Source: an uncultured Candidatus Saccharibacteria bacterium (GTDB lineage Bacteria > Patescibacteriota > Minisyncoccia > Phycocordibacterales > UBA9973). Taken from it: a DNA stretch of 51,873 nucleotides. Below are positions 1 to 51,873 of this stretch, one piece after another. The notes under the pieces are model-generated. The model was not told the DNA's origin and ran no database searches. It was given only the letters and a program-made list of their open reading frames with translations. The translations under genes were made by a program, and so were the position numbers. Each line of letters opens with the position of its first letter. Position 1 is the first letter of the stretch. The DNA lies in assembly GCA_964645245.1 (NCBI GenBank), contig CAZYBS010000005.1, positions 1 to 51,873 on the forward strand, given 5' to 3'.

Positions 1-168
1 CAGAGTAGCTATGTCGGGAATGGATAACCTCTGAAAGCATCTAAGAGGGAAGCCAGCTTCAAGATTAGGAATCGTTAAGAACCCTAGGAGATGACTAGGT
101 TGATAGGCTTTAAGTGTACGCGCAGTAATGCGCTTAGCTGAGAAGTACTAATGTTTCGATTCCTGTTA
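1..168 (+). rRNA. rrl: 23S rRNA, 3' end (partial)
   Basis: Conserved 23S domain VI motifs GGATAACCTCTGAAAGCATCTAAG, GGTTGATAGG and TACTAAT; the 3' boundary is approximate. Confidence 0.95.
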
Positions 169-195
169 AGAAATTTGGAAACCACATACAGTAGA

Positions 196-242
196 ACAGA
201 TAGAGTTTTAGACTCTTAGATAGAGGCTAAACCTCTATCTGT
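196..242. repeat. REP-like palindrome pair in the 23S-5S spacer
   Basis: Perfect palindrome AGATAGAGG-ctaaa-CCTCTATCT at 218-240; 196-211 is a 15/16 inverted match to 227-242. Confidence 0.75.
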
Positions 243-257
243 AACCTCGAATATAGT

Positions 258-367
258 GTCCTGGTGGTTTATCGGAAGGGAAACACCTTTTTACATTCCG
301 AACAAAGCAGTTAAGCCTTCTAGAGGCGATGATACTCGTCAAGGGGAAAGTAGCTAGCTGCCAGGAC
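258..367 (+). rRNA. rrf: 5S rRNA
   Basis: Terminal helix GTCCTGG/CCAGGAC, ACACC...CATTCCGAAC..AGTTAAG, GATGATACT and GGGAAAGTAG motifs. Confidence 0.95.
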
Positions 368-431
368 AGTGTATTTGAGGAAATAATAAACCTAATTTGA
401 AAATTAGGTTTGTTGATATATACTTTGATTT

Positions 432-857
432 ATGAGAGACCAATTCAAGTACCCACCCAAACCTACAGGTGTTAGTACAGAAAGACAAAAGGTTGATTTT
501 GAAACAATGAGACCGAAAATCATTGAGCCTTCGGATGAAACATGGCGAAGAGGAAAAACATATGAAACCTATACGGGAAAGCCAAGGCGTCTGTTTGTAG
601 AACATATTCGAAGGAAGTATAAAGATAAATATTATATTCCAGGTTTAGAATACGGTAGTTATCTTTTGTCTTTACCTCCTGAAAAGGTTCCAGAAAAATT
701 GAAGGGTGGAACATCGAACTATTTAATAGGTTTCTCCTCAAATGATATTGAAGTCCACATTTTATTTTGGGACGGTAACAAGTTTATTATTAAAAAATTA
801 CCCTTAGAAGGGAAAATAGGTGCGTCTGAAGCCGTGGTTCTTCTTGAAAAAAAATAA
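432..857 (+). CDS. hypothetical protein, 141 aa
   Basis: Long ORF with plausible composition; no family recognised. Confidence 0.65.
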   Translation: MRDQFKYPPKPTGVSTERQKVDFETMRPKIIEPSDETWRRGKTYETYTGKPRRLFVEHIRRKYKDKYYIPGLEYGSYLLSLPPEKVPEKLKGGTSNYLIGFSSNDIEVHILFWDGNKFIIKKLPLEGKIGASEAVVLLEKK

Positions 858-1016
858 TTTCTAAAAAATTAATGTTACACCTCCTCCTTACAGGAGCTGG
901 TCACGGATATTTTTCTGCTGAAAAATTCCGCTACCCCGTCTCGTGCCGTCGCACTCCGACCCTGAAATACTTATCGCATTCCAGCACTCATTGGACTTTT
1001 TTGTTATACTCATTCC

Positions 1017-1049
1017 ATGAAACTTCTTCTTACGTCCAGCGGAATTTAA
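1017..1049 (+). pseudogene. 5' stub of a peptidase E (S51)-like gene, MKLLLTSSGI*
   Basis: TGtTATACT lies 6 nt before the ATG; the 10 codons resemble the MKLLLTS.GI N-terminus of S51 peptidases, then TAA. Confidence 0.5.
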
Positions 1050-1087
1050 GTTAAGGATTAGAAGAAATAATTTGATATAATAACATT

Positions 1088-1441
1088 ATGACTAACGGAG
1101 ACGCATTTTTCTTGGTTGTTTTAGGGGTCATTGCGGCCACTAGGCTTTTTCTACTAACGAAGGTTGCTAGTCCAACAATAAAGGGTTTTCGCGTGCGTCA
1201 TTACATGTATGGCTTGGTATTAATTGTTTTGGCTTTTTTAATCAACAATATAACAATCTACGCTATAGGTTTTGCTTTATTTATAGACGAACTGCCATTG
1301 ATTTTGCTCAAAGGACCTGGCCACAAAGAGGAACATTGGAGAGGGTACGAGGATTACTATGCACCATGGTGTGTCGCTGGTGTTTTAGTTCTCATTTTTC
1401 TAACCTATCTTTTTAGAAATATAATTTCAGGATTAATATAA
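1088..1441 (+). CDS. small multi-pass membrane protein
   Basis: About four hydrophobic segments, RVRHYMYG and FIDE motifs; extended -10 TGaTATAAT 6 nt upstream. Confidence 0.8.
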   Translation: MTNGDAFFLVVLGVIAATRLFLLTKVASPTIKGFRVRHYMYGLVLIVLAFLINNITIYAIGFALFIDELPLILLKGPGHKEEHWRGYEDYYAPWCVAGVLVLIFLTYLFRNIISGLI

Positions 1442-1444
1442 ATA

Positions 1445-1471
1445 AAAAAAGCCATATTTTATGGCTTTTTT
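1445..1471. terminator. intrinsic terminator
   Basis: AAAAAAGCCAT-atttt-ATGGCTTTTTT directly after the stop codon. Confidence 0.8.
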
Positions 1472-1512
1472 AGATTGCTTAACTTTTTTAATTCTATAGT
1501 TTATAATGGAAT

Positions 1513-1672
1513 GTGAGGGGTGCTGTGAAGGCCGTTCTCAAATTTGTGGACCTAGTTGCTCCTAGCGCTAGGTCCAGTTGAAAACGAGACCCTAGCACCC
1601 CTCCCTCAGACTTGCTCTTCGCTCTCTCATCGTTTCGCCCGTTTCGTCTCTACGAACCGGGCTTCGTTTTTT
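1513..1672 (+). ncRNA. candidate structured small RNA (unit 1)
   Basis: TATAAT at 1502-1507; rod hairpin 1515-1603 (GAGGGGTGCT/AGCACCCCTC, CGTTCTCAA/TTGAAAACG, TGGACCTAG/CTAGGTCCA); terminator-like hairpin 1637-1662 plus T tract; no credible ORF. Confidence 0.55.
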
Positions 1673-1690
1673 ACATCGAGTATTTGATTC

Positions 1691-1723
1691 GCAAAAAAGC
1701 CTTATTTTATAAGGCTTTTTTGC
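1691..1723. terminator. bidirectional intrinsic terminator
   Basis: GCAAAAAAGCCTTAT-ttt-ATAAGGCTTTTTTGC, a perfect 15-bp stem. Confidence 0.8.
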
Positions 1724-1727
1724 TTGC

Positions 1728-1756
1728 TTGACTTTGTGAGCCCGATAGTATATAAT
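1728..1756 (+). promoter_or_regulatory. near-consensus sigma70 promoter
   Basis: TTGACT-17 nt-TATAAT. Confidence 0.8.
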
Positions 1757-1763
1757 CTAGAGT

Positions 1764-1839
1764 TGAAGAGGGGGGTATGTCGGTACATCGGCGGGGGTAA
1801 ATCGCGGACCCTTGGATGTAGGCGTATCCCTCCTCTTCA
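1764..1839 (+). ncRNA. structured 5' leader hairpin (unit 2)
   Basis: TGAAGAGGGGGG/CCCTCCTCTTCA, TATGTC/GGCGTA and TACATC/GATGTA stack into a 76-nt rod starting 7 nt after the -10 box. Confidence 0.55.
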
Positions 1840-1874
1840 GATCTTAGTCCTTTCGTTTTTGATGGGAGAATTTT

Positions 1875-2012
1875 ATGACTTTTGCTCAAAGGAGGGCGTG
1901 GGCGGCCCGACAGCATACTTTCGATAAGTACGCATGGAAGGTCGCGTTGGCGCTCTTCGCCACGGCAGCGCTAATCGGGGGGCTCAACCTCCTGATTATC
2001 CGCGGGCATTAG
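1875..2012 (+). CDS. 45-aa single-TM peptide MTFAQRRAWAARQHTFDKYAWKVALALFATAALIGGLNLLIIRGH (absent from the ORF track)
   Basis: SD-like GGGAGA just upstream, cationic N-terminus plus a 20-aa hydrophobic helix, located between a promoter and a terminator. Confidence 0.6.
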   Translation: MTFAQRRAWAARQHTFDKYAWKVALALFATAALIGGLNLLIIRGH

Positions 2013-2021
2013 CATCGTCGT

Positions 2022-2064
2022 TGGGCTCGAGTTCGCACATGCGGACCGAGCCCATTCGTTTTTT
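2022..2064 (+). terminator. intrinsic terminator of unit 2
   Basis: TGGGCTCG...CGAGCCCA stem followed by TTCGTTTTTT. Confidence 0.7.
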
Positions 2065-2093
2065 ATTGCGCTTTTTTATGTTATTATGTCTTT

Positions 2094-2876
2094 ATGACTT
2101 GGGCTCTTAGACGGCAAATTTTTTATATAGGCATACTCATTTTATTTTTTTCTGTCTTCGGTTTTTTGGTAGTTTCTCCCAACCTCATGGAGACGCCGAC
2201 CTGTGCAGACAATAAGCAAAATGGGGATGAAGCGGGGGTGGATTGCGGAGGGTTATGCGCTAAGGCATGTCTTTTCCAAGTGGATAAAATTTCAATTCTC
2301 TGGACCCGTTCTTTTAAGGTTATTCCCGGACGTTACAATGCTGTCGCTTATTTAGAGAATCATAATAAAAATACTGCGGTTAATAAAATAAATTACAGAT
2401 TTCGTTTTGCTGATAAAAATAATGTTTATATAGGCAAGCGCGAAGGCAGCACTTCTATTCCTCCGTCAGGCAAGTTTGCTGTTTTTGAGCCGGGTATAGA
2501 TATTGGGAATTCTATTCCTGTTTATACTACTTTTGAGTTTACGCAAATACCGGAGTGGATTCAAGTTTCACCAGAAAAAATCAATCAATTAGAAGTTTTA
2601 GTTTCAAACATAACTCTGACTAATGAGGAAAATAGTCCGGTACTCTCGGCTACAATAAAAAATAATTCGTTCTTTGTCATCCCGGAGATAGATATAGTTG
2701 CTATTTTATATGACGCCAATCGCAATGCTGTTTCCGCTAGCCGCACTTATTTAGATTCCCTGGCCGGAGAGGAAGAGAGAAATGTCAATTTTACTTGGCC
2801 AGAGCCTTTGCCCGGCAAGGTTATTGCTAAAGAAATAATTCCTATGTATAACATCTTTTTGGTCAAGTTAAAGTAG
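2094..2876 (+). CDS. membrane-anchored hypothetical protein with a CxDNxQNGDExGVDCGGxC motif
   Basis: N-terminal TM segment, Cys-rich motif, two beta-rich domains. Confidence 0.85.
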   Translation: MTWALRRQIFYIGILILFFSVFGFLVVSPNLMETPTCADNKQNGDEAGVDCGGLCAKACLFQVDKISILWTRSFKVIPGRYNAVAYLENHNKNTAVNKINYRFRFADKNNVYIGKREGSTSIPPSGKFAVFEPGIDIGNSIPVYTTFEFTQIPEWIQVSPEKINQLEVLVSNITLTNEENSPVLSATIKNNSFFVIPEIDIVAILYDANRNAVSASRTYLDSLAGEEERNVNFTWPEPLPGKVIAKEIIPMYNIFLVKLK

Positions 2877-2879
2877 TTT

Positions 2880-4010
2880 ATGGCGGAAAAAGCTCTTAAC
2901 AAAATAGATTGGCTTTTGGTTTTTTTTATACTTCCAATAATTTCTGCAGGGCTGGTAACCATGAAGTCATTCGCGCCCCTAGAAGATGCCGGTGAATTTT
3001 TCAGTAAACAGATTATTTGGATTTTGATAGGTTTTTCTGTTTTTTTTATTTTTTCTTTTATAGATTTTCGTTTTTTGAAGCGCACTGATGTCTTGGTGTT
3101 TATATATCTTTTAACATCTTTAATTCTACTCTCGCTTTTTGTTTTAGGGTATATTTCTCATGGTGCCAAAAGCTGGTTTAACTTTGGCTATTTTTCTTTT
3201 CAGCCAGTTGATATGATGAAACTGGTCTTAGTGCTTATTTTAGCCAAGTATTTTTCTCGCCGTCATGTGGAGATTAGAGACACAAAACACATTTTTATTT
3301 CCGGATTTTACGCACTGATACCTTTGATTTTAGTTTTACTCCAACCTGATTTTGGTTCCGCCATGATTATATTTTTTATCTGGCTGGGCATGGTGCTTGT
3401 TTCTGGGATTTCTAAAATGCACTTGCTTACCGTGTTTGTTTCTGGCGCGCTGATTTTTATATTATTTTGGTTTTTTATTTTTGCGCCATATCAAAAAGCT
3501 CGTATTACTAGTTTTATAAATCCACTGGCTGACATACATGGTTCTGGCTATAATGCCTTTCAATCCACGATTGCGGTGGGTTCAGGGGAAATTACCGGCA
3601 AAGGTTTGGGTTTCGGTACTCAATCGCGGCTGAAATTCTTGCCCCAACCTCAATCTGATTTTATTTTTGCCGCCTACGCTGAAGAGTGGGGCTTAATTGG
3701 TTCTTTTTTAATTCTTTTGCTTTATGGAGTTATTATTTGGAGGATTCTTTATTCTGCCACTCTGGGAGCATATAATTTTGAAATACTTTTTGGCATGGGG
3801 ATTGCTATTTTTTTTATGAGTCATATACTCATAAATATTGGTATGAATTTGGGACTAATGCCGGTGACCGGCATTCCTCTGCCTTTTATGAGTTATGGCG
3901 GCTCGCATCTCTTGACCGAATTTGCCGGTTTGGGGATCCTGATGAGCATGCGCAGATACGCCAGGACTGCGCACAGGGATAAAATGAAAAACGAATTTTT
4001 AGGAGCATGA
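2880..4010 (+). CDS. rodA: SEDS family peptidoglycan glycosyltransferase RodA
   Basis: GAKSW, SFQP, LQPDFG, GYNAFQSTIAVGSG and GIPLPFMSYGGS motifs. Confidence 0.92.
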   Translation: MAEKALNKIDWLLVFFILPIISAGLVTMKSFAPLEDAGEFFSKQIIWILIGFSVFFIFSFIDFRFLKRTDVLVFIYLLTSLILLSLFVLGYISHGAKSWFNFGYFSFQPVDMMKLVLVLILAKYFSRRHVEIRDTKHIFISGFYALIPLILVLLQPDFGSAMIIFFIWLGMVLVSGISKMHLLTVFVSGALIFILFWFFIFAPYQKARITSFINPLADIHGSGYNAFQSTIAVGSGEITGKGLGFGTQSRLKFLPQPQSDFIFAAYAEEWGLIGSFLILLLYGVIIWRILYSATLGAYNFEILFGMGIAIFFMSHILINIGMNLGLMPVTGIPLPFMSYGGSHLLTEFAGLGILMSMRRYARTAHRDKMKNEFLGA

Positions 4011-4837
4011 TAACAATTGATGGTAAAAAATTAAGCCGGGAGATTTTATCTAAAGTAAAAAATACGGTTGCGTCTTTAGATTTTCAGCCGGTTTTTTGTG
4101 ATGTGCTGGTGGGTAATGATCCGGCCAGCCTCCAATATGTGCAAATGAAAGCAAAAACTGCCGAAATGGTCGGTATTCATTTTCACAATGCAACCTTCTC
4201 TGAATCTATAAGTACGGCAGATTTGATAAAAGAAATAAAAATTTTAAATAAAATCAAAAATATGTGCGGGATTATCGTTCAGCTTCCACTGCCTCCACAC
4301 CTTGACCGCAGAGCAGTGCTTGACGCTATTGATTCACGTATTGATGTTGATTGTCTAGGGACGATTGCCAGCGAAAAATTTTACAATGGTGCAACCACTG
4401 TAGGTTTTCCGACAGCCTTAGCCTGTATGGCGCTTCTTGATTCGCTAAATCTGGACTTAAAATCTAAAAAAATAATTGTATTGGGAAAGGGTGAGTTGGT
4501 AGGTCGACCTGTTGCTTCACTTCTTAATTTTAGGGGTTTATCTCCTGTCATCATTAGTAGTAAAACACTCAATAAAGAAGAACTTATAAAACAAGCTGAT
4601 GTTATAATTTCCGGCATAGGCAAGGGGAAATACATTACTAGCAACATGATAAAAGAGGGGGCTGTCCTGATAGACGCGGGTACATCAGAGTCGGGCAGTG
4701 GCATTGTGGGTGATGTTGATTTAGAATCAGTCAAAGACGTCGCCGGTTACGTTTCTCCGGTACCTGGTGGCGTGGGCCCCATGACTGTCGCGATGCTCCT
4801 TAATAATGTATTGCAAGTTGCTAAGAACTTAAAATGA
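4007..4837 (+). CDS. folD: methylenetetrahydrofolate dehydrogenase/cyclohydrolase
   Basis: GIIVQLPLP, DVD, VGRP and PVPGGVGPMTVAML motifs. Confidence 0.95.
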   Translation: MITIDGKKLSREILSKVKNTVASLDFQPVFCDVLVGNDPASLQYVQMKAKTAEMVGIHFHNATFSESISTADLIKEIKILNKIKNMCGIIVQLPLPPHLDRRAVLDAIDSRIDVDCLGTIASEKFYNGATTVGFPTALACMALLDSLNLDLKSKKIIVLGKGELVGRPVASLLNFRGLSPVIISSKTLNKEELIKQADVIISGIGKGKYITSNMIKEGAVLIDAGTSESGSGIVGDVDLESVKDVAGYVSPVPGGVGPMTVAMLLNNVLQVAKNLK

Positions 4838-5319
4838 ACAACGCAATCTTTTATTTTTTTTATAGTTTAGCGCACCAGTCTGCTTTTTTTGATAATATAG
4901 TCATTTTTACCGCCGTTTATTTTCCATATATAGTGATTTTATTAGCTGGATTATTTTTATTTCTTTATCGCAAAAATTGGCGGGAATTTTTCCTAGTATT
5001 TTTTTCTGGGTTTTTAGCTTATTTTCTGGCAGTAATCTTGAAAATTTTATTTCATACTTCGCGGCCTTTTGAGGCCTTATCTAATGTTTATAGTCTTTTT
5101 CCTGAAACGGGCCTTAGTTTTCCTTCCAGTCATGCGACATTTTTTTCCGCGCTGGCTGTCTCTTTATTTTTTTATCATAAAAAAGCGGGATATGTATTTA
5201 TGTTTTTTGCTCTCCTCATCGGACTCTCGCGCATCGTCGCCGGCGTGCATTTTCCAATTGATATTTTCGGCGGTTTTATACTTGGTATCGGAGTTGCGTA
5301 TTTCTTAAAAAACATCTAG
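4834..5319 (+). CDS. PAP2 family phosphatase (BcrC-like undecaprenyl-diphosphatase)
   Basis: K..F..SRP, SFPSSH and SRIVAGVHFPID motifs. Confidence 0.9.
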   Translation: MNNAIFYFFYSLAHQSAFFDNIVIFTAVYFPYIVILLAGLFLFLYRKNWREFFLVFFSGFLAYFLAVILKILFHTSRPFEALSNVYSLFPETGLSFPSSHATFFSALAVSLFFYHKKAGYVFMFFALLIGLSRIVAGVHFPIDIFGGFILGIGVAYFLKNI

Positions 5320-5334
5320 AATAAATATATATTT

Positions 5335-6696
5335 ATGTGGAAGAAGATAGTTTTAGCTATTACTATACTTTTACTCGGCGCCAGTATCGGCCTTTTCGTT
5401 TTTGAAACCGAGCCGAAATTAAATAAAAATTTTGAGACTCAGAAATCATTCTTTAAGCAATTCCCTTTTCGCTTGGGTCTTGATTTGTCCGGCGGAAGCC
5501 ATTTGATATATAAAGCTGACGTTAGTGCTGTGAAAGCGGGTGAAGTTTCTGATGCAATGGATGCATTGCGGGATGTGATAGAACGCAGAGTGAATCTCTT
5601 TGGAGTTTCTGAGCCGGTGGTACAAGTACAGCGTGGCGGGCTTGTATCTGGCGGGGAAGAGCGGTTGATAGTTGATCTTCCAGGTGTGACTGACATAAAG
5701 CGGGCGATAGCTATGATCGGACAGACTCCGCTTTTGGAATTTAAAACTGAAGCTCCTAGAGATGCTCCGCAAACTGTGACGGTAGACGAGAAGGGAGTGG
5801 CAAATCTGGAGGTAAATTCTCAATTTGTTGCAACTGAACTTACTGGCCGGTATTTACAGAAAGCGACTTTGGAATTTGATATAAATACTCGTGAACCGAG
5901 AGTAAACTTGCAGTTTGATGACGTGGGCACAAAACTTTTTGCAAAAATTACTAAGGAAAATATCGGTAAACTGGTGGCAATTTATCTGGACGGCGCGCCG
6001 GTGTCTACTCCGGTGGTTCGTGAAGAAATTCCTAATGGTCAGGCTGTTATCTCCGGCAGTTTTACTCCGAAGGAGGCAAAGCTATTGGTCGGCAGATTAA
6101 ATTCTGGCGCCCTTCCAGTGCCGATAACTCTTCTTTCCACGCAAACTATTGGCGCCACCCTGGGGGAAAATGCTGTCAAGGCCGGAGTCAAAGCCGCAAT
6201 CATCGGATTTTTATTGGTAGCTCTTTTCTTAATTCTTTGGTATCGTTTACCGGGATTTTTGGCTGTCCTCTCCCTTTCCATTTTTATTGTAATCATATTG
6301 ACGCTCTTTAAGCTTTTGCCCGTGACGCTGACAGCTGCCGGTATTGCGGGATTTATAATTTCTATCGGTGTGGCGGTGGATGCTAATGTGCTTATTTTTG
6401 AACGGGTTAAAGAAGAATTGCGTTCTGGCCGTACGATTACGGATGCGGTAAAACTCGGTTTTTCTCGCGCTTGGTTTTCTATTCGCGACTCCAATATTTC
6501 AAATATCATTACTGCTCTGATTCTTTTCTGGTTTGGCACATCTTTAATCAAAGGTTTTGCCTTGACACTGGGCATGGGGGTAATAGTATCAATGTTCTCG
6601 GCAATTACGATTACTAGAATTTTTTTATCAACGCTTATTTTTATGGGAGAGGGGAAAATCGCCCGGTTTTTATTTTCCAGTGGAATTAGTAAATAA
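5335..6696 (+). CDS. secD: protein translocase subunit SecD
   Basis: LGLDLSGG, IERRVNLFGVSEP, SGALPVP and AVDANVLIFERVKEE motifs. Confidence 0.97.
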   Translation: MWKKIVLAITILLLGASIGLFVFETEPKLNKNFETQKSFFKQFPFRLGLDLSGGSHLIYKADVSAVKAGEVSDAMDALRDVIERRVNLFGVSEPVVQVQRGGLVSGGEERLIVDLPGVTDIKRAIAMIGQTPLLEFKTEAPRDAPQTVTVDEKGVANLEVNSQFVATELTGRYLQKATLEFDINTREPRVNLQFDDVGTKLFAKITKENIGKLVAIYLDGAPVSTPVVREEIPNGQAVISGSFTPKEAKLLVGRLNSGALPVPITLLSTQTIGATLGENAVKAGVKAAIIGFLLVALFLILWYRLPGFLAVLSLSIFIVIILTLFKLLPVTLTAAGIAGFIISIGVAVDANVLIFERVKEELRSGRTITDAVKLGFSRAWFSIRDSNISNIITALILFWFGTSLIKGFALTLGMGVIVSMFSAITITRIFLSTLIFMGEGKIARFLFSSGISK

Positions 6697-6700
6697 AATT

Positions 6701-7621
6701 ATGTTTATTATTAGATACAAAAAAATATTCGTTAGTATATCAATAGCTTTGGTTATTCTTTCGTTTTTTTCATTATTTTTATTTGGGCTAAATGTCGGTA
6801 TTGATTTTAAGGGTGGTGCATTAACAGAGGTTATTTATAAGACCACACGTCCAACCCAAGCGGCTTTGAATAAATCCCTGGAAGCTTTAAATTTTGGCTC
6901 TATTCTTCTTCAGCCGACCGGGGAATTAGGTTATATCGTAAAGTCTCGTAGCTTAAATGATAATGAACACGCTTTACTTTTTAAAACCCTTTCACAGAAT
7001 GACGCCAACGTTTTGACCGAAACAAGTTTTAATTCTATTGGACCTTCGGTGGGACGCGAACTTACCCGCAAAGCAATAATTGCTGTTATTTTGATTTCAC
7101 TGGCGATTATTTGTTTTATTGCTTTTGCTTTCAGAAAAGTTTCCAAACCGATTTCGTCTTGGAGATACGGCTTAATAGCTATCGTTACGCTCTTGCATGA
7201 TGTTGCCATACCGGTTGGTCTTTTTGCCGCTCTTTCGCATTTTTATGGCGCAGAGCTGGATACTCTTTTCGTGGTTGCAGTTCTCACCATCCTGGGTCTT
7301 TCTGTTTCCGATACGATAGTTATTTTTGACCGCATTAGGGAAAATTTAAAAAATGAAGCAACCCAAACAAGAATAGATAAAATGAATTTTAGCGAAATAG
7401 TGGGGAAAAGTTTAGAGCAGTCGTATGTTCGGTCTATTAGCACTTCGTTTACGGTTATTCTCGTGCTTCTGGCATTGTTCTTTTTTGGTCCCGTAACAAC
7501 GAAGTATTTTGCTCTTATGTTAACCACCGGAATGTTTTTCGGAACATACTCTTCAATTTTCTTGGCATCGCCTCTGTTGGTATTAGTGGAAGAGTGGCAA
7601 AAGAGAAACCTTGTGCTATAA
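6701..7621 (+). CDS. secF: protein translocase subunit SecF (ATG 6701 preferred over GTG 6680)
   Basis: GIDFKGG, IGPSVG, LLHD and DTIVIFDRIRE motifs. Confidence 0.96.
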   Translation: MFIIRYKKIFVSISIALVILSFFSLFLFGLNVGIDFKGGALTEVIYKTTRPTQAALNKSLEALNFGSILLQPTGELGYIVKSRSLNDNEHALLFKTLSQNDANVLTETSFNSIGPSVGRELTRKAIIAVILISLAIICFIAFAFRKVSKPISSWRYGLIAIVTLLHDVAIPVGLFAALSHFYGAELDTLFVVAVLTILGLSVSDTIVIFDRIRENLKNEATQTRIDKMNFSEIVGKSLEQSYVRSISTSFTVILVLLALFFFGPVTTKYFALMLTTGMFFGTYSSIFLASPLLVLVEEWQKRNLVL

Positions 7622-7630
7622 TAAAAACAG

Positions 7631-8182
7631 ATGAAATATATTTTAATAATCTTAGGGGTTTTGATTCTATGGGCAGTTTTTGTCTACAATAGTCTCGTGG
7701 CGCTGGCCAACCGCGCAGGGGAAGCTTGGGCGGATATTGAGGTGCAGTTGAAGCGTCGGTACGACCTGATACCAAATCTTGTGAACACTGTCAAAGGTTA
7801 TGCCACTCATGAGAGTTCAGCTTTTGAAAATGTGACCAGAGCTAGAAGTATGGCGATGGGAGTTCAAGGTCCAAACCCGGCGCATGCCGAAGCTGAAAAT
7901 ATGCTAACTGGCGCGTTGAAATCCATTTTTGCCATTTCTGAAGCGTATCCAGACTTAAAAGCTAATACGAATTTTTTAGAGCTTCAGCGAGAGCTTTCCG
8001 ACACAGAAAATAAAATTCAAGCCGCTCGCCGGTTTTATAATGCCAATGTTCGTGATTTGAATACAAAAATTGAATCTTTTCCTTCAAACATTCTTGCAAC
8101 AATCTTTTCTTTTTCTAAAAAAGAATTCTTTGATCTGGCGGACAGTGACGTTGCCCAAAATCCGGTAGAGGTAAGATTTTAA
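7631..8182 (+). CDS. lemA: LemA family protein
   Basis: LKRRYDLIPNLV, EAYPDLKA and ARRFYN motifs. Confidence 0.95.
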   Translation: MKYILIILGVLILWAVFVYNSLVALANRAGEAWADIEVQLKRRYDLIPNLVNTVKGYATHESSAFENVTRARSMAMGVQGPNPAHAEAENMLTGALKSIFAISEAYPDLKANTNFLELQRELSDTENKIQAARRFYNANVRDLNTKIESFPSNILATIFSFSKKEFFDLADSDVAQNPVEVRF

Positions 8183-8195
8183 TCTTTTTAGATTT

Positions 8196-9125
8196 ATGAT
8201 TACGCCAGAACTTATAGGATACATACGGTCAGAATTTGCCAAGGGGAAAACACGCGAAAAAATTCGCGCAGTGCTAGTTGCTGACGGCGGATGGAGTGAA
8301 GCTGATTTAAGTGAAGCATTTAGGACAGTAATTCCAATGCAAGGTTTTATTGCTCCTAAAACAAAATTACCCTTATCATTGTGGAAAATTTGTTTGACTT
8401 TTGTTGTCATAGGCGGATTTTGTTTTGCTGTCTGGTATTTCTATCGTGCCCCGGTGATATCCATGTGGAATTCTTTAGTGAAAAATATAACAGAATTATC
8501 AATACCAAAATTATCGATACCTTATTTTGATACTAAAAAAACTAATAACGTGAAAAATACAACTGCCCAGAATAATACAGCGGCAGTACAAAATAATACG
8601 CCAATCAAACAGCCGGAGGTCGTAATCAAAGATTGTGGAATTGGTATAGCGCCGGACCTGAAAAATCCTCGGACCTACCAGAATGATGCAGTATTAACTT
8701 GTTTGGGTAATAGCGCATTAGGCTGCGAAGATGCTAAAGCTGTTTTGAAAAACGCTTTATTCCCAACAATTTTTCAAATTGCCAGAGAAAGTATAAGAGG
8801 TCAAAATACTTGCAACTTTAGATTATCGTATGGGAAGGATAATACTCTGATTGATGTTGTCGGCAAGAAATTGGCCGGTCAGTCTATTTCATGTCCTATT
8901 AGTCTGGTTAAGGCGCTGGATGAGAGCAGTCCGAAGACTTCATTGTTTAAGGCTCCCAGCCAAGATAACCCAAGTAAATATGCCAGCCAAATATATTTTT
9001 ATGGAACCATCGGTTTATTTATAGAGAATGCTATTGATAAAAATAAAATTCGGGCTCTCGGTTGCGAGGGGGAATATATTGACTCGGTAGTAGAGAGTTA
9101 TGGTAAAATGCAGTCTAAGAAATAA
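8196..9125 (+). CDS. membrane-anchored hypothetical protein with a Cys-containing extracellular domain
   Basis: Small N-terminal helical domain (GWS..D), one TM segment, N/T-rich linker; lies between lemA and htpX. Confidence 0.8.
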   Translation: MITPELIGYIRSEFAKGKTREKIRAVLVADGGWSEADLSEAFRTVIPMQGFIAPKTKLPLSLWKICLTFVVIGGFCFAVWYFYRAPVISMWNSLVKNITELSIPKLSIPYFDTKKTNNVKNTTAQNNTAAVQNNTPIKQPEVVIKDCGIGIAPDLKNPRTYQNDAVLTCLGNSALGCEDAKAVLKNALFPTIFQIARESIRGQNTCNFRLSYGKDNTLIDVVGKKLAGQSISCPISLVKALDESSPKTSLFKAPSQDNPSKYASQIYFYGTIGLFIENAIDKNKIRALGCEGEYIDSVVESYGKMQSKK

Positions 9126-9129
9126 TTTA

Positions 9130-9202
9130 CCTGTCCCGTACTAAAATTTTGATTACGTACGTGACCATTATAATTAACAACTTAAATTTTTAGTACTGGG
9201 AT
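9130..9202. repeat. inverted-repeat element CCTGTCCCGTAC...GTACTGGGAT
   Basis: Arms 9134-9150 and 9184-9201; termini resemble those of the element at 30923-30957. Confidence 0.65.
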
Positions 9203-10118
9203 GGCAACGCTTTATACACAGCAATCAAAAAACGTGACAAAAACATGGCTGCTGATGACAGTGTTTTTTGTCGTGGTTATTGGACTTGGCTATTTTGTAA
9301 GTTTTTATTATAACAATCCGAATATTCTTTATTTCTTTGTTCTATTCAGTATCGTGATGAATATTTTTTCCTATTGGTTCTCGGATAAAATTGCCCTTAA
9401 GCTTGCGGGAGCTAAGCCGGCCAAAAGAGAAGAAAATTTTATTTTATATACGAGCGTTGAAAATCTTTCTATTACTGCCGGACTTCCAATGCCAAAGGTG
9501 TATATCATAAATGATCCAGCGCCGAATGCTTTTGCAACCGGGCGGGATAAAGAGCATGCCGTGGTCGCGGTGACCACCGGACTTCTTTCTATCCTGGAAA
9601 AGCCGGAGCTTGAAGGAGTGTTGGCACACGAGATGAGTCACATCGGTAATCGAGATATGCTTCTCTCCACCGTGGTCGTGGTTTTGGCCGGTTTTATTTC
9701 AATAATTTCAGATATTTTCCGCCGGAATTTATTTTTCAGCCGAAACAGAGATGACAATAAGGCTAATGCCGTATTTATGATTGTCGGCATTGTTTTATCT
9801 ATCCTGGCGCCGATTTTTGCTTTACTTATTCAATTGGCAATTTCTCGCAAACGTGAATTTCTGGCCGATGCATCCGGCGCGCTTCTGACTCGCTATCCGG
9901 AAGGGTTGGCCAGTGCACTGCGCAAAATTTCCAAATATCAAAAACCGATGGCTCGCCAATCCAGCGCCATTGCGCACCTTTACATTGCCGACCCCCGCCC
10001 GCATGACTCGCGTCAGCGTGTCGGGCAGGCCAAGGGCTCGGGTTTTGGCAAAAAAATTGGCGGTTTTTTTGCCACGCATCCGCCCGTGGAAGAGCGAATA
10101 AAGGCTTTGATTGGATAG
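9201..10118 (+). CDS. htpX: zinc metalloprotease HtpX
   Basis: PNAFATG, HEMSH, ISRKREFLAD and ATHPP..ERI motifs; 36-nt in-frame insertion at 9994-10029. Confidence 0.95.
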   Translation: MATLYTQQSKNVTKTWLLMTVFFVVVIGLGYFVSFYYNNPNILYFFVLFSIVMNIFSYWFSDKIALKLAGAKPAKREENFILYTSVENLSITAGLPMPKVYIINDPAPNAFATGRDKEHAVVAVTTGLLSILEKPELEGVLAHEMSHIGNRDMLLSTVVVVLAGFISIISDIFRRNLFFSRNRDDNKANAVFMIVGIVLSILAPIFALLIQLAISRKREFLADASGALLTRYPEGLASALRKISKYQKPMARQSSAIAHLYIADPRPHDSRQRVGQAKGSGFGKKIGGFFATHPPVEERIKALIG

Positions 10119-10123
10119 CTTCG

Positions 10124-10196
10124 TTGGTGTAAATTTTTTCCTCCTGCGCCCTTCGCCTTTGGCGTGGGACCCTCGGAGATAAAAAATTTACACCAA
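10124..10196. repeat. long inverted repeat (terminator or MITE-like)
   Basis: Perfect 16-bp arms TTGGTGTAAATTTTTT / AAAAAATTTACACCAA around a GC-rich core. Confidence 0.7.
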
Positions 10197-10221
10197 GCTA
10201 CGCTTTTGTTATACTCTTGAT

Positions 10222-10494
10222 ATGGACATTAAAGATGTAGAAAACCTGGCAAAACTTGCCAGAATTGAGCTTTCAGAAGATGAAAAAAGAGAGATATTTT
10301 CGGATATGAAAGGTATTTTGGAGTATGTAAAAGTTATTGAGGGAGTTAAAACAGGGGATGTAAAGCCAGAATACAAACTCTATAATATTTGGCGAGAAGA
10401 CAGGGAAGAACCTCGGGAATTTTCTCCTGAACTTATTATAAAACAATTCCCAGATGCCAAAGATGATTTTCTAAAAGTGAAAAAGATCTTATGA
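10222..10494 (+). CDS. gatC: Asp/Glu-tRNA amidotransferase subunit C
   Basis: DVENLAKLARIEL, WRED and FLKVKKIL motifs; overlaps gatA. Confidence 0.93.
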   Translation: MDIKDVENLAKLARIELSEDEKREIFSDMKGILEYVKVIEGVKTGDVKPEYKLYNIWREDREEPREFSPELIIKQFPDAKDDFLKVKKIL

Positions 10495-11897
10495 TTGATT
10501 TAACTACTCTTACTATTGCTAAAGCCCGAGCTAAACTTGATGCCAAAGAATTTTCCGCGGTTCAGCTGGCACAGGCATATCTTAATGAAATTGAAAAGAA
10601 AAATAGGGAATTAAATGTGTATTTGGAAGTGTACGATGATGTGCTGGAGCAAGCAAAAGTGGCCGACGAAATAATCGCCAGGGGAGAGTCTTACCCGCTT
10701 CTTGGCATTCCGCTTGCAGTTAAAGACGTCATTTTAATCAAGGGCCGGCGTGTCTCGGCCGGGTCTAAAATTTTAGAAAATTACACGGCTTCTTATGACG
10801 CTACGGTGATAGCTAAGTTAAAAAAACAAGGCGCAGTATTTTTAGGCAGAACGAATATGGATGAGTTTGCCATGGGAGGGTCAACAGAGAATTCTGCTTA
10901 CGGAGTAACAAAAAATCCGCATGATACCAGTAGAGTGCCGGGAGGTACTTCCGGCGGTTCAGCGGCTGCTGTAACTAGTAATATGGCGCTGGCGGCATTA
11001 GGTTCGGACACCGGTGGGTCACTTCGTCTACCATCTTCCTTTTGCGGAGTTATCGGGATGAAACCCACTTATGGCAAGGTCTCTCGTTATGGTCTTATAG
11101 CGGCAGTTTCTTCTTTTGATGTTATTGGTTCGATTGCAAAAACAGTAGAAGATGCTCGGATTTTATTTGAAGCGATAAAAGGGCGGGATGTTTTAGACAG
11201 TACCTCCATTGATTTAAATTCTACTCCCGAAAAATTTTCTCAAGTTCAAACAATAGGTGTACCGTGGGACCTGGTGAATCAAGAGGGGATTGACCCATAT
11301 ATCAAAGAGAATTTTAAAGCGGCGGTTAAAAATCTTGAAAGTCTAGGATATCAAATTAAAGATATTAAATTACCTAATTACCTTGCTTTATATTACATTA
11401 TCAACTTTGCTGAAGTTTCAACCAATCTGGCTCGTTTTGACGGAGTCAGATATGGTTTGCATATTGACGGCCAGAATTTACTTGATGATTATTTATTAAC
11501 CCGGGGTACTGGTTTCGGCAAGGAAGCTAGAAGAAGAATTCTTCTCGGCACTTATGTACTTTCGGCCGGTTATTATGATGCTTATTATGGCAAGGCCCAA
11601 AAGGCCCGCTTAGCTTTGAAAAAAGAATTCAAAGAATTATTTTCTAAGATTGATTTGATACTAACTCCCACCTCTCCCATAGTTCCTTGGAAAATAGGAG
11701 AGAAAAGCGATCCGCTTTCCATGTACCTTGTAGATATTTTCACGGTTACCGCCAATCTGGTCGGCGTGCCGGCTATTTCTTTACCATCCGGTCTTATTGA
11801 AATAGAGGCTAAAAAATTACCGTTAGGAATTCAGTTTATGGCACCGCATGGGGCAGAGGATATGCTTTTTGAAATCGGGAAGAAATTTATGATATAA
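10491..11897 (+). CDS. gatA: Asp/Glu-tRNA amidotransferase subunit A
   Basis: Amidase signature GGTSGGSAAA, GSDTGGS, RFDGVRYG and RRILLGTYVLSAGYYDAYY. Confidence 0.97.
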   Translation: MIDLTTLTIAKARAKLDAKEFSAVQLAQAYLNEIEKKNRELNVYLEVYDDVLEQAKVADEIIARGESYPLLGIPLAVKDVILIKGRRVSAGSKILENYTASYDATVIAKLKKQGAVFLGRTNMDEFAMGGSTENSAYGVTKNPHDTSRVPGGTSGGSAAAVTSNMALAALGSDTGGSLRLPSSFCGVIGMKPTYGKVSRYGLIAAVSSFDVIGSIAKTVEDARILFEAIKGRDVLDSTSIDLNSTPEKFSQVQTIGVPWDLVNQEGIDPYIKENFKAAVKNLESLGYQIKDIKLPNYLALYYIINFAEVSTNLARFDGVRYGLHIDGQNLLDDYLLTRGTGFGKEARRRILLGTYVLSAGYYDAYYGKAQKARLALKKEFKELFSKIDLILTPTSPIVPWKIGEKSDPLSMYLVDIFTVTANLVGVPAISLPSGLIEIEAKKLPLGIQFMAPHGAEDMLFEIGKKFMI

Positions 11898-11906
11898 TTT
11901 ATACAT

Positions 11907-12527
11907 ATGAATCCAAATCCCATTTTAGAAAATTCAGCTCTTGGCTCAAAATTTTTTAATCCGGATTACTTATTTAATCAAGGTCTTACATTTTTTCGTA
12001 ATCTTTTTGGCTATAGTACTGAAATAATATCTGTTTACCATACCATCCTTTTTTTTCTGGCAATGTTTTTTCTTACCATTATCTCTTATACTGCAATCCG
12101 AATGTTTGAAATTAGAAAGAAGGAACGCAAACATTTAGAACGTGAAATTGCCGAATACGCACACCGTCAGGCAGAAAGAGAAAAAAAATCTAAAGAAACA
12201 GAAGAAGTGTCCAGGAATCCTCAATGGGTAAAAACTCTAAGTTATCTTTTCTCACAGCATGCCAGCGATTGGAAACTGGCGGTTATTGAAGCTGATTCTA
12301 TGCTGGAGGACTTGATGAGTCAAATGGGATTTAAGGGCGAAACTTTGGGAGATAAGCTAAAATCAGCCGATCAAATTAAATTTCGCAATCTTCCTTCAGC
12401 TTGGGAAGTGCACACCGTCCGAAACAGGATAGCTCACGAGGGCGTGGCTTTTGAACTGACCCAGCGTGAAGCCAAAAGGATTATTGCCATTTATGAGCAA
12501 ATTTTTCGCGAGTATGGGTATATCTAA
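11907..12527 (+). CDS. membrane-anchored hypothetical protein with a HEPN-like C-terminus
   Basis: One TM segment, coiled region, WKLAVIEAD and RNRIAH (RxxxxH). Confidence 0.85.
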   Translation: MNPNPILENSALGSKFFNPDYLFNQGLTFFRNLFGYSTEIISVYHTILFFLAMFFLTIISYTAIRMFEIRKKERKHLEREIAEYAHRQAEREKKSKETEEVSRNPQWVKTLSYLFSQHASDWKLAVIEADSMLEDLMSQMGFKGETLGDKLKSADQIKFRNLPSAWEVHTVRNRIAHEGVAFELTQREAKRIIAIYEQIFREYGYI

Positions 12528-12530
12528 TTG

Positions 12531-12852
12531 TTGCGGGAGGCCGAATCGAACGGCCGTCTCAAGGTTATGCTTTACCACTTCAGTTTTCACTGCTTCATCC
12601 ACCGGCTGGCGGATTATTTGTGGTCTGGACTATACTATCTCCTTTCTAAAATAAATTAAAGATTAAGGAGTTCGCCATCTAGTCTCTACACATTTATCTC
12701 CGACCTGGGCCGGAAAATTTAGCTCGGAATTGTCTTTCTGTTAGCCGACAGAGAGGATTTCTCCGAATTTGACGAATGCACACCTCTGAGTTTCCCCGGA
12801 GGGGGCCCATATTTTAGTTGAGCCTTGCGAGATGCCTCTTCTCTATCCCGCT
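12531..12852 (-). tRNA. initiator tRNA-fMet(CAT), split by an intron (exons 12852-12821 and 12569-12531)
   Basis: Spliced sequence AGCGGGA TA GAGA AGAGGCA TCTC G CAAGG CT^CAT AA CCTTG AGAC GGCCG TTCGATT CGGCC TCCCGCA A; 1:72 mismatch and A11:U24 are initiator features. Confidence 0.93.
12570..12820 (-). ncRNA. group I self-splicing intron, 251 nt, no ORF
   Basis: P1 GGCU^CA/UGGGCC with U.G at the splice site; core elements AAATTCGGAGAA, AATTCCGAGC, GTAGAGACTAGATGG and GTATAGTCC; terminal G. Confidence 0.92.
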
Positions 12853-12933
12853 GTTTAATCATACTATAAAATTTTTGCTTTAAGCGCAAGCCTTCTATTT
12901 TTATAAATTTTCTGTTATTATATTTCTTATATT

Positions 12934-13004
12934 GCCGGCGTAGTTTAATGGTAAAACAAGAGACTCATAAGCTCTGGAAGATGGTTCGATTCCATCCGTC
13001 GGCA
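12934..13004 (+). tRNA. tRNA with CAT anticodon (elongator Met or Ile2)
   Basis: GCCGGCG/CGTCGGC acceptor stem, loop CTCATAA, T arm GATGG-TTCGATT-CCATC. Confidence 0.88.
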
Positions 13005-13041
13005 CAGCTGGATAGTCCAGAGTGTTAAAATTAAAAAGTTT

Positions 13042-13113
13042 GCGGCTGTAGCTCATCGGTAGAGTGCGCCCCTGTCACGGGCGAGGTAGCGGGATCAACA
13101 CCCGTCAGCCGCG
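13042..13113 (+). tRNA. tRNA-Asp(GTC)
   Basis: GCGGCTG/CAGCCGC acceptor stem, CGCCC-CTGTCAC-GGGCG anticodon arm, G73; atypical T loop ATCAACA. Confidence 0.9.
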
Positions 13114-13118
13114 CCGCG

Positions 13119-13147
13119 AAATTACAAAGGGTAATCCTTTGTGATTT
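13119..13147. terminator. hairpin between convergent tRNA-Asp and the large gene
   Basis: AAATTACAAAGG-gtaat-CCTTTGTGATTT. Confidence 0.65.
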
Positions 13148-13149
13148 GG

Positions 13150-16100
13150 TTATGGAGTTGGCGTCGGTTCCGGCGCTGGTTCTGCCTCGCCCGCCGTAGT
13201 TTCATCCGACGTGTCCGTTGTAGCTTCAGCGGAGTCGGAAGGCTGGGGTTCTGCTGGAGTTTCCTCCCCTCCTTGTGGAGGAGGGGTTAGGGTGGTGATT
13301 TCTCCCGCGGGCTCAGAATTACCACCTCCCTCGCTTGGAGCGAGGACTCCTCCTTCCAAAGGAGGAGAGGGCTCTTCCCCTCCTTGCCCCGCTGTGGCGG
13401 TGGCTTGATCAAGGAGGGGTGCCGGCTCGTCTGCCGGGGTGGTGTCAGTTGCGCATTCTCCAGGTGCTTTGTCAAACTCTCCATTCTTGATGGTCACGCA
13501 ATAGATGTCTCCAGTTTGAGCGTCTTTTATCTCTAATTCTTCGGTAATAACTTTTTTACTCTCAATTACATTAGCCAAAATACTCGCCACCTTCATCACC
13601 CCCTTCTCAAAGACAATCTCAAAAGCGTTCTTGAAGAAAGCGAGAATGGAGTCAAAGAAAGAGTTGCCGGTCTGGGTGCCATCTTCATTTACCTCAAAAG
13701 AGCCAAAACCGGGAGCCCAGTAAGAAAGATTCACAAAGGTTAAGATTTTATCTATGTTCTCGGTGGAGGCCTCCATGGCGATACCCAAACTTGGACCAGG
13801 ATAACTTTGCTTCATCGCATAGCCAGGTATTGTTTTAGACAAAGTCAGTCTGTCTCCCACCTTAATCTCTCCGTTCTCATTACTTATCTTTACCGGCACT
13901 CTACCGCTTAGAGCTATGGCTCTGGTATTCTCCGGAGACACGTCTCCCGGCCAGTCTTTGAGGGTTATTCCCGGCTTGGTTGACACGATGCCGAGTACTG
14001 TCTTGCCTGTGATGCTTGCTTTCTCCACGTATAGCTTTTCATCTGTTAGAGATACCACGTCTCCGGCATTGATGGTCTCATCATGCACCAGATGCTCTTC
14101 GGCCACGTCCGCGCCGCCGCTGGAGCCCCAGATGTAGCCCAGCAATTCAAATGAACCAATACCTGCTGAGACTCTCAAATACAACCCCTGATACTCCGTG
14201 CCAACTACGCCCATTTGTGCGCGAACTGTTCCGTCACTTCTAAACGCAGCTGCGCCTGCGTTCCCTGCGTCTGATGTGGTTTCGTAACCATCAGGTACTC
14301 CGGCCGCTGTATTGATAGCGCCTAAGGTATCACTGGCAGTCCACATGTCCCCCACCACTGGTCCTGGCGGCAGCCCAATACTTACGTCTGTAAGTGTAGG
14401 GATGGTTGCGGTCAGATTAGAAATTATTTCGTATCTATCGAGATAGCGAACCTCATGGTCAAAAGCTGAGAAGGCGTCAAAATTACTTCCGCTATCGTTG
14501 TATACCCACCCCACCTTCGCTTTCTGGTCGTAGCCGGTGGGCATGGTGACGGAAGTATCGTTGCGGGTGACGTAGATTTTGAAGCGATGGTCGCCGGACG
14601 TTTCGTTTGCCCAACTCGTGCCGTTATATAATTCTTGCGTACCGCGCGTGTATCCAGCATCGGTCGTGCCGCGCCATGAAATAAAGTTGGTGTCACTGAT
14701 TGCGTAGTCACCTTGCATGACCAAGTGGTAAGCGGTCAATGCAGACAGCGAAACTGGACTACGGAACACGAACCGGACCTGCTGGGCCGTTGTGCTCACC
14801 AGTGACACATCGAGCTTGTCTGATGTCGCAAGGACAGTTCCGCTTGGAAGTCCAGACGTATCACTTTGAACTTCCAGCCAGAATCGGCCAGTCGGTGAAG
14901 CATTTTTGACTACTTCGACATCGACGAACTCCACCAGACCGGCTGTATCATTCTGAAATTCCTGAGCGATGGCCGTGCGTGCCCCGGCGTCACGAAGCCC
15001 TTGACTTGACAGAAGAGTCCCGATGGCTTCCTCATCCTTGAAATAATCCTTGGCCCGATGCAGGAGCAGATTCTTCGTCCCATCGGATGATTTCCTGATG
15101 GCGTAGATTTCATACCAGGTGGAAGCGGCTTCTGCTCCGGTATCCAGTCCTCCGGCACCGGCAGTGGTAATGACAGCAGACAGGTCATCCCAGGTCGTGA
15201 CTCTGTTCCCCGTATCCATCACGATCTCATCCGCATGGTCCAGGGTAACGGTAGTCGCCGCTACATCAGCGTTGGGAGAGGTTCTTAGGGAAAGACCTTT
15301 GAAGTCTTGCGAGATGCCTTCTGTCTTGGTAGTCCAAGATAGTGCTCCGGAACCATTGGTGGTCAAGACTTGGCCACTGGTGCCGTCAGCAATAGGAAGA
15401 GTGTAAGTGACATTCCCGGCCTGGGCCGCTGCCTTGAAACCGGTGTAGTTTGTTCCTGAACCGGAAGGTTCCAGGAAACGGAATTCAGCTGCCGAGGTAG
15501 AACCTCCGAAGTTAAGGACAGTAGTGGCGGAAGCACCAATGTTAAGGGTCGTGGCCGCTCCGAAAGCATTGACTGTGGTAGCCGTAGTGTTAAGAAGAGC
15601 AAAGGTGGTTGAGTCGGTGGTTAGAGAGGTGGTTAACTGAGGAGAAGTGGCGAGGACTAGAGAGCCTGTTCCCGTCTGATTGGTGGTGGTTAAAGCCGTC
15701 CCTCCACCTAAAGCCAGGGAGGTTCCGGTGGCTACTCCCAAGGTTGGAGTAATAAGGGTCGGAGAAGTGGAGAAGACTAAAGAACCGGAGCCGGTTTCAT
15801 CACTAATCACTCCCAAGAGTTGCAGAGAAGTCGTAGCCGAGAAGATTGAGAGGTCATTGGTAGTTAAAGTCACTGTGCCTGTGGCATTGGGAAAAGTAAT
15901 CGTCCGGTCAGCCGTCGGATCAGTCAGAGCAAAAGTTGTTTCAAAGTCATTGGCGGTGCCTCCTTCCAGCACTAAGGGATTAGCTCCTAAGATGGTTCCG
16001 GTAAAAGTAAGGGTGTCGGTACTTGCATCCCCAAAGGTAGTATTGTCCTGGACAGTTAAGTTGCCGGCGATAGTAGTAGCCCCGGTGGAGGTGGAGCCGG

Positions 16101-17181
16101 ATAATATTAAATTGCCGGCATAGATATCCCCCTCGGCATCCACCAGGAACTTGATAGTGCCTCCGACCGCAGCCGAGATGAGATTGCCGTCAGCGATGGA
16201 AGAAGCCGGATTGATGTAAATAGTTCCATCGGAAGCATTGGAAGTGCCGGTGGGCCAGGAGGAAAAGACATGAGCCAAGGTGGGAACTTTAGTGAAAGTA
16301 GATTGAGCGGTGGAAGTCAGCAAACTATTGGTGATGACTAGGCCGTTTAGAGTAGTAGTGCCGGTAACCGTCAGAGCTCCTCCCAGGGTAGTCAAGCCTG
16401 TGCCAACGGTAAAAGTGTTGGTACCAGTCACACTTGTTGCCCCACTCAAAGAGATGGCTCCAGTACCAGTGCTGAAAGTGTTGGCGCCGGTCTGGGAAAA
16501 AGTATTGGTCAGAGTCGTCGCCCCGGAGAGAGTCGTCGCCCCGGAGAGAGTGGTTGCTCCGGCAACCGTCAGAGCTCCAGTCACCGTCTGACTGCCGGCA
16601 ATGGTGGAATTGCCGGAGACCGCCAGAGTGGTAATGTTAGCTAGGTTGTTGGTCAATTGGTCCGAAGTGATATTGGTAGCGGAGAAGTAAGAGGCGCCGG
16701 AGAAGTTAACTTTCGGGTCGGGCGGAGCGATGTAGACTTGAGCATTTGAAGAGCTTGCTTGCGCGGACAAGCCGGGTTCTCCCCTCGGTCCTTCTGGACC
16801 TCGGGACCCTGCTGGGCCGGCTGGGCCGCGCAATTTGTCCACAAATTCTTTTTTACTCAATAAATTCTGGAGAGCGGAAGCCAGGGCGGAATCAGCAGTC
16901 ACAGACCCCTCCTCAATCCTCCCCTTAGCAGGGGAGGAGGAAACAGGCTGAATGTAAGCCTTGTAAGCATTGATTATGTCTGATTCGTTGGGCGAGTCAG
17001 GTTCTGAAACGTAAGCCTTGTAAGCATCCATTAAAGAAGTGCTGGTGAGGTTTTGTGCAAGAACATTTGATACCGGAGATGAAACCAAAACGACCAAGAC
17101 CAAAAGTCCGAGTAGAAATTCCACTCTTCTAGATATTTTCCCGCCAAATCGGCGGGCAAGCCTAAAATTTTTTGGTATCAT
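13150..17181 (-). CDS. 1343-aa exported fibre/adhesin-like protein
   Basis: Signal peptide, collagen-like G-X-Y stretch, T/G-rich beta repeats (ATTLSG x3), tail-fibre-like motifs (DETGSGSLVFSTSPTL, GGLDTGAEAASTWY), GADVAE...GRVPVK chaperone-like domain and an acidic P/E tail. Confidence 0.9.
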   Translation of the reverse strand: MIPKNFRLARRFGGKISRRVEFLLGLLVLVVLVSSPVSNVLAQNLTSTSLMDAYKAYVSEPDSPNESDIINAYKAYIQPVSSSPAKGRIEEGSVTADSALASALQNLLSKKEFVDKLRGPAGPAGSRGPEGPRGEPGLSAQASSSNAQVYIAPPDPKVNFSGASYFSATNITSDQLTNNLANITTLAVSGNSTIAGSQTVTGALTVAGATTLSGATTLSGATTLTNTFSQTGANTFSTGTGAISLSGATSVTGTNTFTVGTGLTTLGGALTVTGTTTLNGLVITNSLLTSTAQSTFTKVPTLAHVFSSWPTGTSNASDGTIYINPASSIADGNLISAAVGGTIKFLVDAEGDIYAGNLILSGSTSTGATTIAGNLTVQDNTTFGDASTDTLTFTGTILGANPLVLEGGTANDFETTFALTDPTADRTITFPNATGTVTLTTNDLSIFSATTSLQLLGVISDETGSGSLVFSTSPTLITPTLGVATGTSLALGGGTALTTTNQTGTGSLVLATSPQLTTSLTTDSTTFALLNTTATTVNAFGAATTLNIGASATTVLNFGGSTSAAEFRFLEPSGSGTNYTGFKAAAQAGNVTYTLPIADGTSGQVLTTNGSGALSWTTKTEGISQDFKGLSLRTSPNADVAATTVTLDHADEIVMDTGNRVTTWDDLSAVITTAGAGGLDTGAEAASTWYEIYAIRKSSDGTKNLLLHRAKDYFKDEEAIGTLLSSQGLRDAGARTAIAQEFQNDTAGLVEFVDVEVVKNASPTGRFWLEVQSDTSGLPSGTVLATSDKLDVSLVSTTAQQVRFVFRSPVSLSALTAYHLVMQGDYAISDTNFISWRGTTDAGYTRGTQELYNGTSWANETSGDHRFKIYVTRNDTSVTMPTGYDQKAKVGWVYNDSGSNFDAFSAFDHEVRYLDRYEIISNLTATIPTLTDVSIGLPPGPVVGDMWTASDTLGAINTAAGVPDGYETTSDAGNAGAAAFRSDGTVRAQMGVVGTEYQGLYLRVSAGIGSFELLGYIWGSSGGADVAEEHLVHDETINAGDVVSLTDEKLYVEKASITGKTVLGIVSTKPGITLKDWPGDVSPENTRAIALSGRVPVKISNENGEIKVGDRLTLSKTIPGYAMKQSYPGPSLGIAMEASTENIDKILTFVNLSYWAPGFGSFEVNEDGTQTGNSFFDSILAFFKNAFEIVFEKGVMKVASILANVIESKKVITEELEIKDAQTGDIYCVTIKNGEFDKAPGECATDTTPADEPAPLLDQATATAGQGGEEPSPPLEGGVLAPSEGGGNSEPAGEITTLTPPPQGGEETPAEPQPSDSAEATTDTSDETTAGEAEPAPEPTPTP
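13265..13423. repeat. three DUF559-type palindromic units inside the CDS
   Basis: 13265-13287 is 23/23 identical to 37352-37374; 13321-13368 parallels 37404-37454; the third unit 13375-13423 has a nested insert. Confidence 0.85.
16905..16938. repeat. DUF559-type palindromic unit inside the CDS
   Basis: TCCTCCCCT-tagc-AGGGGAGGA with an ACCCCTCC flank; encodes SSPAKGRIEEGS. Confidence 0.7.
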
Positions 17182-17256
17182 TTTATTTTAGGACTCTTTA
17201 ATTATATCAAAAATACCTTTATCTCTGGAGGAAGAGTGGGGATAAGTAAGAATTAA

Positions 17257-17342
17257 TTCTCCTCTTTGAGGAGTACCCTTTAGGGGGAGGTGGAAAGTCC
17301 ACCCCGCTCCGACCCAGGTCGGAGCACCCCTCAAGAGGGGAA
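17257..17342. repeat. intergenic doublet of DUF559-type palindromic units
   Basis: CTCCTC-ttt-GAGGAGTAC(hairpin)GGGAGGTGG followed by an inverted CCACCCC(hairpin)CACCCCTC-aa-GAGGGG. Confidence 0.8.
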
Positions 17343-17381
17343 TTTTGCAAAATACTGGAATATAAATTAGTATGGTTAGAT

Positions 17382-17456
17382 GCCGTTGTAGCTTAGTGGT
17401 AAAGCACGTCATTGGTAATGACGAGACCGTGAGTCCGATCCTCACCAACGGCTCCA
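17382..17456 (+). tRNA. tRNA-Thr(GGT), CCA encoded
   Basis: GCCGTTG/CAACGGC acceptor stem, CGTCA-TTGGTAA-TGACG anticodon arm; T loop TCCGATC. Confidence 0.92.
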
Positions 17457-17527
17457 GCCGATATAGTTCAGTGGCAGAACACTACTTTCGTAAAGTAGGA
17501 ACGTGGGTTCGATTCCCACTCTCGGCT
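17457..17527 (+). tRNA. tRNA-Thr(CGT)
   Basis: GCCGATA/TCTCGGC acceptor stem, CTACT-TTCGTAA-AGTAG anticodon arm, GTGGG-TTCGATT-CCCAC T arm. Confidence 0.92.
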
Positions 17528-17528
17528 C

Positions 17529-18455
17529 ATGGAAACAGAAGATATACAGCAAAAAATAAATGAATTGGAAGCGAAAATGACTTCGGTGGACTTTTGGGCT
17601 GATAAGAATAAAGCGCAGGCGGCCTTGAAAGAATTAGCAGGACTCAAAGCAAAAAAAGAGGGTTTGGGAAAATATGACAAAGGCAATGCAATTATGACCA
17701 TCATTTCCGGCGCCGGAGGGGACGATGCCGAAGATTTTTCGGCGATACTTCTCTCTATGTATATGAAGTATGCGAATAAAAAGGGTTGGGAGATTTCTTT
17801 TATACATGAGCATAAAAACGACCATGGAGGGTACAGGAATGTTTCTTTTGAAATTTCTGACCTCACCCGTCGCCCTCTCCTTAATAAGGAGAGGGGTGGG
17901 GAGAGGTTGGGCCCCTATGGAAATTTAAAAAACGAAACGGGTGTGCATCGTCTGGTGCGTATTTCTCCTTTTAATGCAAAAAAATTAAGACACACTTCTT
18001 TTTCCCTAGTTGAAGTTCTGCCCAAATTTTCAAAACTGCAAGAGCGTGATGTTGTATTGTCACCCGAGGATTTGAAAGTAGAGTTTGCCCGCTCCAGCGG
18101 GCCGGGCGGGCAAAATGTGAATAAAAGGGAAACGGCGGTCAGAATTATTCATCTTCCGACCGGGATTTCCGCCCATGTTTCAAGCGAACGCTCGCAGGAG
18201 CAAAACCGCGAACTTGCTCTCTCCATTCTGCGCGCCAGAATTTTTAAAAAAGCCGAAGAAGAGAAAAAAAGTATAGAAGAGAGTATAAAAATTACCAGAA
18301 ACACCGAGATAGAATGGGGAAATCAAATTCGCTCTTACGTGCTCCATCCTTACAAAATGGTCAAAGACCACCGAACCGGCGCCGAAACTTCAAACACTGA
18401 CGCTGTTTTGAATGGCGAGATAGATATTTTCATAGAGGCGGAGAAAAGTTTATAA
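17529..18455 (+). CDS. prfB: peptide chain release factor 2 (short N-domain, in-frame palindrome insertion)
   Basis: GVHRLVRISPF (SPF), GPGGQNVNK and WGNQIRSYVLHPY motifs. Confidence 0.93.
   Translation: METEDIQQKINELEAKMTSVDFWADKNKAQAALKELAGLKAKKEGLGKYDKGNAIMTIISGAGGDDAEDFSAILLSMYMKYANKKGWEISFIHEHKNDHGGYRNVSFEISDLTRRPLLNKERGGERLGPYGNLKNETGVHRLVRISPFNAKKLRHTSFSLVEVLPKFSKLQERDVVLSPEDLKVEFARSSGPGGQNVNKRETAVRIIHLPTGISAHVSSERSQEQNRELALSILRARIFKKAEEEKKSIEESIKITRNTEIEWGNQIRSYVLHPYKMVKDHRTGAETSNTDAVLNGEIDIFIEAEKSL
17860..17908. repeat. DUF559-type palindromic unit in-frame in prfB
   Basis: CCCTCTCCTT-aat-AAGGAGAGGG at 17873-17895 plus GGGGAGAGGT; encodes LTRRPLLNKERGGERL. Confidence 0.85.
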
Positions 18456-18475
18456 ATGTGCTACAATATATGATA

Positions 18476-18503
18476 TTGACAATGTAGATACATTGTATAT
18501 ACT
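18476..18503 (+). promoter_or_regulatory. mazEF promoter with palindromic operator
   Basis: TTGACA-16 nt-TATACT; ACAATGTA-ga-TACATTGT at 18479-18496 overlaps the -35 box and spacer. Confidence 0.8.
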
Positions 18504-18509
18504 TAAAGT

Positions 18510-18749
18510 ATGACAACAAAAATTCGAAAATGGGGGAATAGTTTGGCGGTGCGAATTCCGGATGAATTTGCAGAAAATCTTGACCTGAAAGACGGTTCTG
18601 TTGTTGGCTTTCACCAACTGGGAGACAAAATGGTTATTTCAAAAGCCAAGCCCAAATATACTTTGGAAGATATGGTGAAAGGCATCACCAAAAAAAATAG
18701 ACATAAAGAATTTGATTGGGGAAAGCCCATGGGTAAAGAAATATGGTAA
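18510..18749 (+). CDS. mazE: AbrB/MazE family antitoxin
   Basis: KWGNSLAVRIP, YTLEDMV and DWGKPMGKEIW motifs. Confidence 0.93.
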   Translation: MTTKIRKWGNSLAVRIPDEFAENLDLKDGSVVGFHQLGDKMVISKAKPKYTLEDMVKGITKKNRHKEFDWGKPMGKEIW

Positions 18750-19078
18750 AAATATACACCCCAGACCAAGGCGATATAATTTATTTTAATTTTTCACCAA
18801 GTGTTGGACGTGAACAAAAAGGTGTTCGTCCTGCTATTGTGATTAGTCGGGCTATTTTTAATGCATCAAGTGGATTAGCTGTGGTTTGTCCGATTACTTC
18901 AAAACAAAAGTTTTATCCTTTTGAGATTTTAGTTGAAGTTGATCAAATATATGGTTTTGCGCTTATAGATCAAGCACGAGCGATTGATTATAATGCTAGA
19001 GAATTTAAGTTTGTTTCTCGCGCACCACTATCTTTAGTTGAAGACATTAAAGCAAAATTTATATCTATCGTGTCTTAA
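18743..19078 (+). CDS. mazF: PemK/MazF family toxin
   Basis: QGDII..F.PSVGREQKGVRPAIVIS, VCPITS and DQARAID motifs; overlaps the antitoxin. Confidence 0.93.
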   Translation: MVKIYTPDQGDIIYFNFSPSVGREQKGVRPAIVISRAIFNASSGLAVVCPITSKQKFYPFEILVEVDQIYGFALIDQARAIDYNAREFKFVSRAPLSLVEDIKAKFISIVS

Positions 19079-19102
19079 TAAAATTTGTGCTAAAATAGAT
19101 AA

Positions 19103-19771
19103 GTGATTTATTTCAACAATGTTTCAAAATTTTATAAAGACGCGGTGGCGTTAGACAATGTTACTCTTACGGTTGTGGCGGGGGAGTTTGTTTCTGTCGT
19201 CGGACACTCCGGGGCAGGCAAAACAACTCTGACCAAAATGATTCTGGCCGATGAAAATCCTTCCGCCGGCACGGTTTTTTTTGAATCTATCAATGTGCAT
19301 CAGTTGAAAAATAAGGATTTAACTAAACTGCGTCGGCGCATCGGGGTGGTGTTTCAAGATTTCAAACTATTGCCGAATAAAACCGCTTACGAAAACATCG
19401 CTTTCGCCATGGAAGCGGTTGGTAAGACTGATGAAGAAATAGCCTCCGACGTCCCGCATGTTTTAGAGCTGGTTGATTTGAGTAATCGGATTTTTCATTT
19501 TCCAAATCAAATGTCCGGAGGCGAACAGCAAAGGCTGGCAATCGCTCGCGCTATCATTAATCAGCCCGAACTGATTATCGCTGATGAGCCGACCGGGAAT
19601 TTAGATCCGATAAATACACATGAGATAGTCCAAATCTTAAAAAAAATAAATGATCTTGGCACCACCGTGATTCTGGCTACCCATAATCGCGCAGTCATTG
19701 ATTCAGTCGGCAAAAGAGTGATTACGATGGAAAATGGAAAAGTTGTTCGAGATAGCAAGCATGGCAAATAG
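19103..19771 (+). CDS. ftsE: cell division ATP-binding protein FtsE
   Basis: GHSGAGKTT, RRRIGVVFQDFKLL, SGGEQQR and ADEPTGNLD motifs. Confidence 0.95.
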   Translation: MIYFNNVSKFYKDAVALDNVTLTVVAGEFVSVVGHSGAGKTTLTKMILADENPSAGTVFFESINVHQLKNKDLTKLRRRIGVVFQDFKLLPNKTAYENIAFAMEAVGKTDEEIASDVPHVLELVDLSNRIFHFPNQMSGGEQQRLAIARAIINQPELIIADEPTGNLDPINTHEIVQILKKINDLGTTVILATHNRAVIDSVGKRVITMENGKVVRDSKHGK

Positions 19772-19812
19772 TATGCTATTATAATTAGGTATTAGGTGCT
19801 AGTGACTAGTTG

Positions 19813-19868
19813 CTAGAACCTAGAACCTAGAACCTAGAACCTAGAACCTAGAACCTAGAACCTAGAAC
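19813..19868. repeat. perfect tandem heptamer (CTAGAAC)x8
   Basis: Eight exact copies, preceded by about four degenerate reverse-orientation heptamers (19785-19812). Confidence 0.95.
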
Positions 19869-19875
19869 CTAACTT

Positions 19876-20793
19876 ATGACCGAATTTAAAAGAATTATAA
19901 AAGCAGGATTTATAAACTTTACTCGAGCTGGGCTTATTTCCTGGGCGGCTGTTCTGGTAGTCACGATTACCCTTTCGGTCATCACTTCTATTATTTTATT
20001 GCAAGCAGTGCTGTATTTCTCGCTGAATGTTATAAAAGACAAAGTGGATGTGACGATTTATTTTAATGTGAATGCGCCGGAAGATAAAATTACGCTTTTA
20101 AAATCTTCTCTGGAAAAATTGCCGGAGGTAGCTGATGTTTCCTATACTAGCGCTGACGAGGCGCTGAAACTTTTCCGCGAGCGCCACAAGAATGACTACC
20201 CGACGATTGCCGCCTTGGATGAGATAGGCAATAATCCGCTCGGCGCCTACCTCAACGTTAAAGCCAAAGAAATTTCTCAATATGAAAGCATTGCGAATTT
20301 TATGAAATCGGACAATGCACTGGTTTTGGGTTCTGCTTCCATTATAGATAAAGTAAATTATCACCAAAATAAATTAGTGATAGACCGATTAAATACGATA
20401 ATATCCGGCGCGCAAAAACTTGGCTTTCTAATCACCCTTCTCTTGATAATTATTTCCATAATCATTACTTTCAATACTATCCGATTGACTATTTTTATTG
20501 TTAAAGAAGAAATCGGCGTGATGCGCCTGGTGGGGGCCTCTAAAATGCGTGTGCGCGGTCCTTTTATGATTGAAGGGGCAATTTATGGGATTATCGCTAC
20601 GGTCATAACCTTGATTCTTTTCTGGCCGGCGACGGCTTGGCTCGGACGCAATATGACCGGTTTTCTGGGGCTTAATATGTATGATTATTATATCTCAAAT
20701 TTCTTTCAAATTTTTGCAATTATTTTATTATCAGGTATAATCTTGGGAGCGATTTCGAGTTATATTGCAATTAGGAAATATTTGAATAAATAG
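19876..20793 (+). CDS. ftsX: cell division permease FtsX
   Basis: NTIRLTI, EIGVMRLVGAS and PFMIEG motifs; downstream of ftsE. Confidence 0.94.
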   Translation: MTEFKRIIKAGFINFTRAGLISWAAVLVVTITLSVITSIILLQAVLYFSLNVIKDKVDVTIYFNVNAPEDKITLLKSSLEKLPEVADVSYTSADEALKLFRERHKNDYPTIAALDEIGNNPLGAYLNVKAKEISQYESIANFMKSDNALVLGSASIIDKVNYHQNKLVIDRLNTIISGAQKLGFLITLLLIIISIIITFNTIRLTIFIVKEEIGVMRLVGASKMRVRGPFMIEGAIYGIIATVITLILFWPATAWLGRNMTGFLGLNMYDYYISNFFQIFAIILLSGIILGAISSYIAIRKYLNK

Positions 20794-20800
20794 AATAGTA

Positions 20801-22435
20801 ATGTCAAAACCAACAAAATATATTTTCGTGGTAGGGGGTGTAATGTCGAGCGTAGGCAAGGGGGTTACGGCCGCTTCCATCGGTAAAATTATACAGTCTC
20901 GCGGTTATCGCGTCGCTAATCTGAAAGCGGATATGTATGTCAATCTTGATGCCGGCACTATACGTCCCGCCGAACACGGCGAGGTTTTTGTCGGAGAGGA
21001 CGGCATTGAAGCTGATCAGGATTTAGGCAATTATGAACGCTTTACCAATCAAGTCAGTACCCGTGAAGATTATATTACTACTGGCCAAATTTATGCCGAG
21101 GTCATCAAGCGGGAACGCAATTTGGAATACGGAGGAGAAGACGTTGAAGTTTACCCGGATATACCAAAGGAAATAATCAGGCGCATCGAGGCATGCCAAA
21201 AAAAGAATAAATCAGAAATTACGATAGTAGAATACGGCGGCACCGTGGGTGAATATCAACTGCTCCCTTTTTTGGAAGCCGCCCGAATGATGAAAGCAAA
21301 AATCCCTTCTAGTGTTTTTCTGGTTTTGGTAAGTTATTTGCCGATGCCAACATTACTGGGGGAACAAAAATCAAAACCGACCCAGCATGCCATTACGGAT
21401 CTTCATTCAGTCGGTCTTAATCCAGATTTTGTTATCTGCCGAGCCGAGCGTCCGGCCACTCCCGATATTAAACGGACCATCAGCAACGTTTGCAGTCTGC
21501 CGATTGAAAGAATAATTTCTGCGCCGGACGTTTATTCCATATATGATGTACCGGTTAATTTTGAAAAAGAGAATCTTGGTGCCACTCTGCTGGCCGCCAT
21601 CGGTCTGCCTGCCCGCAGTAAAGATTTGACTGATTGGACAGCCCTGGCCAATAGAATCAAAAAAATAAAAAAAGAAGTCCGTATCGGCATTGTGGGCAAA
21701 TATTTTAATTTCAAATCATGTAAAGATACATATATTTCCGTTATAGAATCAATTAATCACTCTACTTGGTCGCTTGGATATAAGCCTGATATTATCTGGC
21801 TGGATGCGGAGAAATATGAAAATGATTCAAAAAAATTAAGTGAATTGGACAACTTAGACGGTATTATAGTTCCGGGAGGATTCGGCCAGCGAGGGACCGA
21901 AGGTATGATTTTGGCGGCAGACTATGCCCGCAGAAAAAAGATCCCGTATTTCGGTCTTTGTTATGGTATGCAGATGATGGTGATAGAATATGCGCGAAAT
22001 GTTTTAAATTTAAAACAGGCTAATTCTGCGGAGCTTGATTCTAACACCCCTGATCCGGTTATTGCAACCATGCCGGATCAGATTGAAAAAATCAAGAATA
22101 AGAATTACGGCGCAACTATGCGTCTAGGAGCTTATCCGGCAAATTTAAAAAAGGGGAGCGTTGCCGAGATTGCATATGGCGCATCTAAAATTTCTGAACG
22201 TCATCGTCATAGGTATGAAGTTAATCCAAAATATATTGCAGAGCTGGAAAAAGCCGGATTGGTGTTTTCGGGTAAATCTCCGGACGGAATTTTAATGGAA
22301 ATAGCCGAATTGGCCAAAAAAGATCATCCATTCTATTTGGGAACGCAGTTTCATCCTGAATTTAAATCGCGTCCGCTTCGTCCGCATCCTCTTTTCACCG
22401 CTTTTATAAAGGCTTGCGCCAGTAAAAAAAGGTGA
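20801..22435 (+). CDS. pyrG: CTP synthase
   Basis: GGVMSSVGKG, EHGEVFV, KSKPTQH, GLCYGMQ and QFHPEFKS motifs. Confidence 0.97.
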   Translation: MSKPTKYIFVVGGVMSSVGKGVTAASIGKIIQSRGYRVANLKADMYVNLDAGTIRPAEHGEVFVGEDGIEADQDLGNYERFTNQVSTREDYITTGQIYAEVIKRERNLEYGGEDVEVYPDIPKEIIRRIEACQKKNKSEITIVEYGGTVGEYQLLPFLEAARMMKAKIPSSVFLVLVSYLPMPTLLGEQKSKPTQHAITDLHSVGLNPDFVICRAERPATPDIKRTISNVCSLPIERIISAPDVYSIYDVPVNFEKENLGATLLAAIGLPARSKDLTDWTALANRIKKIKKEVRIGIVGKYFNFKSCKDTYISVIESINHSTWSLGYKPDIIWLDAEKYENDSKKLSELDNLDGIIVPGGFGQRGTEGMILAADYARRKKIPYFGLCYGMQMMVIEYARNVLNLKQANSAELDSNTPDPVIATMPDQIEKIKNKNYGATMRLGAYPANLKKGSVAEIAYGASKISERHRHRYEVNPKYIAELEKAGLVFSGKSPDGILMEIAELAKKDHPFYLGTQFHPEFKSRPLRPHPLFTAFIKACASKKR

Positions 22436-22466
22436 AATAAAGAACCAGTTTTGGTAAACTAGCAGT

Positions 22467-22862
22467 ATGGTTAACATGTTATATCCCATCACCGTTTTCT
22501 ACGACGGGGCGTGCCGGATGTGCATTACGCAAATGAATAAATTTCGAAAAGCAGATTCGGGAGAACGCCTTGTATTCGTTGATATTTCCAAACCCGGTTT
22601 CAATCAAAGGCAAGAGGGTTTAGTGGGTGAACCAATTCAGCGATACATTTATGCCAAAGATTCCGCGGGGCGCTCGGTGCGGGGCGTGGATGCCTTTATC
22701 TGGATGTGGAGAGCTACGGACCGAAAATTCTTGGCCTGGTTCGTTAATTTGCTTTTTATCAAGCAGCTTGGAAAATTTATCTATCATTTGATTTCTCGTC
22801 TGCGCTATTTATTTGGTAGAAAAAAGGATATTTGCGATTTTCATTGTAATAAAGAAATCTAA
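22467..22862 (+). CDS. DCC family thiol-disulfide oxidoreductase (DUF393)
   Basis: FYDGACRMC (DxxCxxC) at the N-terminus. Confidence 0.88.
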   Translation: MVNMLYPITVFYDGACRMCITQMNKFRKADSGERLVFVDISKPGFNQRQEGLVGEPIQRYIYAKDSAGRSVRGVDAFIWMWRATDRKFLAWFVNLLFIKQLGKFIYHLISRLRYLFGRKKDICDFHCNKEI

Positions 22863-22865
22863 AAT

Positions 22866-24359
22866 ATGTCATCAATATTAGGAAATTTTTTTGGAATCTT
22901 TATCGGCGGAGAGTATTGGCTCACTCGTTTGGTCTTCCAGCGCAGTCTGGCCTTTATTTATCTGATAGCTTTTCTGATTGCTCTTAATCAGTTTGTGCCT
23001 CTGTTGGGCCAGAAGGGGCTTCTGCCAGTCCAAAATTTTGTAAACCAGACAAGTTTTAAAGATTCACCGAGCTTGTTTTTCTTTTCCCCGAAAGATTGGG
23101 TATTTAAGTTAGTAGCTCTCTTAGGCATCGGACTTGCCCTCTTTGCCCTCTCCGGCTACTCGGAAAAATTCGGCTGGTTTATCTCCATTGGCATTTGGGG
23201 ATTAATGTGGCTTTTTTATCTCTCTTTTGTCAATGTTGGGCAGACCTTTTATGCTTTCGGCTGGGAAACAATGCTCCTGGAAGCCGGTTTTCTGGCTATG
23301 TTTTTGGGCGACGAAAAAACCGCGCCCTCTCTCATTGTCATCTTTCTTTTGCGGTGGATGCTTTTCCGGACAATGTTTGGGGCGGGACTGATAAAAATAC
23401 GTGGGGATTCTTGCTGGAAGGATTTAACTTGTCTCTATTATCACTACGAAACGCAACCAATGCCGAATCTTTTCTCTTGGTATTTTAATTGGCTGCCGAA
23501 AGTCGTTCATCAGTTCGGGGTTCTATTCAATCATTTCACGGAATTAATAGTCCCGTTTTTCTATTTTGCTCCCCAGCCCGTGGCGCTGGTCGCCGGCCTG
23601 ATCACTTTATTTTTCCACGGCTGGCTCTCGATCAGCGGTAATTTTGCTTTTCTTGGATTTCTGACGATGGTGATTGCCATCCCGACCTTAAATGATAATC
23701 TGCTCGGCAAAATTTTTCATTTAATACCGCCGGCCAATTTGCATTCGCCGCCATATTATGAATATACCATCCTCTTACTGGCCGCTCTGGTCATCTCCCT
23801 CAGCATAAAACCAATCATCAATCTAATATCGCCCTACCAGGCGATGAACACTTCTTATGGCCCACTGCATCTGGTAAATTCTTACGGCGCCTTCGGCAGC
23901 ATCACCCGTCCAAGATATGAAGTCATTGTGCAAGGCACCAATGATTCTTCGATTACTGCGGAAACGAAGTGGCTAGAATATGAATTTAAAGGAAAACCGG
24001 GAGATATTTACCGGCCTCCGCCGCAAGTTGCTCCTTATCATCTTCGCTTGGACTGGCTGATGTGGTTTGCCGGATTTACTCCCTATTATAATCAGCCCTG
24101 GTTTGTAAATTTGGTGGCAAAGTTGCTGCAGAATGATCAGAATATTTTATCACTAATCGCTCAAAACCCTTTTTCGGGAACAGCCCCCAAATATGTCCGA
24201 GCCCTACTCTATGAATATCATTTTACGACTCCCGAAGAGCGCGATAGAACTGGTGCCTGGTGGAGTCGCAAATTTGTCGGCGATTATTTCCCAGTAGTGT
24301 CGCTCACTACTCCGGACTTCCTTAGAATTCTAAAAGAGCAAAAGTGGTTGGAAAATTAA
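22866..24359 (+). CDS. lipase maturation factor (LMF) family membrane protein
   Basis: FGWETMLLEAGFL, GLIKIRGD.CW, HYETQPMPN and APYHLRLDWLMWFA motifs. Confidence 0.92.
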   Translation: MSSILGNFFGIFIGGEYWLTRLVFQRSLAFIYLIAFLIALNQFVPLLGQKGLLPVQNFVNQTSFKDSPSLFFFSPKDWVFKLVALLGIGLALFALSGYSEKFGWFISIGIWGLMWLFYLSFVNVGQTFYAFGWETMLLEAGFLAMFLGDEKTAPSLIVIFLLRWMLFRTMFGAGLIKIRGDSCWKDLTCLYYHYETQPMPNLFSWYFNWLPKVVHQFGVLFNHFTELIVPFFYFAPQPVALVAGLITLFFHGWLSISGNFAFLGFLTMVIAIPTLNDNLLGKIFHLIPPANLHSPPYYEYTILLLAALVISLSIKPIINLISPYQAMNTSYGPLHLVNSYGAFGSITRPRYEVIVQGTNDSSITAETKWLEYEFKGKPGDIYRPPPQVAPYHLRLDWLMWFAGFTPYYNQPWFVNLVAKLLQNDQNILSLIAQNPFSGTAPKYVRALLYEYHFTTPEERDRTGAWWSRKFVGDYFPVVSLTTPDFLRILKEQKWLEN

Positions 24360-24398
24360 ATTTGATTTAAGGCTCTTTTTGTATTATTGTGATGGAAT

Positions 24399-24472
24399 TG
24401 GGAGATCGTCTAATGGTAGGACTCATTCCTCTGGAGAATGATATCTTGGTTCGAATCCAAGTCTCCCAGCCA
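24399..24472 (+). tRNA. tRNA-Gln(CTG), CCA encoded
   Basis: TGGGAGA/TCTCCCA (U1-A72), CATTC-CTCTGGA-GAATG anticodon arm, G73, then CCA at 24470-24472. Confidence 0.94.
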
Positions 24473-25563
24473 TGAAAAGAAAATTAATTTGGCTTTTTAT
24501 CATTTTTTTATTTTTACTACTTGCTTTATTTTTTATATTTCCAGAATTTTTAGGTAGTGGCATATCTTATAAAAAGAGTGATGAACTAGTAAAGCGAGAA
24601 AAGTCTTTAGCATCCGTTATCCCTCCGCTAGATATTGTGGCCTATGATAAAAAATTAAATGAATTAGCCAATAACCCCCCGGCACCTCAACCCGCTTTGC
24701 CTCTTCCCTGGCCGGTGAAGACTGTCTATCCTAATGCTGGCGCCATCTTGCCATTCAAGCGCATTGTTGCTTATTACGGAAATTTATATTCCCCAAAAAT
24801 GGGAGTTCTAGGGCAGTACCCCGAAGAAGAAATGCTCGCCAAGCTAGACACTGAAGTGAAAAAATGGGAGACAGCGGACCCAAATACTCCTGTATTGCCG
24901 GCACTTCATTATATCGCAGTTGTAGCGCAACAGAAACCGGGGGGAGACGGTAAATATAGACTTCGTATGCCGGATTCTGAAATAGATAAAGTGCTCGCAA
25001 TCGCGGCGAAAATACCTGCCCGCAATGTTTCAGGCATAGCTGATGCAGGCGGGAATGCTCTTGTTTTTTTGGATATTCAAGTCGGATTTTCCAGCTTGCA
25101 AGCCGAGATGCCTTTGCTCGAAAAATATTTTAAATTGCCCAATGTGCATTTAGGTATTGACCCTGAATTTTCAATGAAAAATGGTATCAGACCGGGAAAG
25201 ATAGTCGGAACATTTGACGCCGACGATATAAATTTTACGGCCGATTATTTAGCAAGGATTGTGAGAGAAAATAATTTAAATCCGAAAATATTGGTTGTGC
25301 ATCGTTATACGCAAAAAATGGTGACTAATTACAAAATGATTAAATCTTTGCCGGAAGTGCAAATCGTTATGCACATGGATGGCTGGGGCGGCATGGCCAA
25401 GAAAATTAATACCTATCAGCAGTTTATTTATAAAGAACCTGTTCAATTTACCGGTTTTAAATTATTTTACAAGAATGATGTTTTTGAGCCCAATACTGTC
25501 TTAATGACACCGGCTGAATTACTCAAACTAAGTCCGCAACCTGTATATATACAATATCAGTAG
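24472..25563 (+). CDS. membrane-anchored conserved hypothetical protein
   Basis: N-terminal TM segment; RIVAYYG, VFLDIQVG, HLGIDPEF and MDGWG motifs; 39-nt in-frame insertion at 25015-25053. Confidence 0.88.
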   Translation: MKRKLIWLFIIFLFLLLALFFIFPEFLGSGISYKKSDELVKREKSLASVIPPLDIVAYDKKLNELANNPPAPQPALPLPWPVKTVYPNAGAILPFKRIVAYYGNLYSPKMGVLGQYPEEEMLAKLDTEVKKWETADPNTPVLPALHYIAVVAQQKPGGDGKYRLRMPDSEIDKVLAIAAKIPARNVSGIADAGGNALVFLDIQVGFSSLQAEMPLLEKYFKLPNVHLGIDPEFSMKNGIRPGKIVGTFDADDINFTADYLARIVRENNLNPKILVVHRYTQKMVTNYKMIKSLPEVQIVMHMDGWGGMAKKINTYQQFIYKEPVQFTGFKLFYKNDVFEPNTVLMTPAELLKLSPQPVYIQYQ

Positions 25564-25584
25564 CATGTATGATACAATAGGAGT

Positions 25585-26025
25585 ATGAAAAAAGTTTACA
25601 TTATCATAATTGTCTTGGTCGTTTTAATAGTAGGAATTTTGCTCTTTTTTGGAATGGGGAAAAAGGTAGAAGCACCTACCCTGATAGATAATAAAGAGAT
25701 AAATACTGCAAACACTAATGGCGAAGAAATACCAATAGAAGAATCTGAAACAGTCAAAGAATTTGTCGTTACAGGTAAAAATTTTTCTTTCGAACCTGCT
25801 ATGATAACCGTCAAAAAGGGGGATAGGGTTAAAATAACTTTTCAAAACACTTCAGGATTTCATGATTTTAGGATAGATGAATTTGGTGTTGCCACTAAGC
25901 AAGCAAAATCGCCAGCTATAGAAGTTTTGGAATTTACAGCGGATAAAATTGGAACTTTTGAATATTATTGTTCTGTTGGTACTCATAGAGCTATGGGCAT
26001 GAAGGGTATCTTAAAAGTTGAATGA
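25585..26025 (+). CDS. cupredoxin (blue copper) domain protein
   Basis: F.FEP..ITVKKGD.V, H, and YYCSVGTHRAMGMKG type-1 Cu ligands. Confidence 0.9.
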   Translation: MKKVYIIIIVLVVLIVGILLFFGMGKKVEAPTLIDNKEINTANTNGEEIPIEESETVKEFVVTGKNFSFEPAMITVKKGDRVKITFQNTSGFHDFRIDEFGVATKQAKSPAIEVLEFTADKIGTFEYYCSVGTHRAMGMKGILKVE

Positions 26026-26029
26026 TACT

Positions 26030-26410
26030 ATGGATTCCTTAAGAGAGAAAAGAGCTTGGAGTATTGTAAAAAGAGCGCAGAGTTTCACTCATGCTTTTCG
26101 AGGTCTTCGGCTTTTTTTTATGACGACGCCGAATGCCTGGATACACATTTTTGCCGTAGTGGTGGTTGTCATCGCCGGTTTTTATTTTGAAGTATCTTCA
26201 TTTGAATGGCTTGCCTTAGTGTTGGCCATAGGCCTTGTATTTACGGCTGAAGCCTTCAACACCGCTATTGAGATAGACATAAATCTCACCTCGCCGGAAT
26301 ACCATCCGTACGCGCGCGACACCAAAGATGTCGCCGCCGGCGCTGTGTTTCTGGCTGCACTTATCTCTGTCATTGTCGGACTGATTGTTTTTATACCTAA
26401 GATTTTGTGA
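26030..26410 (+). CDS. dgkA: diacylglycerol/undecaprenol kinase family protein
   Basis: SFTHAFRG, EAFNTAIE and KDVAAGAV motifs; the start could alternatively be TTG 26018. Confidence 0.88.
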   Translation: MDSLREKRAWSIVKRAQSFTHAFRGLRLFFMTTPNAWIHIFAVVVVVIAGFYFEVSSFEWLALVLAIGLVFTAEAFNTAIEIDINLTSPEYHPYARDTKDVAAGAVFLAALISVIVGLIVFIPKIL

Positions 26411-26422
26411 TATGATCTAACC

Positions 26423-27079
26423 ATGAAAAAATATATTATTATTGGAATTGTTATTATTATAGGCGTTTCGGCTGTTTGGTTTTTGATAAAAAATGGCGGG
26501 TCTTTAAGTAAAGAATTTACGGAAGTAGGGAACAATTTAAGCATTACACCGGAAACAAAAAATATTAATAATTTAAACAATAAAAAAATTACAAAAGAAA
26601 TGACCAGCGCGACGTTAAAGACAAGTAAAGGAAATATCACAATTGAATTTTTCAGAATGCAGGCGCCAAACACTGTGGCCAACTTCACTAAGCTTGCCCA
26701 GGCCGGTTTTTATGATGGGACAAAATTCCACCGAGTAATAAAAGGTTTTATGATTCAGGGAGGAGATCCATTGACAAAAGACGATGCCAAAATGAACCTT
26801 TGGGGCACCGGAGGCCCGGGTTATTCTTTCGCCGACGAAATAGGGGTGAATAATAAGAATGACGTAGGTACGGTAGCCATGGCAAACTCAGGTCCTGACA
26901 CTAACGGTTCTCAATTTTTCATTAATGTCGCCGCGAATAATTTCCTGGACGGCAAGCATACTGTTTTTGGCAAGGTTGTATTAGGAATGGATGTCGTGAG
27001 AAAAATTGAAAATACACCGACCGGAGCCTCCGACAGACCATTGTCTCCGGTAGTCATTGAAAGTATAATTTTAAAATGA
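26423..27079 (+). CDS. cyclophilin-type peptidyl-prolyl isomerase, membrane-anchored
   Basis: FHRVIKGFMIQGGDP, AMANSGPDTNGSQFFI and LDGKHTVFG motifs. Confidence 0.95.
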   Translation: MKKYIIIGIVIIIGVSAVWFLIKNGGSLSKEFTEVGNNLSITPETKNINNLNNKKITKEMTSATLKTSKGNITIEFFRMQAPNTVANFTKLAQAGFYDGTKFHRVIKGFMIQGGDPLTKDDAKMNLWGTGGPGYSFADEIGVNNKNDVGTVAMANSGPDTNGSQFFINVAANNFLDGKHTVFGKVVLGMDVVRKIENTPTGASDRPLSPVVIESIILK

Positions 27080-28605
27080 CAGAGATAGTATACGTTTTAG
27101 ACTTTGGCTCGCAATATTCGCACTTGATCACAAGGCGTATTCGCGAGGCTGGGGTTCTGGCTGAACTTGTTAGTCCTGATTTTCCTATTACTAAACTAAA
27201 GCAAGGTAAGGGCATTATTTTATCCGGGGGACCGCAAAATCTTTCAGAAAGCAATGCGCTACGAATTGATAAAAAAGTTTTTTCACTCGGAATTCCAGTA
27301 TTGGGTATTTGTTATGGCCAACAGCTTATGGCTTATGAATTAGGAGGCAAGGTCAAGGCTTCGACCCACCGCGAATACGGATACGCCGAGGTGACTTTGG
27401 TAAAAAAATCCAAGATATTTGCGGATCTTGCGAAAAAACAAGATGTTTGGATGTCTCACGGAGATTCCGTGAGCAAACTTCCGAAGGGTTTTGTGATTAT
27501 CGCCTCATCCTCCAATTGTCCGGTCGCTGCCATTGCCGATGAAAAAAATAAACTTTTTGGTTTGCAATTTCATCCGGAAGTTATGCATACGAAGAGTGGC
27601 CGGAAGATTCTTTTAAATTTTATCAGGATTACCGGAGTGAAAATACTATCAATGGAAAAAGATTTTATCAAAAAATCCATTGAAGAAATCCGCAGGCAGA
27701 TTGGGAAAGACAAGGCAATTTGCGCGCTCTCCGGCGGAGTTGATTCCGCGGTAGCAGCCGTGCTGGTTCATAAAGCTATTGGCAAACAGTTAACTTGTAT
27801 CTATGTTGATACTGGGTTGATGAGAACAGGCGAAACCGAATCCATTAAAAAAGTATTCAAGTCTTATTTAAAAATAAACTTAATCGTGATTCAGGCGGAA
27901 AAAGAATTTTTAGCCAAACTAAAAGGAGTTACAGATCCGGAAAAGAAAAGGAAAACTATCGGCGAACTTTTTATTCGGATTTTCGAGAAGGAGGCTAAAA
28001 AATTAGGCAATATAAAATGGCTGATTCAAGGAACTTTATATACTGATGCGGTAAGTTCTGGTAAAAGCGCGGGTAGTAAAAACGCGGCAATTATAAAATC
28101 CCATCACAACGTAGGGGGGCTTCCGGAAAAAATAGGATTTAAGCTTATTGAGCCTCTGCGGGATTTGTACAAATATGAAGTTAGAAAATTGGGAGAAGCG
28201 CTGGGTCTGCCTAAAGGTGTGACTTACCGCGTACCATTTCCGGGTCCCGGATTGGCTATTAGGATTATTGGCGAAGTTACAAAAGAAAAGCTTGAGCTCC
28301 TGCGGCAAGCAGACGGGATTGTTCGCGAAGAGATTGAAAAAAGTGGAGAAAAAGTCTCGCAATACTTTGCTGTGCTTCCCTCAACCCTTAGATCTGTGGG
28401 AGTGCAAGGAGATGCCAGAACTTACGGCTTTCCTATAATCATTCGGGCATTCAACACTCCAGACTTTTTGACCGTGCAGTGGGCATTTTTGCCTCATAAA
28501 CTTCTGGAAAAAATTTCCACGCGCATTACCAACGAGGTAAAGGGCATTAACCGAGTAGTTTACGATATTACTTCCAAGCCTCCCGGAACTGTTGAATGGG
28601 AATAA
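27076..28605 (+). CDS. guaA: GMP synthase (glutamine-hydrolysing)
   Basis: LDFGSQY, GICYGQQ, LSGGVDS, IKSHHNVGG and YDITSKPPGTVEWE motifs. Confidence 0.97.
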   Translation: MTEIVYVLDFGSQYSHLITRRIREAGVLAELVSPDFPITKLKQGKGIILSGGPQNLSESNALRIDKKVFSLGIPVLGICYGQQLMAYELGGKVKASTHREYGYAEVTLVKKSKIFADLAKKQDVWMSHGDSVSKLPKGFVIIASSSNCPVAAIADEKNKLFGLQFHPEVMHTKSGRKILLNFIRITGVKILSMEKDFIKKSIEEIRRQIGKDKAICALSGGVDSAVAAVLVHKAIGKQLTCIYVDTGLMRTGETESIKKVFKSYLKINLIVIQAEKEFLAKLKGVTDPEKKRKTIGELFIRIFEKEAKKLGNIKWLIQGTLYTDAVSSGKSAGSKNAAIIKSHHNVGGLPEKIGFKLIEPLRDLYKYEVRKLGEALGLPKGVTYRVPFPGPGLAIRIIGEVTKEKLELLRQADGIVREEIEKSGEKVSQYFAVLPSTLRSVGVQGDARTYGFPIIIRAFNTPDFLTVQWAFLPHKLLEKISTRITNEVKGINRVVYDITSKPPGTVEWE

Positions 28606-28623
28606 AAGTGGTATAATTCTTAT

Positions 28624-29031
28624 ATGTTTTATGAAAATTTGGCTAATGCAATAATGGTTTTTCACGTACTACTTATCGTTTCTGTTTTTCTTGGTATTCT
28701 CATTAGTGCCAGATATAAAAGATTTAGACCTTTTGAGTCAATGATTTTGTTGTCAGCAATAGTTATCTGGTCATTATATGGAGGTTGTCCATTGACCTAT
28801 GCTGAAAACTCTTTAAGAATATATTCTGGAAACCCTTTACCGTTAACTACGAATGGATTTATTTCATTTTATTTTGATAAGTGGTTTGATCTAACCATCA
28901 CCAACTATCAATTAACCATGATTACTTATTTTGCCGCGCTTCTATTCTTATCTGTATCAGTCGAATGGATCAGTCCTTATGTGAATTTAGAAATTATAAA
29001 GCTTCGCAAGTTTTTAGGTTTACTAAGATAG
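28624..29031 (+). CDS. membrane protein, DUF2784-like
   Basis: Hydrophobic, with GCPLTYAENSLR and GFI..Y motifs. Confidence 0.75.
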   Translation: MFYENLANAIMVFHVLLIVSVFLGILISARYKRFRPFESMILLSAIVIWSLYGGCPLTYAENSLRIYSGNPLPLTTNGFISFYFDKWFDLTITNYQLTMITYFAALLFLSVSVEWISPYVNLEIIKLRKFLGLLR

Positions 29032-29080
29032 TATTTACTACATATCTCTAGTTCGCGCGAATAAGCGAATAGTGATATCG

Positions 29081-29823
29081 GCTACGGAGGGCTACGGAGG
29101 CGTTGCCTCCGTACCTTCTAATTATCAAAACTAAGCCACTCTAAGAGTTCTTTTTTGTGATCATTTGGTTTTTTGAAATAAGCAGGGAATGGTGTTGGGT
29201 TTATGATTTTAAATTTTAGTTTAGTGTATTCTTTTAAACTTGAATACCGGTAGGAAAAGACATATTTTAACAAATCCGCACTGTTTCTGTGTTTATTTTC
29301 TTTCCAATTCTTGTCTATTAGTTTTACAGGGTTTAGGTGTATGTATGAGTACAAATATTTCAAATACCTATCACTACTTGCGTGGATTGATTTAAATACT
29401 CCTTCATATAATTTGCCTGTCCGCTTGTATTTTTTATTAAAATACATCGAATAGCTAGTCATTAGCTTAAGCATATACTTAGAAATTCCACCTTCAATTT
29501 TTTCATGAGCGAGTATGTGAAAATGATTAGGCATTAAACAATATAGTCCTATATCAACTATAATTTCTCCACGGTCAAAATTTTCACCAATATTTCTCAA
29601 TTCTATACTTTTTGTGGTATTACAAATATACATTAGAAATAAAAAATGCTCATAGTCTTGCTCGTCCAAAAATATTACTCTTTTTTCTGTACCACGATTA
29701 TATAGGTGATAAAATTCACCAGGTGCAAAAACTTGTTTTCTTAAAGCCATCTGTTTAGTATAACATGGAAAAATACGGAGGCAACGCCTCCGTGACCCCT
29801 CCGTGACCCCTCCGTGACCTCCA
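29081..29823 (-). mobile_element. RAYT/REP-type element: Y1 transposase with flanking palindromes
   Basis: TACGGAGG-cgttg-CCTCCGTA at 29093-29113 and its inverse TACGGAGG-caacg-CCTCCGTG at 29774-29794, with extra half-sites on the outer sides. Confidence 0.85.
29118..29750 (-). CDS. REP-associated tyrosine (HUH/Y1) transposase
   Basis: YHLYNRG, YCLMPNHFH, YIHLNP and YSS motifs. Confidence 0.92.
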   Translation of the reverse strand: MALRKQVFAPGEFYHLYNRGTEKRVIFLDEQDYEHFLFLMYICNTTKSIELRNIGENFDRGEIIVDIGLYCLMPNHFHILAHEKIEGGISKYMLKLMTSYSMYFNKKYKRTGKLYEGVFKSIHASSDRYLKYLYSYIHLNPVKLIDKNWKENKHRNSADLLKYVFSYRYSSLKEYTKLKFKIINPTPFPAYFKKPNDHKKELLEWLSFDN

Positions 29824-29854
29824 TGATGCCTCTTATATTGTTGATCTAAAATAA

Positions 29855-30313
29855 ATGATATACTCTACCCAACCTATGGAACCCGATTCAACACCAATTA
29901 ATAAACCAGAGCTCACTAATAGAACCGCTGTTGTAATAGATAAAGACTTAGCTACTTGGCAACAACTAAACGTGGTAGCATTCTTGGCAAGCGCTATTGC
30001 CAGTAATTTCCCTGAGACTATGGGGAAAGAATTTAAGGACTCCTCTAACAAAAATTACCTAAGTATCTTCCGTGTTCCGGTATTGGTCTTTGAAGGTACA
30101 GGTGAACAAGTGCGCAGAGCTTATGAACGGGCTAGAGCACGCGGATTGGCGGTTGGTATCTATACGAGAGACATTTTCAAAACCCAAGGTGATGATAACT
30201 GGACTGCAATTGCTGCAAAAACAGAAGCTGAACAGGACTTGGTAGGTACAGTAATGTATGGTGCCAGAAGCCCTGTAAGCAAAGCAGTGGACGGTTTAGA
30301 ACTTCATAAGTAG
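29855..30313 (+). CDS. DUF2000 family protein
   Basis: AVVIDKDLATWQQLNVVAFLAS and ...VSKAVDGLELH; the start may be 29876. Confidence 0.8.
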   Translation: MIYSTQPMEPDSTPINKPELTNRTAVVIDKDLATWQQLNVVAFLASAIASNFPETMGKEFKDSSNKNYLSIFRVPVLVFEGTGEQVRRAYERARARGLAVGIYTRDIFKTQGDDNWTAIAAKTEAEQDLVGTVMYGARSPVSKAVDGLELHK

Positions 30314-30324
30314 GGTACTGATAT

Positions 30325-30960
30325 ATGTCTGGTTTTACCAAAAAAGAAATGGCTATGATGCGGAAGATGAACACTCCCGCCAAGGTGCAGGATTTTTTGA
30401 ATGGGCTGCCATTTAATTTTGAAAAGGGTGGAGAAACTTTGAAATCTCCGCTTTTCATTCTCCGCAGTGGAAATGCGCATTGTCTGGAAGGGGCATTGCT
30501 GGGCGCGTATATTCTTTCGCTCCACGGTTTCCCGCCACTTGTATTACACCTAAAGACGACAAAAGAAGATTACGACCACGTAATAGCTCCGTTTAAGATA
30601 AAAGGGCTCTGGGGAGCCCTTTCCAAGACTAATCACGCAGTCCTGCGGTATCGCGAGCCAATTTATAAAAATACCCGCGAGCTGGTGATGTCTTATTTTC
30701 ATGAATATTTTTTGAATGATGGCAAGAAAACTTTAAGACAATATTCTAAGCCGCTTAATTTGAATACTTTTGAGAAAAATTGGATGGTAATGGAGGAGGA
30801 CCTTTGGAGCATAGATCAAGAACTAGACAAAATAAAACATTATGATATTTTATCTAAAGCTCACATCAAAAAACTCCGTAAAGCAGACAAGGTGGAGATT
30901 AAAGCAGGTAAGATCGTAGAATATCCCAGTAGTAGAACAAGTTCACTACGGGACAAGTAA
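30325..30960 (+). CDS. conserved hypothetical protein (transglutaminase-like Cys-His)
   Basis: AHCLEGAL, DHVIA and WGALSKTNH.VLRYREP motifs; C-terminus formed by the palindrome at 30923-30957. Confidence 0.85.
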   Translation: MSGFTKKEMAMMRKMNTPAKVQDFLNGLPFNFEKGGETLKSPLFILRSGNAHCLEGALLGAYILSLHGFPPLVLHLKTTKEDYDHVIAPFKIKGLWGALSKTNHAVLRYREPIYKNTRELVMSYFHEYFLNDGKKTLRQYSKPLNLNTFEKNWMVMEEDLWSIDQELDKIKHYDILSKAHIKKLRKADKVEIKAGKIVEYPSSRTSSLRDK

Positions 30961-31008
30961 AAAATAATTTGTGCTATAATGTGAGTATTATCAAATTAAC
31001 ATAAATAT

Positions 31009-31395
31009 ATGGAATATCTATTTGTTTTGGGTAGGATATTGTTAGGAGGTTACTTTTTAATGAGCGGTTTGAATCACTTTAAGCATCTTCCAATGTTGAC
31101 TGGCTATGCGCAATCCAAAGGAGTGCCAATGCCAAAAGAAATGGTGATGCTAACTGGCTTGATGATGCTCTTGGGGGGCTTGGGTGTGCTGCTAGGTGTG
31201 TATGTTACTTGGTCAATTTACCTTCTTGTCTTATTCTTGCTTTTGGCGTCATTCAAAATGCACCAGTTCTGGAAAGTAACCGAACCTATGTCTCGCATGG
31301 GGGAAGAGGTTAATTTTAAGAAGAATTTAGCACTATTGGGAGCTCTGCTCATGCTTTTAGCAATTCCTTTGCCTTGGGCGATGCCTCTATTCTAA
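31009..31395 (+). CDS. DoxX family membrane protein
   Basis: GRILLGGYF..SG.NH, H.FW and NFKKNLALLG motifs. Confidence 0.9.
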   Translation: MEYLFVLGRILLGGYFLMSGLNHFKHLPMLTGYAQSKGVPMPKEMVMLTGLMMLLGGLGVLLGVYVTWSIYLLVLFLLLASFKMHQFWKVTEPMSRMGEEVNFKKNLALLGALLMLLAIPLPWAMPLF

Positions 31396-31417
31396 AACTT
31401 TTTGAAACACAAAGTGT

Positions 31418-32410
31418 CTATTTGTTTTCTCCTTTGTGCCCGTGAGCATCAACTTCGTAGGAAGTATTTTGTTGTTCAAAAAAATTGACTAGCTCAAAGA
31501 CATCGGTGGCAGTAGACATCCATTTGGCAGGGTTGGTGACATTGAAATGTGGCGAGAGACCTAGCTCTTCAAGCCTGCGGTCTGCCACGTACTGCACATA
31601 TTGGTTCACGTAGTCAGCATTAAGTCCCAGGATGCCCTTAGGGAACATATCTTTATTGTAATTAACTTCAAGATTAACTCCGTCAATTATTATCTTTCTA
31701 ATCTCTTCGGCAAATTCGGCCGTTAAAAGTTCAGCATTTTCTTCCAGGATGGTATGAATAAGTTGAATGCCGAATTTTAAATGCAAGGATTCATCGCGCA
31801 GAACCCAGGTAATCATTGAGCCTAAATTACGCAACTGATTTCTTTGACGAAAAGATAGCGCCACCATAAAACCGGAATAAAACCATGTTCCTTCCATGAC
31901 AATATTGGTGGCGACTAAATTGCGCAAGAAATCTTTCTTGCCTTCCGGAGTCTCAATGTCTAGAGTGTCTTCGGTCATTCTGATCAGATATTTGTTTATA
32001 AAATTTTCTTTCTTCATCATTGAGTCAGTGTCCAGATGGGTACTGTAAACACGGCTTCGGTCCAGTGGAAATGTTTCCAGTACGTATTCAAATGATACAC
32101 AATGGTTTGCTTCTTCAAACATTTGCTTGGCCAGATATAAATGGCACTCGGGGGACTTTAGATAAGGATAGACGCCCAGCGCCAGAGAACGATTGACGAT
32201 AAGTTCAGCCGGGTTGAAGAATGCCATTAAAAATTCTACCGCGTGTTTTTCGTCTTCAGTCATATTTTTCCAATCAGCCAAGTCTTCACCCAATGGTATT
32301 TCGTGCGGAAACCAACTATTGCGAACGGCTTGATTATAAAGGTCATAGGCCCATTTATAATGCATCGGATGCAAGTTCATATCGGTTGGAGACGCTTTTC
32401 CTAAAATCAT
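31418..32410 (-). CDS. nrdB: ribonucleotide reductase beta subunit, class Ic-type (start 32410 preferred)
   Basis: FFNPAE, EEANH, MEGTWFYSGF, RDESLH and NFFEQ...Y motifs. Confidence 0.93.
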   Translation of the reverse strand: MILGKASPTDMNLHPMHYKWAYDLYNQAVRNSWFPHEIPLGEDLADWKNMTEDEKHAVEFLMAFFNPAELIVNRSLALGVYPYLKSPECHLYLAKQMFEEANHCVSFEYVLETFPLDRSRVYSTHLDTDSMMKKENFINKYLIRMTEDTLDIETPEGKKDFLRNLVATNIVMEGTWFYSGFMVALSFRQRNQLRNLGSMITWVLRDESLHLKFGIQLIHTILEENAELLTAEFAEEIRKIIIDGVNLEVNYNKDMFPKGILGLNADYVNQYVQYVADRRLEELGLSPHFNVTNPAKWMSTATDVFELVNFFEQQNTSYEVDAHGHKGENK

Positions 32411-32414
32411 GTAT

Positions 32415-34961
32415 TTATTGGCAGCTATCGCATAATAATTTTTCTTGCGGATCTTCAGAAACATGCACATGAGGCGTTATGGAAGCTACTTCTCCTTCTT
32501 CTACTACGTCTACATTCTGAGCCTGTTCTTCTTTGGCTGTTTCTTTCTGTCCCTCTTTGTCGCGGAGCACCGCAAAACCTCTTTTGCCCAGTGCTTCGGC
32601 TTTATTGACTACCGTCGTGGATTGCTCAGCTGAATGACGCGGTTTCATATGAAGGTAATAAGTTGTTTTCAGGCCTTTATCCCAAGCGGTAGTATAGATA
32701 TTCATAATCTCATTGATGTCTCGAATTTCTAAATACATATTACGAGATATTCCCATGTCCACCCATTTTTGAGCGCGAGCCGCTACCTCTATATATGCAT
32801 AAGGAGAAATAGAAAATGAAGTTTTGTATATTTTTTTAACATGATCTGGAATTTCTGTGATGGATTCAATGTCGCCATGATTCTCTAGTATGGCTTCACG
32901 TGTTTTCTCCCAAAGATTTTCCTTCTGCAGGGCTTGCATCATATTTGGATTTACCTCCAGGTATTTACCGGAGATTTTATTTCTGGAAAACATTTGGGTA
33001 AATCTCGGATCAATACCCGGGCTTGTTCCGGCCACCAGTCCAATGTTGGCATTTGGCGCGATCGCCAGCAGGGTCGCATTGCGCATTCCTTTTTTTACTT
33101 TAGCGCGCAACATTTCCCAATCAAGCACTGGAAGCAGTTTAGCGGATTCTTTTTTCACCGTTAATTCTCTTTGGCGGTCTTGTTCTAATTTAATCAGAGT
33201 ATCAACCGGTACTTCTCCTTTAGACCAGCCTGAACCTTTGAAATTTTTATAAGATCCTCTCTCCTGCGCTAAATTTGCCGACTCATCAATGGACATATAA
33301 GAAATAAATTCAAAAACTTGGTCGGCAAAATCATAAGCCTCACTATCTTCATATGAATATCCAAGCTGTTCAATTGAATCAGCAAAGCCCATCAGCCCCA
33401 AGCCCACTGCTCTATTTTGAGAATCAGCGCGTCGGGCTTCAGGAATAGGAAGCTCGTTGATGTCCACTAGGTTATCAAGCTGGCGAGTCGCCAGACGGAC
33501 CGACTCTTCTAACCGGTGCCAATCAACTTGTCCGTTTACTATGTGTCGCGCCATATTAATTGAAATTAAATTACAGACCGCTACATTATCTCTATCCGTC
33601 GGCAAAGTGACTTCGGTGCAGAGGTTGGAGCAGTGAATGGTGCCGGTGTTGTTGTTTAAGGCGCGGATATTTATTGAATCTTTCCAGGTCAGCCAAGGGT
33701 GCGAGGTGGTCTCCAAAGAAATTAATATATTCTTATATTGTTGGCGAGCCGGAATTACCTCATGCATCCTAAGTTTTCCCTGTTGGGCCATTTTTACATA
33801 TTCATTGTATCTTTTAGAAAACTCTTTACCGACAAGCTCATTTAAGTCTTTTACTTCATTCGGGTCAAACAAATACCATTCATCACCTGCTAATACTCTT
33901 TTCATGAATTCATCCGATATGAATACGGCTGTATTGGCGGTGCGGGTTCGGCGGTAATCATCGCCATTGTTTTGTTTTAAATCCAAAAAATCTTGGAAAT
34001 TTAGATGCCAATTTTCCATATAAAAACAAAGCGCGCCCAGTTTCTTTCCACCGCGCTGTACTGCCCGCACGGCCGAGTCCACGATATGCATAAATGGGAT
34101 AGGGCCGGAAGATTTTGTATTGCTTGATTTCAAGAAAGATCCTTCGGCTCGTAATTTTGTCACCGACAGGCCGATGCCGCCGGTGGCCTTTGAAAGTATC
34201 AATACATCCGAAACAGTTTTGCCAATGTGCTCCATATCGTCGTGTATTTCCATCAAGTAACAATTTGAAAGTTTCGGATGCGGAGTGCCGGCGCCGATAT
34301 TTGATGAGCCAGCCGAAAGATATTCCAGCTTAGACATTTTCTGATAAAACTTTTTTGCCCATTCCGTAGGGTTTTTTTCATTTAAAGACATACCCATCGC
34401 GACACGCATCCAAAAATATTGTGGTGTTTCCAGGGGAGCCTGTTTTTCATTTTTCATCAAATAGCGATTTTGCATCGTCGAGAGCCCGGAATATTTATAG
34501 AGTTCATCATTTTCTATTTTTAAATGAGAAGCTAAATCTTCCAGGTCAAAAGTCGTCGCCATTCTTTTATCGAGCAGGCCTCTTTCAACTGCATTTAAAA
34601 TGTATCCTTTGAAATGAGAGCTGTGTAGTTTTGTAAATTCTGCCCCAGATATACTTTTAGATTCGTCGTTGTCATAATCCCCGATGACTTTTTTGTAAAT
34701 TACTTTCAAAAGCAGACGAGTGGCTATCTTATCAAACTCCGCGCCATATTGGGTATTTTGCAGAGCGGCATTTATAGTCGCCGCATCCATTTCTTCGGTC
34801 GTGATTCCATCATAGAGTGTCAGTTGTGTCTCGGTGGCTATCTGGATGACCTTACTAATAGGATCAGTAATGCCATAACAGGCTCTTTCTATGGACTTAT
34901 TGATTCTATCAGCGTTGAAAGGTACTTTAGATCCGTCTCTTTTTGTAATTGTAATCGTCAT
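32415..34961 (-). CDS. nrdA: ribonucleotide reductase alpha subunit with ATP cone
   Basis: ITKRDG, SNC, SNLCTE, GLKTTYY motifs and C-terminal CDSC. Confidence 0.96.
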   Translation of the reverse strand: MTITITKRDGSKVPFNADRINKSIERACYGITDPISKVIQIATETQLTLYDGITTEEMDAATINAALQNTQYGAEFDKIATRLLLKVIYKKVIGDYDNDESKSISGAEFTKLHSSHFKGYILNAVERGLLDKRMATTFDLEDLASHLKIENDELYKYSGLSTMQNRYLMKNEKQAPLETPQYFWMRVAMGMSLNEKNPTEWAKKFYQKMSKLEYLSAGSSNIGAGTPHPKLSNCYLMEIHDDMEHIGKTVSDVLILSKATGGIGLSVTKLRAEGSFLKSSNTKSSGPIPFMHIVDSAVRAVQRGGKKLGALCFYMENWHLNFQDFLDLKQNNGDDYRRTRTANTAVFISDEFMKRVLAGDEWYLFDPNEVKDLNELVGKEFSKRYNEYVKMAQQGKLRMHEVIPARQQYKNILISLETTSHPWLTWKDSINIRALNNNTGTIHCSNLCTEVTLPTDRDNVAVCNLISINMARHIVNGQVDWHRLEESVRLATRQLDNLVDINELPIPEARRADSQNRAVGLGLMGFADSIEQLGYSYEDSEAYDFADQVFEFISYMSIDESANLAQERGSYKNFKGSGWSKGEVPVDTLIKLEQDRQRELTVKKESAKLLPVLDWEMLRAKVKKGMRNATLLAIAPNANIGLVAGTSPGIDPRFTQMFSRNKISGKYLEVNPNMMQALQKENLWEKTREAILENHGDIESITEIPDHVKKIYKTSFSISPYAYIEVAARAQKWVDMGISRNMYLEIRDINEIMNIYTTAWDKGLKTTYYLHMKPRHSAEQSTTVVNKAEALGKRGFAVLRDKEGQKETAKEEQAQNVDVVEEGEVASITPHVHVSEDPQEKLLCDSCQ

Positions 34962-35093
34962 AGAACACCATTATACTTCGCTTGCGAGTTAAAGGGCAAG
35001 TTAATATCTTTAAAATTATCATCAGAGAAAAATGATTCAATTTAGTCAATACTAGTGCTAGGAAATCCTTTAGAATTTTGGTAAAATACCCGT

Positions 35094-35525
35094 ATGTTAA
35101 AAAAAAGTAAACAAATGAGAATTATGGTCTTTGGAACTTTTGATAGATTACACAACGGTCACCTTGATTTTTTTAAGCAGGCGCGAAAATTGGCTATTAA
35201 ACCATTTCTCATTGTTTCTGTGGCCCGAGATAAAAATGTAATAAAAATAAAAAGAAAATTTTCCGTTTTGAACGAGAAACAGAGAATGATTTTAGTTAAA
35301 AAATGCAAGTTGGTTAATAAAGTGGTATTGTCTGGTCTGAAAAATCATATTCCACATATCGTAAAAGAATGTCCGGATATTATTGCTCTAGGATATGATC
35401 AAAAAGCTTATGTTCAGAATCTTAAAAAAGACCTAGAAAATAAAGGTATAATAGTTAAAATAGTGCGTTTAAAGCCCTATAAGAAAAGAATCTACAAAAA
35501 TAACTTGCTTAAAATTAAAAGATAA
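35094..35525 (+). CDS. cytidylyltransferase-like protein (RibL-type FAD synthetase-like)
   Basis: GTFD.LHNGH, VARD and PDIIALGYDQ motifs. Confidence 0.85.
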   Translation: MLKKSKQMRIMVFGTFDRLHNGHLDFFKQARKLAIKPFLIVSVARDKNVIKIKRKFSVLNEKQRMILVKKCKLVNKVVLSGLKNHIPHIVKECPDIIALGYDQKAYVQNLKKDLENKGIIVKIVRLKPYKKRIYKNNLLKIKR

Positions 35526-35539
35526 GTATGATTTAATTT

Positions 35540-36853
35540 ATGGAAGATTTTGACTTAATAAAATTTATGAAAAACATTTTTGCAAACAAAAATTTTGTGT
35601 ATCTGTATTTTTTGCTTTTACTATCCTTAATTGTTATTTTCGGGTTTTTGGCGGGAGCAGTATTCTACTTTAGAGCAAATATTTTCTCATACTTTGCCGA
35701 AGAGTATTTACAAAAAAACCAAGAGCAAAGTCTGAATGATAAAGACGATACAAAAGTTGCCACTGAAAAAATTATTGAGAAACAATTAATTTTTTCTAGA
35801 GAATCTTTTGTTATTGATGCGGTGAAAAAAGCAAATCCGGCCGTCATATCTATAATTATCTCCAAAGAAGTTCCAACCTACGAAACTTATATTGATCCCA
35901 ATCAACAGCAAAATCCATTTGGGGATTTATTTCCTGGTTTTTCTTTTAACATCCCGCAATATCGTCAAAAAGGAACAGAGAAAAAACAAATTGGCGGAGG
36001 ATCGGGGTTTTTTGTATCCAGTGATGGTCTAATTGTCACCAATAGGCATGTGGTTGACCAAAAAGATGTTGAATATACTGTTTTTACCAATGATGGTAAA
36101 AAACATATAGCCCAAGTTATTGCCCGTGATCCAATTCTCGATATTGCTCTTATAAAGATTGAGGGAAATAATTTCCCAAGTCTTGCTCTGGGCAATTCAG
36201 AAACGCTCCAAGTAGGGCAGAGTGTTATTGCTATAGGTAATGCCCTAGCCGAATTTAGGAATACTGTTTCGGTCGGGGTAATTTCTGGCCTGGCCCGTTC
36301 AATCACGGCAGGAATTTCTTTCGGAAACAGAGAGGTATTGGACCATGTTATTCAAACAGATGCGGCAATTAATCCCGGCAATTCCGGCGGACCGTTGCTG
36401 GATCTTTCCGGTAAAGTGATTGGTGTCAATGTTGCCATTGCCCAGGGGTCTCAAAATATAGGTTTTGCCTTGCCGATAAATAGCGTCAAAAGCGCGATTG
36501 AATCGGTAAAAACAACCGGCAAAATTGTTCGTCCATATTTGGGTCTGCGCTATGTGGCCATCAATGCCGAGATGAAAGAAAAAAATAATTTAACTGTTGA
36601 TTACGGAGTATTGATTAAAGCTGGAGCTAATGCGAATGAACTGGCCGTTATTCCGGGCAGTCCGGCGGACAAAGCCGGCATCGTGGAGAATGATATAATT
36701 CTTAAAGTGGACGGGGTCAAACTGGACGACCAGACAAATCTGGCTTCTATTATTCGGGAGAAAAAAATTGGCCAAGTGATAAATCTAAAAATTCTGCATA
36801 AAGGCGTTGAAAAAAATGTTTCCGTCACTCTCGAAGCCGCAAAGGATAGTTAG
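35540..36853 (+). CDS. htrA: HtrA/DegP-like serine protease with PDZ domain
   Basis: TNRHV, DIAL and QTDAAINPGNSGGPL motifs; PDZ GSPADKAG. Confidence 0.95.
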   Translation: MEDFDLIKFMKNIFANKNFVYLYFLLLLSLIVIFGFLAGAVFYFRANIFSYFAEEYLQKNQEQSLNDKDDTKVATEKIIEKQLIFSRESFVIDAVKKANPAVISIIISKEVPTYETYIDPNQQQNPFGDLFPGFSFNIPQYRQKGTEKKQIGGGSGFFVSSDGLIVTNRHVVDQKDVEYTVFTNDGKKHIAQVIARDPILDIALIKIEGNNFPSLALGNSETLQVGQSVIAIGNALAEFRNTVSVGVISGLARSITAGISFGNREVLDHVIQTDAAINPGNSGGPLLDLSGKVIGVNVAIAQGSQNIGFALPINSVKSAIESVKTTGKIVRPYLGLRYVAINAEMKEKNNLTVDYGVLIKAGANANELAVIPGSPADKAGIVENDIILKVDGVKLDDQTNLASIIREKKIGQVINLKILHKGVEKNVSVTLEAAKDS

Positions 36854-36885
36854 TCACACCTCGCTCTAAAAATACAAATCAAAAA

Positions 36886-36990
36886 TCACCACCCCTAGCC
36901 CCTCCTCACTAAGGAGGGGAGGGAACAAATTGGGACCCTCTCCTCTTCATGAAAGAGGAGTACCTGACTTTAGGTCAGGGGAGGTGGTGA
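36886..36990. repeat. two palindromic units at the 3' end of the DUF559 gene
   Basis: TCACCACCCC..CCCCTCCT-cacta-AGGAGGGG (36886-36920) and CTCCTCTT..AAGAGGAGTAC(CCTGAC/GTCAGG)GGAGGTGGTGA (36938-36990). Confidence 0.88.
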
Positions 36991-37336
36991 GTTCCTCTTT
37001 TATTTTTCTGATTACTCTTTCTGTTTCTGTACTTACTTCCAAATTCGTAAAACGTACAACTTTTATATTCAACCCATCGAAATAACTGCTTCTTATTTTA
37101 TCGTATTCTTTGTTTTCTTTTTTAAAATGCTGTGGCCCATCAATCTCAATTACTAATTTCTTTGCTGGGCAATAGAAATCAACAATATAACCGCCAATGC
37201 TATGTTGTCTCCGAAACTTAAAGCCCGTTTGAGAATTTTTCAGTTGTAGCCACAACAAAATTTCTTCCGGCGTACTACTATTTCTCAATTCTTTTCTTCT
37301 GTGAAGTAAACTTGTTATATTGTGTACAATCTTCAT
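36947..37336 (-). CDS. DUF559 (Vsr-like) endonuclease domain protein
   Basis: RKELR..ST.EE.LLW, KFRRQH.IG.YIVDFYC, LVIEIDG.QH, YD..R and VVRFTN motifs. Confidence 0.92.
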   Translation of the reverse strand: MKIVHNITSLLHRRKELRNSSTPEEILLWLQLKNSQTGFKFRRQHSIGGYIVDFYCPAKKLVIEIDGPQHFKKENKEYDKIRSSYFDGLNIKVVRFTNLEVSTETERVIRKIKEELTTSPDLKSGTPLS

Positions 37337-37351
37337 TTGAATTTTGTTTCT

Positions 37352-37454
37352 TCCCCTCCTTGTGGAGGAGGGGTGCCCTTTAGGGCGGGGTGGTGATTAA
37401 TATACCGCCTCCCTCCGACTAAGTCGGAGTACTCCTCCTAAATTTAGGAGGAGA
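37352..37454. repeat. two palindromic units upstream of the DUF559 gene
   Basis: CCCCTCCT-tgtgg-AGGAGGGGT(GCCCT/AGGGC)GGGGTGGTGA and ACCGCCTCC(CTCCGAC/GTCGGAG)TACTCCTCCTAA..TTAGGAGGAG. Confidence 0.88.
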
Positions 37455-37462
37455 GGATAATC

Positions 37463-38614
37463 TCAAATATCACTTTTTCTTATCGTGGAAGCAAGATAGA
37501 CTCCATAAAGCATTAATGTTCCAAGAATCAAGTATATGAAATTGAAAGATGGGATGAAAATAAAAATTATCAAAGCTACGAGTGGGCCTATAACATATGC
37601 TACTGGAGTTGCGCTACGATAGACCCCGACAAATTCTTCATTTTCTGGTTTTATATGTTTAAAAAAATATACATCGCTCATCACCTCAATCGTAGCGGCT
37701 CCAACTCTCGTTGCAAATAGCATAAGAGCCCATATCCAAACTTCGGATTTTTGGATGAAAAAAAGCGCTAGAGTAAAAACCGAAGCTGTGAAAAATCCAA
37801 ACATCAACATTTTTCTTTCGCCCACCTTATCTCCATATTTTCCGATATGAAATGGAAGTATGGAAAACGGCAGAAGCATTACGGCGAAGATGATGCCGAT
37901 TTCGCTCCAATCAAATCCTAAATGCGCTGATAAGTATATCGGCGTATATATTACCATCCAACAAAAAAATAATTGAAGCAGGAGATTTATATTATATGAA
38001 CGGAACAGATTTTTATTTTTAAAAAATTCCTTGATGTATTTTATCGTTTTTAATTTATCGTATTTCGGATCTGGAATGTCTTCGAGATTAAAAAAACACA
38101 ACAAGAAAAACAGTATCATTATGGAAAATGCAGTGATATAAATCATCCTGAAAGAAAATTCTCCTAAAATTGTGCCGGACGCCAACTGCGCCAAGATCCA
38201 AGCCGAACTACTCACGGCGAGGTAAATCCCTCTTGTTTTTCCAGTTGAAGAGTTTTTAGAAAATATTTTCAGAATCTCATCCAATGAAAAAACGATTACG
38301 GTGTTCAGAGCAAAACCAAGAATGAATGCCAAAGTTGCAACCCACGCATTTTTTGCCAAGGCAAAAGCTAAGATAGACAAAGTGTCAAGTCCGATCACAA
38401 AAAGCAAAAACTTATATCCCCCGAGTTTCCTGAATATAGTTGGAGTTGTCAAAAGAGCCAAAATTGAGGCTACGGACCCTAGGGTATAAGTTATCCCCAT
38501 CAATTTTCCACTGACAAAAGAAGAAAGAAAGCTCGAGTTTATGTAGGACATCAGAGCTATCGGTAGGGAAAATAAGAAACCGGCTAAATATATTATTTTT
38601 TTATTATATTTCAT
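37463..38614 (-). CDS. MFS transporter
   Basis: About 12 TM segments; GKYGDKVGERK motif A. Confidence 0.88.
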   Translation of the reverse strand: MKYNKKIIYLAGFLFSLPIALMSYINSSFLSSFVSGKLMGITYTLGSVASILALLTTPTIFRKLGGYKFLLFVIGLDTLSILAFALAKNAWVATLAFILGFALNTVIVFSLDEILKIFSKNSSTGKTRGIYLAVSSSAWILAQLASGTILGEFSFRMIYITAFSIMILFFLLCFFNLEDIPDPKYDKLKTIKYIKEFFKNKNLFRSYNINLLLQLFFCWMVIYTPIYLSAHLGFDWSEIGIIFAVMLLPFSILPFHIGKYGDKVGERKMLMFGFFTASVFTLALFFIQKSEVWIWALMLFATRVGAATIEVMSDVYFFKHIKPENEEFVGVYRSATPVAYVIGPLVALIIFIFIPSFNFIYLILGTLMLYGVYLASTIRKSDI

Positions 38615-38625
38615 TCTTGTGTTTT

Positions 38626-40596
38626 TTAGACGCTCAATATCACCGGTATGACTAAAGGCCTTTTTTCAGTTTTCTGGTATAAGAATTTTGAAATGCTTTC
38701 CCCTAATTCTTTTTTAATGTAGTCAAAATCTATTGGACCATTTTTTGTTACTCTATCTTCCACTGATTTTTTAATAATCATTCTAACTTGCCGCAAAAGT
38801 TCCTGGTTTTCCTTCAGATAGACAAATCCGCGAGAGATTAAATCCGGAGATTTTTTTAATTTCCCGGTTTTTTGGTCTACCAGCGCGATAATGACGAACA
38901 TTCCATCCTGCGCGAGCATGACCCGGTCACGGATAACGACATCCTGCGCATCTCCGACGGAGGCGCCATCTACCATCATTAGTCCGGACGGCGCTTTCTC
39001 TTTACGCATGGCTATTTTTTGTCCGTCGGCGGATATTTCAATGATTGAACCATTGTCCGGGACCACGATGTTTTCTTCACTCATGCCGAGTTCCAGCGCC
39101 AATTCTTTATGTCTTACGAGCATTGAATGCCAGCCATGAATTGGTATGAAGAACTTTGGATGAACTTTCCTATGGAGCCACTTGATATCTTCTTGGTTAC
39201 CGTGGCCGGTCGCGTGGACGAAATCTTCACCAGCCGTGCGGTAGCTTATGATGCGCACGCCTTGCCGAGTCAAGCCGTCTTTCATTTTTTGCACCTGCAG
39301 TTCATTGCCTGGAATGATGGAGGCCGAGAGTATTATTGTGTCTCCTTTGTGTAAGGAAAATTTCGTATGTGATTTATTAGCAACCCGATTGAGTGCGGCA
39401 AATTCCTCACCTTGTGCTCCGGTCATCAGAATGACAACTTTATTGGACGGATAATTATTTATTTCCTCGATTGATATGATGGTGCCTTTTTTAGGTTGGA
39501 ATAATCCCGCTTCGATGGCCACTTCAATATTTGTTTTCATCGAACGTCCGTCAATTGCTATTTTCTTGCCCAAGGATTCGGCAAATTTTACGACATGAGC
39601 CAGTCGGGTAATATGCGAAGCAAAAGCGGCAATGATTATTCGGCCGCTTACTTTTCTGACTAAATTATCAAGTCCCTGATGCACTTTCACTTCCGGCAGG
39701 GAGAAACCCTCGTTTTCAATATTAGTGGAGTCAGTCATTAAAAGAAGCACCCTCGCTTTATCAAAAATAGAATATTCCTTTTCTTCCTCTTGGGAAACGA
39801 TTCCGTCCACTTGATCAAGTTTATAATCTCCCGGAGTTACAATCCATCCATGTTCTGTCTCTATAATTATGCCCATGGAGTCAGGAATCGTATGAGTCAC
39901 TCCGAAGAATCTCACTTTTATTTTTCCGCAGGTTATCGTTTCATCTTTTTCAACTATATTTTCTTTCATGGCTGGCAAGTGCGGAAACTCGGCTTGGCGC
40001 TTTTTCATTAACAGGATAGAAAGGTTTCTGGAATAGACCGGGGGATTGCCGATGCGTGAAAGGACCAGGGGTACACCCCCAATATGGTCCAAGTGTCCAT
40101 GCGTTATGATGAGCGCGCGTATTTTTTCCTTGCGTTCTTCAAGGTAGGTCGTGTTGGGGATAACATAATCAACTCCGGGTGTAGCTTCATTGGAAAAATG
40201 CATGCCGGCGTCAATGATAATAATGTCTCCCCCGATTTCTATCGCCGTCATATTTTTGCCGATTTCTTCCACTCCTCCCAGTGGAATAATACGAATTACT
40301 CCTCTCTCTGGCGGAAGAATACTTACGTTTTTTGCGCTATTCTGGTTTTTATATTGATTTTTCCCGCCAAACGAACGAGACCGGCCTGTTTGCCCATATC
40401 TTTTTTTGGAGTATTGATAAGTAGAACTCTTCATTGGCCTTTTTCTATCTCCCATCCGGTGTTCACTTTTGTGCTCCCCGCCCGAACGACTGTCCAGTCG
40501 GGCAGGCCCACCTGCCCATTGACGGGCAGGTGAATTCTCTCCTGTACTAGAATCCTTGCTTACTGAGCTGAAAGATAATCTGGTTTTTTTAATCAT
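38626..40596 (-). CDS. rnj: ribonuclease J (ATG 40596 preferred)
   Basis: LGGVEEIGKNM, THGHLDHIGG, DSTN, HATGHG and PIHG motifs; low-complexity N-terminal extension with inserted palindromes. Confidence 0.95.
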   Translation of the reverse strand: MIKKTRLSFSSVSKDSSTGENSPARQWAGGPARLDSRSGGEHKSEHRMGDRKRPMKSSTYQYSKKRYGQTGRSRSFGGKNQYKNQNSAKNVSILPPERGVIRIIPLGGVEEIGKNMTAIEIGGDIIIIDAGMHFSNEATPGVDYVIPNTTYLEERKEKIRALIITHGHLDHIGGVPLVLSRIGNPPVYSRNLSILLMKKRQAEFPHLPAMKENIVEKDETITCGKIKVRFFGVTHTIPDSMGIIIETEHGWIVTPGDYKLDQVDGIVSQEEEKEYSIFDKARVLLLMTDSTNIENEGFSLPEVKVHQGLDNLVRKVSGRIIIAAFASHITRLAHVVKFAESLGKKIAIDGRSMKTNIEVAIEAGLFQPKKGTIISIEEINNYPSNKVVILMTGAQGEEFAALNRVANKSHTKFSLHKGDTIILSASIIPGNELQVQKMKDGLTRQGVRIISYRTAGEDFVHATGHGNQEDIKWLHRKVHPKFFIPIHGWHSMLVRHKELALELGMSEENIVVPDNGSIIEISADGQKIAMRKEKAPSGLMMVDGASVGDAQDVVIRDRVMLAQDGMFVIIALVDQKTGKLKKSPDLISRGFVYLKENQELLRQVRMIIKKSVEDRVTKNGPIDFDYIKKELGESISKFLYQKTEKRPLVIPVILSV

Positions 40597-40606
40597 TTTT
40601 ATTTTA

Positions 40607-42370
40607 TTATCTATTAAATATTTTCCAAACATTTTCTGTTTGGCTGTACCATGAATATGCGTTTAAATAGCGATCCGAAGGTGAAATAACATGCCCCACT
40701 TTAGACTGCTTAAGATTTTTTGACACTACATATATAAAATTAGGACTGTACAAAAAAACTGCCGGCATGTCTTTTCTAATTTCATCTTCAAATTGGAGGT
40801 ATTTTTTTATTCTAGATTGTTCTTCAATTGTAATAAATGCGTCTTCTAGGATTTTATCCACCCTGGCATTAGTATACATAGCGACATTCAGCCCCGGATC
40901 TTTTCTCTGCGAGGAATGCCAAAAGGCAAAGAGATCAGACTCATGATTTATAATCTGTCCAAAGAGCAAGGCGTCATATTTGCGCGGACGAATCACATTT
41001 TGATTTAAATTACCAGTTTCAAAAGTTTTTATGTCAACTTTTATACCGATGGCCAGTAAACCTTGCTTTATGAGTTCGGCGGTTTTTGCCAATTCCGGAA
41101 CATTGCCGGTGGAGATAGAAAACTCCAGTTTGGTAATTACCTTCTTTTTTTTCTCTGTTTTTGTTTTTTCTAAAAATCCGTCTGCGCCTTTTTTCCAGCC
41201 AGCTTTAGATAAGTCATCTTGCACTTTTTGTAATATTTCCTCGCGGGCAGTATCATTTTTTTGATTATTTTTCGCATTTAATTTCTGGTATTGAACCATA
41301 TTGGGCGGTATTGGATTGTCAATTACGACTCCATATCCGAAAAGCACTTCCCGAACGATTTTTTCTTTATCGATTGCCTGATTGATAGCTTTGATGATGG
41401 TTTTATCAATAAAAAGATGATTAACATTTTGGTTGAAGAAAAGTCCGAATATCCTTGGGAGGACTGCAGAATAAACTTGATAGTTTTTTTCTTTTAAAAT
41501 TTCCGCATTGAGGGGAGTAATAGAACTTACTTGATCGATCATTTTATTTTCAAGAGCGGCGATTAGATCGTCTTCGTTTGAATAAAAATGCAAATTTATA
41601 TTTTTAATATATGGCTCGCCTAATATGAATTTTTTAAATGGTACTAACTCATAATAATCTATAATCCCCGATGCCTGCTTGCTTGCCTGGCTAATCGTGT
41701 AGGGCCCTGATCCGATGGGACTGGTGTTGGCACTGTTGAGCTCCATCGGGGAACCATCCCATAAATGCCCGGGCATAATGCCCAGTGTCGTATTTTCCAA
41801 AAATGACGCGTAGGGCTGTTTTAAAGTAAATCTAATGGTTTTTTCATCTATTTTTTCAACATTTACACCATCCCAATTTGCTTTGTGCGGACTTTTAATG
41901 ATTGAGTCTTTGACTTTATTTATAGTAAACAATACGTCATCGGCGGTAATAGATTTTCCGTCCTGAAAGTATAAATCATCTTTCAAAGTGAAAGTGTAGA
42001 TTAAGCCATTTTTTGAGTTTTCATATTTTTCCGCCAAATCCAGGGTTAAAGTTCCGTCCGGATTTCTTCTCATCAGGCCGGAATAAATGAGTGAAACCAA
42101 GTCTTGGTCGGCTAGGGAATTGGCCAGTATTGGATTTATAAAACGAGGGGTGCCGACGATGCCTTCGGAAATTGACCCTCCGCGCAGGGGCACGCTTACC
42201 ATGAAAGATTTATTGATAGCCTGCAGTATTGCCATCGTGCTTAATAACAGCATTACCACCAATCCGACAAAAACAACCTTTTCCTTTTTAGAGAAAGAAG
42301 AAAAAATCAAATCTATTTCTTTTTTTCCCGGCAATTTAAAATTGCGCACGCGACTGTAGAAATTTTCCAT
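40607..42370 (-). CDS. ABC transporter substrate-binding protein, family 5
   Basis: LIYSGL, DLAE, YTFTLK...F.DG..ITADDV.FT and PIGSGPY motifs; no permease genes adjacent. Confidence 0.92.
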   Translation of the reverse strand: MENFYSRVRNFKLPGKKEIDLIFSSFSKKEKVVFVGLVVMLLLSTMAILQAINKSFMVSVPLRGGSISEGIVGTPRFINPILANSLADQDLVSLIYSGLMRRNPDGTLTLDLAEKYENSKNGLIYTFTLKDDLYFQDGKSITADDVLFTINKVKDSIIKSPHKANWDGVNVEKIDEKTIRFTLKQPYASFLENTTLGIMPGHLWDGSPMELNSANTSPIGSGPYTISQASKQASGIIDYYELVPFKKFILGEPYIKNINLHFYSNEDDLIAALENKMIDQVSSITPLNAEILKEKNYQVYSAVLPRIFGLFFNQNVNHLFIDKTIIKAINQAIDKEKIVREVLFGYGVVIDNPIPPNMVQYQKLNAKNNQKNDTAREEILQKVQDDLSKAGWKKGADGFLEKTKTEKKKKVITKLEFSISTGNVPELAKTAELIKQGLLAIGIKVDIKTFETGNLNQNVIRPRKYDALLFGQIINHESDLFAFWHSSQRKDPGLNVAMYTNARVDKILEDAFITIEEQSRIKKYLQFEDEIRKDMPAVFLYSPNFIYVVSKNLKQSKVGHVISPSDRYLNAYSWYSQTENVWKIFNR

Positions 42371-42393
42371 AAAAGAAAAACTAAAACAAGAGT

Positions 42394-42630
42394 TTACTTG
42401 CTAATTATTATAGACAAAAATGCAAATAAAGCAAAAAGAATTCCGCAAACAAGAGAAAGGTAAAAAAGAAACTTCTCAAAACCCCGGCGGGTTTGGTGAA
42501 AACTTCCGGTATCGCTCCCACCCAAGGCGCCCCCTAATCCTGCGCCAGACTGTTGAAGCATGATTGTCAAGACCAATACCACCGAAAGAATAATCTGCAG
42601 ATAGGGCAGAATTTCCATTACTAAACTCAT
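42394..42630 (-). CDS. secG: preprotein translocase subunit SecG
   Basis: LQQSGAGLGGALGG and TRRGFEK motifs, two TM segments; start 42630 preferred. Confidence 0.92.
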   Translation of the reverse strand: MSLVMEILPYLQIILSVVLVLTIMLQQSGAGLGGALGGSDTGSFHQTRRGFEKFLFYLSLVCGILFALFAFLSIIISK

Positions 42631-42683
42631 TCCGCGATTATTGCACATTAGAGACAAAAATGCAAATATATACTTGTGACCTA

Positions 42684-42723
42684 TTCGACAAAACTCAAGG
42701 TCATGGTGAGTAAAGCCGAACCA
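42684..42723. repeat. imperfect palindromic element ending at a start codon
   Basis: TTCGAC..ACTCA-aggtcatgg-TGAGT..GCCGAA. Confidence 0.5.
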
Positions 42724-43691
42724 TGAAAAAAATTTTTAAAATCCTATCTCTCTTTGTCGTTCTTGGAGCAGTCTGGTACCAATATCAAGATGCTATTCGT
42801 GCTCGTCTTACGCCCTTTATAAATGAAGTTATTTCAGAGCTTGGCATCTTCAGCGCTCCCTGCCAGAATCCGATTACCTACACCCTCGGCACTTTTGATA
42901 CACAGTTCGGTATTTCACAAAAATATTTTTTGGATGCGCTTGACGAAGCTGAAAAAATATGGGAGAAGCCTTTTGGGAAAGAATTATTTGCTTACGAACT
43001 AGATAACAAAGGAAATGATATGTTGAAAATCAATCTTGTTTATGATTATCGCCAGCAGGCGACGAGCAAATTAGCAAGCCTCGGCATTGTGGTGAAAGAC
43101 AATCGGGTAACGTACGATACGCTTAAAATAAAATTAACGGAATTGAAAACAAAATTTGTGGCAGAAAAAAATGATTACGATGCGCAGGTGCAGAGTTTTA
43201 ATGAAAAACAAAAAGTCTACGAACAGCAAGTGGAATATTGGAATGCGCAGGGCGGAGCGCCTCAAAAAGAATATGATGAACTCCAGGCAGAAAAAATTTC
43301 GCTAGATAAAGAAGTGTCTCAACTGGAAACTTTGCAGGCAAAAGTGAATGAAATGGTAAGCGAAATAAATGCGCTGGTCGTCGTATTGAACCGTCTTGCA
43401 GGCACATTGAACATCTCGGTGGACAAATATAATACTATCGGCGCTTCGCGCGGGGAGTCTTTTGAAGAAGGGGTGTATTCTTCTGACGGATTAAACAGAG
43501 AAATAGATATTTATGAATTCAGCAATCGGGCCAAGCTCGTGCGGGTGCTAGCGCATGAGTTGGGCCATGCACTCGGTTTAGAGCATGTAAAGGACCCGAA
43601 AGCGATCATGTACGAACTAAACCAAGGCAATAACGAAACCCTCACAAAGGCTGACCTTGAAGTGCTGAAAATAAAATGCGAGGTTAACTAA
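42723..43691 (+). CDS. matrixin (M10) family metalloprotease with coiled-coil insert
   Basis: HELGHALGLEH and Met-turn AIM; central coiled coil. Confidence 0.9.
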   Translation: MKKIFKILSLFVVLGAVWYQYQDAIRARLTPFINEVISELGIFSAPCQNPITYTLGTFDTQFGISQKYFLDALDEAEKIWEKPFGKELFAYELDNKGNDMLKINLVYDYRQQATSKLASLGIVVKDNRVTYDTLKIKLTELKTKFVAEKNDYDAQVQSFNEKQKVYEQQVEYWNAQGGAPQKEYDELQAEKISLDKEVSQLETLQAKVNEMVSEINALVVVLNRLAGTLNISVDKYNTIGASRGESFEEGVYSSDGLNREIDIYEFSNRAKLVRVLAHELGHALGLEHVKDPKAIMYELNQGNNETLTKADLEVLKIKCEVN

Positions 43692-43711
43692 AGTATTGTA
43701 TACTCCTAGCT

Positions 43712-44257
43712 ATGGCATTACCAGATAGGGAAGAAGCGCATGGTCTTTTAGAGAAACATGTGAAAGATGAATATCAGAGATATCATGCGGGGATGGTGGC
43801 CGCCGCGATGGAAGGCTATGCGAAGATTTACAATGAAGAGAGCGACCTGTGGTATATAACCGGGTTGCTTCATGATATTGATTTTGAAGAACATCCGGAT
43901 GTTCATCCGAAAGAGTCTTTGGGTTGGTTTAGAGAGTGGGGCTATCCCACGGAGCTCATTCATGCGATAGAAGCTCATGCTTATGGGTATAATGGATTTA
44001 CTACACTCCCAGAGACCAAGCTCGCTGCGGCTTTGATGGCCTGTGACGAAGTTGCCGGAATTTTCTATGCTTACAGAAAGCTCAACCCCATCTCATACGG
44101 AGAAATGAAATTGAGCTCGATCAAAAAGAGGCTGGCCGAGAAAAGCTTCGCCGCCAAGATAGAACGGGAAACTATATATAGAGGGTGCGAGGCTTTGGGT
44201 GTAAGTATTGATGACCACATAACGAATCTAATTAAATTTTGGAGCGAGTCCCGTTAG
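43712..44257 (+). CDS. HD domain phosphohydrolase
   Basis: GLLHDIDFE, AIEAH, ACDE and KSFAA motifs. Confidence 0.9.
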   Translation: MALPDREEAHGLLEKHVKDEYQRYHAGMVAAAMEGYAKIYNEESDLWYITGLLHDIDFEEHPDVHPKESLGWFREWGYPTELIHAIEAHAYGYNGFTTLPETKLAAALMACDEVAGIFYAYRKLNPISYGEMKLSSIKKRLAEKSFAAKIERETIYRGCEALGVSIDDHITNLIKFWSESR

Positions 44258-44376
44258 AGATTTTAATATTAGCTACTTTACTCAACTAAAGTACTTTATT
44301 AAACTAAAGTAGAGGGGTAGGAAAGATAGTAGAGGGTAAGAGGAGGAAAGAGGAAAGGGTATGATAAACTGGACAG

Positions 44377-44592
44377 GTGCAATACATCCATGTGAAAGTT
44401 CAAGCCGGAGCGAGGAGAGAGTCTTTTCGCAAGAATTCTCCGGACCATTTTGAAATTTCCGTCCGCCAAAAACCCGAGCGGAATATGGCCAATGCTCGCG
44501 TTTTAGAACTCATAGCGAGGTATTTCCAAGTGCCTGTAAGTAAAGTCAGGATTGTGAGCGGGCACAGGAGCTCGAGCAAATTGCTTGTATGA
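44377..44592 (+). CDS. DUF167 (YggU-like) protein
   Basis: VKV..GAR, P.RN.AN and IVSGH.S..K motifs. Confidence 0.85.
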   Translation: MQYIHVKVQAGARRESFRKNSPDHFEISVRQKPERNMANARVLELIARYFQVPVSKVRIVSGHRSSSKLLV

Positions 44593-44696
44593 GTAAAATC
44601 CGATCGAGTCCCTATGATACCTTAAGATAACCTAAACAGGGGGTTATCCCCAGCTTAATGTTGACTTTTGACCATATAGTCGGGTATCATAAATAT

Positions 44697-45332
44697 GTGG
44701 AAAACTCAATTACTACAAGGCAAAAAGAACTTTTGGGTGTTATATATGACTTTATAAAAAATTCAGGGTATCCGCCTAGTTTTGAAGAAATGCGTGAAAA
44801 TCTTGGCGTTTCCTCCAATCAGTCTATCATTGATCTTCTGGATAAACTTACAAAAGCCAAGATGCTAAAAAAGGATTCTGGCGCCAGAAGTCTTTCAATT
44901 ATGCCTCTGGGCTATCAAATACTTGATAGAGAAACACTTATACCTGCACTAGGAAATACAACTGCTGGTATGCCGGTAGAAGTAATAGAAACTCTAGGTA
45001 ATTGGCAAACACTTTCACCAAATGTTGCCCAACTTCAATCAGACATTTTCCTTTTAAAAATTATGGGGGATTCTATGATCAATGCGGGCATTGATGATGG
45101 TGACGTGGTTCTTGTCCAAAAAGCAAAAGAATTTTCCTCCGGCGACATTGTGCTTGCTTATGATAGTGGCGAAGCAACTGTCAAGCGTTTTGTTTCTGAG
45201 GATAAACCGCCATATGTATATTTAAAACCGGAGAATCCAAAATATGAGAATATTCTTTTTACAGACGAGATGCGACTAGATGGAAAAATATTGTCAGTGT
45301 TAAATAAAGGCGACTGGCGACCAGTAAAATAG
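44697..45332 (+). CDS. lexA: LexA-family repressor (GTG 44697 preferred over ATG 44658)
   Basis: T.RQKELL..GYPPS..E wHTH, AG cleavage site, GDSM Ser and TVKR Lys; TTGACT-18 nt-TATCAT promoter at 44661-44690. Confidence 0.9.
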   Translation: MENSITTRQKELLGVIYDFIKNSGYPPSFEEMRENLGVSSNQSIIDLLDKLTKAKMLKKDSGARSLSIMPLGYQILDRETLIPALGNTTAGMPVEVIETLGNWQTLSPNVAQLQSDIFLLKIMGDSMINAGIDDGDVVLVQKAKEFSSGDIVLAYDSGEATVKRFVSEDKPPYVYLKPENPKYENILFTDEMRLDGKILSVLNKGDWRPVK

Positions 45333-45333
45333 T

Positions 45334-47283
45334 ATGCCAACAAAAAAACCAAATAAAATTGAAGAAATTATAGGGAAAATTTTCAAAGACGGGGAACTTG
45401 CTTTTGGCTTGCGGGAATTTGACAATATTGATATTTTAAAGGTTCTTGAAATTACAGAGGAAGAAAAAGGCCGCTACTATTTGAAAGATTTAAAATCTGG
45501 TAAAACTCGTTTTGTCTATGATGAGAAAAAAGAAACTGGAAAGCCGGAAGAGATTGTTCGCCAGCTTTGGCTTTACAAACTAAACAAACATTATAAATAT
45601 CCTATGGACCGCCTAGAGACGGAAAAAAGTATTCACTTTGGACGCGAAGTTCACGGTAAGGCAGTCGATATCGTTGTTTACAAAACAGATAAAGTTACCC
45701 CTTATATTTTAGTTGAGGTAAAAGCCCCGACAGAAAGTAAAGGCATAGAACAAATGAAAGGATATTTAAATGCGGAGGGTGCAGAAATAGGCGTGTGGGG
45801 CAATGGCATAAAACGCGTCATTTTATATAGATTTTACCCAAAAGAATTTAACGACACACTTCCGGATCTTCCGAAAGCAGATCAGACCATTGATGACCTT
45901 TTAGAAGCAAAGAAAACATACTTTGACCACACAACTACAAAGGTAAATCTCAAAGAGACCATTGATTCCATGCAAGAACTTGTTCTTGCTAATGCGGGCG
46001 TCGATGTTTTTACTGAAGTTTTTAAATTAATTTACGCCAAACTTTACGATGAAGAAGAAGCAAAGCTCGCTCGTGCCGACAAAGAGGTTTTATTTAGAAA
46101 ATACAAAGACCCGACAAAAACTTACAGCGTTATCAACGATCTTTTTAAAAAAGCGATCAGACGCTGGCCGGGCACGTTCTTAGAGCAGGAGAACATCAGT
46201 CTTTCTCCGAACCACCTTTCGATTGTTGTCGGCGAACTTGAAACCACACGTCTTTTTGGTTCTGATCTTTCCATTATTGATGAAGCATTTGAATATCTTA
46301 TTCCGGAAGTTGCCAAAGGTAAAAAAGGGCAGTATTTTACCCCGCGCCATGTCATAAGTATGGCGGTCAAAATGCTTGACCCAAAGCGTGATGAATACAT
46401 TCTTGATCCCGCCGCCGGCTCTGGGGGTTTTTTGATTAGCGCGATGTATCATATGAAAAGTCATTACCTGAACGACTCTGAAGACGCGATGCGCGAGTAT
46501 GCCAAAGAGCACATCTGGGGTATTGATTTTGCGGATGAAATTTCAAAAGTGTCGCGAGCACTTATGCTAATAGCTGGTGATGGAAGGTCGCACATGTTTA
46601 AATTAAATTCCCTTGATCCACGTGAGTGGAAAGGCGAAGAACAAAATCTTCTTCATGCACGTTCTGAACTTCAAAAACATCTTTTAAAATTTGATAACTC
46701 TTCCGATAACGAAGAAAATAAAAATACATTTCACTATATGGATTTTGATATTCTCTTAACTAATCCGCCATTTGCGGGGGAAATAAAAGACCAAGGACTT
46801 CTGCGTCAGTATTTTTTTGGAAAGAAAAAAGGAAAACTTGTAAACAAAGCTGAACGGCATATCCTTTTTATTGAGCGTACTTTGGACATGATTCGTCCGG
46901 GAGGCAGAATGGCAATAGTACTTCCACAAGGGGTTTTAAATAATACCAACATGCAGTATGTCCGAGAATATCTTTTTGATAAAGCGCGAATTCTTGCTGT
47001 TGTGGGACTTCACGGAAATACTTTCAAACCACATACTGGTACAAAGACAAGTGTACTGTTTTTGCAGAAATGGGAGGGTAAGCCCTTAAAAGATTATCCA
47101 ATTTTTATGGCTGTTTCAAAAAAGGGAGGGAAAGATAATTCCGGAGATTATATTTACAAAAAAGATGTAAATGGAAACTATGTTCACGACGCCAGGGGTC
47201 GAAAAGTGCTTGACCATGATTTAGACGAAATCGCGGAGGGGTTCATAAAGTTCGCGAAAGAACAGAAATTAAAATTTATATGA
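45334..47283 (+). CDS. N6-adenine DNA methyltransferase with an N-terminal HsdR_N-like PD-(D/E)xK domain
   Basis: PEEIVRQ, VDIVV..VEVK, GQYFTPR, LDPAAGSGGF and TNPPF motifs. Confidence 0.93.
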   Translation: MPTKKPNKIEEIIGKIFKDGELAFGLREFDNIDILKVLEITEEEKGRYYLKDLKSGKTRFVYDEKKETGKPEEIVRQLWLYKLNKHYKYPMDRLETEKSIHFGREVHGKAVDIVVYKTDKVTPYILVEVKAPTESKGIEQMKGYLNAEGAEIGVWGNGIKRVILYRFYPKEFNDTLPDLPKADQTIDDLLEAKKTYFDHTTTKVNLKETIDSMQELVLANAGVDVFTEVFKLIYAKLYDEEEAKLARADKEVLFRKYKDPTKTYSVINDLFKKAIRRWPGTFLEQENISLSPNHLSIVVGELETTRLFGSDLSIIDEAFEYLIPEVAKGKKGQYFTPRHVISMAVKMLDPKRDEYILDPAAGSGGFLISAMYHMKSHYLNDSEDAMREYAKEHIWGIDFADEISKVSRALMLIAGDGRSHMFKLNSLDPREWKGEEQNLLHARSELQKHLLKFDNSSDNEENKNTFHYMDFDILLTNPPFAGEIKDQGLLRQYFFGKKKGKLVNKAERHILFIERTLDMIRPGGRMAIVLPQGVLNNTNMQYVREYLFDKARILAVVGLHGNTFKPHTGTKTSVLFLQKWEGKPLKDYPIFMAVSKKGGKDNSGDYIYKKDVNGNYVHDARGRKVLDHDLDEIAEGFIKFAKEQKLKFI

Positions 47284-48137
47284 GTAAAAAAGTTGTCGAA
47301 AAAGAATTCAAAGACACAGTTTTTAAGCAAGGATTTTCTCTTGAGCAAAATGTTTTTCGGATTCTTGAAAAAGACGGCTGGAGAATTCACCCAAATAGAA
47401 ATTTCTTTGATTCTACTAATAATGTAACTCGCGAATTTGATTTACTAGCGTATAGATCAAAAACGCAGGCACACACAACAGTATTTACTGTTTTGATTAT
47501 TGAATGCAAATTTAACCCGCATAGAATTGTTTTTTATACTCGACAGGCAAATAAGTCAGATGAGGCACTTTGCTTACCACAATTTTATACCGGCGACTTT
47601 ATTCAAAATATCTTTTCTTCTGAAAAAGCGCGGGAATTTTGGCTGAACATAAAAAGATATAAAAATCTTTTCTTAAACACAGAGCAAGTTTTTGGTTATC
47701 AGATGTTTGAGGAAACCCCTCAAAAGCAAGCCAAAAATGGCGGGAACGATAAGAAAGTCACATTCAAAGCACGGCAAGAGTTAACAGAAAAGATGGTTTT
47801 TGGAGCTCTTAATACTACTATGCAAGCAACTTTATATGAACAAAAAATTAGAGATAAGGTTAAAAATGCCGGAAATATAATAATATTCTTTCCTGTGGTT
47901 ATATTTTCAGACAATTTATATAAAGCGAGTTTAGAGGATAGAAAAATATTAAAGAGACAAGAAACTTTTCTCTACCGTAGTGGTATGACTTTTAGTGATA
48001 GCGCATCCCCTGATGAGTTTAATATATACATAAGCAGTGTCGCCTATCTCTCAACCCTATTAAAAGCCTTTAATTATAGCCACAAAAACTTTTCAACCTT
48101 CTTTTTTAAAAATATTAAAGAACTAAAAAGAAAATGA
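47280..48137 (+). CDS. putative PD-(D/E)xK nuclease
   Basis: GFSLE..V..L, REFDLLA and IIECK motifs; ATGA overlaps at both ends. Confidence 0.75.
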   Translation: MSKKVVEKEFKDTVFKQGFSLEQNVFRILEKDGWRIHPNRNFFDSTNNVTREFDLLAYRSKTQAHTTVFTVLIIECKFNPHRIVFYTRQANKSDEALCLPQFYTGDFIQNIFSSEKAREFWLNIKRYKNLFLNTEQVFGYQMFEETPQKQAKNGGNDKKVTFKARQELTEKMVFGALNTTMQATLYEQKIRDKVKNAGNIIIFFPVVIFSDNLYKASLEDRKILKRQETFLYRSGMTFSDSASPDEFNIYISSVAYLSTLLKAFNYSHKNFSTFFFKNIKELKRK

Positions 48138-49474
48138 TTACTTATTCCATAATCAAAAAATCACAACTTGAAGAAGCTTTGCGACTTGATGCTGAATACT
48201 ATCAGCCAGAGTATTTAGGTTATAACAAAAAACTTCTATCTATTGCTCATGTGAAGCTTGGAGAAATTGCTTTTGTTACAGATGGTGAACACGGCTCACC
48301 AATTTTTGATGAAAACAGTGGTATTAAATATTTTTCCGCGCAACATCCACAAGATGGTTTTATAGATTCAGAAGCAAAAATGATTTCCAAAATCATTGAT
48401 ATAAAAAATAGACGTTCTAGTTTAAAAGTCGGGGATGTTCTTCTTTCTACGGTGGGGACCATTGGAAACGCTGGCATAGTTACAAAAGATTTATTACCAG
48501 CAAATATTGATAGACACGTAGCACGAATCGCTTTAAATAAGAGAACTATTAACCCTGAATTTTTAATTGCTTTTTTAATATCAAAATTTGGTAAGTTTCA
48601 ATCAATAAGAGAATCAACAGGGAATGTCCAATTGAATTTATTTATTGATAAGATAAAAGATCTTATTATCCCAAGTATTGAAGATATAAATGTAACCAAG
48701 TTAATGCAACAATCTCTATCGGAAAGAGAAAAATCGAAATCTTTATATCTTCAAGTAGAAAATTTACTTTTAGATGAATTGGGGTTGAAAGATTTTGATG
48801 AAAAAGCTGGATTATGGAGTATTGTAAATTTATCTGAAACAGAGAAAGTGTACCGTATTGATGCCGAATATTTTCAACCGAAATATGAGAAACTGATTTT
48901 AAAAATAAAAAGCAAAAAACCGGAAAAGTTGGAAAATTTTATAAAAAATCATTCAACAGGGTTTCCGTTTCAGAGCGAAAATTATCAAGAGACAGGTATA
49001 CCTTTGATCAGGATCAATAATATTCGAAAGGGATATTTAGATTTAAGCAATTCTGCTTATCTGACGGAAAAAGACTATTTATTATCTCCAAAAGATGTGG
49101 CGAAGCCTAGAGATATAATTTTATCCATGTCTGGCTCAATAGGCATGACAGCTTTAGTTCCAAAAGACATACCTAAAAGTGCTATAAACCAACGTATACT
49201 AAGGATGATCACACAAAACATTGAAAAAGATTATTTGGTGCTTTTATTGAATTCGATAGTAGGTTCGTACCAATTAGAAAGAATCGGAACCGGTGGTTTA
49301 CAGACAAATATTTCTTATAAAGATATTAAGAAGATTTTAATTCCAGTTTTACCTAAACCAATTCAAGAAAAAATTTCAAAGTTGGTACAAAAATCGTATA
49401 TAGCCAGAAAAAGATCCAAAGAACTTTTGGAAGAAGCAAAACATAAAATTGAGGAATTGATAGAAAATAGTTAA
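48134..49474 (+). CDS. HsdS-like specificity subunit with two TRDs
   Basis: Duplicated RLDAEYYQP/RIDAEYFQP, GDVLLS..GTIG and DIILS..GSIG motifs. Confidence 0.9.
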   Translation: MITYSIIKKSQLEEALRLDAEYYQPEYLGYNKKLLSIAHVKLGEIAFVTDGEHGSPIFDENSGIKYFSAQHPQDGFIDSEAKMISKIIDIKNRRSSLKVGDVLLSTVGTIGNAGIVTKDLLPANIDRHVARIALNKRTINPEFLIAFLISKFGKFQSIRESTGNVQLNLFIDKIKDLIIPSIEDINVTKLMQQSLSEREKSKSLYLQVENLLLDELGLKDFDEKAGLWSIVNLSETEKVYRIDAEYFQPKYEKLILKIKSKKPEKLENFIKNHSTGFPFQSENYQETGIPLIRINNIRKGYLDLSNSAYLTEKDYLLSPKDVAKPRDIILSMSGSIGMTALVPKDIPKSAINQRILRMITQNIEKDYLVLLLNSIVGSYQLERIGTGGLQTNISYKDIKKILIPVLPKPIQEKISKLVQKSYIARKRSKELLEEAKHKIEELIENS

Positions 49475-49535
49475 GGATAATTTGTACATATGTCCATACG
49501 TATTAATATACGTATACCCACCACAATCCCAAAAA

Positions 49536-49645
49536 ATGAAAAAAGCCAAAAAGAGGTTTAAATTCAAAAGCAAGGTCGTAGTCTGGCGATTGGGTTATCA
49601 CAAAGGAGATGATGCTGGGGTGTGGAGATTCGCGCGGGTGCCGGG
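49536..49645 (+). pseudogene. 5' fragment of a DUF1905-like gene
   Basis: MKKAKKRFKFKSKVVVW...GVWRFARVP, after which the frame runs into the next gene's promoter. Confidence 0.45.
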
Positions 49646-49664
49646 ACTTATCCCCATATATAAC

Positions 49665-50019
49665 ATTCTGGTATTCTCAAGAATGTCAGAATGTTGTATA
49701 ATAGGAGTATGAAAACAGGTAAAACAAAAACAGCCAGACAACTGGAGCGACATTTTAAAGGGGTAGCCAATCATCGGCGCATTGCGATATTGCTTTTAGT
49801 GGTAAAAAACCCGGGAATTTCAGTAGAAGGTATCTCGGAGAGTTTAAATTGTAACTTTAAAACAATTTCCGAACATACCAGGCGCCTAGTGCAAGCGGGG
49901 CTGCTGAATAAAAATTACAAAGGTACAACGGTGGAACACCGAGTTTCACCCTACGGTAAAATTTTTTGCGATTTTATCCACAAGTTTTAATATTCTAATA
50001 TTCTCAAGAATACCAGAAT
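49665..50019. repeat. paired 28-bp palindromes bracketing the wHTH gene (49665-49692 and 49992-50019)
   Basis: ATTCTGGTATTC-tcaa-GAATGTCAGAAT and ATTCTAATATTC-tcaa-GAATACCAGAAT. Confidence 0.8.
49709..49990 (+). CDS. ArsR-like winged-helix regulator (ATG 49709 preferred)
   Basis: FKGVANHRRIAIL and TISEH.RRL..AGL motifs; TATAAT 6 nt before the ATG. Confidence 0.88.
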   Translation: MKTGKTKTARQLERHFKGVANHRRIAILLLVVKNPGISVEGISESLNCNFKTISEHTRRLVQAGLLNKNYKGTTVEHRVSPYGKIFCDFIHKF

Positions 50020-50028
50020 ATCGACAAT

Positions 50029-50097
50029 ATGAAAAAGAATTTTAAAATACAAGCGAGAGTTTGGCGGCGGTCGGGAGAGGACGGGTAGTGTTTTGTA
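50029..50097 (+). pseudogene. second DUF1905-like 5' fragment with an in-frame stop
   Basis: MKKNFKIQARVWRRSGEDG*CFV, with TAG where the W of G-W-x-F is expected. Confidence 0.5.
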
Positions 50098-50141
50098 TGC
50101 TATAATATTGTCTGATTATTAGTTTTACTAAAAATAATTTT

Positions 50142-50318
50142 ATGGCAAAAAATAAACCATACAAAGATAGTGCCAGAAAGGGGGAAGTTAAGAAAAGAGT
50201 GCAAGCTTATAATCCCAAGAATAAAAGGTGGATAGAAATAGATACCGCTACGCATGCGTTTGTAAATCAAAAAGCGGATAGATATAAGCCATTTAAGGGA
50301 GTACGTAAACATAAATAG
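50142..50318 (+). CDS. 58-aa basic protein MAKNKPYKDSARKGEVKKRVQAYNPKNKRW...PFKGVRKHK (absent from the ORF track)
   Basis: Open frame checked by hand; TGcTATAAT upstream; resembles a small conserved family with NPK..RW and KPFKGVRK motifs. Confidence 0.75.
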   Translation: MAKNKPYKDSARKGEVKKRVQAYNPKNKRWIEIDTATHAFVNQKADRYKPFKGVRKHK

Positions 50319-50369
50319 TAAAATAATGCTATACTAATGTCATATTAATAATTTAACCAAAAGTAATTT

Positions 50370-50555
50370 ATGGCAGAATTAAAGGCTTTGTGTATGAAGT
50401 GTCGAGATGCGAACAGAAAACCGACTATGCAGACGATGACGAATGTGAAGGTGGAGGAGAAAAATGGCAGATATTTTGCTAAGGGTACTTGTGCTAAATG
50501 TGGAGGCAATCAGTTCAAGTTTCTATCAAAAAATGACGCAGAGAAGATGAAGTAG
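50370..50555 (+). CDS. small zinc-ribbon protein (DUF5679-like)
   Basis: CMKC...KGTCAKCG. Confidence 0.82.
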   Translation: MAELKALCMKCRDANRKPTMQTMTNVKVEEKNGRYFAKGTCAKCGGNQFKFLSKNDAEKMK

Positions 50556-50587
50556 GTATTTTTGTTCGGAGATGATATATTCTCTTT

Positions 50588-51417
50588 ATGAGACTCGAAA
50601 GACTTGAAAGACTCAAAGCTGATACCACTGAATCACCTCTATTTCAAGGGGAACACTGGACCTTACCGGCGGATATTAGATTGATTGGTTTAGCAGAGAT
50701 AGTTTTCACAAGGAGATTAAGAAAAGCCGGCTGGAGAAGAAATCTTGGTGAAGGTGAATTTTATAAACTGAAACTCGCATTTCGCGAAGCCCTGATTAAT
50801 GCCATTGTTCATGGAAATAAGGAAAATCCCGATAAAAAAGTAGATGTAATGCTTGAAATAAATGAGGACAGGATTTTTATAAAAATCCGTGACGAAGGCG
50901 ATGGTTTCAAGCCCGAAGAAGTTCCGAACCCGATAGCTACTAGAGAAAATATACTTAAACCAAGCGGCAGGGGTTATATCTCATGAGAGAAATCTTTGAC
51001 TCAGTGACTTACAACGAAAAGGGGAATGAAGTGACAATGGTAAGAGAAAAGAAAAATAGTTACGAGCAGTATCGAAAGGCGGGTGGCATTATTAACGAAA
51101 AAGATTATGTAAGTGCGCTTCTGCGCGCAAAAGGTATAAAGATGATAGATAAATCCCAGGTTGCACAGGCAGAGCTCATGGCGCGAGTAGCGGGCATTGA
51201 ACTAGAAGATTCCACAGCAGAGCTCGATCCGCGCGTAGCGCTCTATGCAGTATTGCGAGGGAATACCAATCTTCTCAATTCCACCCCCGAGGAACAATAC
51301 CTTCGTGATCGGGATCAGCTCTTATTTGCAGAAGTACTTCGAATGCTAGGAGATATCGAATCGCTAAAAAAATTCACCGCATATTTTTCCCGACAGATGA
51401 TAGAAACTGAAAAATGA
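50588..51417 (+). pseudogene. RsbW-like anti-sigma/HATPase gene split by a 1-nt frameshift near 50973
   Basis: EALINAI.HGN, IRDEGDGF and GRG in ORF 50588..50986; the domain end MREIFDSVTYNEKGNEV lies in ORF 50983..51417. Confidence 0.8.
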
Positions 51418-51454
51418 TATAATTAAATTATTATAAACTAAAAGAAGCAAATTT

Positions 51455-51514
51455 ATGGCAAAAGGCGACGGACACAGAAAAGAGAAAAAGAAACCAAAGA
51501 AAGCTAAAAAATAG
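51455..51514 (+). CDS. 19-aa Lys-rich peptide MAKGDGHRKEKKKPKKAKK
   Basis: Own extended -10 (TGaTATAAT, 51415-51423), A-rich leader and own terminator. Confidence 0.55.
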   Translation: MAKGDGHRKEKKKPKKAKK

Positions 51515-51518
51515 CAAC

Positions 51519-51554
51519 ACACAAAAAGCCCCCATTTAGGGGCTTTTTGTGTGC
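51519..51554. terminator. intrinsic terminator
   Basis: ACACAAAAAGCCCC-cattta-GGGGCTTTTTGTGT. Confidence 0.85.
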
Positions 51555-51583
51555 TTGACACTAACTTTTCATTGGTATATACT
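51555..51583 (+). promoter_or_regulatory. 16S rRNA promoter
   Basis: TTGACA-17 nt-TATACT; boxA-like CTCTTTGACAA near 51628. Confidence 0.82.
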
Positions 51584-51722
51584 TTTCTAGCGTCTTTCCT
51601 TTAGTGGAATGACGTTTTAATTTAACCCTCTTTGACAAATGAATAGTTTTTGAGAACAAGTGCAAGCTTGTTCTATTTTTTTTGAATTCCAAGAGCTTGG
51701 ATCAAACGTGCAAACACAAAAA

Positions 51723-51816
51723 CCCGCCAGAATGACATTCATGTCGGGCTGGCATTGTTGTTTTTTGTTTTGTTTCGTTCCCCGCCTGCAACGCTATGCG
51801 TAGCATTGCGGGCAGG
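51723..51816. repeat. two CCCGCC...GGGC(A/T)GG elements in the 16S leader (51723-51752, 51781-51816)
   Basis: Same termini as the in-frame insertions in htpX, rnj and 24472..25563. Confidence 0.75.
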
Positions 51817-51823
51817 TATAACT

Positions 51824-51873
51824 TTTAGTTAGAGTTTGATCCTAGCTCAGGATGAACGCTGGCGGCGTGGATA
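51824..51873 (+). rRNA. rrs: 16S rRNA, 5' end (partial)
   Basis: AGAGTTTGATCCTAGCTCAGGATGAACGCTGGCGGCGTG; the 5' boundary is approximate. Confidence 0.96.

Follow-up and report, generated by a model that had tools for sequence, protein, structure and literature searches.

A structured ORF-less RNA and a GC-rich small-ORF cassette in a variable gap beside the rRNA operon of a tiny groundwater bacterium

Genomic setting and anatomy of the two units

The DNA analysed here (the window; contig CAZYBS010000005.1, 51,873 nucleotides) belongs to a tiny groundwater bacterium with an AT-rich 648-kb genome. A gap near its start is flanked by an rRNA operon (the 23S end and 5S, positions 1–366) and by a conserved gene encoding a 260-residue protein, followed by rodA. 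The content of this gap is variable—relatives differ in the DNA that lies 5' of the 260-aa gene. In the window, two mini-genes occupy it (Table 1), and both are real: unit 1 would give rise to a structured RNA without a protein, and the product of unit 2 is most likely a 45-residue membrane peptide. The original prediction of twin structured units, each built of a promoter, a rod hairpin, a linker and a terminator, was confirmed for every element, as was the presence in unit 2 alone of an ORF, which follows an SD-like site and encodes a cationic peptide containing a single hydrophobic helix; unit 1 is ORF-less.

Table 1. Features of the two units and of the adjoining terminators (positions in the window).
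Feature	Position	Strand	Details and basis
AT-rich bidirectional terminator hairpin	1445..1471	.	Closes the upstream 117-aa ORF (1088-1441); terminator-like site in scan
Unit 1 promoter, TTAACT-17-TATAAT	1479..1507	+	10/12 matches; conserved block in comparison with G080
Unit 1 5'-end rod hairpin	1515..1603	+	Purine-rich 5' arm GAGGGGUGCU, pyrimidine-rich 3' arm AGCACCCCUC; folds
Unit 1 unpaired pyrimidine-rich linker	1604..1636	+	Contains UCUCUCAUC at 1623-1631; predicted fold
Unit 1 terminator	1637..1672	+	Hairpin 1637-1662 plus UUCGUUUUUU; fold; best-conserved portion of unit 1
AT-rich hairpin (A6-GCC...GGC-T6), second bidirectional terminator, between the units	1693..1721	.	Sequence; equivalents in relatives
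Unit 2 promoter, TTGACT-17-TATAAT	1728..1756	+	11/12 matches
Unit 2 leader rod hairpin	1763..1840	+	5' arm GAAGAGGGGGG, 3' arm CCCUCCUCUUC; counterpart in unit 2 of G080
Small fold-back hairpin, UCCU (1848-1851):GGGA (1864-1867)	1848..1867	+	U-rich loop holds TTCGTTTTT (1852-1860)
SD-like GGGAGA	1864..1869	+	5 nt before the ATG
45-aa ORF	1875..2012	+	N-terminal portion cationic; single hydrophobic helix at residues 26-42; GC 0.59, GC3 0.71
Unit 2 GC-rich terminator hairpin plus UUCGUUUUUU	2019..2064	+	Fold

The two promoters are the best sigma-70-like sites within positions 1000–3000, a region whose three promoter-like sites do not exceed the number in shuffled sequences (mean of 4.6); at the promoter site of unit 2, the GCTTGACTTT...TATAAT block is conserved in relatives. 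Both GC-rich terminators were called from folds, and a simple terminator scan flagged neither. The units also share short sequence motifs, with CAGACTT at 1607–1613 in unit 1 and CAGATCTT at 1838–1845 in unit 2, as well as TTCGTTTTT at 1663–1671 and 2055–2063, a third copy of which lies in the leader of unit 2. Folding set both units apart from shuffled sequences: unit 1 reached –61.6 kcal/mol (z of –4.57, with none of 200 shuffles as good) and unit 2 reached –136.9 kcal/mol (z of –6.42, none of 100 shuffles). Moreover, among the five candidates examined in the genome, only these two pair a strict promoter with a long 5'-terminal hairpin, with hairpin energies of –50.3 and –45.6 kcal/mol against –36.3 kcal/mol for the next candidate.

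Both units are found once in the 648-kb genome, other matches extending over no more than 12–15 nt. GC-rich palindromic mini-elements (RPE-like repeats) were considered and found not to match, as several near-identical copies per genome would be expected of them and each unit is single-copy. No gathering-level match to Rfam 15 was found within 1502–2064; the best sub-threshold scores (at most 22.4 bits, with thresholds of 43–80) cover AT-rich terminator hairpins only, and the alignments at 1693–1721 are of terminator type, all sub-threshold. Additionally, a contig from run X3 spans 1505–1807, carries 3 extra nt behind position 1563 and covers nothing of 1808–2009. The public runs listed as containing this DNA included none of RNA.

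Unit 2 belongs to a class of GC-rich, SD-led cassettes

Native genes of the host genome are mostly leaderless, with 73 TATAAT hexamers (7.2 expected) and 7 GGAGG motifs (6.0 expected), and with the end of the –10 box located 6 nt upstream of the ATG in 54 native genes. An SD-like 4-mer precedes 54 of 556 ORFs, so that the SD-like site of unit 2 is, as predicted, unusual in this genome. All 23 16S rRNA 3' ends that could be read in the order, including 12 in the genus of the host, are devoid of CCUCC and terminate in GGA(A/U)UAAUUCAAUU, the 16S tail of the relatives being GGAAUAAUUCAAUU. The host's own 16S gene is absent from the assembly; judging by these relatives, the host would likewise have lost the anti-SD. 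A subgroup of Parcubacteria is described as having lost the anti-SD in passages of Tsurumaki et al. 2022 (PMC9297842), with which the 16S ends of the relatives agree. As with the Parcubacteria of those passages, the 16S tails (read in relatives) are without CCUCC and the native genes without SD sites; genes that keep SD-like sites, as unit 2 does, find no mention in the passages.

Unit 2 is a member of a class of genes seen both in its own genome and in the genus. Its GC content of 0.59 and GC3 of 0.71 lie far above the host values of 0.407 and 0.385 (± 0.079 for GC3 in the 378 ORFs of at least 200 aa, of which 1.6% reach 0.6), the spacing of its SD-like GGGAGA falls within the 4–10 nt used to delimit the class, and the monocistronic unit has its own promoter (11/12) and its own, fold-called terminator within a variable gap between conserved genes. 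Eleven other GC-rich, SD-led small ORFs with a promoter and a terminator were picked in the same genome, a set that is circular as evidence for the class because the SD was used to select it; among 19 islands chosen by GC content alone, an SD-like site precedes the best ORF in at least six. Cassettes of the class share with unit 2 the promoter, the canonical SD spacing, the high GC and GC3, the terminator and a variable-gap position beside RNA genes, whereas unit 2 differs from them in its very small size (45 aa), its 78-nt leader hairpin and its ORF-less twin. Our literature search found no paper describing GC-rich, SD-led, self-contained cassettes of Parcubacteria without an anti-SD.

Phage 'morons' are autonomous inserts consisting of a promoter, a gene and a terminator, and unit 2 is like them a single gene with its own promoter and terminator, differing in composition from its surroundings and placed between conserved genes. 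Unlike morons, it lacks a phage context, 50,697 phage records gave no match, and at its site conservation across species extends to the promoter and the AT hairpin but not to the ORF.

A hotspot of putative small membrane-peptide ORFs

Between the 5S rRNA and the 260-aa gene lies a hotspot of small-ORF gain and loss. Among the 11 relatives whose regions 5' of the 260-aa gene were read, eight carry SD-led small-ORF cassettes, one has GC-rich palindromes only and two have nothing. A hydrophobic helix (a 17-residue stretch with a mean hydropathy of at least 1.7) is present in 11 of the 12 small ORFs at the site. These ORFs are non-homologous, save for the pair in G013 and G018, which share 43% identity (E of 5e-13) and differ by an in-frame indel. 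GC3 is highest and GC2 lowest in 10 of the 11 site ORFs measured in relatives, the exception being the 29-aa ORF of G080.

The tandem two-unit design recurs in that second species, G080, in the order unit 1, AT hairpin, promoter, leader hairpin, U-run, GGAGG, ORF, terminator and 260-aa gene. Promoters, hairpin bases and terminators align between G080 and the window, the ORFs are unrelated, and in G080 a fold-back of CCUC on GAGG occupies the corresponding position. Joint presence of the two units is limited to the window and G080; a third species, G066, has unit 1 without unit 2.

The 45-aa peptide carries a net charge of +5 and has a mean hydropathy of 2.21 over the 17 residues of its helix, and its ORF is the sole one behind an SD-like site at the two units. 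Searches of 5.8 billion clusters, of 1.84 billion representatives (with one spurious match in a repetitive 2471-aa protein) and of the ESM Atlas (best score of 0.89) found no homologue, Pfam and PADLOC returned no match to the peptide, and a DNA-level search of the phage records found no match. In view of the missing homologue, the coding status of the ORF rests on composition and on analogy with the other cassettes, which make coding plausible: GC by codon position is 0.58/0.49/0.71, a pattern specific to the ORF frame.

Could unit 2 be a structured non-coding RNA with an accidental ORF? The very strong fold would fit, as would the conservation of the flanking signals around an unconserved ORF, the relatives' ribosomes without an anti-SD to read the SD-like site and the lack of a protein homologue in our searches. 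However, the GC pattern is tied to the ORF frame, the ORF encodes a hydrophobic helix as do nearly all the others at the site, two of the site ORFs (G013 and G018) are demonstrably conserved as proteins and no Rfam family matches the unit; we regard an RNA-only unit 2 as very improbable. Read as a gene, unit 2 would produce a 45-aa single-pass cationic membrane peptide. Its long 5'-terminal hairpin would probably stabilise the mRNA, and the UCCU:GGGA fold-back—the weak pairing of the SD in cis that had been predicted, and which is present in the predicted fold—would probably gate access to the start region.

Pairing between the two units does not exceed chance

Type I toxin–antitoxin systems such as TisB/IstR-1, ZorO/OrzO and Hok/Sok combine, like the two units, a hydrophobic peptide gene with a structured leader that folds on the ribosome-binding region and a small ORF-less RNA gene alongside. 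The original prediction saw a resemblance to such a pair. In a module of this type, the 45-aa peptide would be a membrane toxin and the unit 1 linker (UCUCUCAUC) would pair with the SD region (GAUGGGAGA) and block translation. Several features speak for such a reading, namely the small (<~60 aa) cationic peptide with one hydrophobic helix, the long structured leader with its SD folded back in cis (also in G080), the adjoining ORF-less RNA and its unpaired, pyrimidine-rich linker, the joint occurrence of both units in two of the three species with unit 1, and the 9-bp pairing with one G.U that TCTCTCATC (1623–1631) and GATGGGAGA (1861–1869) can indeed form.

The caution attached to that pairing, i.e., that it is short and could be chance, proved well placed. 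The linker–SD duplex has an energy of –14.6 kcal/mol against –11.6 ± 2.1 kcal/mol for shuffled linkers, 9% of which are as good, and in G080 the duplex (–9.9 kcal/mol) is weaker than the shuffle mean of –11.7 kcal/mol, with 76% of shuffles as good. Forty-two other genomic 9-mers pair equally well with the target at 1861–1869, and the energy of the whole-length duplex between unit 1 and unit 2 is meaningless, because shuffles did as well. The affinity of the linker for SD-led starts is purely compositional (–15.3 for shuffled and –15.3 for observed linkers). The best linker–SD duplex comprises 9–10 bp rather than the extended complementarity (~18 nt or more) or the overlap of type I pairs, and no antisense promoter-like site was found on the minus strand of the units in a scan of 1000–3000.

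Unlike in the known systems, the units do not overlap in antisense, their complementarity is neither extended nor conserved, the RNA gene lies upstream of the peptide gene in tandem on the same strand, and the RNA and similar peptides occur separately: G066 has unit 1 alone, and eight relatives have comparable cassettes alone. The peptide is unconserved and without a homologue, and the ORFs at the site in G080 are unrelated to it. The toxin–antitoxin reading had been staked on conservation of the ORF and of the complementarity. With an unconserved ORF and a homologue that lacks the complementarity, it fails on these terms wherever they are testable, and we consider it quite improbable. What stands of the proposed undescribed sRNA–peptide module is two undescribed structured units, predicted to be transcribed separately; the role of unit 1 as an antisense antitoxin is not supported.

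Distribution and possible origin of unit 1

Unit 1 is an undescribed ORF-less RNA. It was found in three of the 212 genus genomes (the host, G066 and G080), none of which has an ORF in it, and its rod-hairpin design is present in all three. The homologues fold with z-scores of –4.98 (G066) and –2.02 (G080), the latter a slight improvement on shuffles, of which 7 of 200 were as good. Conservation is highest over the linker end and the terminator, above the surrounding DNA, and one stem pair changes from U-A to C-G among the three species known; the linker sequence varies among them. A model of the 3' half, run on 151 genomes, recovered nothing beyond the three known copies, a DNA search of both units against 60 relatives gave matches to the AT-rich terminator and the promoter only, and a metagenome pattern scan returned the G066 and G080 species again and nothing further. 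A match in G023 was rejected since it sits in unrelated coding DNA, and a pattern match in G088 since it is an ordinary gene terminator.

Identity with a known RNA was also considered. RNase P RNA and tmRNA are both located elsewhere in the genome, which rules them out for either unit. Neither 6S RNA nor SRP RNA was found when searched for (the SRP proteins are missing too), and a distribution over three of 212 genus genomes is far too narrow for unit 1 to be an essential RNA such as these.

Unit 1 resembles unit 2 minus the SD and the ORF, and the two share the hairpin, the CAGA(U)CUU linker and a terminator preceded by CAUCGU and followed by ...UUCGUUUUUU. The common origin of the hairpins is a by-eye reading of five sequences, whose MAFFT alignment is unconvincing and structurally inconsistent. 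Together with the location of the site in a gain-and-loss hotspot, this resemblance could mark unit 1 as what is left of an earlier cassette, decaying after loss of the ORF and now without a function of its own. In the source sample, one contig of lower depth may skip 1508–1634 (joint 1507>1635), weak evidence with 33 letters on the shorter side. However, three species whose neighbouring 260-aa proteins share only 62–73% identity all have an intact promoter, hairpin design and terminator, the end of the linker and the terminator are conserved above the surrounding DNA, and the ORF-less state is old and stable, given that none of the three species has an ORF; mere decay is thus unlikely.

Unit 1 could also be a trans-acting sRNA whose pyrimidine-rich strand targets purine-rich SD-like leaders across the whole class, and not its neighbour specifically. 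Its linker pairs with 12 cassette starts (mean of –15.3 kcal/mol) better than with 378 native ones (mean of –8.6 kcal/mol), another cassette (C11:14050) also has its SD position occupied by GAUGGGAG, unit 1 is kept in G066 without unit 2, and its 3' part is strongly conserved. Yet shuffled linkers are as good as the real one, which indicates that there is no sequence-specific seed; moreover, the linker differs among the three species, and the class is widespread while unit 1 is confined to three genomes. These observations make class-wide targeting distinctly unlikely.

Units 1 and 2 as probably independent transcription units

Weighing these lines of evidence, we consider it fairly probable that units 1 and 2 are two independent transcription units, unit 2 being a GC-rich, SD-led cassette gene and unit 1 an ORF-less RNA gene of the same hairpin design. 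The pair would occupy the variable gap between the rRNA operon and the 260-aa gene. Unit 2 would be a small-protein gene of a lineage-wide class defined by its own promoter, SD-like motif, ORF and GC-rich terminator, with such cassettes scattered through an AT-rich genome that uses mostly leaderless mRNAs. Unit 1 would most likely derive from a unit-2-like cassette and have been kept as a non-coding RNA, its transcript running from the purine-rich 5' arm through the pyrimidine-rich 3' arm and the pyrimidine-rich single strand to the conserved terminator. Any action of this RNA would be independent of antisense pairing with unit 2.

A more speculative scheme, which we hold to be extremely improbable, has the rod hairpins replace the missing SD:anti-SD duplex, such that a preformed helix recruits the ribosome or a factor and unit 1 acts as a shape-mimicking decoy. 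The 3' arms of the rod hairpins (window, CCCUCCUC; G080, CACCUCCU) are paired to purine-rich, SD-like 5' arms, and a second, small helix of the CCUC:GAGG type lies at the canonical distance from the AUG. If this scheme were true, a leadered mRNA would bring its own anti-SD strand in a lineage whose 16S rRNA lost CCUCC, and unit 1, as an ORF-less copy of the helix, would titrate the factor by shape mimicry instead of antisense pairing—a mechanism of translation start not described so far.

Implications for the lineage

Read as two independent transcription units, the locus offers a clear example of an SD-led, GC-rich gene in a lineage where the ribosomes of relatives have no reader for the SD, and it illustrates how a tempting toxin–antitoxin look-alike fails against comparative controls. 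Unit 1 is a compact and well-delimited candidate RNA gene with a conserved core, in a group, the Candidate Phyla Radiation (CPR), whose small RNAs and small proteins have hardly been characterised. Finally, the replacement of one small membrane peptide by another, unrelated one behind a conserved promoter suggests fast-evolving, membrane-active products, and the peptides of this hotspot might serve competition, host contact or phage exclusion.

Architecture of the two transcription units

The source genome comprises 648 kb in 13 contigs (GC about 0.40, completeness 98%), and the window represents its contig C5. Two units—unit 1, a structured RNA with no ORF, and unit 2, which carries a 45-aa ORF—lie in this order after the 23S rRNA end, the 5S rRNA and two unannotated ORFs, followed by a conserved 260-aa gene and rodA/ftsW. 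The original prediction described a promoter, hairpin, linker and terminator in both units with an ORF in unit 2, and the promoter sites, folds and positions bear out this description.

Features at the start of the window, with coordinates and basis
Feature	Position	Basis or match
23S rRNA end and 5S rRNA	start of window	
Unannotated ORF	432-857	no Pfam match
Unannotated ORF	1088-1441	no Pfam match
Unit 1 promoter, TTAACT-17-TATAAT	1479-1507	
Unit 1 rod hairpin, 89 nt	1515-1603	fold
Unit 1 linker, 33 nt, unpaired, pyrimidine-rich	3' of rod hairpin	fold
Unit 1 terminator hairpin, then UUCGUUUUUU	1637-1662 (hairpin)	fold
AT-rich hairpin between units 1 and 2	1693-1721	
Unit 2 promoter, TTGACT-17-TATAAT	1728-1756	
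Unit 2 rod hairpin, 78 nt	1763-1840	fold
Unit 2 short hairpin, UCCU paired to GGGA of the SD-like GGGAGA	1848-1867	fold
Unit 2 45-aa ORF	1875-2012	
Unit 2 GC-rich terminator, UUCGUUUUUU at its end		fold
Conserved 260-aa gene	2094-2876	no Pfam match
rodA/ftsW	2880-4010	PF01098, E 2.4e-91

Both units folded far better than dinucleotide shuffles (z = -4.57 for unit 1 and -6.42 for unit 2), GC reached 0.50-0.63 across them versus about 0.35 nearby, and they held by far the strongest 5'-terminal hairpins among five genome-wide candidates with a strict promoter followed by GC-rich sequence. Together with the anatomy, these results confirm the structural observation. The GC-rich terminators of both units went unflagged by a simple terminator scan, no Rfam family matched either unit, and no second copy of either was found in the 648-kb genome. 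Elsewhere in the window, the group I intron family RF00028 matched above threshold, at 57.2 bits, on the minus strand at 12610-12830, adjoining a tRNA gene cluster on the other strand (12934-13113).

SD-led cassettes in a genome without SD use

An SD-like 4-mer precedes 54 of the 556 ORFs in the source genome, and GGAGG was observed before genes 7 times versus 6.0 expected. TATAAT, by comparison, occurred 73 times versus 7.2 expected, and in 54 genes the -10 box stops 6 nt ahead of the ATG. Native genes thus make no use of an SD, and those with TATAAT just upstream are taken to yield leaderless mRNAs; against this background the SD-like site of unit 2 is indeed unusual, as had been proposed. 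The 16S rRNA of this genome is unassembled, and 3' ends were taken from relatives. In all 23 readable cases (12 of them congeneric, 11 from different genera within the order; three more loci lacked the anchor motif) the end reads GGA(A/U)UAAUUCAAUU with no CCUCC, which fits the anti-SD loss reported for part of the Parcubacteria (PMC9297842). Conservation extends to the tail found in place of the anti-SD, which reads GGA(A/U)UAAUUCAAUUUGAA in 23 of 23 (L078-L103); its partial complement GAATTA was counted 15 times versus 5.1 expected within the 25 nt preceding native start codons.

Unit 2 is one of several GC-rich, self-contained cassettes with their own promoter, SD-like motif, small ORF and GC-rich terminator. 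Eleven other such ORFs were found in the genome, a choice that used the SD and is therefore circular; when 19 islands were chosen on GC alone, the best ORF was SD-led in at least six. Another twin arrangement, with both units coding, was seen in the source genome (G000) at C10:14685-15351, where tandem GC-rich SD-led ORFs of 70 and 91 aa each have a promoter-like box and a GC-rich terminator. GC-rich SD-led small ORFs also stand directly beside tRNA genes (C1:113932-114051, C4:9132-9350 and C6:48320-48526), resembling unit 2 and its analogues, which come after 5S rRNA. Among the titles and abstract openings searched, there was no account of SD-led genes in anti-SD-less Parcubacteria, of type I systems in CPR or of small RNAs in Patescibacteria.

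A separate observation concerns the signal recognition particle pathway, which was not found in the source genome or in 40 related genomes of the order. Searches of the 98% complete source genome found neither SRP RNA (RF00169, RF01854) nor the SRP54 GTPase domain (PF00448), M domain (PF02978), ffh (TIGR00959) or ftsY (TIGR00064), with controls matching in 12-14 of 14 known genomes. Of these 41 genomes, none yielded RF00169, and five gave weak P-loop-only matches to PF00448; the titles and abstract openings searched held no account of such a pattern.

A hotspot for small membrane proteins upstream of the 260-aa gene

The 45-aa peptide has a single hydrophobic stretch (residues 26-42) and a net charge of +5. 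Its ORF shows GC values of 0.58/0.49/0.71 by codon position—the pattern expected for a GC-rich coding frame, and far from the host GC3 of 0.385 ± 0.079. The search for homologues, proposed as a check, was negative in relatives and protein databases alike: matches in 60 relatives were limited to E 0.05-0.6 inside ORFs of 498-598 aa, and no homologue was found for the ORF DNA in 211 other genus genomes or for the peptide in 5.8 billion protein clusters, the ESM Atlas (best score 0.89), Pfam or PADLOC. The sole match among 1.84 billion representatives, a repetitive 2471-aa protein, was rejected as spurious.

The 260-aa gene is present in 54 of the 61 genomes searched, and the DNA upstream of it was extracted and GC-profiled in 29 relatives (11 read fully, 18 as GC profiles). 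Eight of the 11 regions read contain one or two GC-rich units of unit 2-like design, composed of an AT-rich hairpin, a GCTTGACTTT...TATAAT promoter, a small ORF with a GGAGG-type motif 5-10 nt ahead of its ATG or GTG, and a GC-rich terminator; of the remainder, one has GC-rich palindromes alone and two have nothing. The palindromes, two perfect ones in place of an ORF cassette, lie in L052 (G012). The small ORFs are mutually unrelated, save for the G013/G018 pair (43% identity, E 5e-13, in-frame indel). GC3 was highest and GC2 lowest in 10 of 11 relatives' ORFs measured, the exception being a 29-aa ORF in the relative G080, and a hydrophobic helix occurs in 11 of 12 ORFs at the site, the window's included. 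This shared composition and helix among unrelated ORFs point to a hotspot of unrelated small membrane proteins behind a conserved promoter.

Patchy distribution of unit 1

Relatives of unit 1 were recovered in only two other species (G066 and G080) by every method used, namely BLAST against 212 genus genomes (its own included), a pattern built from its terminator and a covariance model of its 3' half run over 151 genomes; a metagenome scan returned the same two species and nothing further. G080 (260-aa protein identity 72.6%) repeats the whole tandem: unit 1, AT hairpin, promoter, leader hairpin (arms AAGGAGG.../...CACCUCCUCC), U-run, GGAGG, an 84-aa ORF, terminator and the 260-aa gene. Its 29-aa ORF (L074:1949-2035), cationic at its start, with a hydrophobic helix and an SD-like GAGGAG of its own, overlaps the 84-aa ORF at the latter's end, in a different frame, and stops just before the terminator; neither G080 ORF resembles the window's peptide. 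In G066 (62.3%), unit 1 alone separates the 5S rRNA from the 260-aa gene. The distribution is patchy, since the equally close G026 (75%) and G034 (72%) have neither unit.

Within this three-species comparison, unit 1 always takes the form of a rod, followed by a pyrimidine-rich linker left unpaired and then a terminator. None of the copies contains an ORF, and one terminator stem pair changes from U-A to C-G. Pairwise alignment of the window with G080 shows conservation of the promoters, hairpin bases, unit 1 linker end and terminator, and the stretch just past the ORF, but not of the ORF region. Public-run contigs hint at a variant with a 3-nt insertion at 1563, near the apex of the unit 1 hairpin, in a relative where nothing matches the unit 2 ORF, and a low-depth source-sample contig joining 1507 to 1635 hints at another.

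Test of the toxin-antitoxin interpretation

Type I systems are defined by a complementary antitoxin RNA, and unit 1 had been proposed to serve as one by pairing with the SD region of unit 2. The 9-bp pairing exists but is unremarkable. At best, linker and SD region form a duplex of -14.6 kcal/mol versus -11.6 ± 2.1 for composition-preserving linker shuffles, 9% of which are as good, and in G080 the values are -9.9 versus -11.7, with 76% of shuffles as good. Moreover, 42 other genomic 9-mers match or beat the linker site in pairing with GAUGGGAGA. Among start regions, the linker does favour those of 12 cassettes over 378 native ones in pairing; this preference reflects composition rather than a seed, because shuffled linkers do exactly as well. 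No promoter-like site was found antisense to either unit, and co-occurrence is not strict, with unit 1 lacking unit 2 in G066 and peptide cassettes lacking unit 1 in eight relatives. Since the pairing, antisense-promoter and co-occurrence tests were all negative, the complementary RNA that would mark a type I system appears to be absent here, and the toxin-antitoxin interpretation is, on sequence grounds, not supported.

Proposed roles of the two units

The two units are autonomous and of conserved design, unit 2 belongs to the cassette class, and no specific complementarity connects them. Translation of unit 2 would yield a small membrane peptide; the 5'-terminal hairpin may protect its mRNA, and the small UCCU:GGGA helix (CCUC:GAGG in G080) could control access to the start region. 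In the boldest reading, such purine:pyrimidine helices would stand in for the SD:anti-SD duplex, with unit 1 as a decoy. Cassettes whose leaders are short and lack such a helix argue against this substitution as a general rule. As for the origin of unit 1, the hairpin design, the CAGA(U)CUU linker, the CAUCGU before the terminator and the UUCGUUUUUU after it are common to both units, suggesting that unit 1 derives from a unit-2-like cassette and was retained as a non-coding RNA. Judged from their sequences, the two units appear to be a clean example of an unexplained cassette class together with a new ORF-less RNA.

Follow-up and report, generated by a model that had tools for sequence, protein, structure and literature searches.

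A family of very small palindromic repeats found in frame within protein-coding genes of Candidatus Nomurabacteria

Short palindromes bounded by CCCGCC and GGGCAGG recur in a stretch of 51,873 nucleotides of a Patescibacteria genome (here called the window), both within genes and in front of a 16S rRNA gene. Are they chance palindromes or copies of a repeat family and, in the latter case, how did they come to occupy such positions? The original prediction listed six copies and proposed a mobile micro-element that adds peptide loops to proteins.

Enrichment and anatomy of the repeat

A check of the whole window located all six predicted copies exactly where they had been placed (Table 1). The strict pattern (CCGCC, any 10 to 40 nucleotides, GGGCAGG) was observed four times against 0.05 expected occurrences, a count reached by none of 100 dinucleotide shuffles, which excludes that the motif is no commoner than chance. 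With one mismatch permitted in the ends, 11 overlapping matches representing seven places were obtained, whereas 50 shuffles gave 0.3 on average and never more than two; this looser scan picks up the degenerate copies 40507-40530 and 51723-51752 as well as a seventh one, at 17140-17160. At an E-value threshold of about 0.4, a covariance model trained on 13 copies found only seven places in the window, all of them copies. A weaker match at 18084-18114 is not a copy and corresponds to the GGQ motif of a release factor. The seven places per 52 kb of the window compare with five strict matches in the 1,263,720 bases of 80 related loci, and two pairs of copies lie no more than 70 nt apart, start to start (p about 0.001). 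These palindromes are a dispersed repeat family, as predicted, and not a product of chance.

Table 1. Repeat copies, host genes and the transposase-like gene in the window
Feature	Position	Strand	Remarks
36-nt copy in htpX	9994..10029	-	RPHDSRQRVGQA, HtpX residues 266-277
htpX gene	9201-10118	+	host of the 36-nt copy
21-nt short copy, the weakest, absent from the original prediction	17140..17160	-	16.2 bits, E 0.36; LARRFGG, residues 8-14
1343-aa surface protein gene	13150-17181	-	21-nt copy at N-terminus
39-nt copy in TIM-barrel-like protein	25015..25053	+	PARNVSGIADAGG, residues 182-194
363-aa TIM-barrel-like protein gene	24472-25563	+	host of the 39-nt copy
30-nt copy, RNase J N-terminal linker	40477..40506	-	PARLDSRSGG, residues 31-40 of 656 aa
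24-nt degenerate copy, abuts the 40477..40506 copy	40507..40530	-	PARQWAGG, residues 23-30; 24.7 bits
RNase J gene, two copies inside	38626..40596	-	start ATG at 40596
30-nt degenerate non-coding copy, 16S rRNA leader, followed by a T-rich run	51723..51752	-	31.7 bits
36-nt non-coding copy, about 10 nt upstream of the 16S rRNA 5' end	51781..51816	-	reverse complement reads PARNATHSVAGG
Y1 HUH transposase-like gene, RAYT-like, 210 aa	29118..29750	-	Pfam PF01797
Hairpin CGGAGGCGTTGCCTCCG, left arm of a pair beside the transposase-like gene	29095..29111	.	family distinct from the CCCGCC...GGGCAGG copies
Hairpin CGGAGGCAACGCCTCCG, inverted partner across the transposase-like gene, followed by three CCTCCGTGACC repeats	29776..29792	.	

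The copies in the window span 21 to 39 nt, and their G+C content is 60 to 75% compared with 40.6% for the window. Each is an imperfect palindrome with a variable core whose better-folding strand has the fixed ends 5'-CCTGCCCG...GGCGGG-3', and a hairpin fold is predicted for every one of them (z-scores of -1.5 to -5.4). In an alignment of 13 copies there is no variation at C1, at G4 to G8 and over most of the 3' end, the third stem pair is U.G in 12 of the 13, and a C.A mismatch is usual in the stem. The ends, of which 6 to 8 nt are conserved and sit paired within the stem, are thus conserved by sequence and without covariation, no pair being altered on both sides. The tetranucleotide CGTC was seen only in the copies of two related loci (L040 and L051, with the end CCCGTC), again inside the stem. 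Six of the seven copies point the same way on the plus strand, a bias without significance (p = 0.125), and orientation towards transcription is inconsistent, the RNA carrying the better-folding strand for four of the seven. Neither a target-site duplication nor a shared target sequence was found at the 10 flanks compared. The near reverse complementarity noted for the 25015 and 51781 copies holds in 33 of 39 aligned columns.

Coding copies, non-coding copies and the rule of three

Five of the seven copies lie in frame within genes, namely those for HtpX, a TIM-barrel-like protein, RNase J (two copies) and a surface protein, and the other two lie in the 16S leader. The six lengths originally listed (36, 39, 30, 24, 30 and 36 nt) are indeed all multiples of three; as a property of the element itself, however, this did not hold up, as non-coding copies of related genomes measure 38, 38, 34, 24 and 20 nt. 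All five coding copies are multiples of three (p = 0.004) and free of stop codons. Since non-coding copies are unconstrained in length, the rule stems from translation, and its fulfilment by the two non-coding copies of the window is a coincidence. This pattern is expected of translated inserts and not of spliced ones, and it makes it barely conceivable that the hairpins are excised from the mRNA in the manner of introns and remain untranslated, even if strong hairpins with fixed ends could serve as a recognition signal. Bacteria are not known to possess splicing machinery for such elements.

The encoded peptides have the form xAR...GG or RP...GQA, and four of the five coding copies of the window use the xAR...GG frame. 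Together with the high conservation of the peptide in HtpX, this preference might suggest that selection favours the inserts as protein modules, functional P-A-R...G-G loops for which the palindromic DNA is incidental. We consider this very improbable. Identical DNA occurs at non-coding positions, in the 16S leader and in intergenic copies of three related loci (L040, L051 and L072), the opposite orientation encodes an unrelated peptide in HtpX, and the host proteins and structural contexts have nothing in common. Moreover, an AlphaFold model of the TIM-barrel-like protein places the insert, at low confidence, in a loop between the helix of residues 168-179 and the strand of residues 197-203, with pLDDT below 50 at residues 186-189 and 191-193.

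Inserts and their alleles among orthologues

Alignment of orthologues showed precise presence or absence of the inserts at each site compared, with several alleles including nested and trimmed ones. As predicted, excision restores the sequence found in orthologues, DPKGSGFGKK in HtpX and AAKI joined to NALVFLD in the TIM-barrel-like protein. The htpX insert is present in 32 to 34 of 119 classified orthologues and absent from 81; it is nearly unchanged in 32 of the 119 and hence not private to this genome. At the nucleotide level one insert-bearing genome, L045, was compared, the other orthologue evidence being at the protein level; the element is identical to L045 positions 9097-9132 at 36 of 36 nucleotides, including 12 of 12 third positions, in contrast to 70.7% identity, and 42.8% at third positions, for the remainder of htpX. 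Mean pairwise identity among HtpX proteins is 92.5% for the insert peptide, 75% for the first 170 residues and 49.5% for the next 10 loop residues.

Identity at all third positions while synonymous sites of htpX are near saturation, and a peptide more conserved than its host protein, would also be seen if the copies were old, vertically inherited and currently immobile insertions, kept by selection as cis-acting hairpins (for RNA processing, stability or attenuation, or as protein-binding DNA sites) and made patchy by repeated precise deletion. The stability of the predicted hairpins fits this explanation as well, and so does the presence of two copies in the 16S leader, a region in which processing stems are to be expected. 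We nevertheless regard it as unlikely, because the copies show no consistent orientation to transcription, the functions of their hosts are unrelated and most orthologues dispense with the insert. The flank of the insert points in the same direction: between the window and L045, third-position identity is also high at codons 246 to 265 or thereabouts (13 to 15 of 15), compared with 2 to 8 of 15 for five of six insert-free genes and 13 of 15 in one flank window for insert-free L026. Such a raised identity fits recent shared ancestry of the tract better than selection on the hairpin only.

The same upstream flank signal, the 36 identical nucleotides and the distribution of the insert could be explained by homing-like, site-specific spread, in which an occupied allele converts empty ones after DNA uptake between Nomurabacteria lineages. 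An insert of 12 amino acids at the identical HtpX codon occurs in lineages scattered over the tree, on which parsimony requires 18 changes of insert state, at least six of them forced by well-supported branches, in a tree that is weakly resolved (18 of 106 inner branches well supported). For the TIM-barrel-like protein the corresponding numbers are 23 changes and at least five forced ones, with 16 of 102 inner branches well supported. Several alleles at each of three sites would also agree with homing, which we still judge to be rather improbable: no nuclease linked to the copies was found, the flank signal comes from one genome pair and is in part matched by insert-free L026, divergence between the window and L045 starts immediately downstream of the insert, and the trees are poorly resolved.

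At the site in the TIM-barrel-like protein, 34 of 111 orthologues carry an insert and 77 do not. The inserts comprise 6, 7, 9, 12, 13 or 25 amino acids, all of the form P[AV][RS]...GG, and the series PARNASGIADAGG, PARPSGAGG, PARPAGG, PARAGG and none resembles the stepwise trimming that immobile hairpins under selection might undergo. Nested copies were found in two homologues (P0184 and P0162), in the former with the htpX-type peptide RPHDSLQRIGQA within another element at this site; both nesting and the recurrence of one element at unrelated loci can only have come about if copies were at some point duplicated to new sites, which argues against that explanation. In RNase J, the conserved start MxKKTRLSFS lies upstream of both copies in all 75 aligned orthologues, so that both copies are truly coding and translation begins with the ATG at 40596 (MIKKTRLSFSS) rather than at 40632. 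At one point of its linker the window has PARQWAGG followed by PARLDSRSGG, while P0394 has PARQLAGG, P0393 has PARNATHSVAGG and P0397 has no insert. The peptide PARNATHSVAGG, found in P0393 and P0427 (2 of 120 homologues), is also the translation of the reverse complement of the non-coding 51781 copy.

The explanation we favour, and consider reasonably probable, is that a family of very small (about 20 to 39 nt), G+C-rich, imperfectly palindromic repeats of the REP/RPE kind inhabits the genomes of Candidatus Nomurabacteria (Patescibacteria). The repeat family, its in-frame coding positions, presence or absence with several alleles per site and nucleotide identity across diverged hosts are direct observations. 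That intragenic copies add peptide loops, as originally proposed, follows from their being in frame and precisely absent from many orthologues; the mobility proposed along with it is read from this distribution, and no transposition event was seen directly. Outside coding sequence, copies are found in the rRNA leader, for example, or downstream of genes; within genes they would persist only if their length is divisible by three, they introduce no stop codon and the site is a loop or linker, where they would be translated mostly as P-A-R...G-G or, in the other orientation, R-P...G-Q-A. Turnover at occupied sites would be fast: new copies would insert next to or within older ones, deletions would shorten the cores, and entire copies would be lost precisely. 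Several alleles at one site could, however, reflect change in place instead of repeated insertion, and apparent gains and losses on the trees could be mimicked by recombination between lineages.

A candidate enzyme, related systems and implications

Spread would be most plausibly mediated by an enzyme that recognises single-stranded hairpins, such as a RAYT-type HUH Y1 transposase, without target duplication. Imperfect hairpins at the ends of IS200/IS605 elements and in RAYT/REP systems are recognised as single-stranded DNA by transposases of this type. PMC3733652 covers part of this. What the copies have in common with these substrates is an imperfectly palindromic form with conserved mismatches, the lack of target-site duplications and a tendency of new copies to lie beside old ones; a replication-linked strand bias is possible, although the bias in the window is not significant, and no cleavage motif or guide sequence of IS200/IS605 style was identified for the window copies. 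The original statement that no mobilising enzyme is identifiable does not stand as worded, since a Y1 (IS200/RAYT-like) transposase is encoded in the window, albeit beside a different hairpin. Its product matches Pfam PF01797 (Y1_Tnp; 28.2 bits against a cut-off of 23, E 2.2e-6), which places it in the Y1 HUH fold; its best and only NCBIfam family is REP_Tyr_transpos, at a score far below the cut-off (30.4 against 80 bits). It contains HFH in LMPNHFHIL as well as YSYIHLNP, which by analogy with the family are probably the catalytic residues. Both matches of the CGGAGGCGTTGCCTCCG hairpin in the window flank this gene, and none was detected in the rest of the window or in the 80 related loci; homologues of the gene in L036, L019 and L034 are each accompanied by a flanking hairpin of their own. 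Within the window, no CCCGCC...GGGCAGG copies flank the gene as in a REPtron. As its flanking hairpin belongs to a different family, the gene product is no more than a candidate for a hairpin-acting enzyme that might mobilise the copies.

The following comparisons refer to known systems, largely as described in parts of PMC10969869 and PMC3733652. Rickettsia palindromic elements (RPE; Ogata et al. 2000/2002, as cited in both) are inserted in frame in unrelated housekeeping genes, add a family-specific peptide at sites tolerated by the fold, also have non-coding copies and have no known dedicated transposase. They are about 150 bp long (PMC10969869), and their ends bear a CGTC tag (PMC3733652). 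The in-frame insertions described here, with their family-specific peptide, resemble them, and RPE may be seen, as originally suggested, as a fair functional analogue; in contrast to RPE, the window copies measure 21 to 39 nt instead of 100 to 150 bp, have CGCC at the position of the tag, to judge from the description of RPE, and belong to Patescibacteria instead of Alphaproteobacteria. REP sequences (Di Nocera et al. 2013, PMC3733652) are palindromic repeats of 20 to 40 bp with tens to thousands of copies in GTAG/CGTC-tagged superfamilies; they are patchy across species, single or clustered and often downstream of genes. Some members fall inside coding sequence and contribute a few residues to loops or linkers, and in some genomes REP are tied to Y1 transposases (RAYTs). 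Patescibacteria are not among the phyla named for REP in that part of the source. The short palindromic unit and its seven hairpin-forming places in the window are REP-like; unlike those described for REP, the conserved ends belong to the stem with no unpaired GTAG/CGTC tag, the copies are mostly intragenic, and the RAYT-like gene is flanked by the other hairpin family. MITEs leave target-site duplications. They also include intragenic families (ERIC, Correia/NEMIS, Nezha and others) of small non-autonomous repeats capable of in-frame fusion with host genes (PMC10969869), and are described as 70 to 300 bp long with terminal inverted repeats of 15 to 30 bp (PMC3733652). The copies share with them small size and in-frame position within host genes, and differ in being a single short hairpin of at most 39 nt with ends of 6 to 8 nt and no duplication at the compared flanks.

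The repeat is thus a REP/RPE-like dispersed palindromic element, a known kind, far smaller than the Rickettsia elements and in a different bacterial lineage. Genomes of the Candidate Phyla Radiation (CPR) are tiny and streamlined, and selfish repeats are thought to be rare in them; Rickettsia, the host of RPE, also has a reduced genome. If the family survives mainly because its copies are hidden, in frame, in housekeeping-protein loops, it would be a second, independent case after RPE, and the smallest yet. The 36 identical nucleotides amid saturated synonymous sites pose a testable question, namely hairpin selection or recent spread. It is conceivable, though we hold it doubtful, that a self-propagating micro-element of 20 to 40 nt repeatedly hits the same codons of conserved genes and passes from one diverged Nomurabacteria lineage to another, either through hairpin-directed insertion or through conversion of empty alleles, remaining identical while host synonymous sites saturate; nesting and trimming would then be a natural generator of diversity in loop length and sequence in essential proteins of these streamlined genomes. 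A practical consequence is that gene calling (as at the start of rnj), alignment and structure prediction for CPR proteins can be misled by inserts of this kind. With many alleles per site among close relatives, the insert sites are natural markers of strain divergence, and they supply variation to the loops of RNase J, HtpX and similar host proteins.

Enrichment and anatomy of the palindromic copies

The six copies listed in the original prediction were correctly placed, and the motif is far commoner than chance, one of the points on which that prediction had staked itself: the strict pattern CCGCC-N10-40-GGGCAGG matches four times in the window against 0.05 matches expected, and four or more matches occurred in none of 100 dinucleotide shuffles. 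With one mismatch in the ends allowed, 11 overlapping matches were found at seven places (50 shuffles averaged 0.3 and never exceeded 2), and this looser scan also recovered the two degenerate copies of the original list together with a seventh, new copy (17140-17160). Only the same seven places in the window were detected, at E values up to about 0.4, by a covariance model derived from 13 copies (alignment A3); a weaker match at 18084-18114 was rejected as a copy because it represents the GGQ motif of a release factor. A chance origin of the copies is excluded by these data. Their density in the window, one per 7 kb, is much above that of the sampled relatives: among 80 related loci compared as DNA, the strict pattern gave only five matches per 1,263,720 bases, to which the covariance model adds few. 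No Rfam family matched any copy at gathering thresholds, and a blastn search of the 16S-leader copy against a phage collection gave no match.

All copies fold as hairpins and have a G+C content of 60-75%. The better-folding strand reads 5'-CCTGCCCG ... GGCGGG-3', and the CCUGCCCG strand was the more stable one in all five regions folded on both strands. No variation is seen at C1, at G4-G8 or over most of the 3' end, while the core differs in sequence and length (alignment A3). The terminal stem contains U.G at pair 3 in 12 of 13 copies and leaves position 7 unpaired in 10 of 13; as the ends have a fixed sequence, it shows no covariation, which speaks neither for nor against a hairpin. Neither a GTAG or CGTC tag, nor a target-site duplication, nor a common flank was found at the compared copies. 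The + strand has positive GC skew throughout the window, and six of the seven copies share the same orientation on it, a bias that is not significant (p = 0.125); relative to transcription, the copies face both ways. Twice, neighbouring copies lie within 70 nt of each other (p about 0.001 for two such pairs).

Several hairpins in the related loci were not counted as firm copies. Those of 20 nt in loci L042, L043 and L045 (at 11680) score weakly; in L045 (11662-11730) and L043 (about 13340-13400) the CCCGCC...GGGCA[AG]G hairpin splits a sequence similar to the 5' half of the tRNA-Met gene located just downstream. ARAGORN calls no tRNA in this sequence, possibly a tRNA duplicate that has decayed and now carries a mini-copy. 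A perfect palindrome, CCTGCCTGCCGGCAGGCAGG, occurs exactly or nearly so in L036 (7049-7068), L042 (6125-6144) and L077 (6120-6143), and in L036 and L042 it is closely followed by orthologous ORFs of about 472 aa. It has the CCTGCC/GGCAGG motif in common with the copies; we regard this as motif-level kinship only and the palindrome as a separate kind.

In-frame copies and the length rule

Five of the seven copies are located inside genes, in frame, and four of these five use the frame xAR...GG. For RNase J, doubt about the N-terminus is resolved: each of the 75 close homologues in the alignment has the start M-x-KKTRLSFS upstream of the copies, which puts the gene start at 40596 and makes both copies coding.

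Copies of the palindromic element and other features of the window
Feature	Position	Gene	Details
HtpX copy	9994-10029	9201-10118	residues 266-277, RPHDSRQRVGQA
Copy in probable surface protein	17140-17160	13150-17181 (-)	1343-aa protein, residues 8-14, LARRFGG
24472 protein copy	25015-25053	24472-25563 (+)	363 aa, residues 182-194, PARNVSGIADAGG
RNase J copies, two abutting	40477-40506, 40507-40530	38626-40596 (-)	PARLDSRSGG and PARQWAGG, respectively, hypervariable linker
Non-coding copies	51723-51752, 51781-51816		30 and 36 nt
REPtron-like unit	29095-29792	29118-29750 (-)	RAYT-like gene between inverted 17-nt hairpins
23S rRNA end and 5S rRNA	1-366		left end of window
16S rRNA start	51826-51873		right end of window
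Group I intron (Rfam)	12610-12830		within about 12530-12870 (-)
MazF/PemK-like toxin gene	18743-19078		
DUF559 gene	36947-37336		Vsr-like endonuclease domain
Type I restriction-modification pair	45334-49474		methylase and specificity genes

All five coding copies have a length that is a multiple of three (p = 0.004). Multiple-of-three lengths, noted earlier for the six listed copies, do hold for those six, but not as a property of the element: non-coding copies in the related loci measure 38, 38, 34, 24 and 20 nt. Translation thus acts as the filter that produces the rule. The same filter on the coding copies argues against removal of the hairpins at the RNA level. The alternative that the inserts are a purely protein-level module is disfavoured because identical DNA occurs at non-coding sites: the 16S-leader copy, which is non-coding, gives exactly PARNATHSVAGG when its reverse complement is translated, a peptide also found in an RNase J homologue, which ties coding and non-coding copies to one DNA family.

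Predicted structures place one of the inserts. An AlphaFold model of the 24472 protein (mean pLDDT 77.3) shows a TIM-barrel-like fold in which the insert follows helix 168-179 and precedes strand 197-203; pLDDT drops under 50 at residues 186-189 and 191-193. The mapping failed for HtpX, whose model is too poor (mean pLDDT 58.5, residues 253-305 below 50). The 24472 protein is conserved in Nomurabacteria, has a membrane helix at its N-terminus and belongs to no Pfam or NCBIfam family; a fold search gave generic TIM-barrel matches only (TM 0.3-0.4), among them weak ones with glycoside hydrolases and dihydropteroate synthase. The 1343-aa protein likewise has no Pfam or NCBIfam match, and its region reaches 53% G+C against the window average of 40.6%. 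It contains a short run of collagen-like G-x-y triplets and long repeats rich in T, S and G, and its tail is rich in P, E and T; it is thus probably a surface or fibre protein.

Variation and conservation at occupied sites

Orthologue alignments confirmed precise indels. The HtpX insert is absent from 81 of 119 classified homologues, which read DPKG... directly; a RPHDSRQRVGQA-like peptide is found in 32 (identical in 23), and two homologues carry other cores between the same ends, namely RPLSPERSDGGQA (protein P0022) and RPTERSFGQA (P0096). Among 120 homologues of the 24472 protein, nine were unclassifiable, 77 of the remaining 111 have no insert, and 34 carry alleles 6, 7, 9, 12, 13 or 25 residues long that all fit P[AV][RS]...GG. 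Two alleles are compound: P0184 reads PARNTSDIADA-RPHDSLQRIGQA-GG, an htpX-type element nested in the other type, and P0162 contains a second, nested PA.NAS...-type unit. Together with the adjacent pairs in the window, this suggests insertion beside or into existing copies, or local duplication. At one point of RNase J, homologues show two units (the window), PARQLAGG (P0394), PARNATHSVAGG (P0393) or nothing (P0397), and 16 modules occur in 13,200 linker residues versus two in 63,758 residues elsewhere in the protein. Among the 80 related loci, only one (L041) contains the gene for a 24472 protein orthologue, which is insert-free, and none has a close RNase J linker.

When the insert columns were left out of tree building, 18 changes were needed to explain the HtpX insert, and well-supported branches force at least six of these (tree of the 110 rows with 292 aa or more, 26 carrying the insert); the 24472 protein insert needs 23 changes, at least five forced (111 rows, 34 with insert). 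Resolution is weak in both trees, with good support for 18 of 106 and 16 of 102 inner branches, respectively, and the minima of six and five are therefore the safer counts.

Nucleotide conservation could be compared with one insert-bearing orthologue, in L045 (79% protein identity). The htpX element is identical at 36 of 36 positions, including 12 of 12 third positions, versus 70.7% for the rest of the gene and 42.8% at its third positions. The upstream flank likewise has a high third-position identity (13-15 of 15; codons about 251-275); against insert-free genes the value is 2-8 of 15 in five of six cases, with L026 reaching 13 of 15 in one of these stretches. At the protein level, mean pairwise identity is 92.5% for the HtpX insert, 75% for the first 170 residues and 49.5% for the next ten loop residues. 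The element may owe its spread and strong conservation to a hairpin-recognising enzyme that transposes it, to empty alleles being converted between lineages, or to selection on a cis-acting hairpin.

Candidate enzyme, genomic setting and related repeat families

The original prediction saw no identifiable mobilising enzyme in the window; there is, however, a Y1 HUH transposase-like gene, which is a candidate only. Its product scores above the Pfam PF01797 cut-off, and its best NCBIfam match, far below cut-off, is REP-associated tyrosine transposase (RAYT); a search of solved structures gave nothing meaningful. Inverted hairpins, CGGAGGCGTTGCCTCCG and its complement, lie on either side of the gene, as do short tandem repeats, two GGCTACGGAG on one side and three CCTCCGTGACC on the other. 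The CGGAGGCGTTGCCTCCG hairpins belong to a different family from the CCCGCC...GGGCAGG copies and do not recur in the window or the 80 related loci, and L036, L019 and L034 hold homologues of the transposase-like gene, each with its own, different flanking hairpin. The gene shows that predicted hairpin-acting Y1 enzymes occur in this lineage, and it is at most a candidate mover of the copies.

Named nearest relatives of the window's proteins belong to Candidatus Nomurabacteria/Paceibacteria (Patescibacteria, CPR). The 16S rRNA start lies 51 kb beyond the 23S-5S pair on the same strand and thus not directly upstream of that pair, so that the rRNA genes are unlinked or form two operons. By eye, the flanks of the group I intron resemble the two halves of a tRNA-Met(CAU) gene (compared with the intact tRNA-Met of L045, 11732-11803); ARAGORN made no call for a split tRNA-Met gene there. 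Within the window, none of the toxin, DUF559 and type I restriction-modification genes adjoins a copy.

In-frame palindromic repeats of about 150 bp in genes are described for Rickettsia (PMC10969869), and intragenic GTAG/CGTC REPs for several phyla (PMC3733652). The window copies lack the defining tag of the GTAG/CGTC REP superfamilies and differ from Rickettsia palindromic elements (RPEs) in size and from MITEs in architecture; the literature searched yielded no earlier description of the family in CPR, Patescibacteria or Nomurabacteria. We therefore rate it as a new form of the known palindromic repeats. In the best-supported reading, the copies represent a REP/RPE-like dispersed palindromic element whose in-frame presence is tolerated in loops and linkers and which undergoes fast turnover at the sites it occupies.

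Follow-up and report, generated by a model that had tools for sequence, protein, structure and literature searches.

The BoxC, PIT or triplex-motif (TM) repeats have been known since the 1990s, and the part of Holder 2015 available to us (PMC4666352) places TM repeats in more than 260 genomes and links them to genome instability. In E. coli, according to the same partial text, type A pairs with type B, the copies are always intergenic, the sites are variable regions of the genome and no mobility gene lies nearby; the describers of TM repeats are there said never to have found transposase or integrase remnants close to them.

The locus described here also resembles the REP/RAYT systems (REPtron, REPIN), in that inverted short hairpin repeats enclose a nuclease gene present in one copy, the repeat is scattered both singly and as inverted doublets, and different nuclease paralogues are accompanied by their own repeat subfamilies. 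It differs from them in its enzyme, which is a Vsr-like PD-(D/E)XK protein rather than an HUH Y1 transposase, in the lack of a GTAG/CGTC tag, in its variable polarity, and in a gene-bearing cassette that is itself apparently mobile and may be found in frame within host genes. Rickettsia palindromic elements are short and lie in frame in conserved protein-coding genes within a small genome, where they add peptide loops; the units reported below resemble them in their in-frame insertion. We know of no partner gene for the Rickettsia elements, and to our knowledge their sequence family differs. DUF559 itself is a very widespread domain, and we know of no function assigned to the subfamily studied here.

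Two described proteins stand close to DUF559. I-Bth0305I belongs to the same nuclease clade, according to the available part of PMC3424549, and shares a selfish lifestyle with presence/absence polymorphism at conserved sites; it differs in that the DUF559 gene lies outside any intron or intein and has as its apparent target a dispersed repeat, not one host gene. Caulobacter VsrA (CCNA_02930) carries a DUF559 domain and, when unchecked, elicits the SOS response and DNA damage in vivo; it differs in being tied to a cytosine methyltransferase and T:G mismatch repair, and the part of PMC12907096 at hand reports no repeat association for it.

A single DUF559 gene lies between paired hairpin units

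The window, that is the whole stretch of 51,873 nt analysed, comes from a 648-kb Nomurabacteria genome in which the DUF559 gene at 36947-37336 is the only copy. Read directly from the sequence, two hairpin-plus-G-block units lie on each side of this gene, as follows.

36886-36929, minus strand: unit A (type 1), with C-block TCACCACCCC at 36886-36895 and hairpin CCCCTCCT..AGGAGGGG at 36899-36919
36936-36992, plus strand: unit B (type 2), with a hairpin at 36940-36960, a second hairpin at 36963-36977 and G-block GGGGAGGTGGTGA, ending GGTGGTGA
36947-37336, minus strand: DUF559 gene, a 129-aa ORF for a Vsr-like PD-(D/E)XK nuclease matching Pfam PF04480
37343-37398, plus strand: unit C (type 1), with a hairpin at 37353-37373, a small hairpin at 37376-37386 and G-block GGGGTGGTGA at 37387-37396
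37404-37456, minus strand: unit D (type 2), with a C-block at 37404-37413, a second hairpin at 37414-37430 and a hairpin at 37432-37453

The 129-aa protein matched PF04480 over residues 12-116 (E=8e-30; 103.4 bits against a curated cut-off of 20.6), and the sole structure matched in a structure-database search was PDB 3HRL (E=2.7e-17), with no direct sequence match to I-Bth0305I. The NCBIfam model PRK09767, the equivalog for E. coli YcjD, scored 68.7 bits against a cut-off of 218, which indicates a related protein below equivalog score. Residues D53, E64, D66 and H70 are invariant in an alignment of 21 DUF559 sequences; by analogy with Vsr, these may be the catalytic residues. PADLOC returned weak nuclease-domain matches for the gene, including a homing-endonuclease match at E=0.001, and assigned it to no defence system. 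The neighbouring genes encode an HtrA-like protease and an MFS transporter, and no methyltransferase gene lies next to it.

Unit B encodes on its opposite strand the last 13 codons of the nuclease (residues 117-129) and the stop codon, which falls within the loop of the unit B hairpin. Units A and C are inverted partners (12 nt with 100% and 31 nt with 84% complementarity), and unit D stands tail-to-tail with unit C. The earlier note had described a 129-aa DUF559 gene with two units on each side, one of them supplying the C-terminus and stop, and both points are borne out. In its consensus, the T(A/G)C linker fails for unit A, where the linker is CTA. An Rfam scan of 36700-37600 at E<=10 returned chance-level matches, none near the gathering score. 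Within the parts covered by public contigs from the source sample, no contig skipped the cassette; one contig from a soil metagenome, belonging to a relative, runs directly from 36627 to 37686, but at less than 90% likeness it is uninformative on excision in the source organism.

The units belong to a known repeat family

The further copies that the earlier note had pointed out in the window, to make about 11 units in all, were found at the following positions.

13265-13443, strand not given: three in-frame units towards the C-terminus of the 1343-aa ORF at 13150-17181 (minus strand)
16905-16938, strand not given: one in-frame unit, with its hairpin at 16917-16938, close to the N-terminus of that ORF
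17257-17342, strand not given: intergenic tail-to-tail doublet of a type 2 and a type-1-like unit
17860-17908, plus strand: full unit in prfB, with C-block, hairpin at 17873-17895 and G-block, in frame

The prfB unit stands where relatives have a short GKGAYG loop, and a doublet nearly identical to that at 17257-17342 occurs on another contig (C7, 724-813). Type 1/type 2 doublets were also located at C1 687-795, C1 136981-137068, C1 147257-147368, C2 111718-111813 and C3 10303-10385, as well as at the DUF559 gene. Across the genome, perfect homopyrimidine/homopurine hairpins with arms of at least 7 nt number 69, as against 0, 0 and 1 in three shuffled sequences, and a C- or G-block adjoins 59 of them compared with 182 of 5000 random positions. 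Among 561 crude ORFs, the DUF559 gene is the one with hairpins near both ends. The layout of a gene, flanking inverted units and copies dispersed as singlets and inverted doublets is real.

Judged by their sequence, the palindromic units are members of the BoxC/PIT/TM repeat family. Units A-D and the genomic copies have a homopyrimidine–homopurine hairpin and a G-rich third block mirroring the purine arm, in the order of pyrimidine arm, loop, purine arm, short second loop and mirror block that also describes the known family. Each group has two types that pair into inverted doublets, is scattered in tens of copies and occurs in variable regions. The resemblance extends to the bases, since the E. 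coli TM consensus CCCTCTCCC..GGGAGAGGG-TTA-GGGTGAGGG, taken from the available part of PMC4666352, is similar to the prfB unit CCCTCTCC..GGAGAGGG-GT-GGGGAGAGG. The palindromes had at first been taken for a family of the gene's own, and that claim has to be withdrawn. Unlike E. coli TM, the present units are often in frame, fall into several stem subfamilies and have a DUF559 gene embedded among them; the 'always intergenic' character of the MG1655 copies does not extend to this genome, in which 38 of the 69 hairpins lie inside crude ORFs, including prfB and the 1343-aa ORF. At least four hairpin subfamilies (three patterns gave 14, 12 and 24 copies) share the genome with one DUF559 gene, and a 1:1 pairing of the resident nuclease with the dispersed subfamilies was rejected on this ground.

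These data bear on whether the flanking hairpins could be expression signals, that is terminators, attenuators or mRNA stabilisers of a Vsr-type repair nickase to which the dispersed copies are unrelated. Hairpins at both gene ends and a T-run following unit A would suit such a role, as would the very-short-patch repair proposed for the DUF559 protein VsrA of Caulobacter (PMC12907096, in the part available); however, the upstream hairpin lies anywhere from 3 to about 37 nt from the start codon, more than half of the units of the genome are in frame within coding regions, and the adjoining genes encode a protease and a transporter, not a methyltransferase. In addition, the introduction of Holder 2015 (PMC4666352) credits earlier work with finding neither promoter nor terminator activity in PIT elements. 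An expression role is accordingly given very little credence here.

DUF559 genes and hairpins occur together across bacteria

Eighty DUF559 loci were picked by protein motifs from genome contigs (42 CPR, 33 non-CPR and 5 unlabelled), in a search based on 8 closer DUF559 sequences. A perfect GC-rich hairpin lies within 130 nt of a gene end in 71 of them and on both sides in 40, and there are 4.2-5.1 hairpins per kb close to the gene as against 0.4-0.8 per kb farther off. Hairpins near DUF559 genes carry a C- or G-block in 143 of 168 cases, and the pairing spans GC contents from 29% to 66%, across phyla. Among the 26 stronger matches in relatives, own locus included, a hairpin lies close to a gene end in 22 (3.4 versus 0.25 per kb). 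The enrichment beside DUF559 genes that the earlier note had set as a test was thus found, and strongly, in both samples. The cassette of gene plus units is an evolutionary unit found across bacteria, and since gene and repeat are paired in many groups of bacteria, the repeat may have its missing enzyme partner in this nuclease. No fixed polarity of the units around the gene emerged: over 105 DUF559 loci, 11 were tails-in, 9 tails-out and the rest arranged otherwise.

The repeats are also more frequent in genomes that carry the gene. Among 61 related genomes, which are kin and not independent samples, 19 of 25 DUF559-positive but 2 of 36 DUF559-negative genomes were hairpin-rich, defined as at least three matches to three patterns. 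In a draw across the phylum, a strict type-1 hairpin was present in 10 of 23 positive versus 7 of 127 negative genomes. The tie between motif and gene is nonetheless incomplete. Two relatives without DUF559 carry 9 hairpins (G018, 99% complete) and 11 hairpins (G024, 86% complete), and a recheck at E<=0.01 of five of the seven hairpin-bearing negatives gave no DUF559 match above the Pfam cut-off. Inspection of the hairpin sites in four of these DUF559-negative genomes revealed true hairpin-plus-block units in three (G142, G184 and G077) and plain hairpins in the fourth (G162), so that the units persist in at least three genomes without the gene, although they are much rarer there. Nor do hairpin counts rise with the number of genes: the window's genome (G000) has one gene and 50 hairpins, and G001 has three genes and 5 hairpins.

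A parallel comparison was available in E. coli, where TM copy no. 9 in Table 1 of Holder 2015 (PMC4666352, in the part available) lies 168 nt past the stop codon of the DUF559 gene ycjD. Four ycjD-positive strains carry 21, 30, 33 and 16 TM cores and four ycjD-negative strains carry 5, 3, 4 and 4, a 3- to 10-fold difference between lineages in which three of the four negative strains have one FabI protein accession in common and hence may be one lineage. The chromosome of the one ycjD-negative strain checked gave no DUF559 match.

Nuclease and repeat also vary together, as had been suggested as a check. Hairpin classes, which are crude here because the labels include loop bases, were shared by the flanks of 95 of 156 DUF559 pairs with at least 65% identity, compared with 21 of 516 pairs below 40%. 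In one genome (G033), four of five DUF559 matches are adjoined by three different hairpin types, among the places listed.

An association of this kind could be passive, with TM units acting as recombination or insertion hot spots and DUF559 as an often-transferred passenger with no enzymatic link to them. The variability of E. coli TM sites (PMC4666352, in part) fits this account, and so do the E. coli fabI-sapF site, which is occupied either by a ycjD-plus-TM segment or by the eef operon, the variable polarity of units around DUF559 genes, and the repeated striking of the same protein loops by different subfamilies. It would, however, leave unexplained why the passenger should be a constant nuclease subfamily, and it sits poorly with two-sided flanking at a single gene out of 561, with the pairing across phyla and base compositions, and with the joint inheritance of hairpin subfamilies and nuclease clades. 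We therefore consider it improbable.

Y1 transposases are present but are not flanked by the units

The earlier note had described a system driven by a non-HUH nuclease. The genome does contain seven matches to PF01797 (HUH Y1 transposase), though no family hairpin lies within 400 nt of any of the seven Y1 genes. Five of the seven have another hairpin or repeat of their own readable in their flanks. Thus, where a REP/RAYT system has an HUH Y1 gene flanked by its cognate REPs, the flanked gene here is DUF559. Profile searches for rve, DDE_Tnp_1 and TnpB gave no match.

Under a classical REP/RAYT scheme, the seven Y1 genes would move the units and DUF559 would be a bystander. Indeed, Y1 presence tracks hairpin richness among the 61 genomes (20 of 44 with Y1 versus 1 of 17 without), so that 20 of the 21 hairpin-rich genomes have Y1, and both G018 and G024, with hairpins and no DUF559, have Y1 genes. 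Yet 24 of 40 hairpin-poor genomes have Y1 as well, some of them (G002, G003, G015, G046, G053, G056 and G059) with 3-11 Y1 copies but 0-2 hairpins, and G036 has hairpins and DUF559 without Y1. Within the Y1-positive genomes alone, 18 of 24 with DUF559 are hairpin-rich versus 2 of 20 without it. Furthermore, the GTAG/CGTC tag of REPs (PMC3733652, in the part available) is absent from the units as read. Movement of the units by the resident Y1 enzymes is scarcely to be expected on these data.

Empty, solo and cassette states at orthologous sites

The intergenic site between the MFS and HtrA genes is empty in three genomes (G064, G018 and G006), empty sites being what the earlier note had proposed to look for; it holds a lone palindrome in G014 and the cassette in G000 and G009. 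Of 29 loci compared at a loop of LeuRS, 3 have an in-frame cassette, 2 have a single unit and the others have no element, and the prfB loop has received units of differing subfamilies. In-frame cassettes occur in Tgt as they do in LeuRS, within loops that elsewhere hold lone units. Such presence/absence polymorphism at orthologous sites, seen at MFS/HtrA, the LeuRS loop and E. coli fabI-sapF, is as in homing endonuclease genes. No target-site duplication was seen at the prfB, LeuRS or MFS/HtrA sites. Whole-unit direct repeats bracket several cassettes, with lengths of 134 nt at L020 and L064, 46 nt at L085 and 73 nt at L068. The pattern departs from that of a MITE or IS (DDE) transposon, for which terminal inverted repeats of fixed polarity, a target-site duplication and a transposase would be expected: polarity varies, no target duplication was seen at prfB or MFS/HtrA, and rve, DDE_Tnp_1 and TnpB were without a match.

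The cassette might be a free-standing, homing-endonuclease-like selfish gene and nothing else, pre-existing TM units serving as its cleavage target and short homology arms and being spread by an unrelated mechanism. A homing endonuclease of a group I intron falls within the Vsr/DUF559 clade (PMC3424549, in the part available), the PADLOC match points weakly the same way, and whole-unit direct repeats are as expected from copying into, or recombination at, a lone unit; the LeuRS and Tgt cassettes and the units in genomes without the gene are likewise in keeping with homing. On the other hand, homing predicts that targets precede the gene, yet just 2 of the 21 hairpin-rich relatives lack DUF559; homing alone does not predict the excess of TM cores in ycjD-bearing E. 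coli; and no other enzyme that could mobilise the units was found. As a complete account, homing is thus judged unlikely, with a better claim than the other alternatives.

DUF559 as a candidate nuclease partner of the repeats

The reading preferred here is that DUF559 is the cognate, element-encoded nuclease of BoxC/TM-type repeats, to which we assign a probability of roughly 0.55. DUF559 would recognise the units, either as duplex or as an extruded hairpin or cruciform, and then introduce nicks or cuts in them; as the host mended the breaks, it would copy a unit, or the complete cassette with its gene, from one site to another; and units without the gene would be non-autonomous copies. The outcome would be a REP/RAYT-like partnership of nuclease and repeat run by a Vsr-like PD-(D/E)XK enzyme. 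What the data show is the association, the co-occurrence, the polymorphism of empty, solo and cassette states, the shared inheritance of nuclease and hairpin types and the conservation of acidic and histidine residues; we infer the binding and cleavage by DUF559, the causal direction and the route of a unit to a naive site.

A cognate role for DUF559 is supported by the adjacency, co-occurrence, polymorphic sites, co-inheritance and E. coli counts given above, by the profile searches, since no rve, DDE_Tnp_1 or TnpB was found and the Y1 genes are without family hairpins, and by the capacity of Caulobacter VsrA, itself a DUF559 protein, to damage DNA in vivo (PMC12907096, in the part available). 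Several observations count against it: genomes such as G018, G024, G142, G184 and G077 have units without the gene, ycjD-negative E. coli strains keep 3-5 TM cores, at least four subfamilies share this genome with one gene, and copy number is unscaled to gene number. To these are added the variable polarity, the lack of target-site duplication, the Y1 correlation and the kinship of the genomes compared. Moreover, strand transfer lies beyond a lone nuclease, which also counts against DUF559 as the partner.

The link between DUF559 and BoxC/TM repeats appears to be new, as no description of a pairing with DUF559 or YcjD was met in the non-subscription literature searched. More broadly, we tentatively propose, at somewhat less than even odds, that DUF559/YcjD is the missing BoxC/PIT/TM partner throughout Bacteria. 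It would form a second, non-HUH symbiosis beside RAYT-REP, cause TM-site instability, move its own cassette from unit to unit and, in CPR bacteria, seed in-frame peptide insertions in essential proteins such as RF2 and LeuRS.

Overall, the conserved pairing gives DUF559 and the BoxC/PIT/TM repeats each a testable role, and E. coli K-12, which has a single ycjD gene and in which 23 TM sites are mapped, is a usable testing ground for it. If the partnership is real, it would add a second enzyme class to the few nuclease-repeat partnerships, and it could account for the in-frame palindrome insertions of minimal CPR genomes.

The DUF559 gene and its flanking repeat units

The 129-residue protein matches Pfam DUF559 (PF04480) over residues 12-116 (E=8e-30), and its closest solved structure is 3HRL, an 'endonuclease-like protein' from Neisseria gonorrhoeae (E=2.7e-17). 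Residues D53, E64, D66 and H70 are invariant in an alignment of 21 DUF559 homologues. The source genome has no other DUF559 gene, and the neighbours of this one, encoding an HtrA-like protease and an MFS transporter, both converge on it. The ORF listing and a reading of 36600-37800 gave the following arrangement:

36947-37336, minus strand: DUF559 ORF, 129 aa
36886-36929, minus orientation: unit A, type 1
36936-36992, plus orientation: unit B, type 2
37343-37398, plus orientation: unit C, type 1
37404-37456, minus orientation: unit D, type 2

In each of the four GC-rich units a hairpin whose 5' arm is homopyrimidine and whose 3' arm is homopurine, at times accompanied by another small hairpin, is followed by a G-rich block (GGGGTGGTGA or GGGAGGTGGTGA). 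The type 1 stem of units A and C, which form an inverted pair, is CCCCTCCT..AGGAGGGG, and type 2 units combine CTCCTC..GAGGAG with a second hairpin. Unit B encodes residues 117-129 of the protein, the stop codon being located within its hairpin loop. At DUF559 loci of several relatives (L005, L008, L011, L022 and L023) the start codon follows a TATAAT box by 6-9 nt, a position that hints at leaderless transcripts.

The units belong to the known BoxC/PIT/TM repeats

In Escherichia coli K-12 the textbook DUF559 gene, ycjD, has a hairpin at its stop codon. The interval between ycjD and fabI (also named envM) contains, 168 nt beyond ycjD, the unit CCCTCGCCCC..GGGGAGAGGG-TTA-GGGTGAGGGG. Holder et al. 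2015 (PMC4666352) list this unit in their Table 1 as TMECO no. 9 and equate triplex motif (TM) elements with BoxC and with potential intrastrand triplex (PIT) elements; BoxC can be traced through the reference list of that article to a 1992 envM paper. TM elements are described there as known from more than 260 genomes, as comprising two types paired as inverted doublets, as associated with variable regions and as lacking nearby remnants of a transposase or integrase, and the main text contains neither 'endonuclease' nor 'ycjD'. The earlier note had taken the palindromes to be the DUF559 gene's own family, a claim that does not stand as written: because the window units and the E. coli units have a common architecture, two-type pairing and closely similar sequences, the former are filed here as members of the BoxC/PIT/TM family. 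The two sets differ in that half of the units in the source genome are in frame in genes, whereas the 23 TM copies of MG1655 are intergenic without exception (PMC4666352).

Between ycjD and TM no. 9 of K-12 (locus L201, 2850-2930), a second copy of some 40 nt from the 3' end of ycjD lies just downstream of the gene, beyond a hairpin-bearing segment of ~65 nt that gives ycjD its present stop codon. This arrangement resembles what an insertion with a long target duplication would leave.

Dispersal in the source genome

The source genome (648 kb, 13 contigs, of which the window is C5; ~40% GC) contains 69 perfect homopyrimidine/purine hairpins, compared with 0, 0 and 1 in shuffles, and a C- or G-block adjoins 59 of the 69; for random positions the figure is 182 of 5000. 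Within the window, the dispersed copies claimed in the earlier note were located on direct reading, and those at 13265-13443, 16905-16938 and 17860-17908 lie in frame within ORFs. Types 1 and 2 flank the single DUF559 gene; other hairpin subfamilies, for which two patterns count 12 and 24 copies, lack a resident partner. The flanking hairpins could be expression signals, a reading we regard as scarcely likely; crude ORFs, which make up 86% of the genome, contain 38 of the 69 hairpins, and the remaining 31 are intergenic. A hairpin lies near one end of 34 of the 561 crude ORFs and near both ends of one, the DUF559 gene.

Hairpins accompany DUF559 genes in other genomes

Close DUF559 loci are labelled Candidatus Nomurabacteria and Paceibacterota. 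A perfect hairpin lies close to a gene end at 22 of the 26 stronger loci of relatives (own locus included; the weak matches L026-L029 excluded), where hairpin density is 3.4 per kb near the gene versus 0.25 per kb far from it. By eye, free-standing DUF559 genes in relatives mostly have one unit on each side, the 3' unit often giving the C-terminus. A wider scan of one genome per species, using two DUF559-subfamily peptide patterns and choosing loci independently of hairpins, yielded 80 loci (42 labelled CPR, 33 non-CPR and 5 unlabelled), the non-CPR labels including Nitrospirota, Bacteroidota, Proteobacteria, Chloroflexi, Acidobacteria and Opitutales. A hairpin was present within 130 nt of a gene end at 71 of these, and on both sides at 40, so that the enrichment anticipated by the earlier note is seen among relatives and across phyla. 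Almost every one has a stem of the CCCCTCC..GGAGGGG or CCTCCCC..GGGGAGG type, the DNA ranging from 29 to 66% GC, and 143 of the 168 near hairpins have a C- or G-block. Unit polarity is variable (tails-in at 11 of 105 loci, tails-out at 9). With crude hairpin classes, a flanking class was common to 95/156 DUF559 pairs of at least 65% identity and to 21/516 pairs below 40%. Five non-CPR genomes with 2-5 DUF559 matches each had 25, 12, 6, 3 and 0 strict type-1 hairpins.

Among 61 related genomes, 24 of the 36 in the same genus have DUF559 matches, as do 4 of the other 24. When these relatives were scored by the sum of three hairpin patterns, with DUF559 counted at E<=1e-15, the gene was present in 19 of the 21 genomes with at least three hairpins and in 6 of the 40 with two or fewer, as the earlier note would have it; Fisher values for this set overstate the contrast because related genomes do not count as independent samples. 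Another 150 Patescibacteria genomes, drawn separately, had a strict type-1 hairpin in 10/23 DUF559-positive versus 7/127 DUF559-negative cases, and a recheck at E<=0.01 gave no DUF559 above the Pfam cut-off in five of those seven. Among the relatives, G018 (99% complete) and G024 (86% complete) have hairpins and no DUF559 gene. The hairpin sites of four hairpin-bearing negative genomes of the Patescibacteria draw proved to be true hairpin+block units in three and plain hairpins in one; units can therefore persist where the gene is absent. A passive association of gene and units is considered unlikely, and it is established that gene-less units are far commoner where a DUF559 gene is present.

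Other candidate enzymes

Profile searches of the source genome gave no match to rve, DDE_Tnp_1 or TnpB-like proteins and seven to Y1_Tnp, one of which is in the window:

29118-29750, minus strand: Y1_Tnp (HUH) gene, 210 aa

This gene has its own hairpin, ACGGAGGC..GCCTCCGT, on both sides and short tandem repeats upstream; a different hairpin or repeat of their own is readable in the flanks of five of the seven. Y1 genes are widespread (44/61 relatives), but mobilisation of the units by Y1 transposases is highly improbable, since none of the seven has a DUF559-associated family hairpin within 400 nt and some genomes with 3-11 Y1 copies have 0-2 hairpins. Among Y1-positive genomes only, 18/24 with DUF559 are hairpin-rich versus 2/20 without.

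Gene and units form a mobile cassette

It is established that the DUF559 gene and its units form a conserved, mobile cassette. Empty sites, for which the earlier note proposed a search, exist. The orthologous MFS/HtrA site lacks the element, with 3-15 nt between the two stop codons, in G018, G006 and G064, the last being the closest relative (MFS 76% identical); in G014 a C-block, a hairpin and a G-block make up a lone 43-nt palindrome, and the source genome (G000) and G009 have the cassette. A 1907-nt soil-metagenome contig (run X3) from a distant relative joins an HtrA-like gene to an MFS gene, skipping 1058 nt (window 36627-37686; likeness <90%), which would fit an empty site there.

Among 29 LeuRS loci, the loop before the TRPDT motif contains the entire unit-DUF559-unit cassette in frame in three genomes (L004, G034:C8; L017, G026:C23; L151, G010:C43), holds a lone unit in G008 and G003, and is short in most others; the motif was not found in the LeuRS loci of G000 and G036. 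The carriers are not mutual nearest relatives by LeuRS identity. A ~170-aa insert (..ILHG..HSMGG..), which by eye resembles an alpha/beta-hydrolase, occurs in the same loop in L156 (G063), L157 (G013) and L148 (G026), and adjoins the DUF559 cassette in G026. In another family, L030 (G051:C4) has a similar cassette in frame in a Tgt-like gene, and the in-frame domains of LeuRS and the Tgt-like protein have hairpin-encoded peptides of the LP.GEG.GGV kind on both sides. G010 and G026 have an extra half-unit in frame inside the DUF559 domain itself.

About 20 of the 26 prfB loci listed have a short GKGAYG-type loop; one unit subfamily occupies it in G000 and G024 and another in G014, with other inserts at the same point in G064 and G016. 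No target duplication was seen at the polymorphic sites. At several loci the DUF559 gene is bracketed by direct repeats of a whole unit (46-134 nt).

The Vsr/DUF559 clade is reported to include a homing endonuclease (PMC3424549), and homing alone, with the cassette playing no part in spreading units, is a possible but clearly less favoured explanation. In the related genome G033, three different hairpin types stand beside four of five DUF559 matches, among the places listed, and each is also dispersed in the genome.

ycjD and TM elements in E. coli

The K-12 order fabI-TM-ycjD-sapF is covered to at least 80% in 3346 of 5426 complete genomes. Other E. coli genomes have the eef efflux operon there and no ycjD, the TM+ycjD segment and eefRABCD being alternative occupants of the fabI-sapF site (L201, L224); in eef-bearing strains K-12 homology stops ~40 nt before the TM unit. 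A 2026 paper (PMC12817139) places ycjD in phylogroups A, B1 and C as well as in ST69 and ST182, where the ORF is 12 nt longer, and deduces at least two independent replacement events. TM-core counts were 21, 30, 33 and 16 in four ycjD-positive strains (16 in the strain with the longer ORF) and 5, 3, 4 and 4 in four ycjD-negative strains, a comparison of 8 genomes that may amount to two or three independent contrasts. A chromosome search of one ycjD-negative strain gave no DUF559 match. The counts are in line with a ycjD-TM link, and are suggestive, not decisive.

A proposed role for DUF559

The reading preferred here, with a probability of roughly 0.55, is that DUF559 is the cognate nuclease of the hairpin+block units. 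The enzyme would recognise the unit and nick or cut it, and repair from another copy would then move units or the gene cassette. A DUF559 enzyme of Caulobacter, VsrA, is reported to cause DNA damage in vivo (PMC12907096). Such a partnership of enzyme and repeat would be like that of REP/RAYT systems, with a different enzyme and a triplex-forming type of repeat. Both the repeat family and the protein family are already known, and what appears to be new is their pairing: in full-text literature, mostly outside subscription journals, neither a description of it nor any paper that mentions DUF559, YcjD, Vsr or 'very short patch' alongside BoxC or 'triplex motif' was found. Cutting of the units by DUF559, if true, would also account for instability at TM sites.
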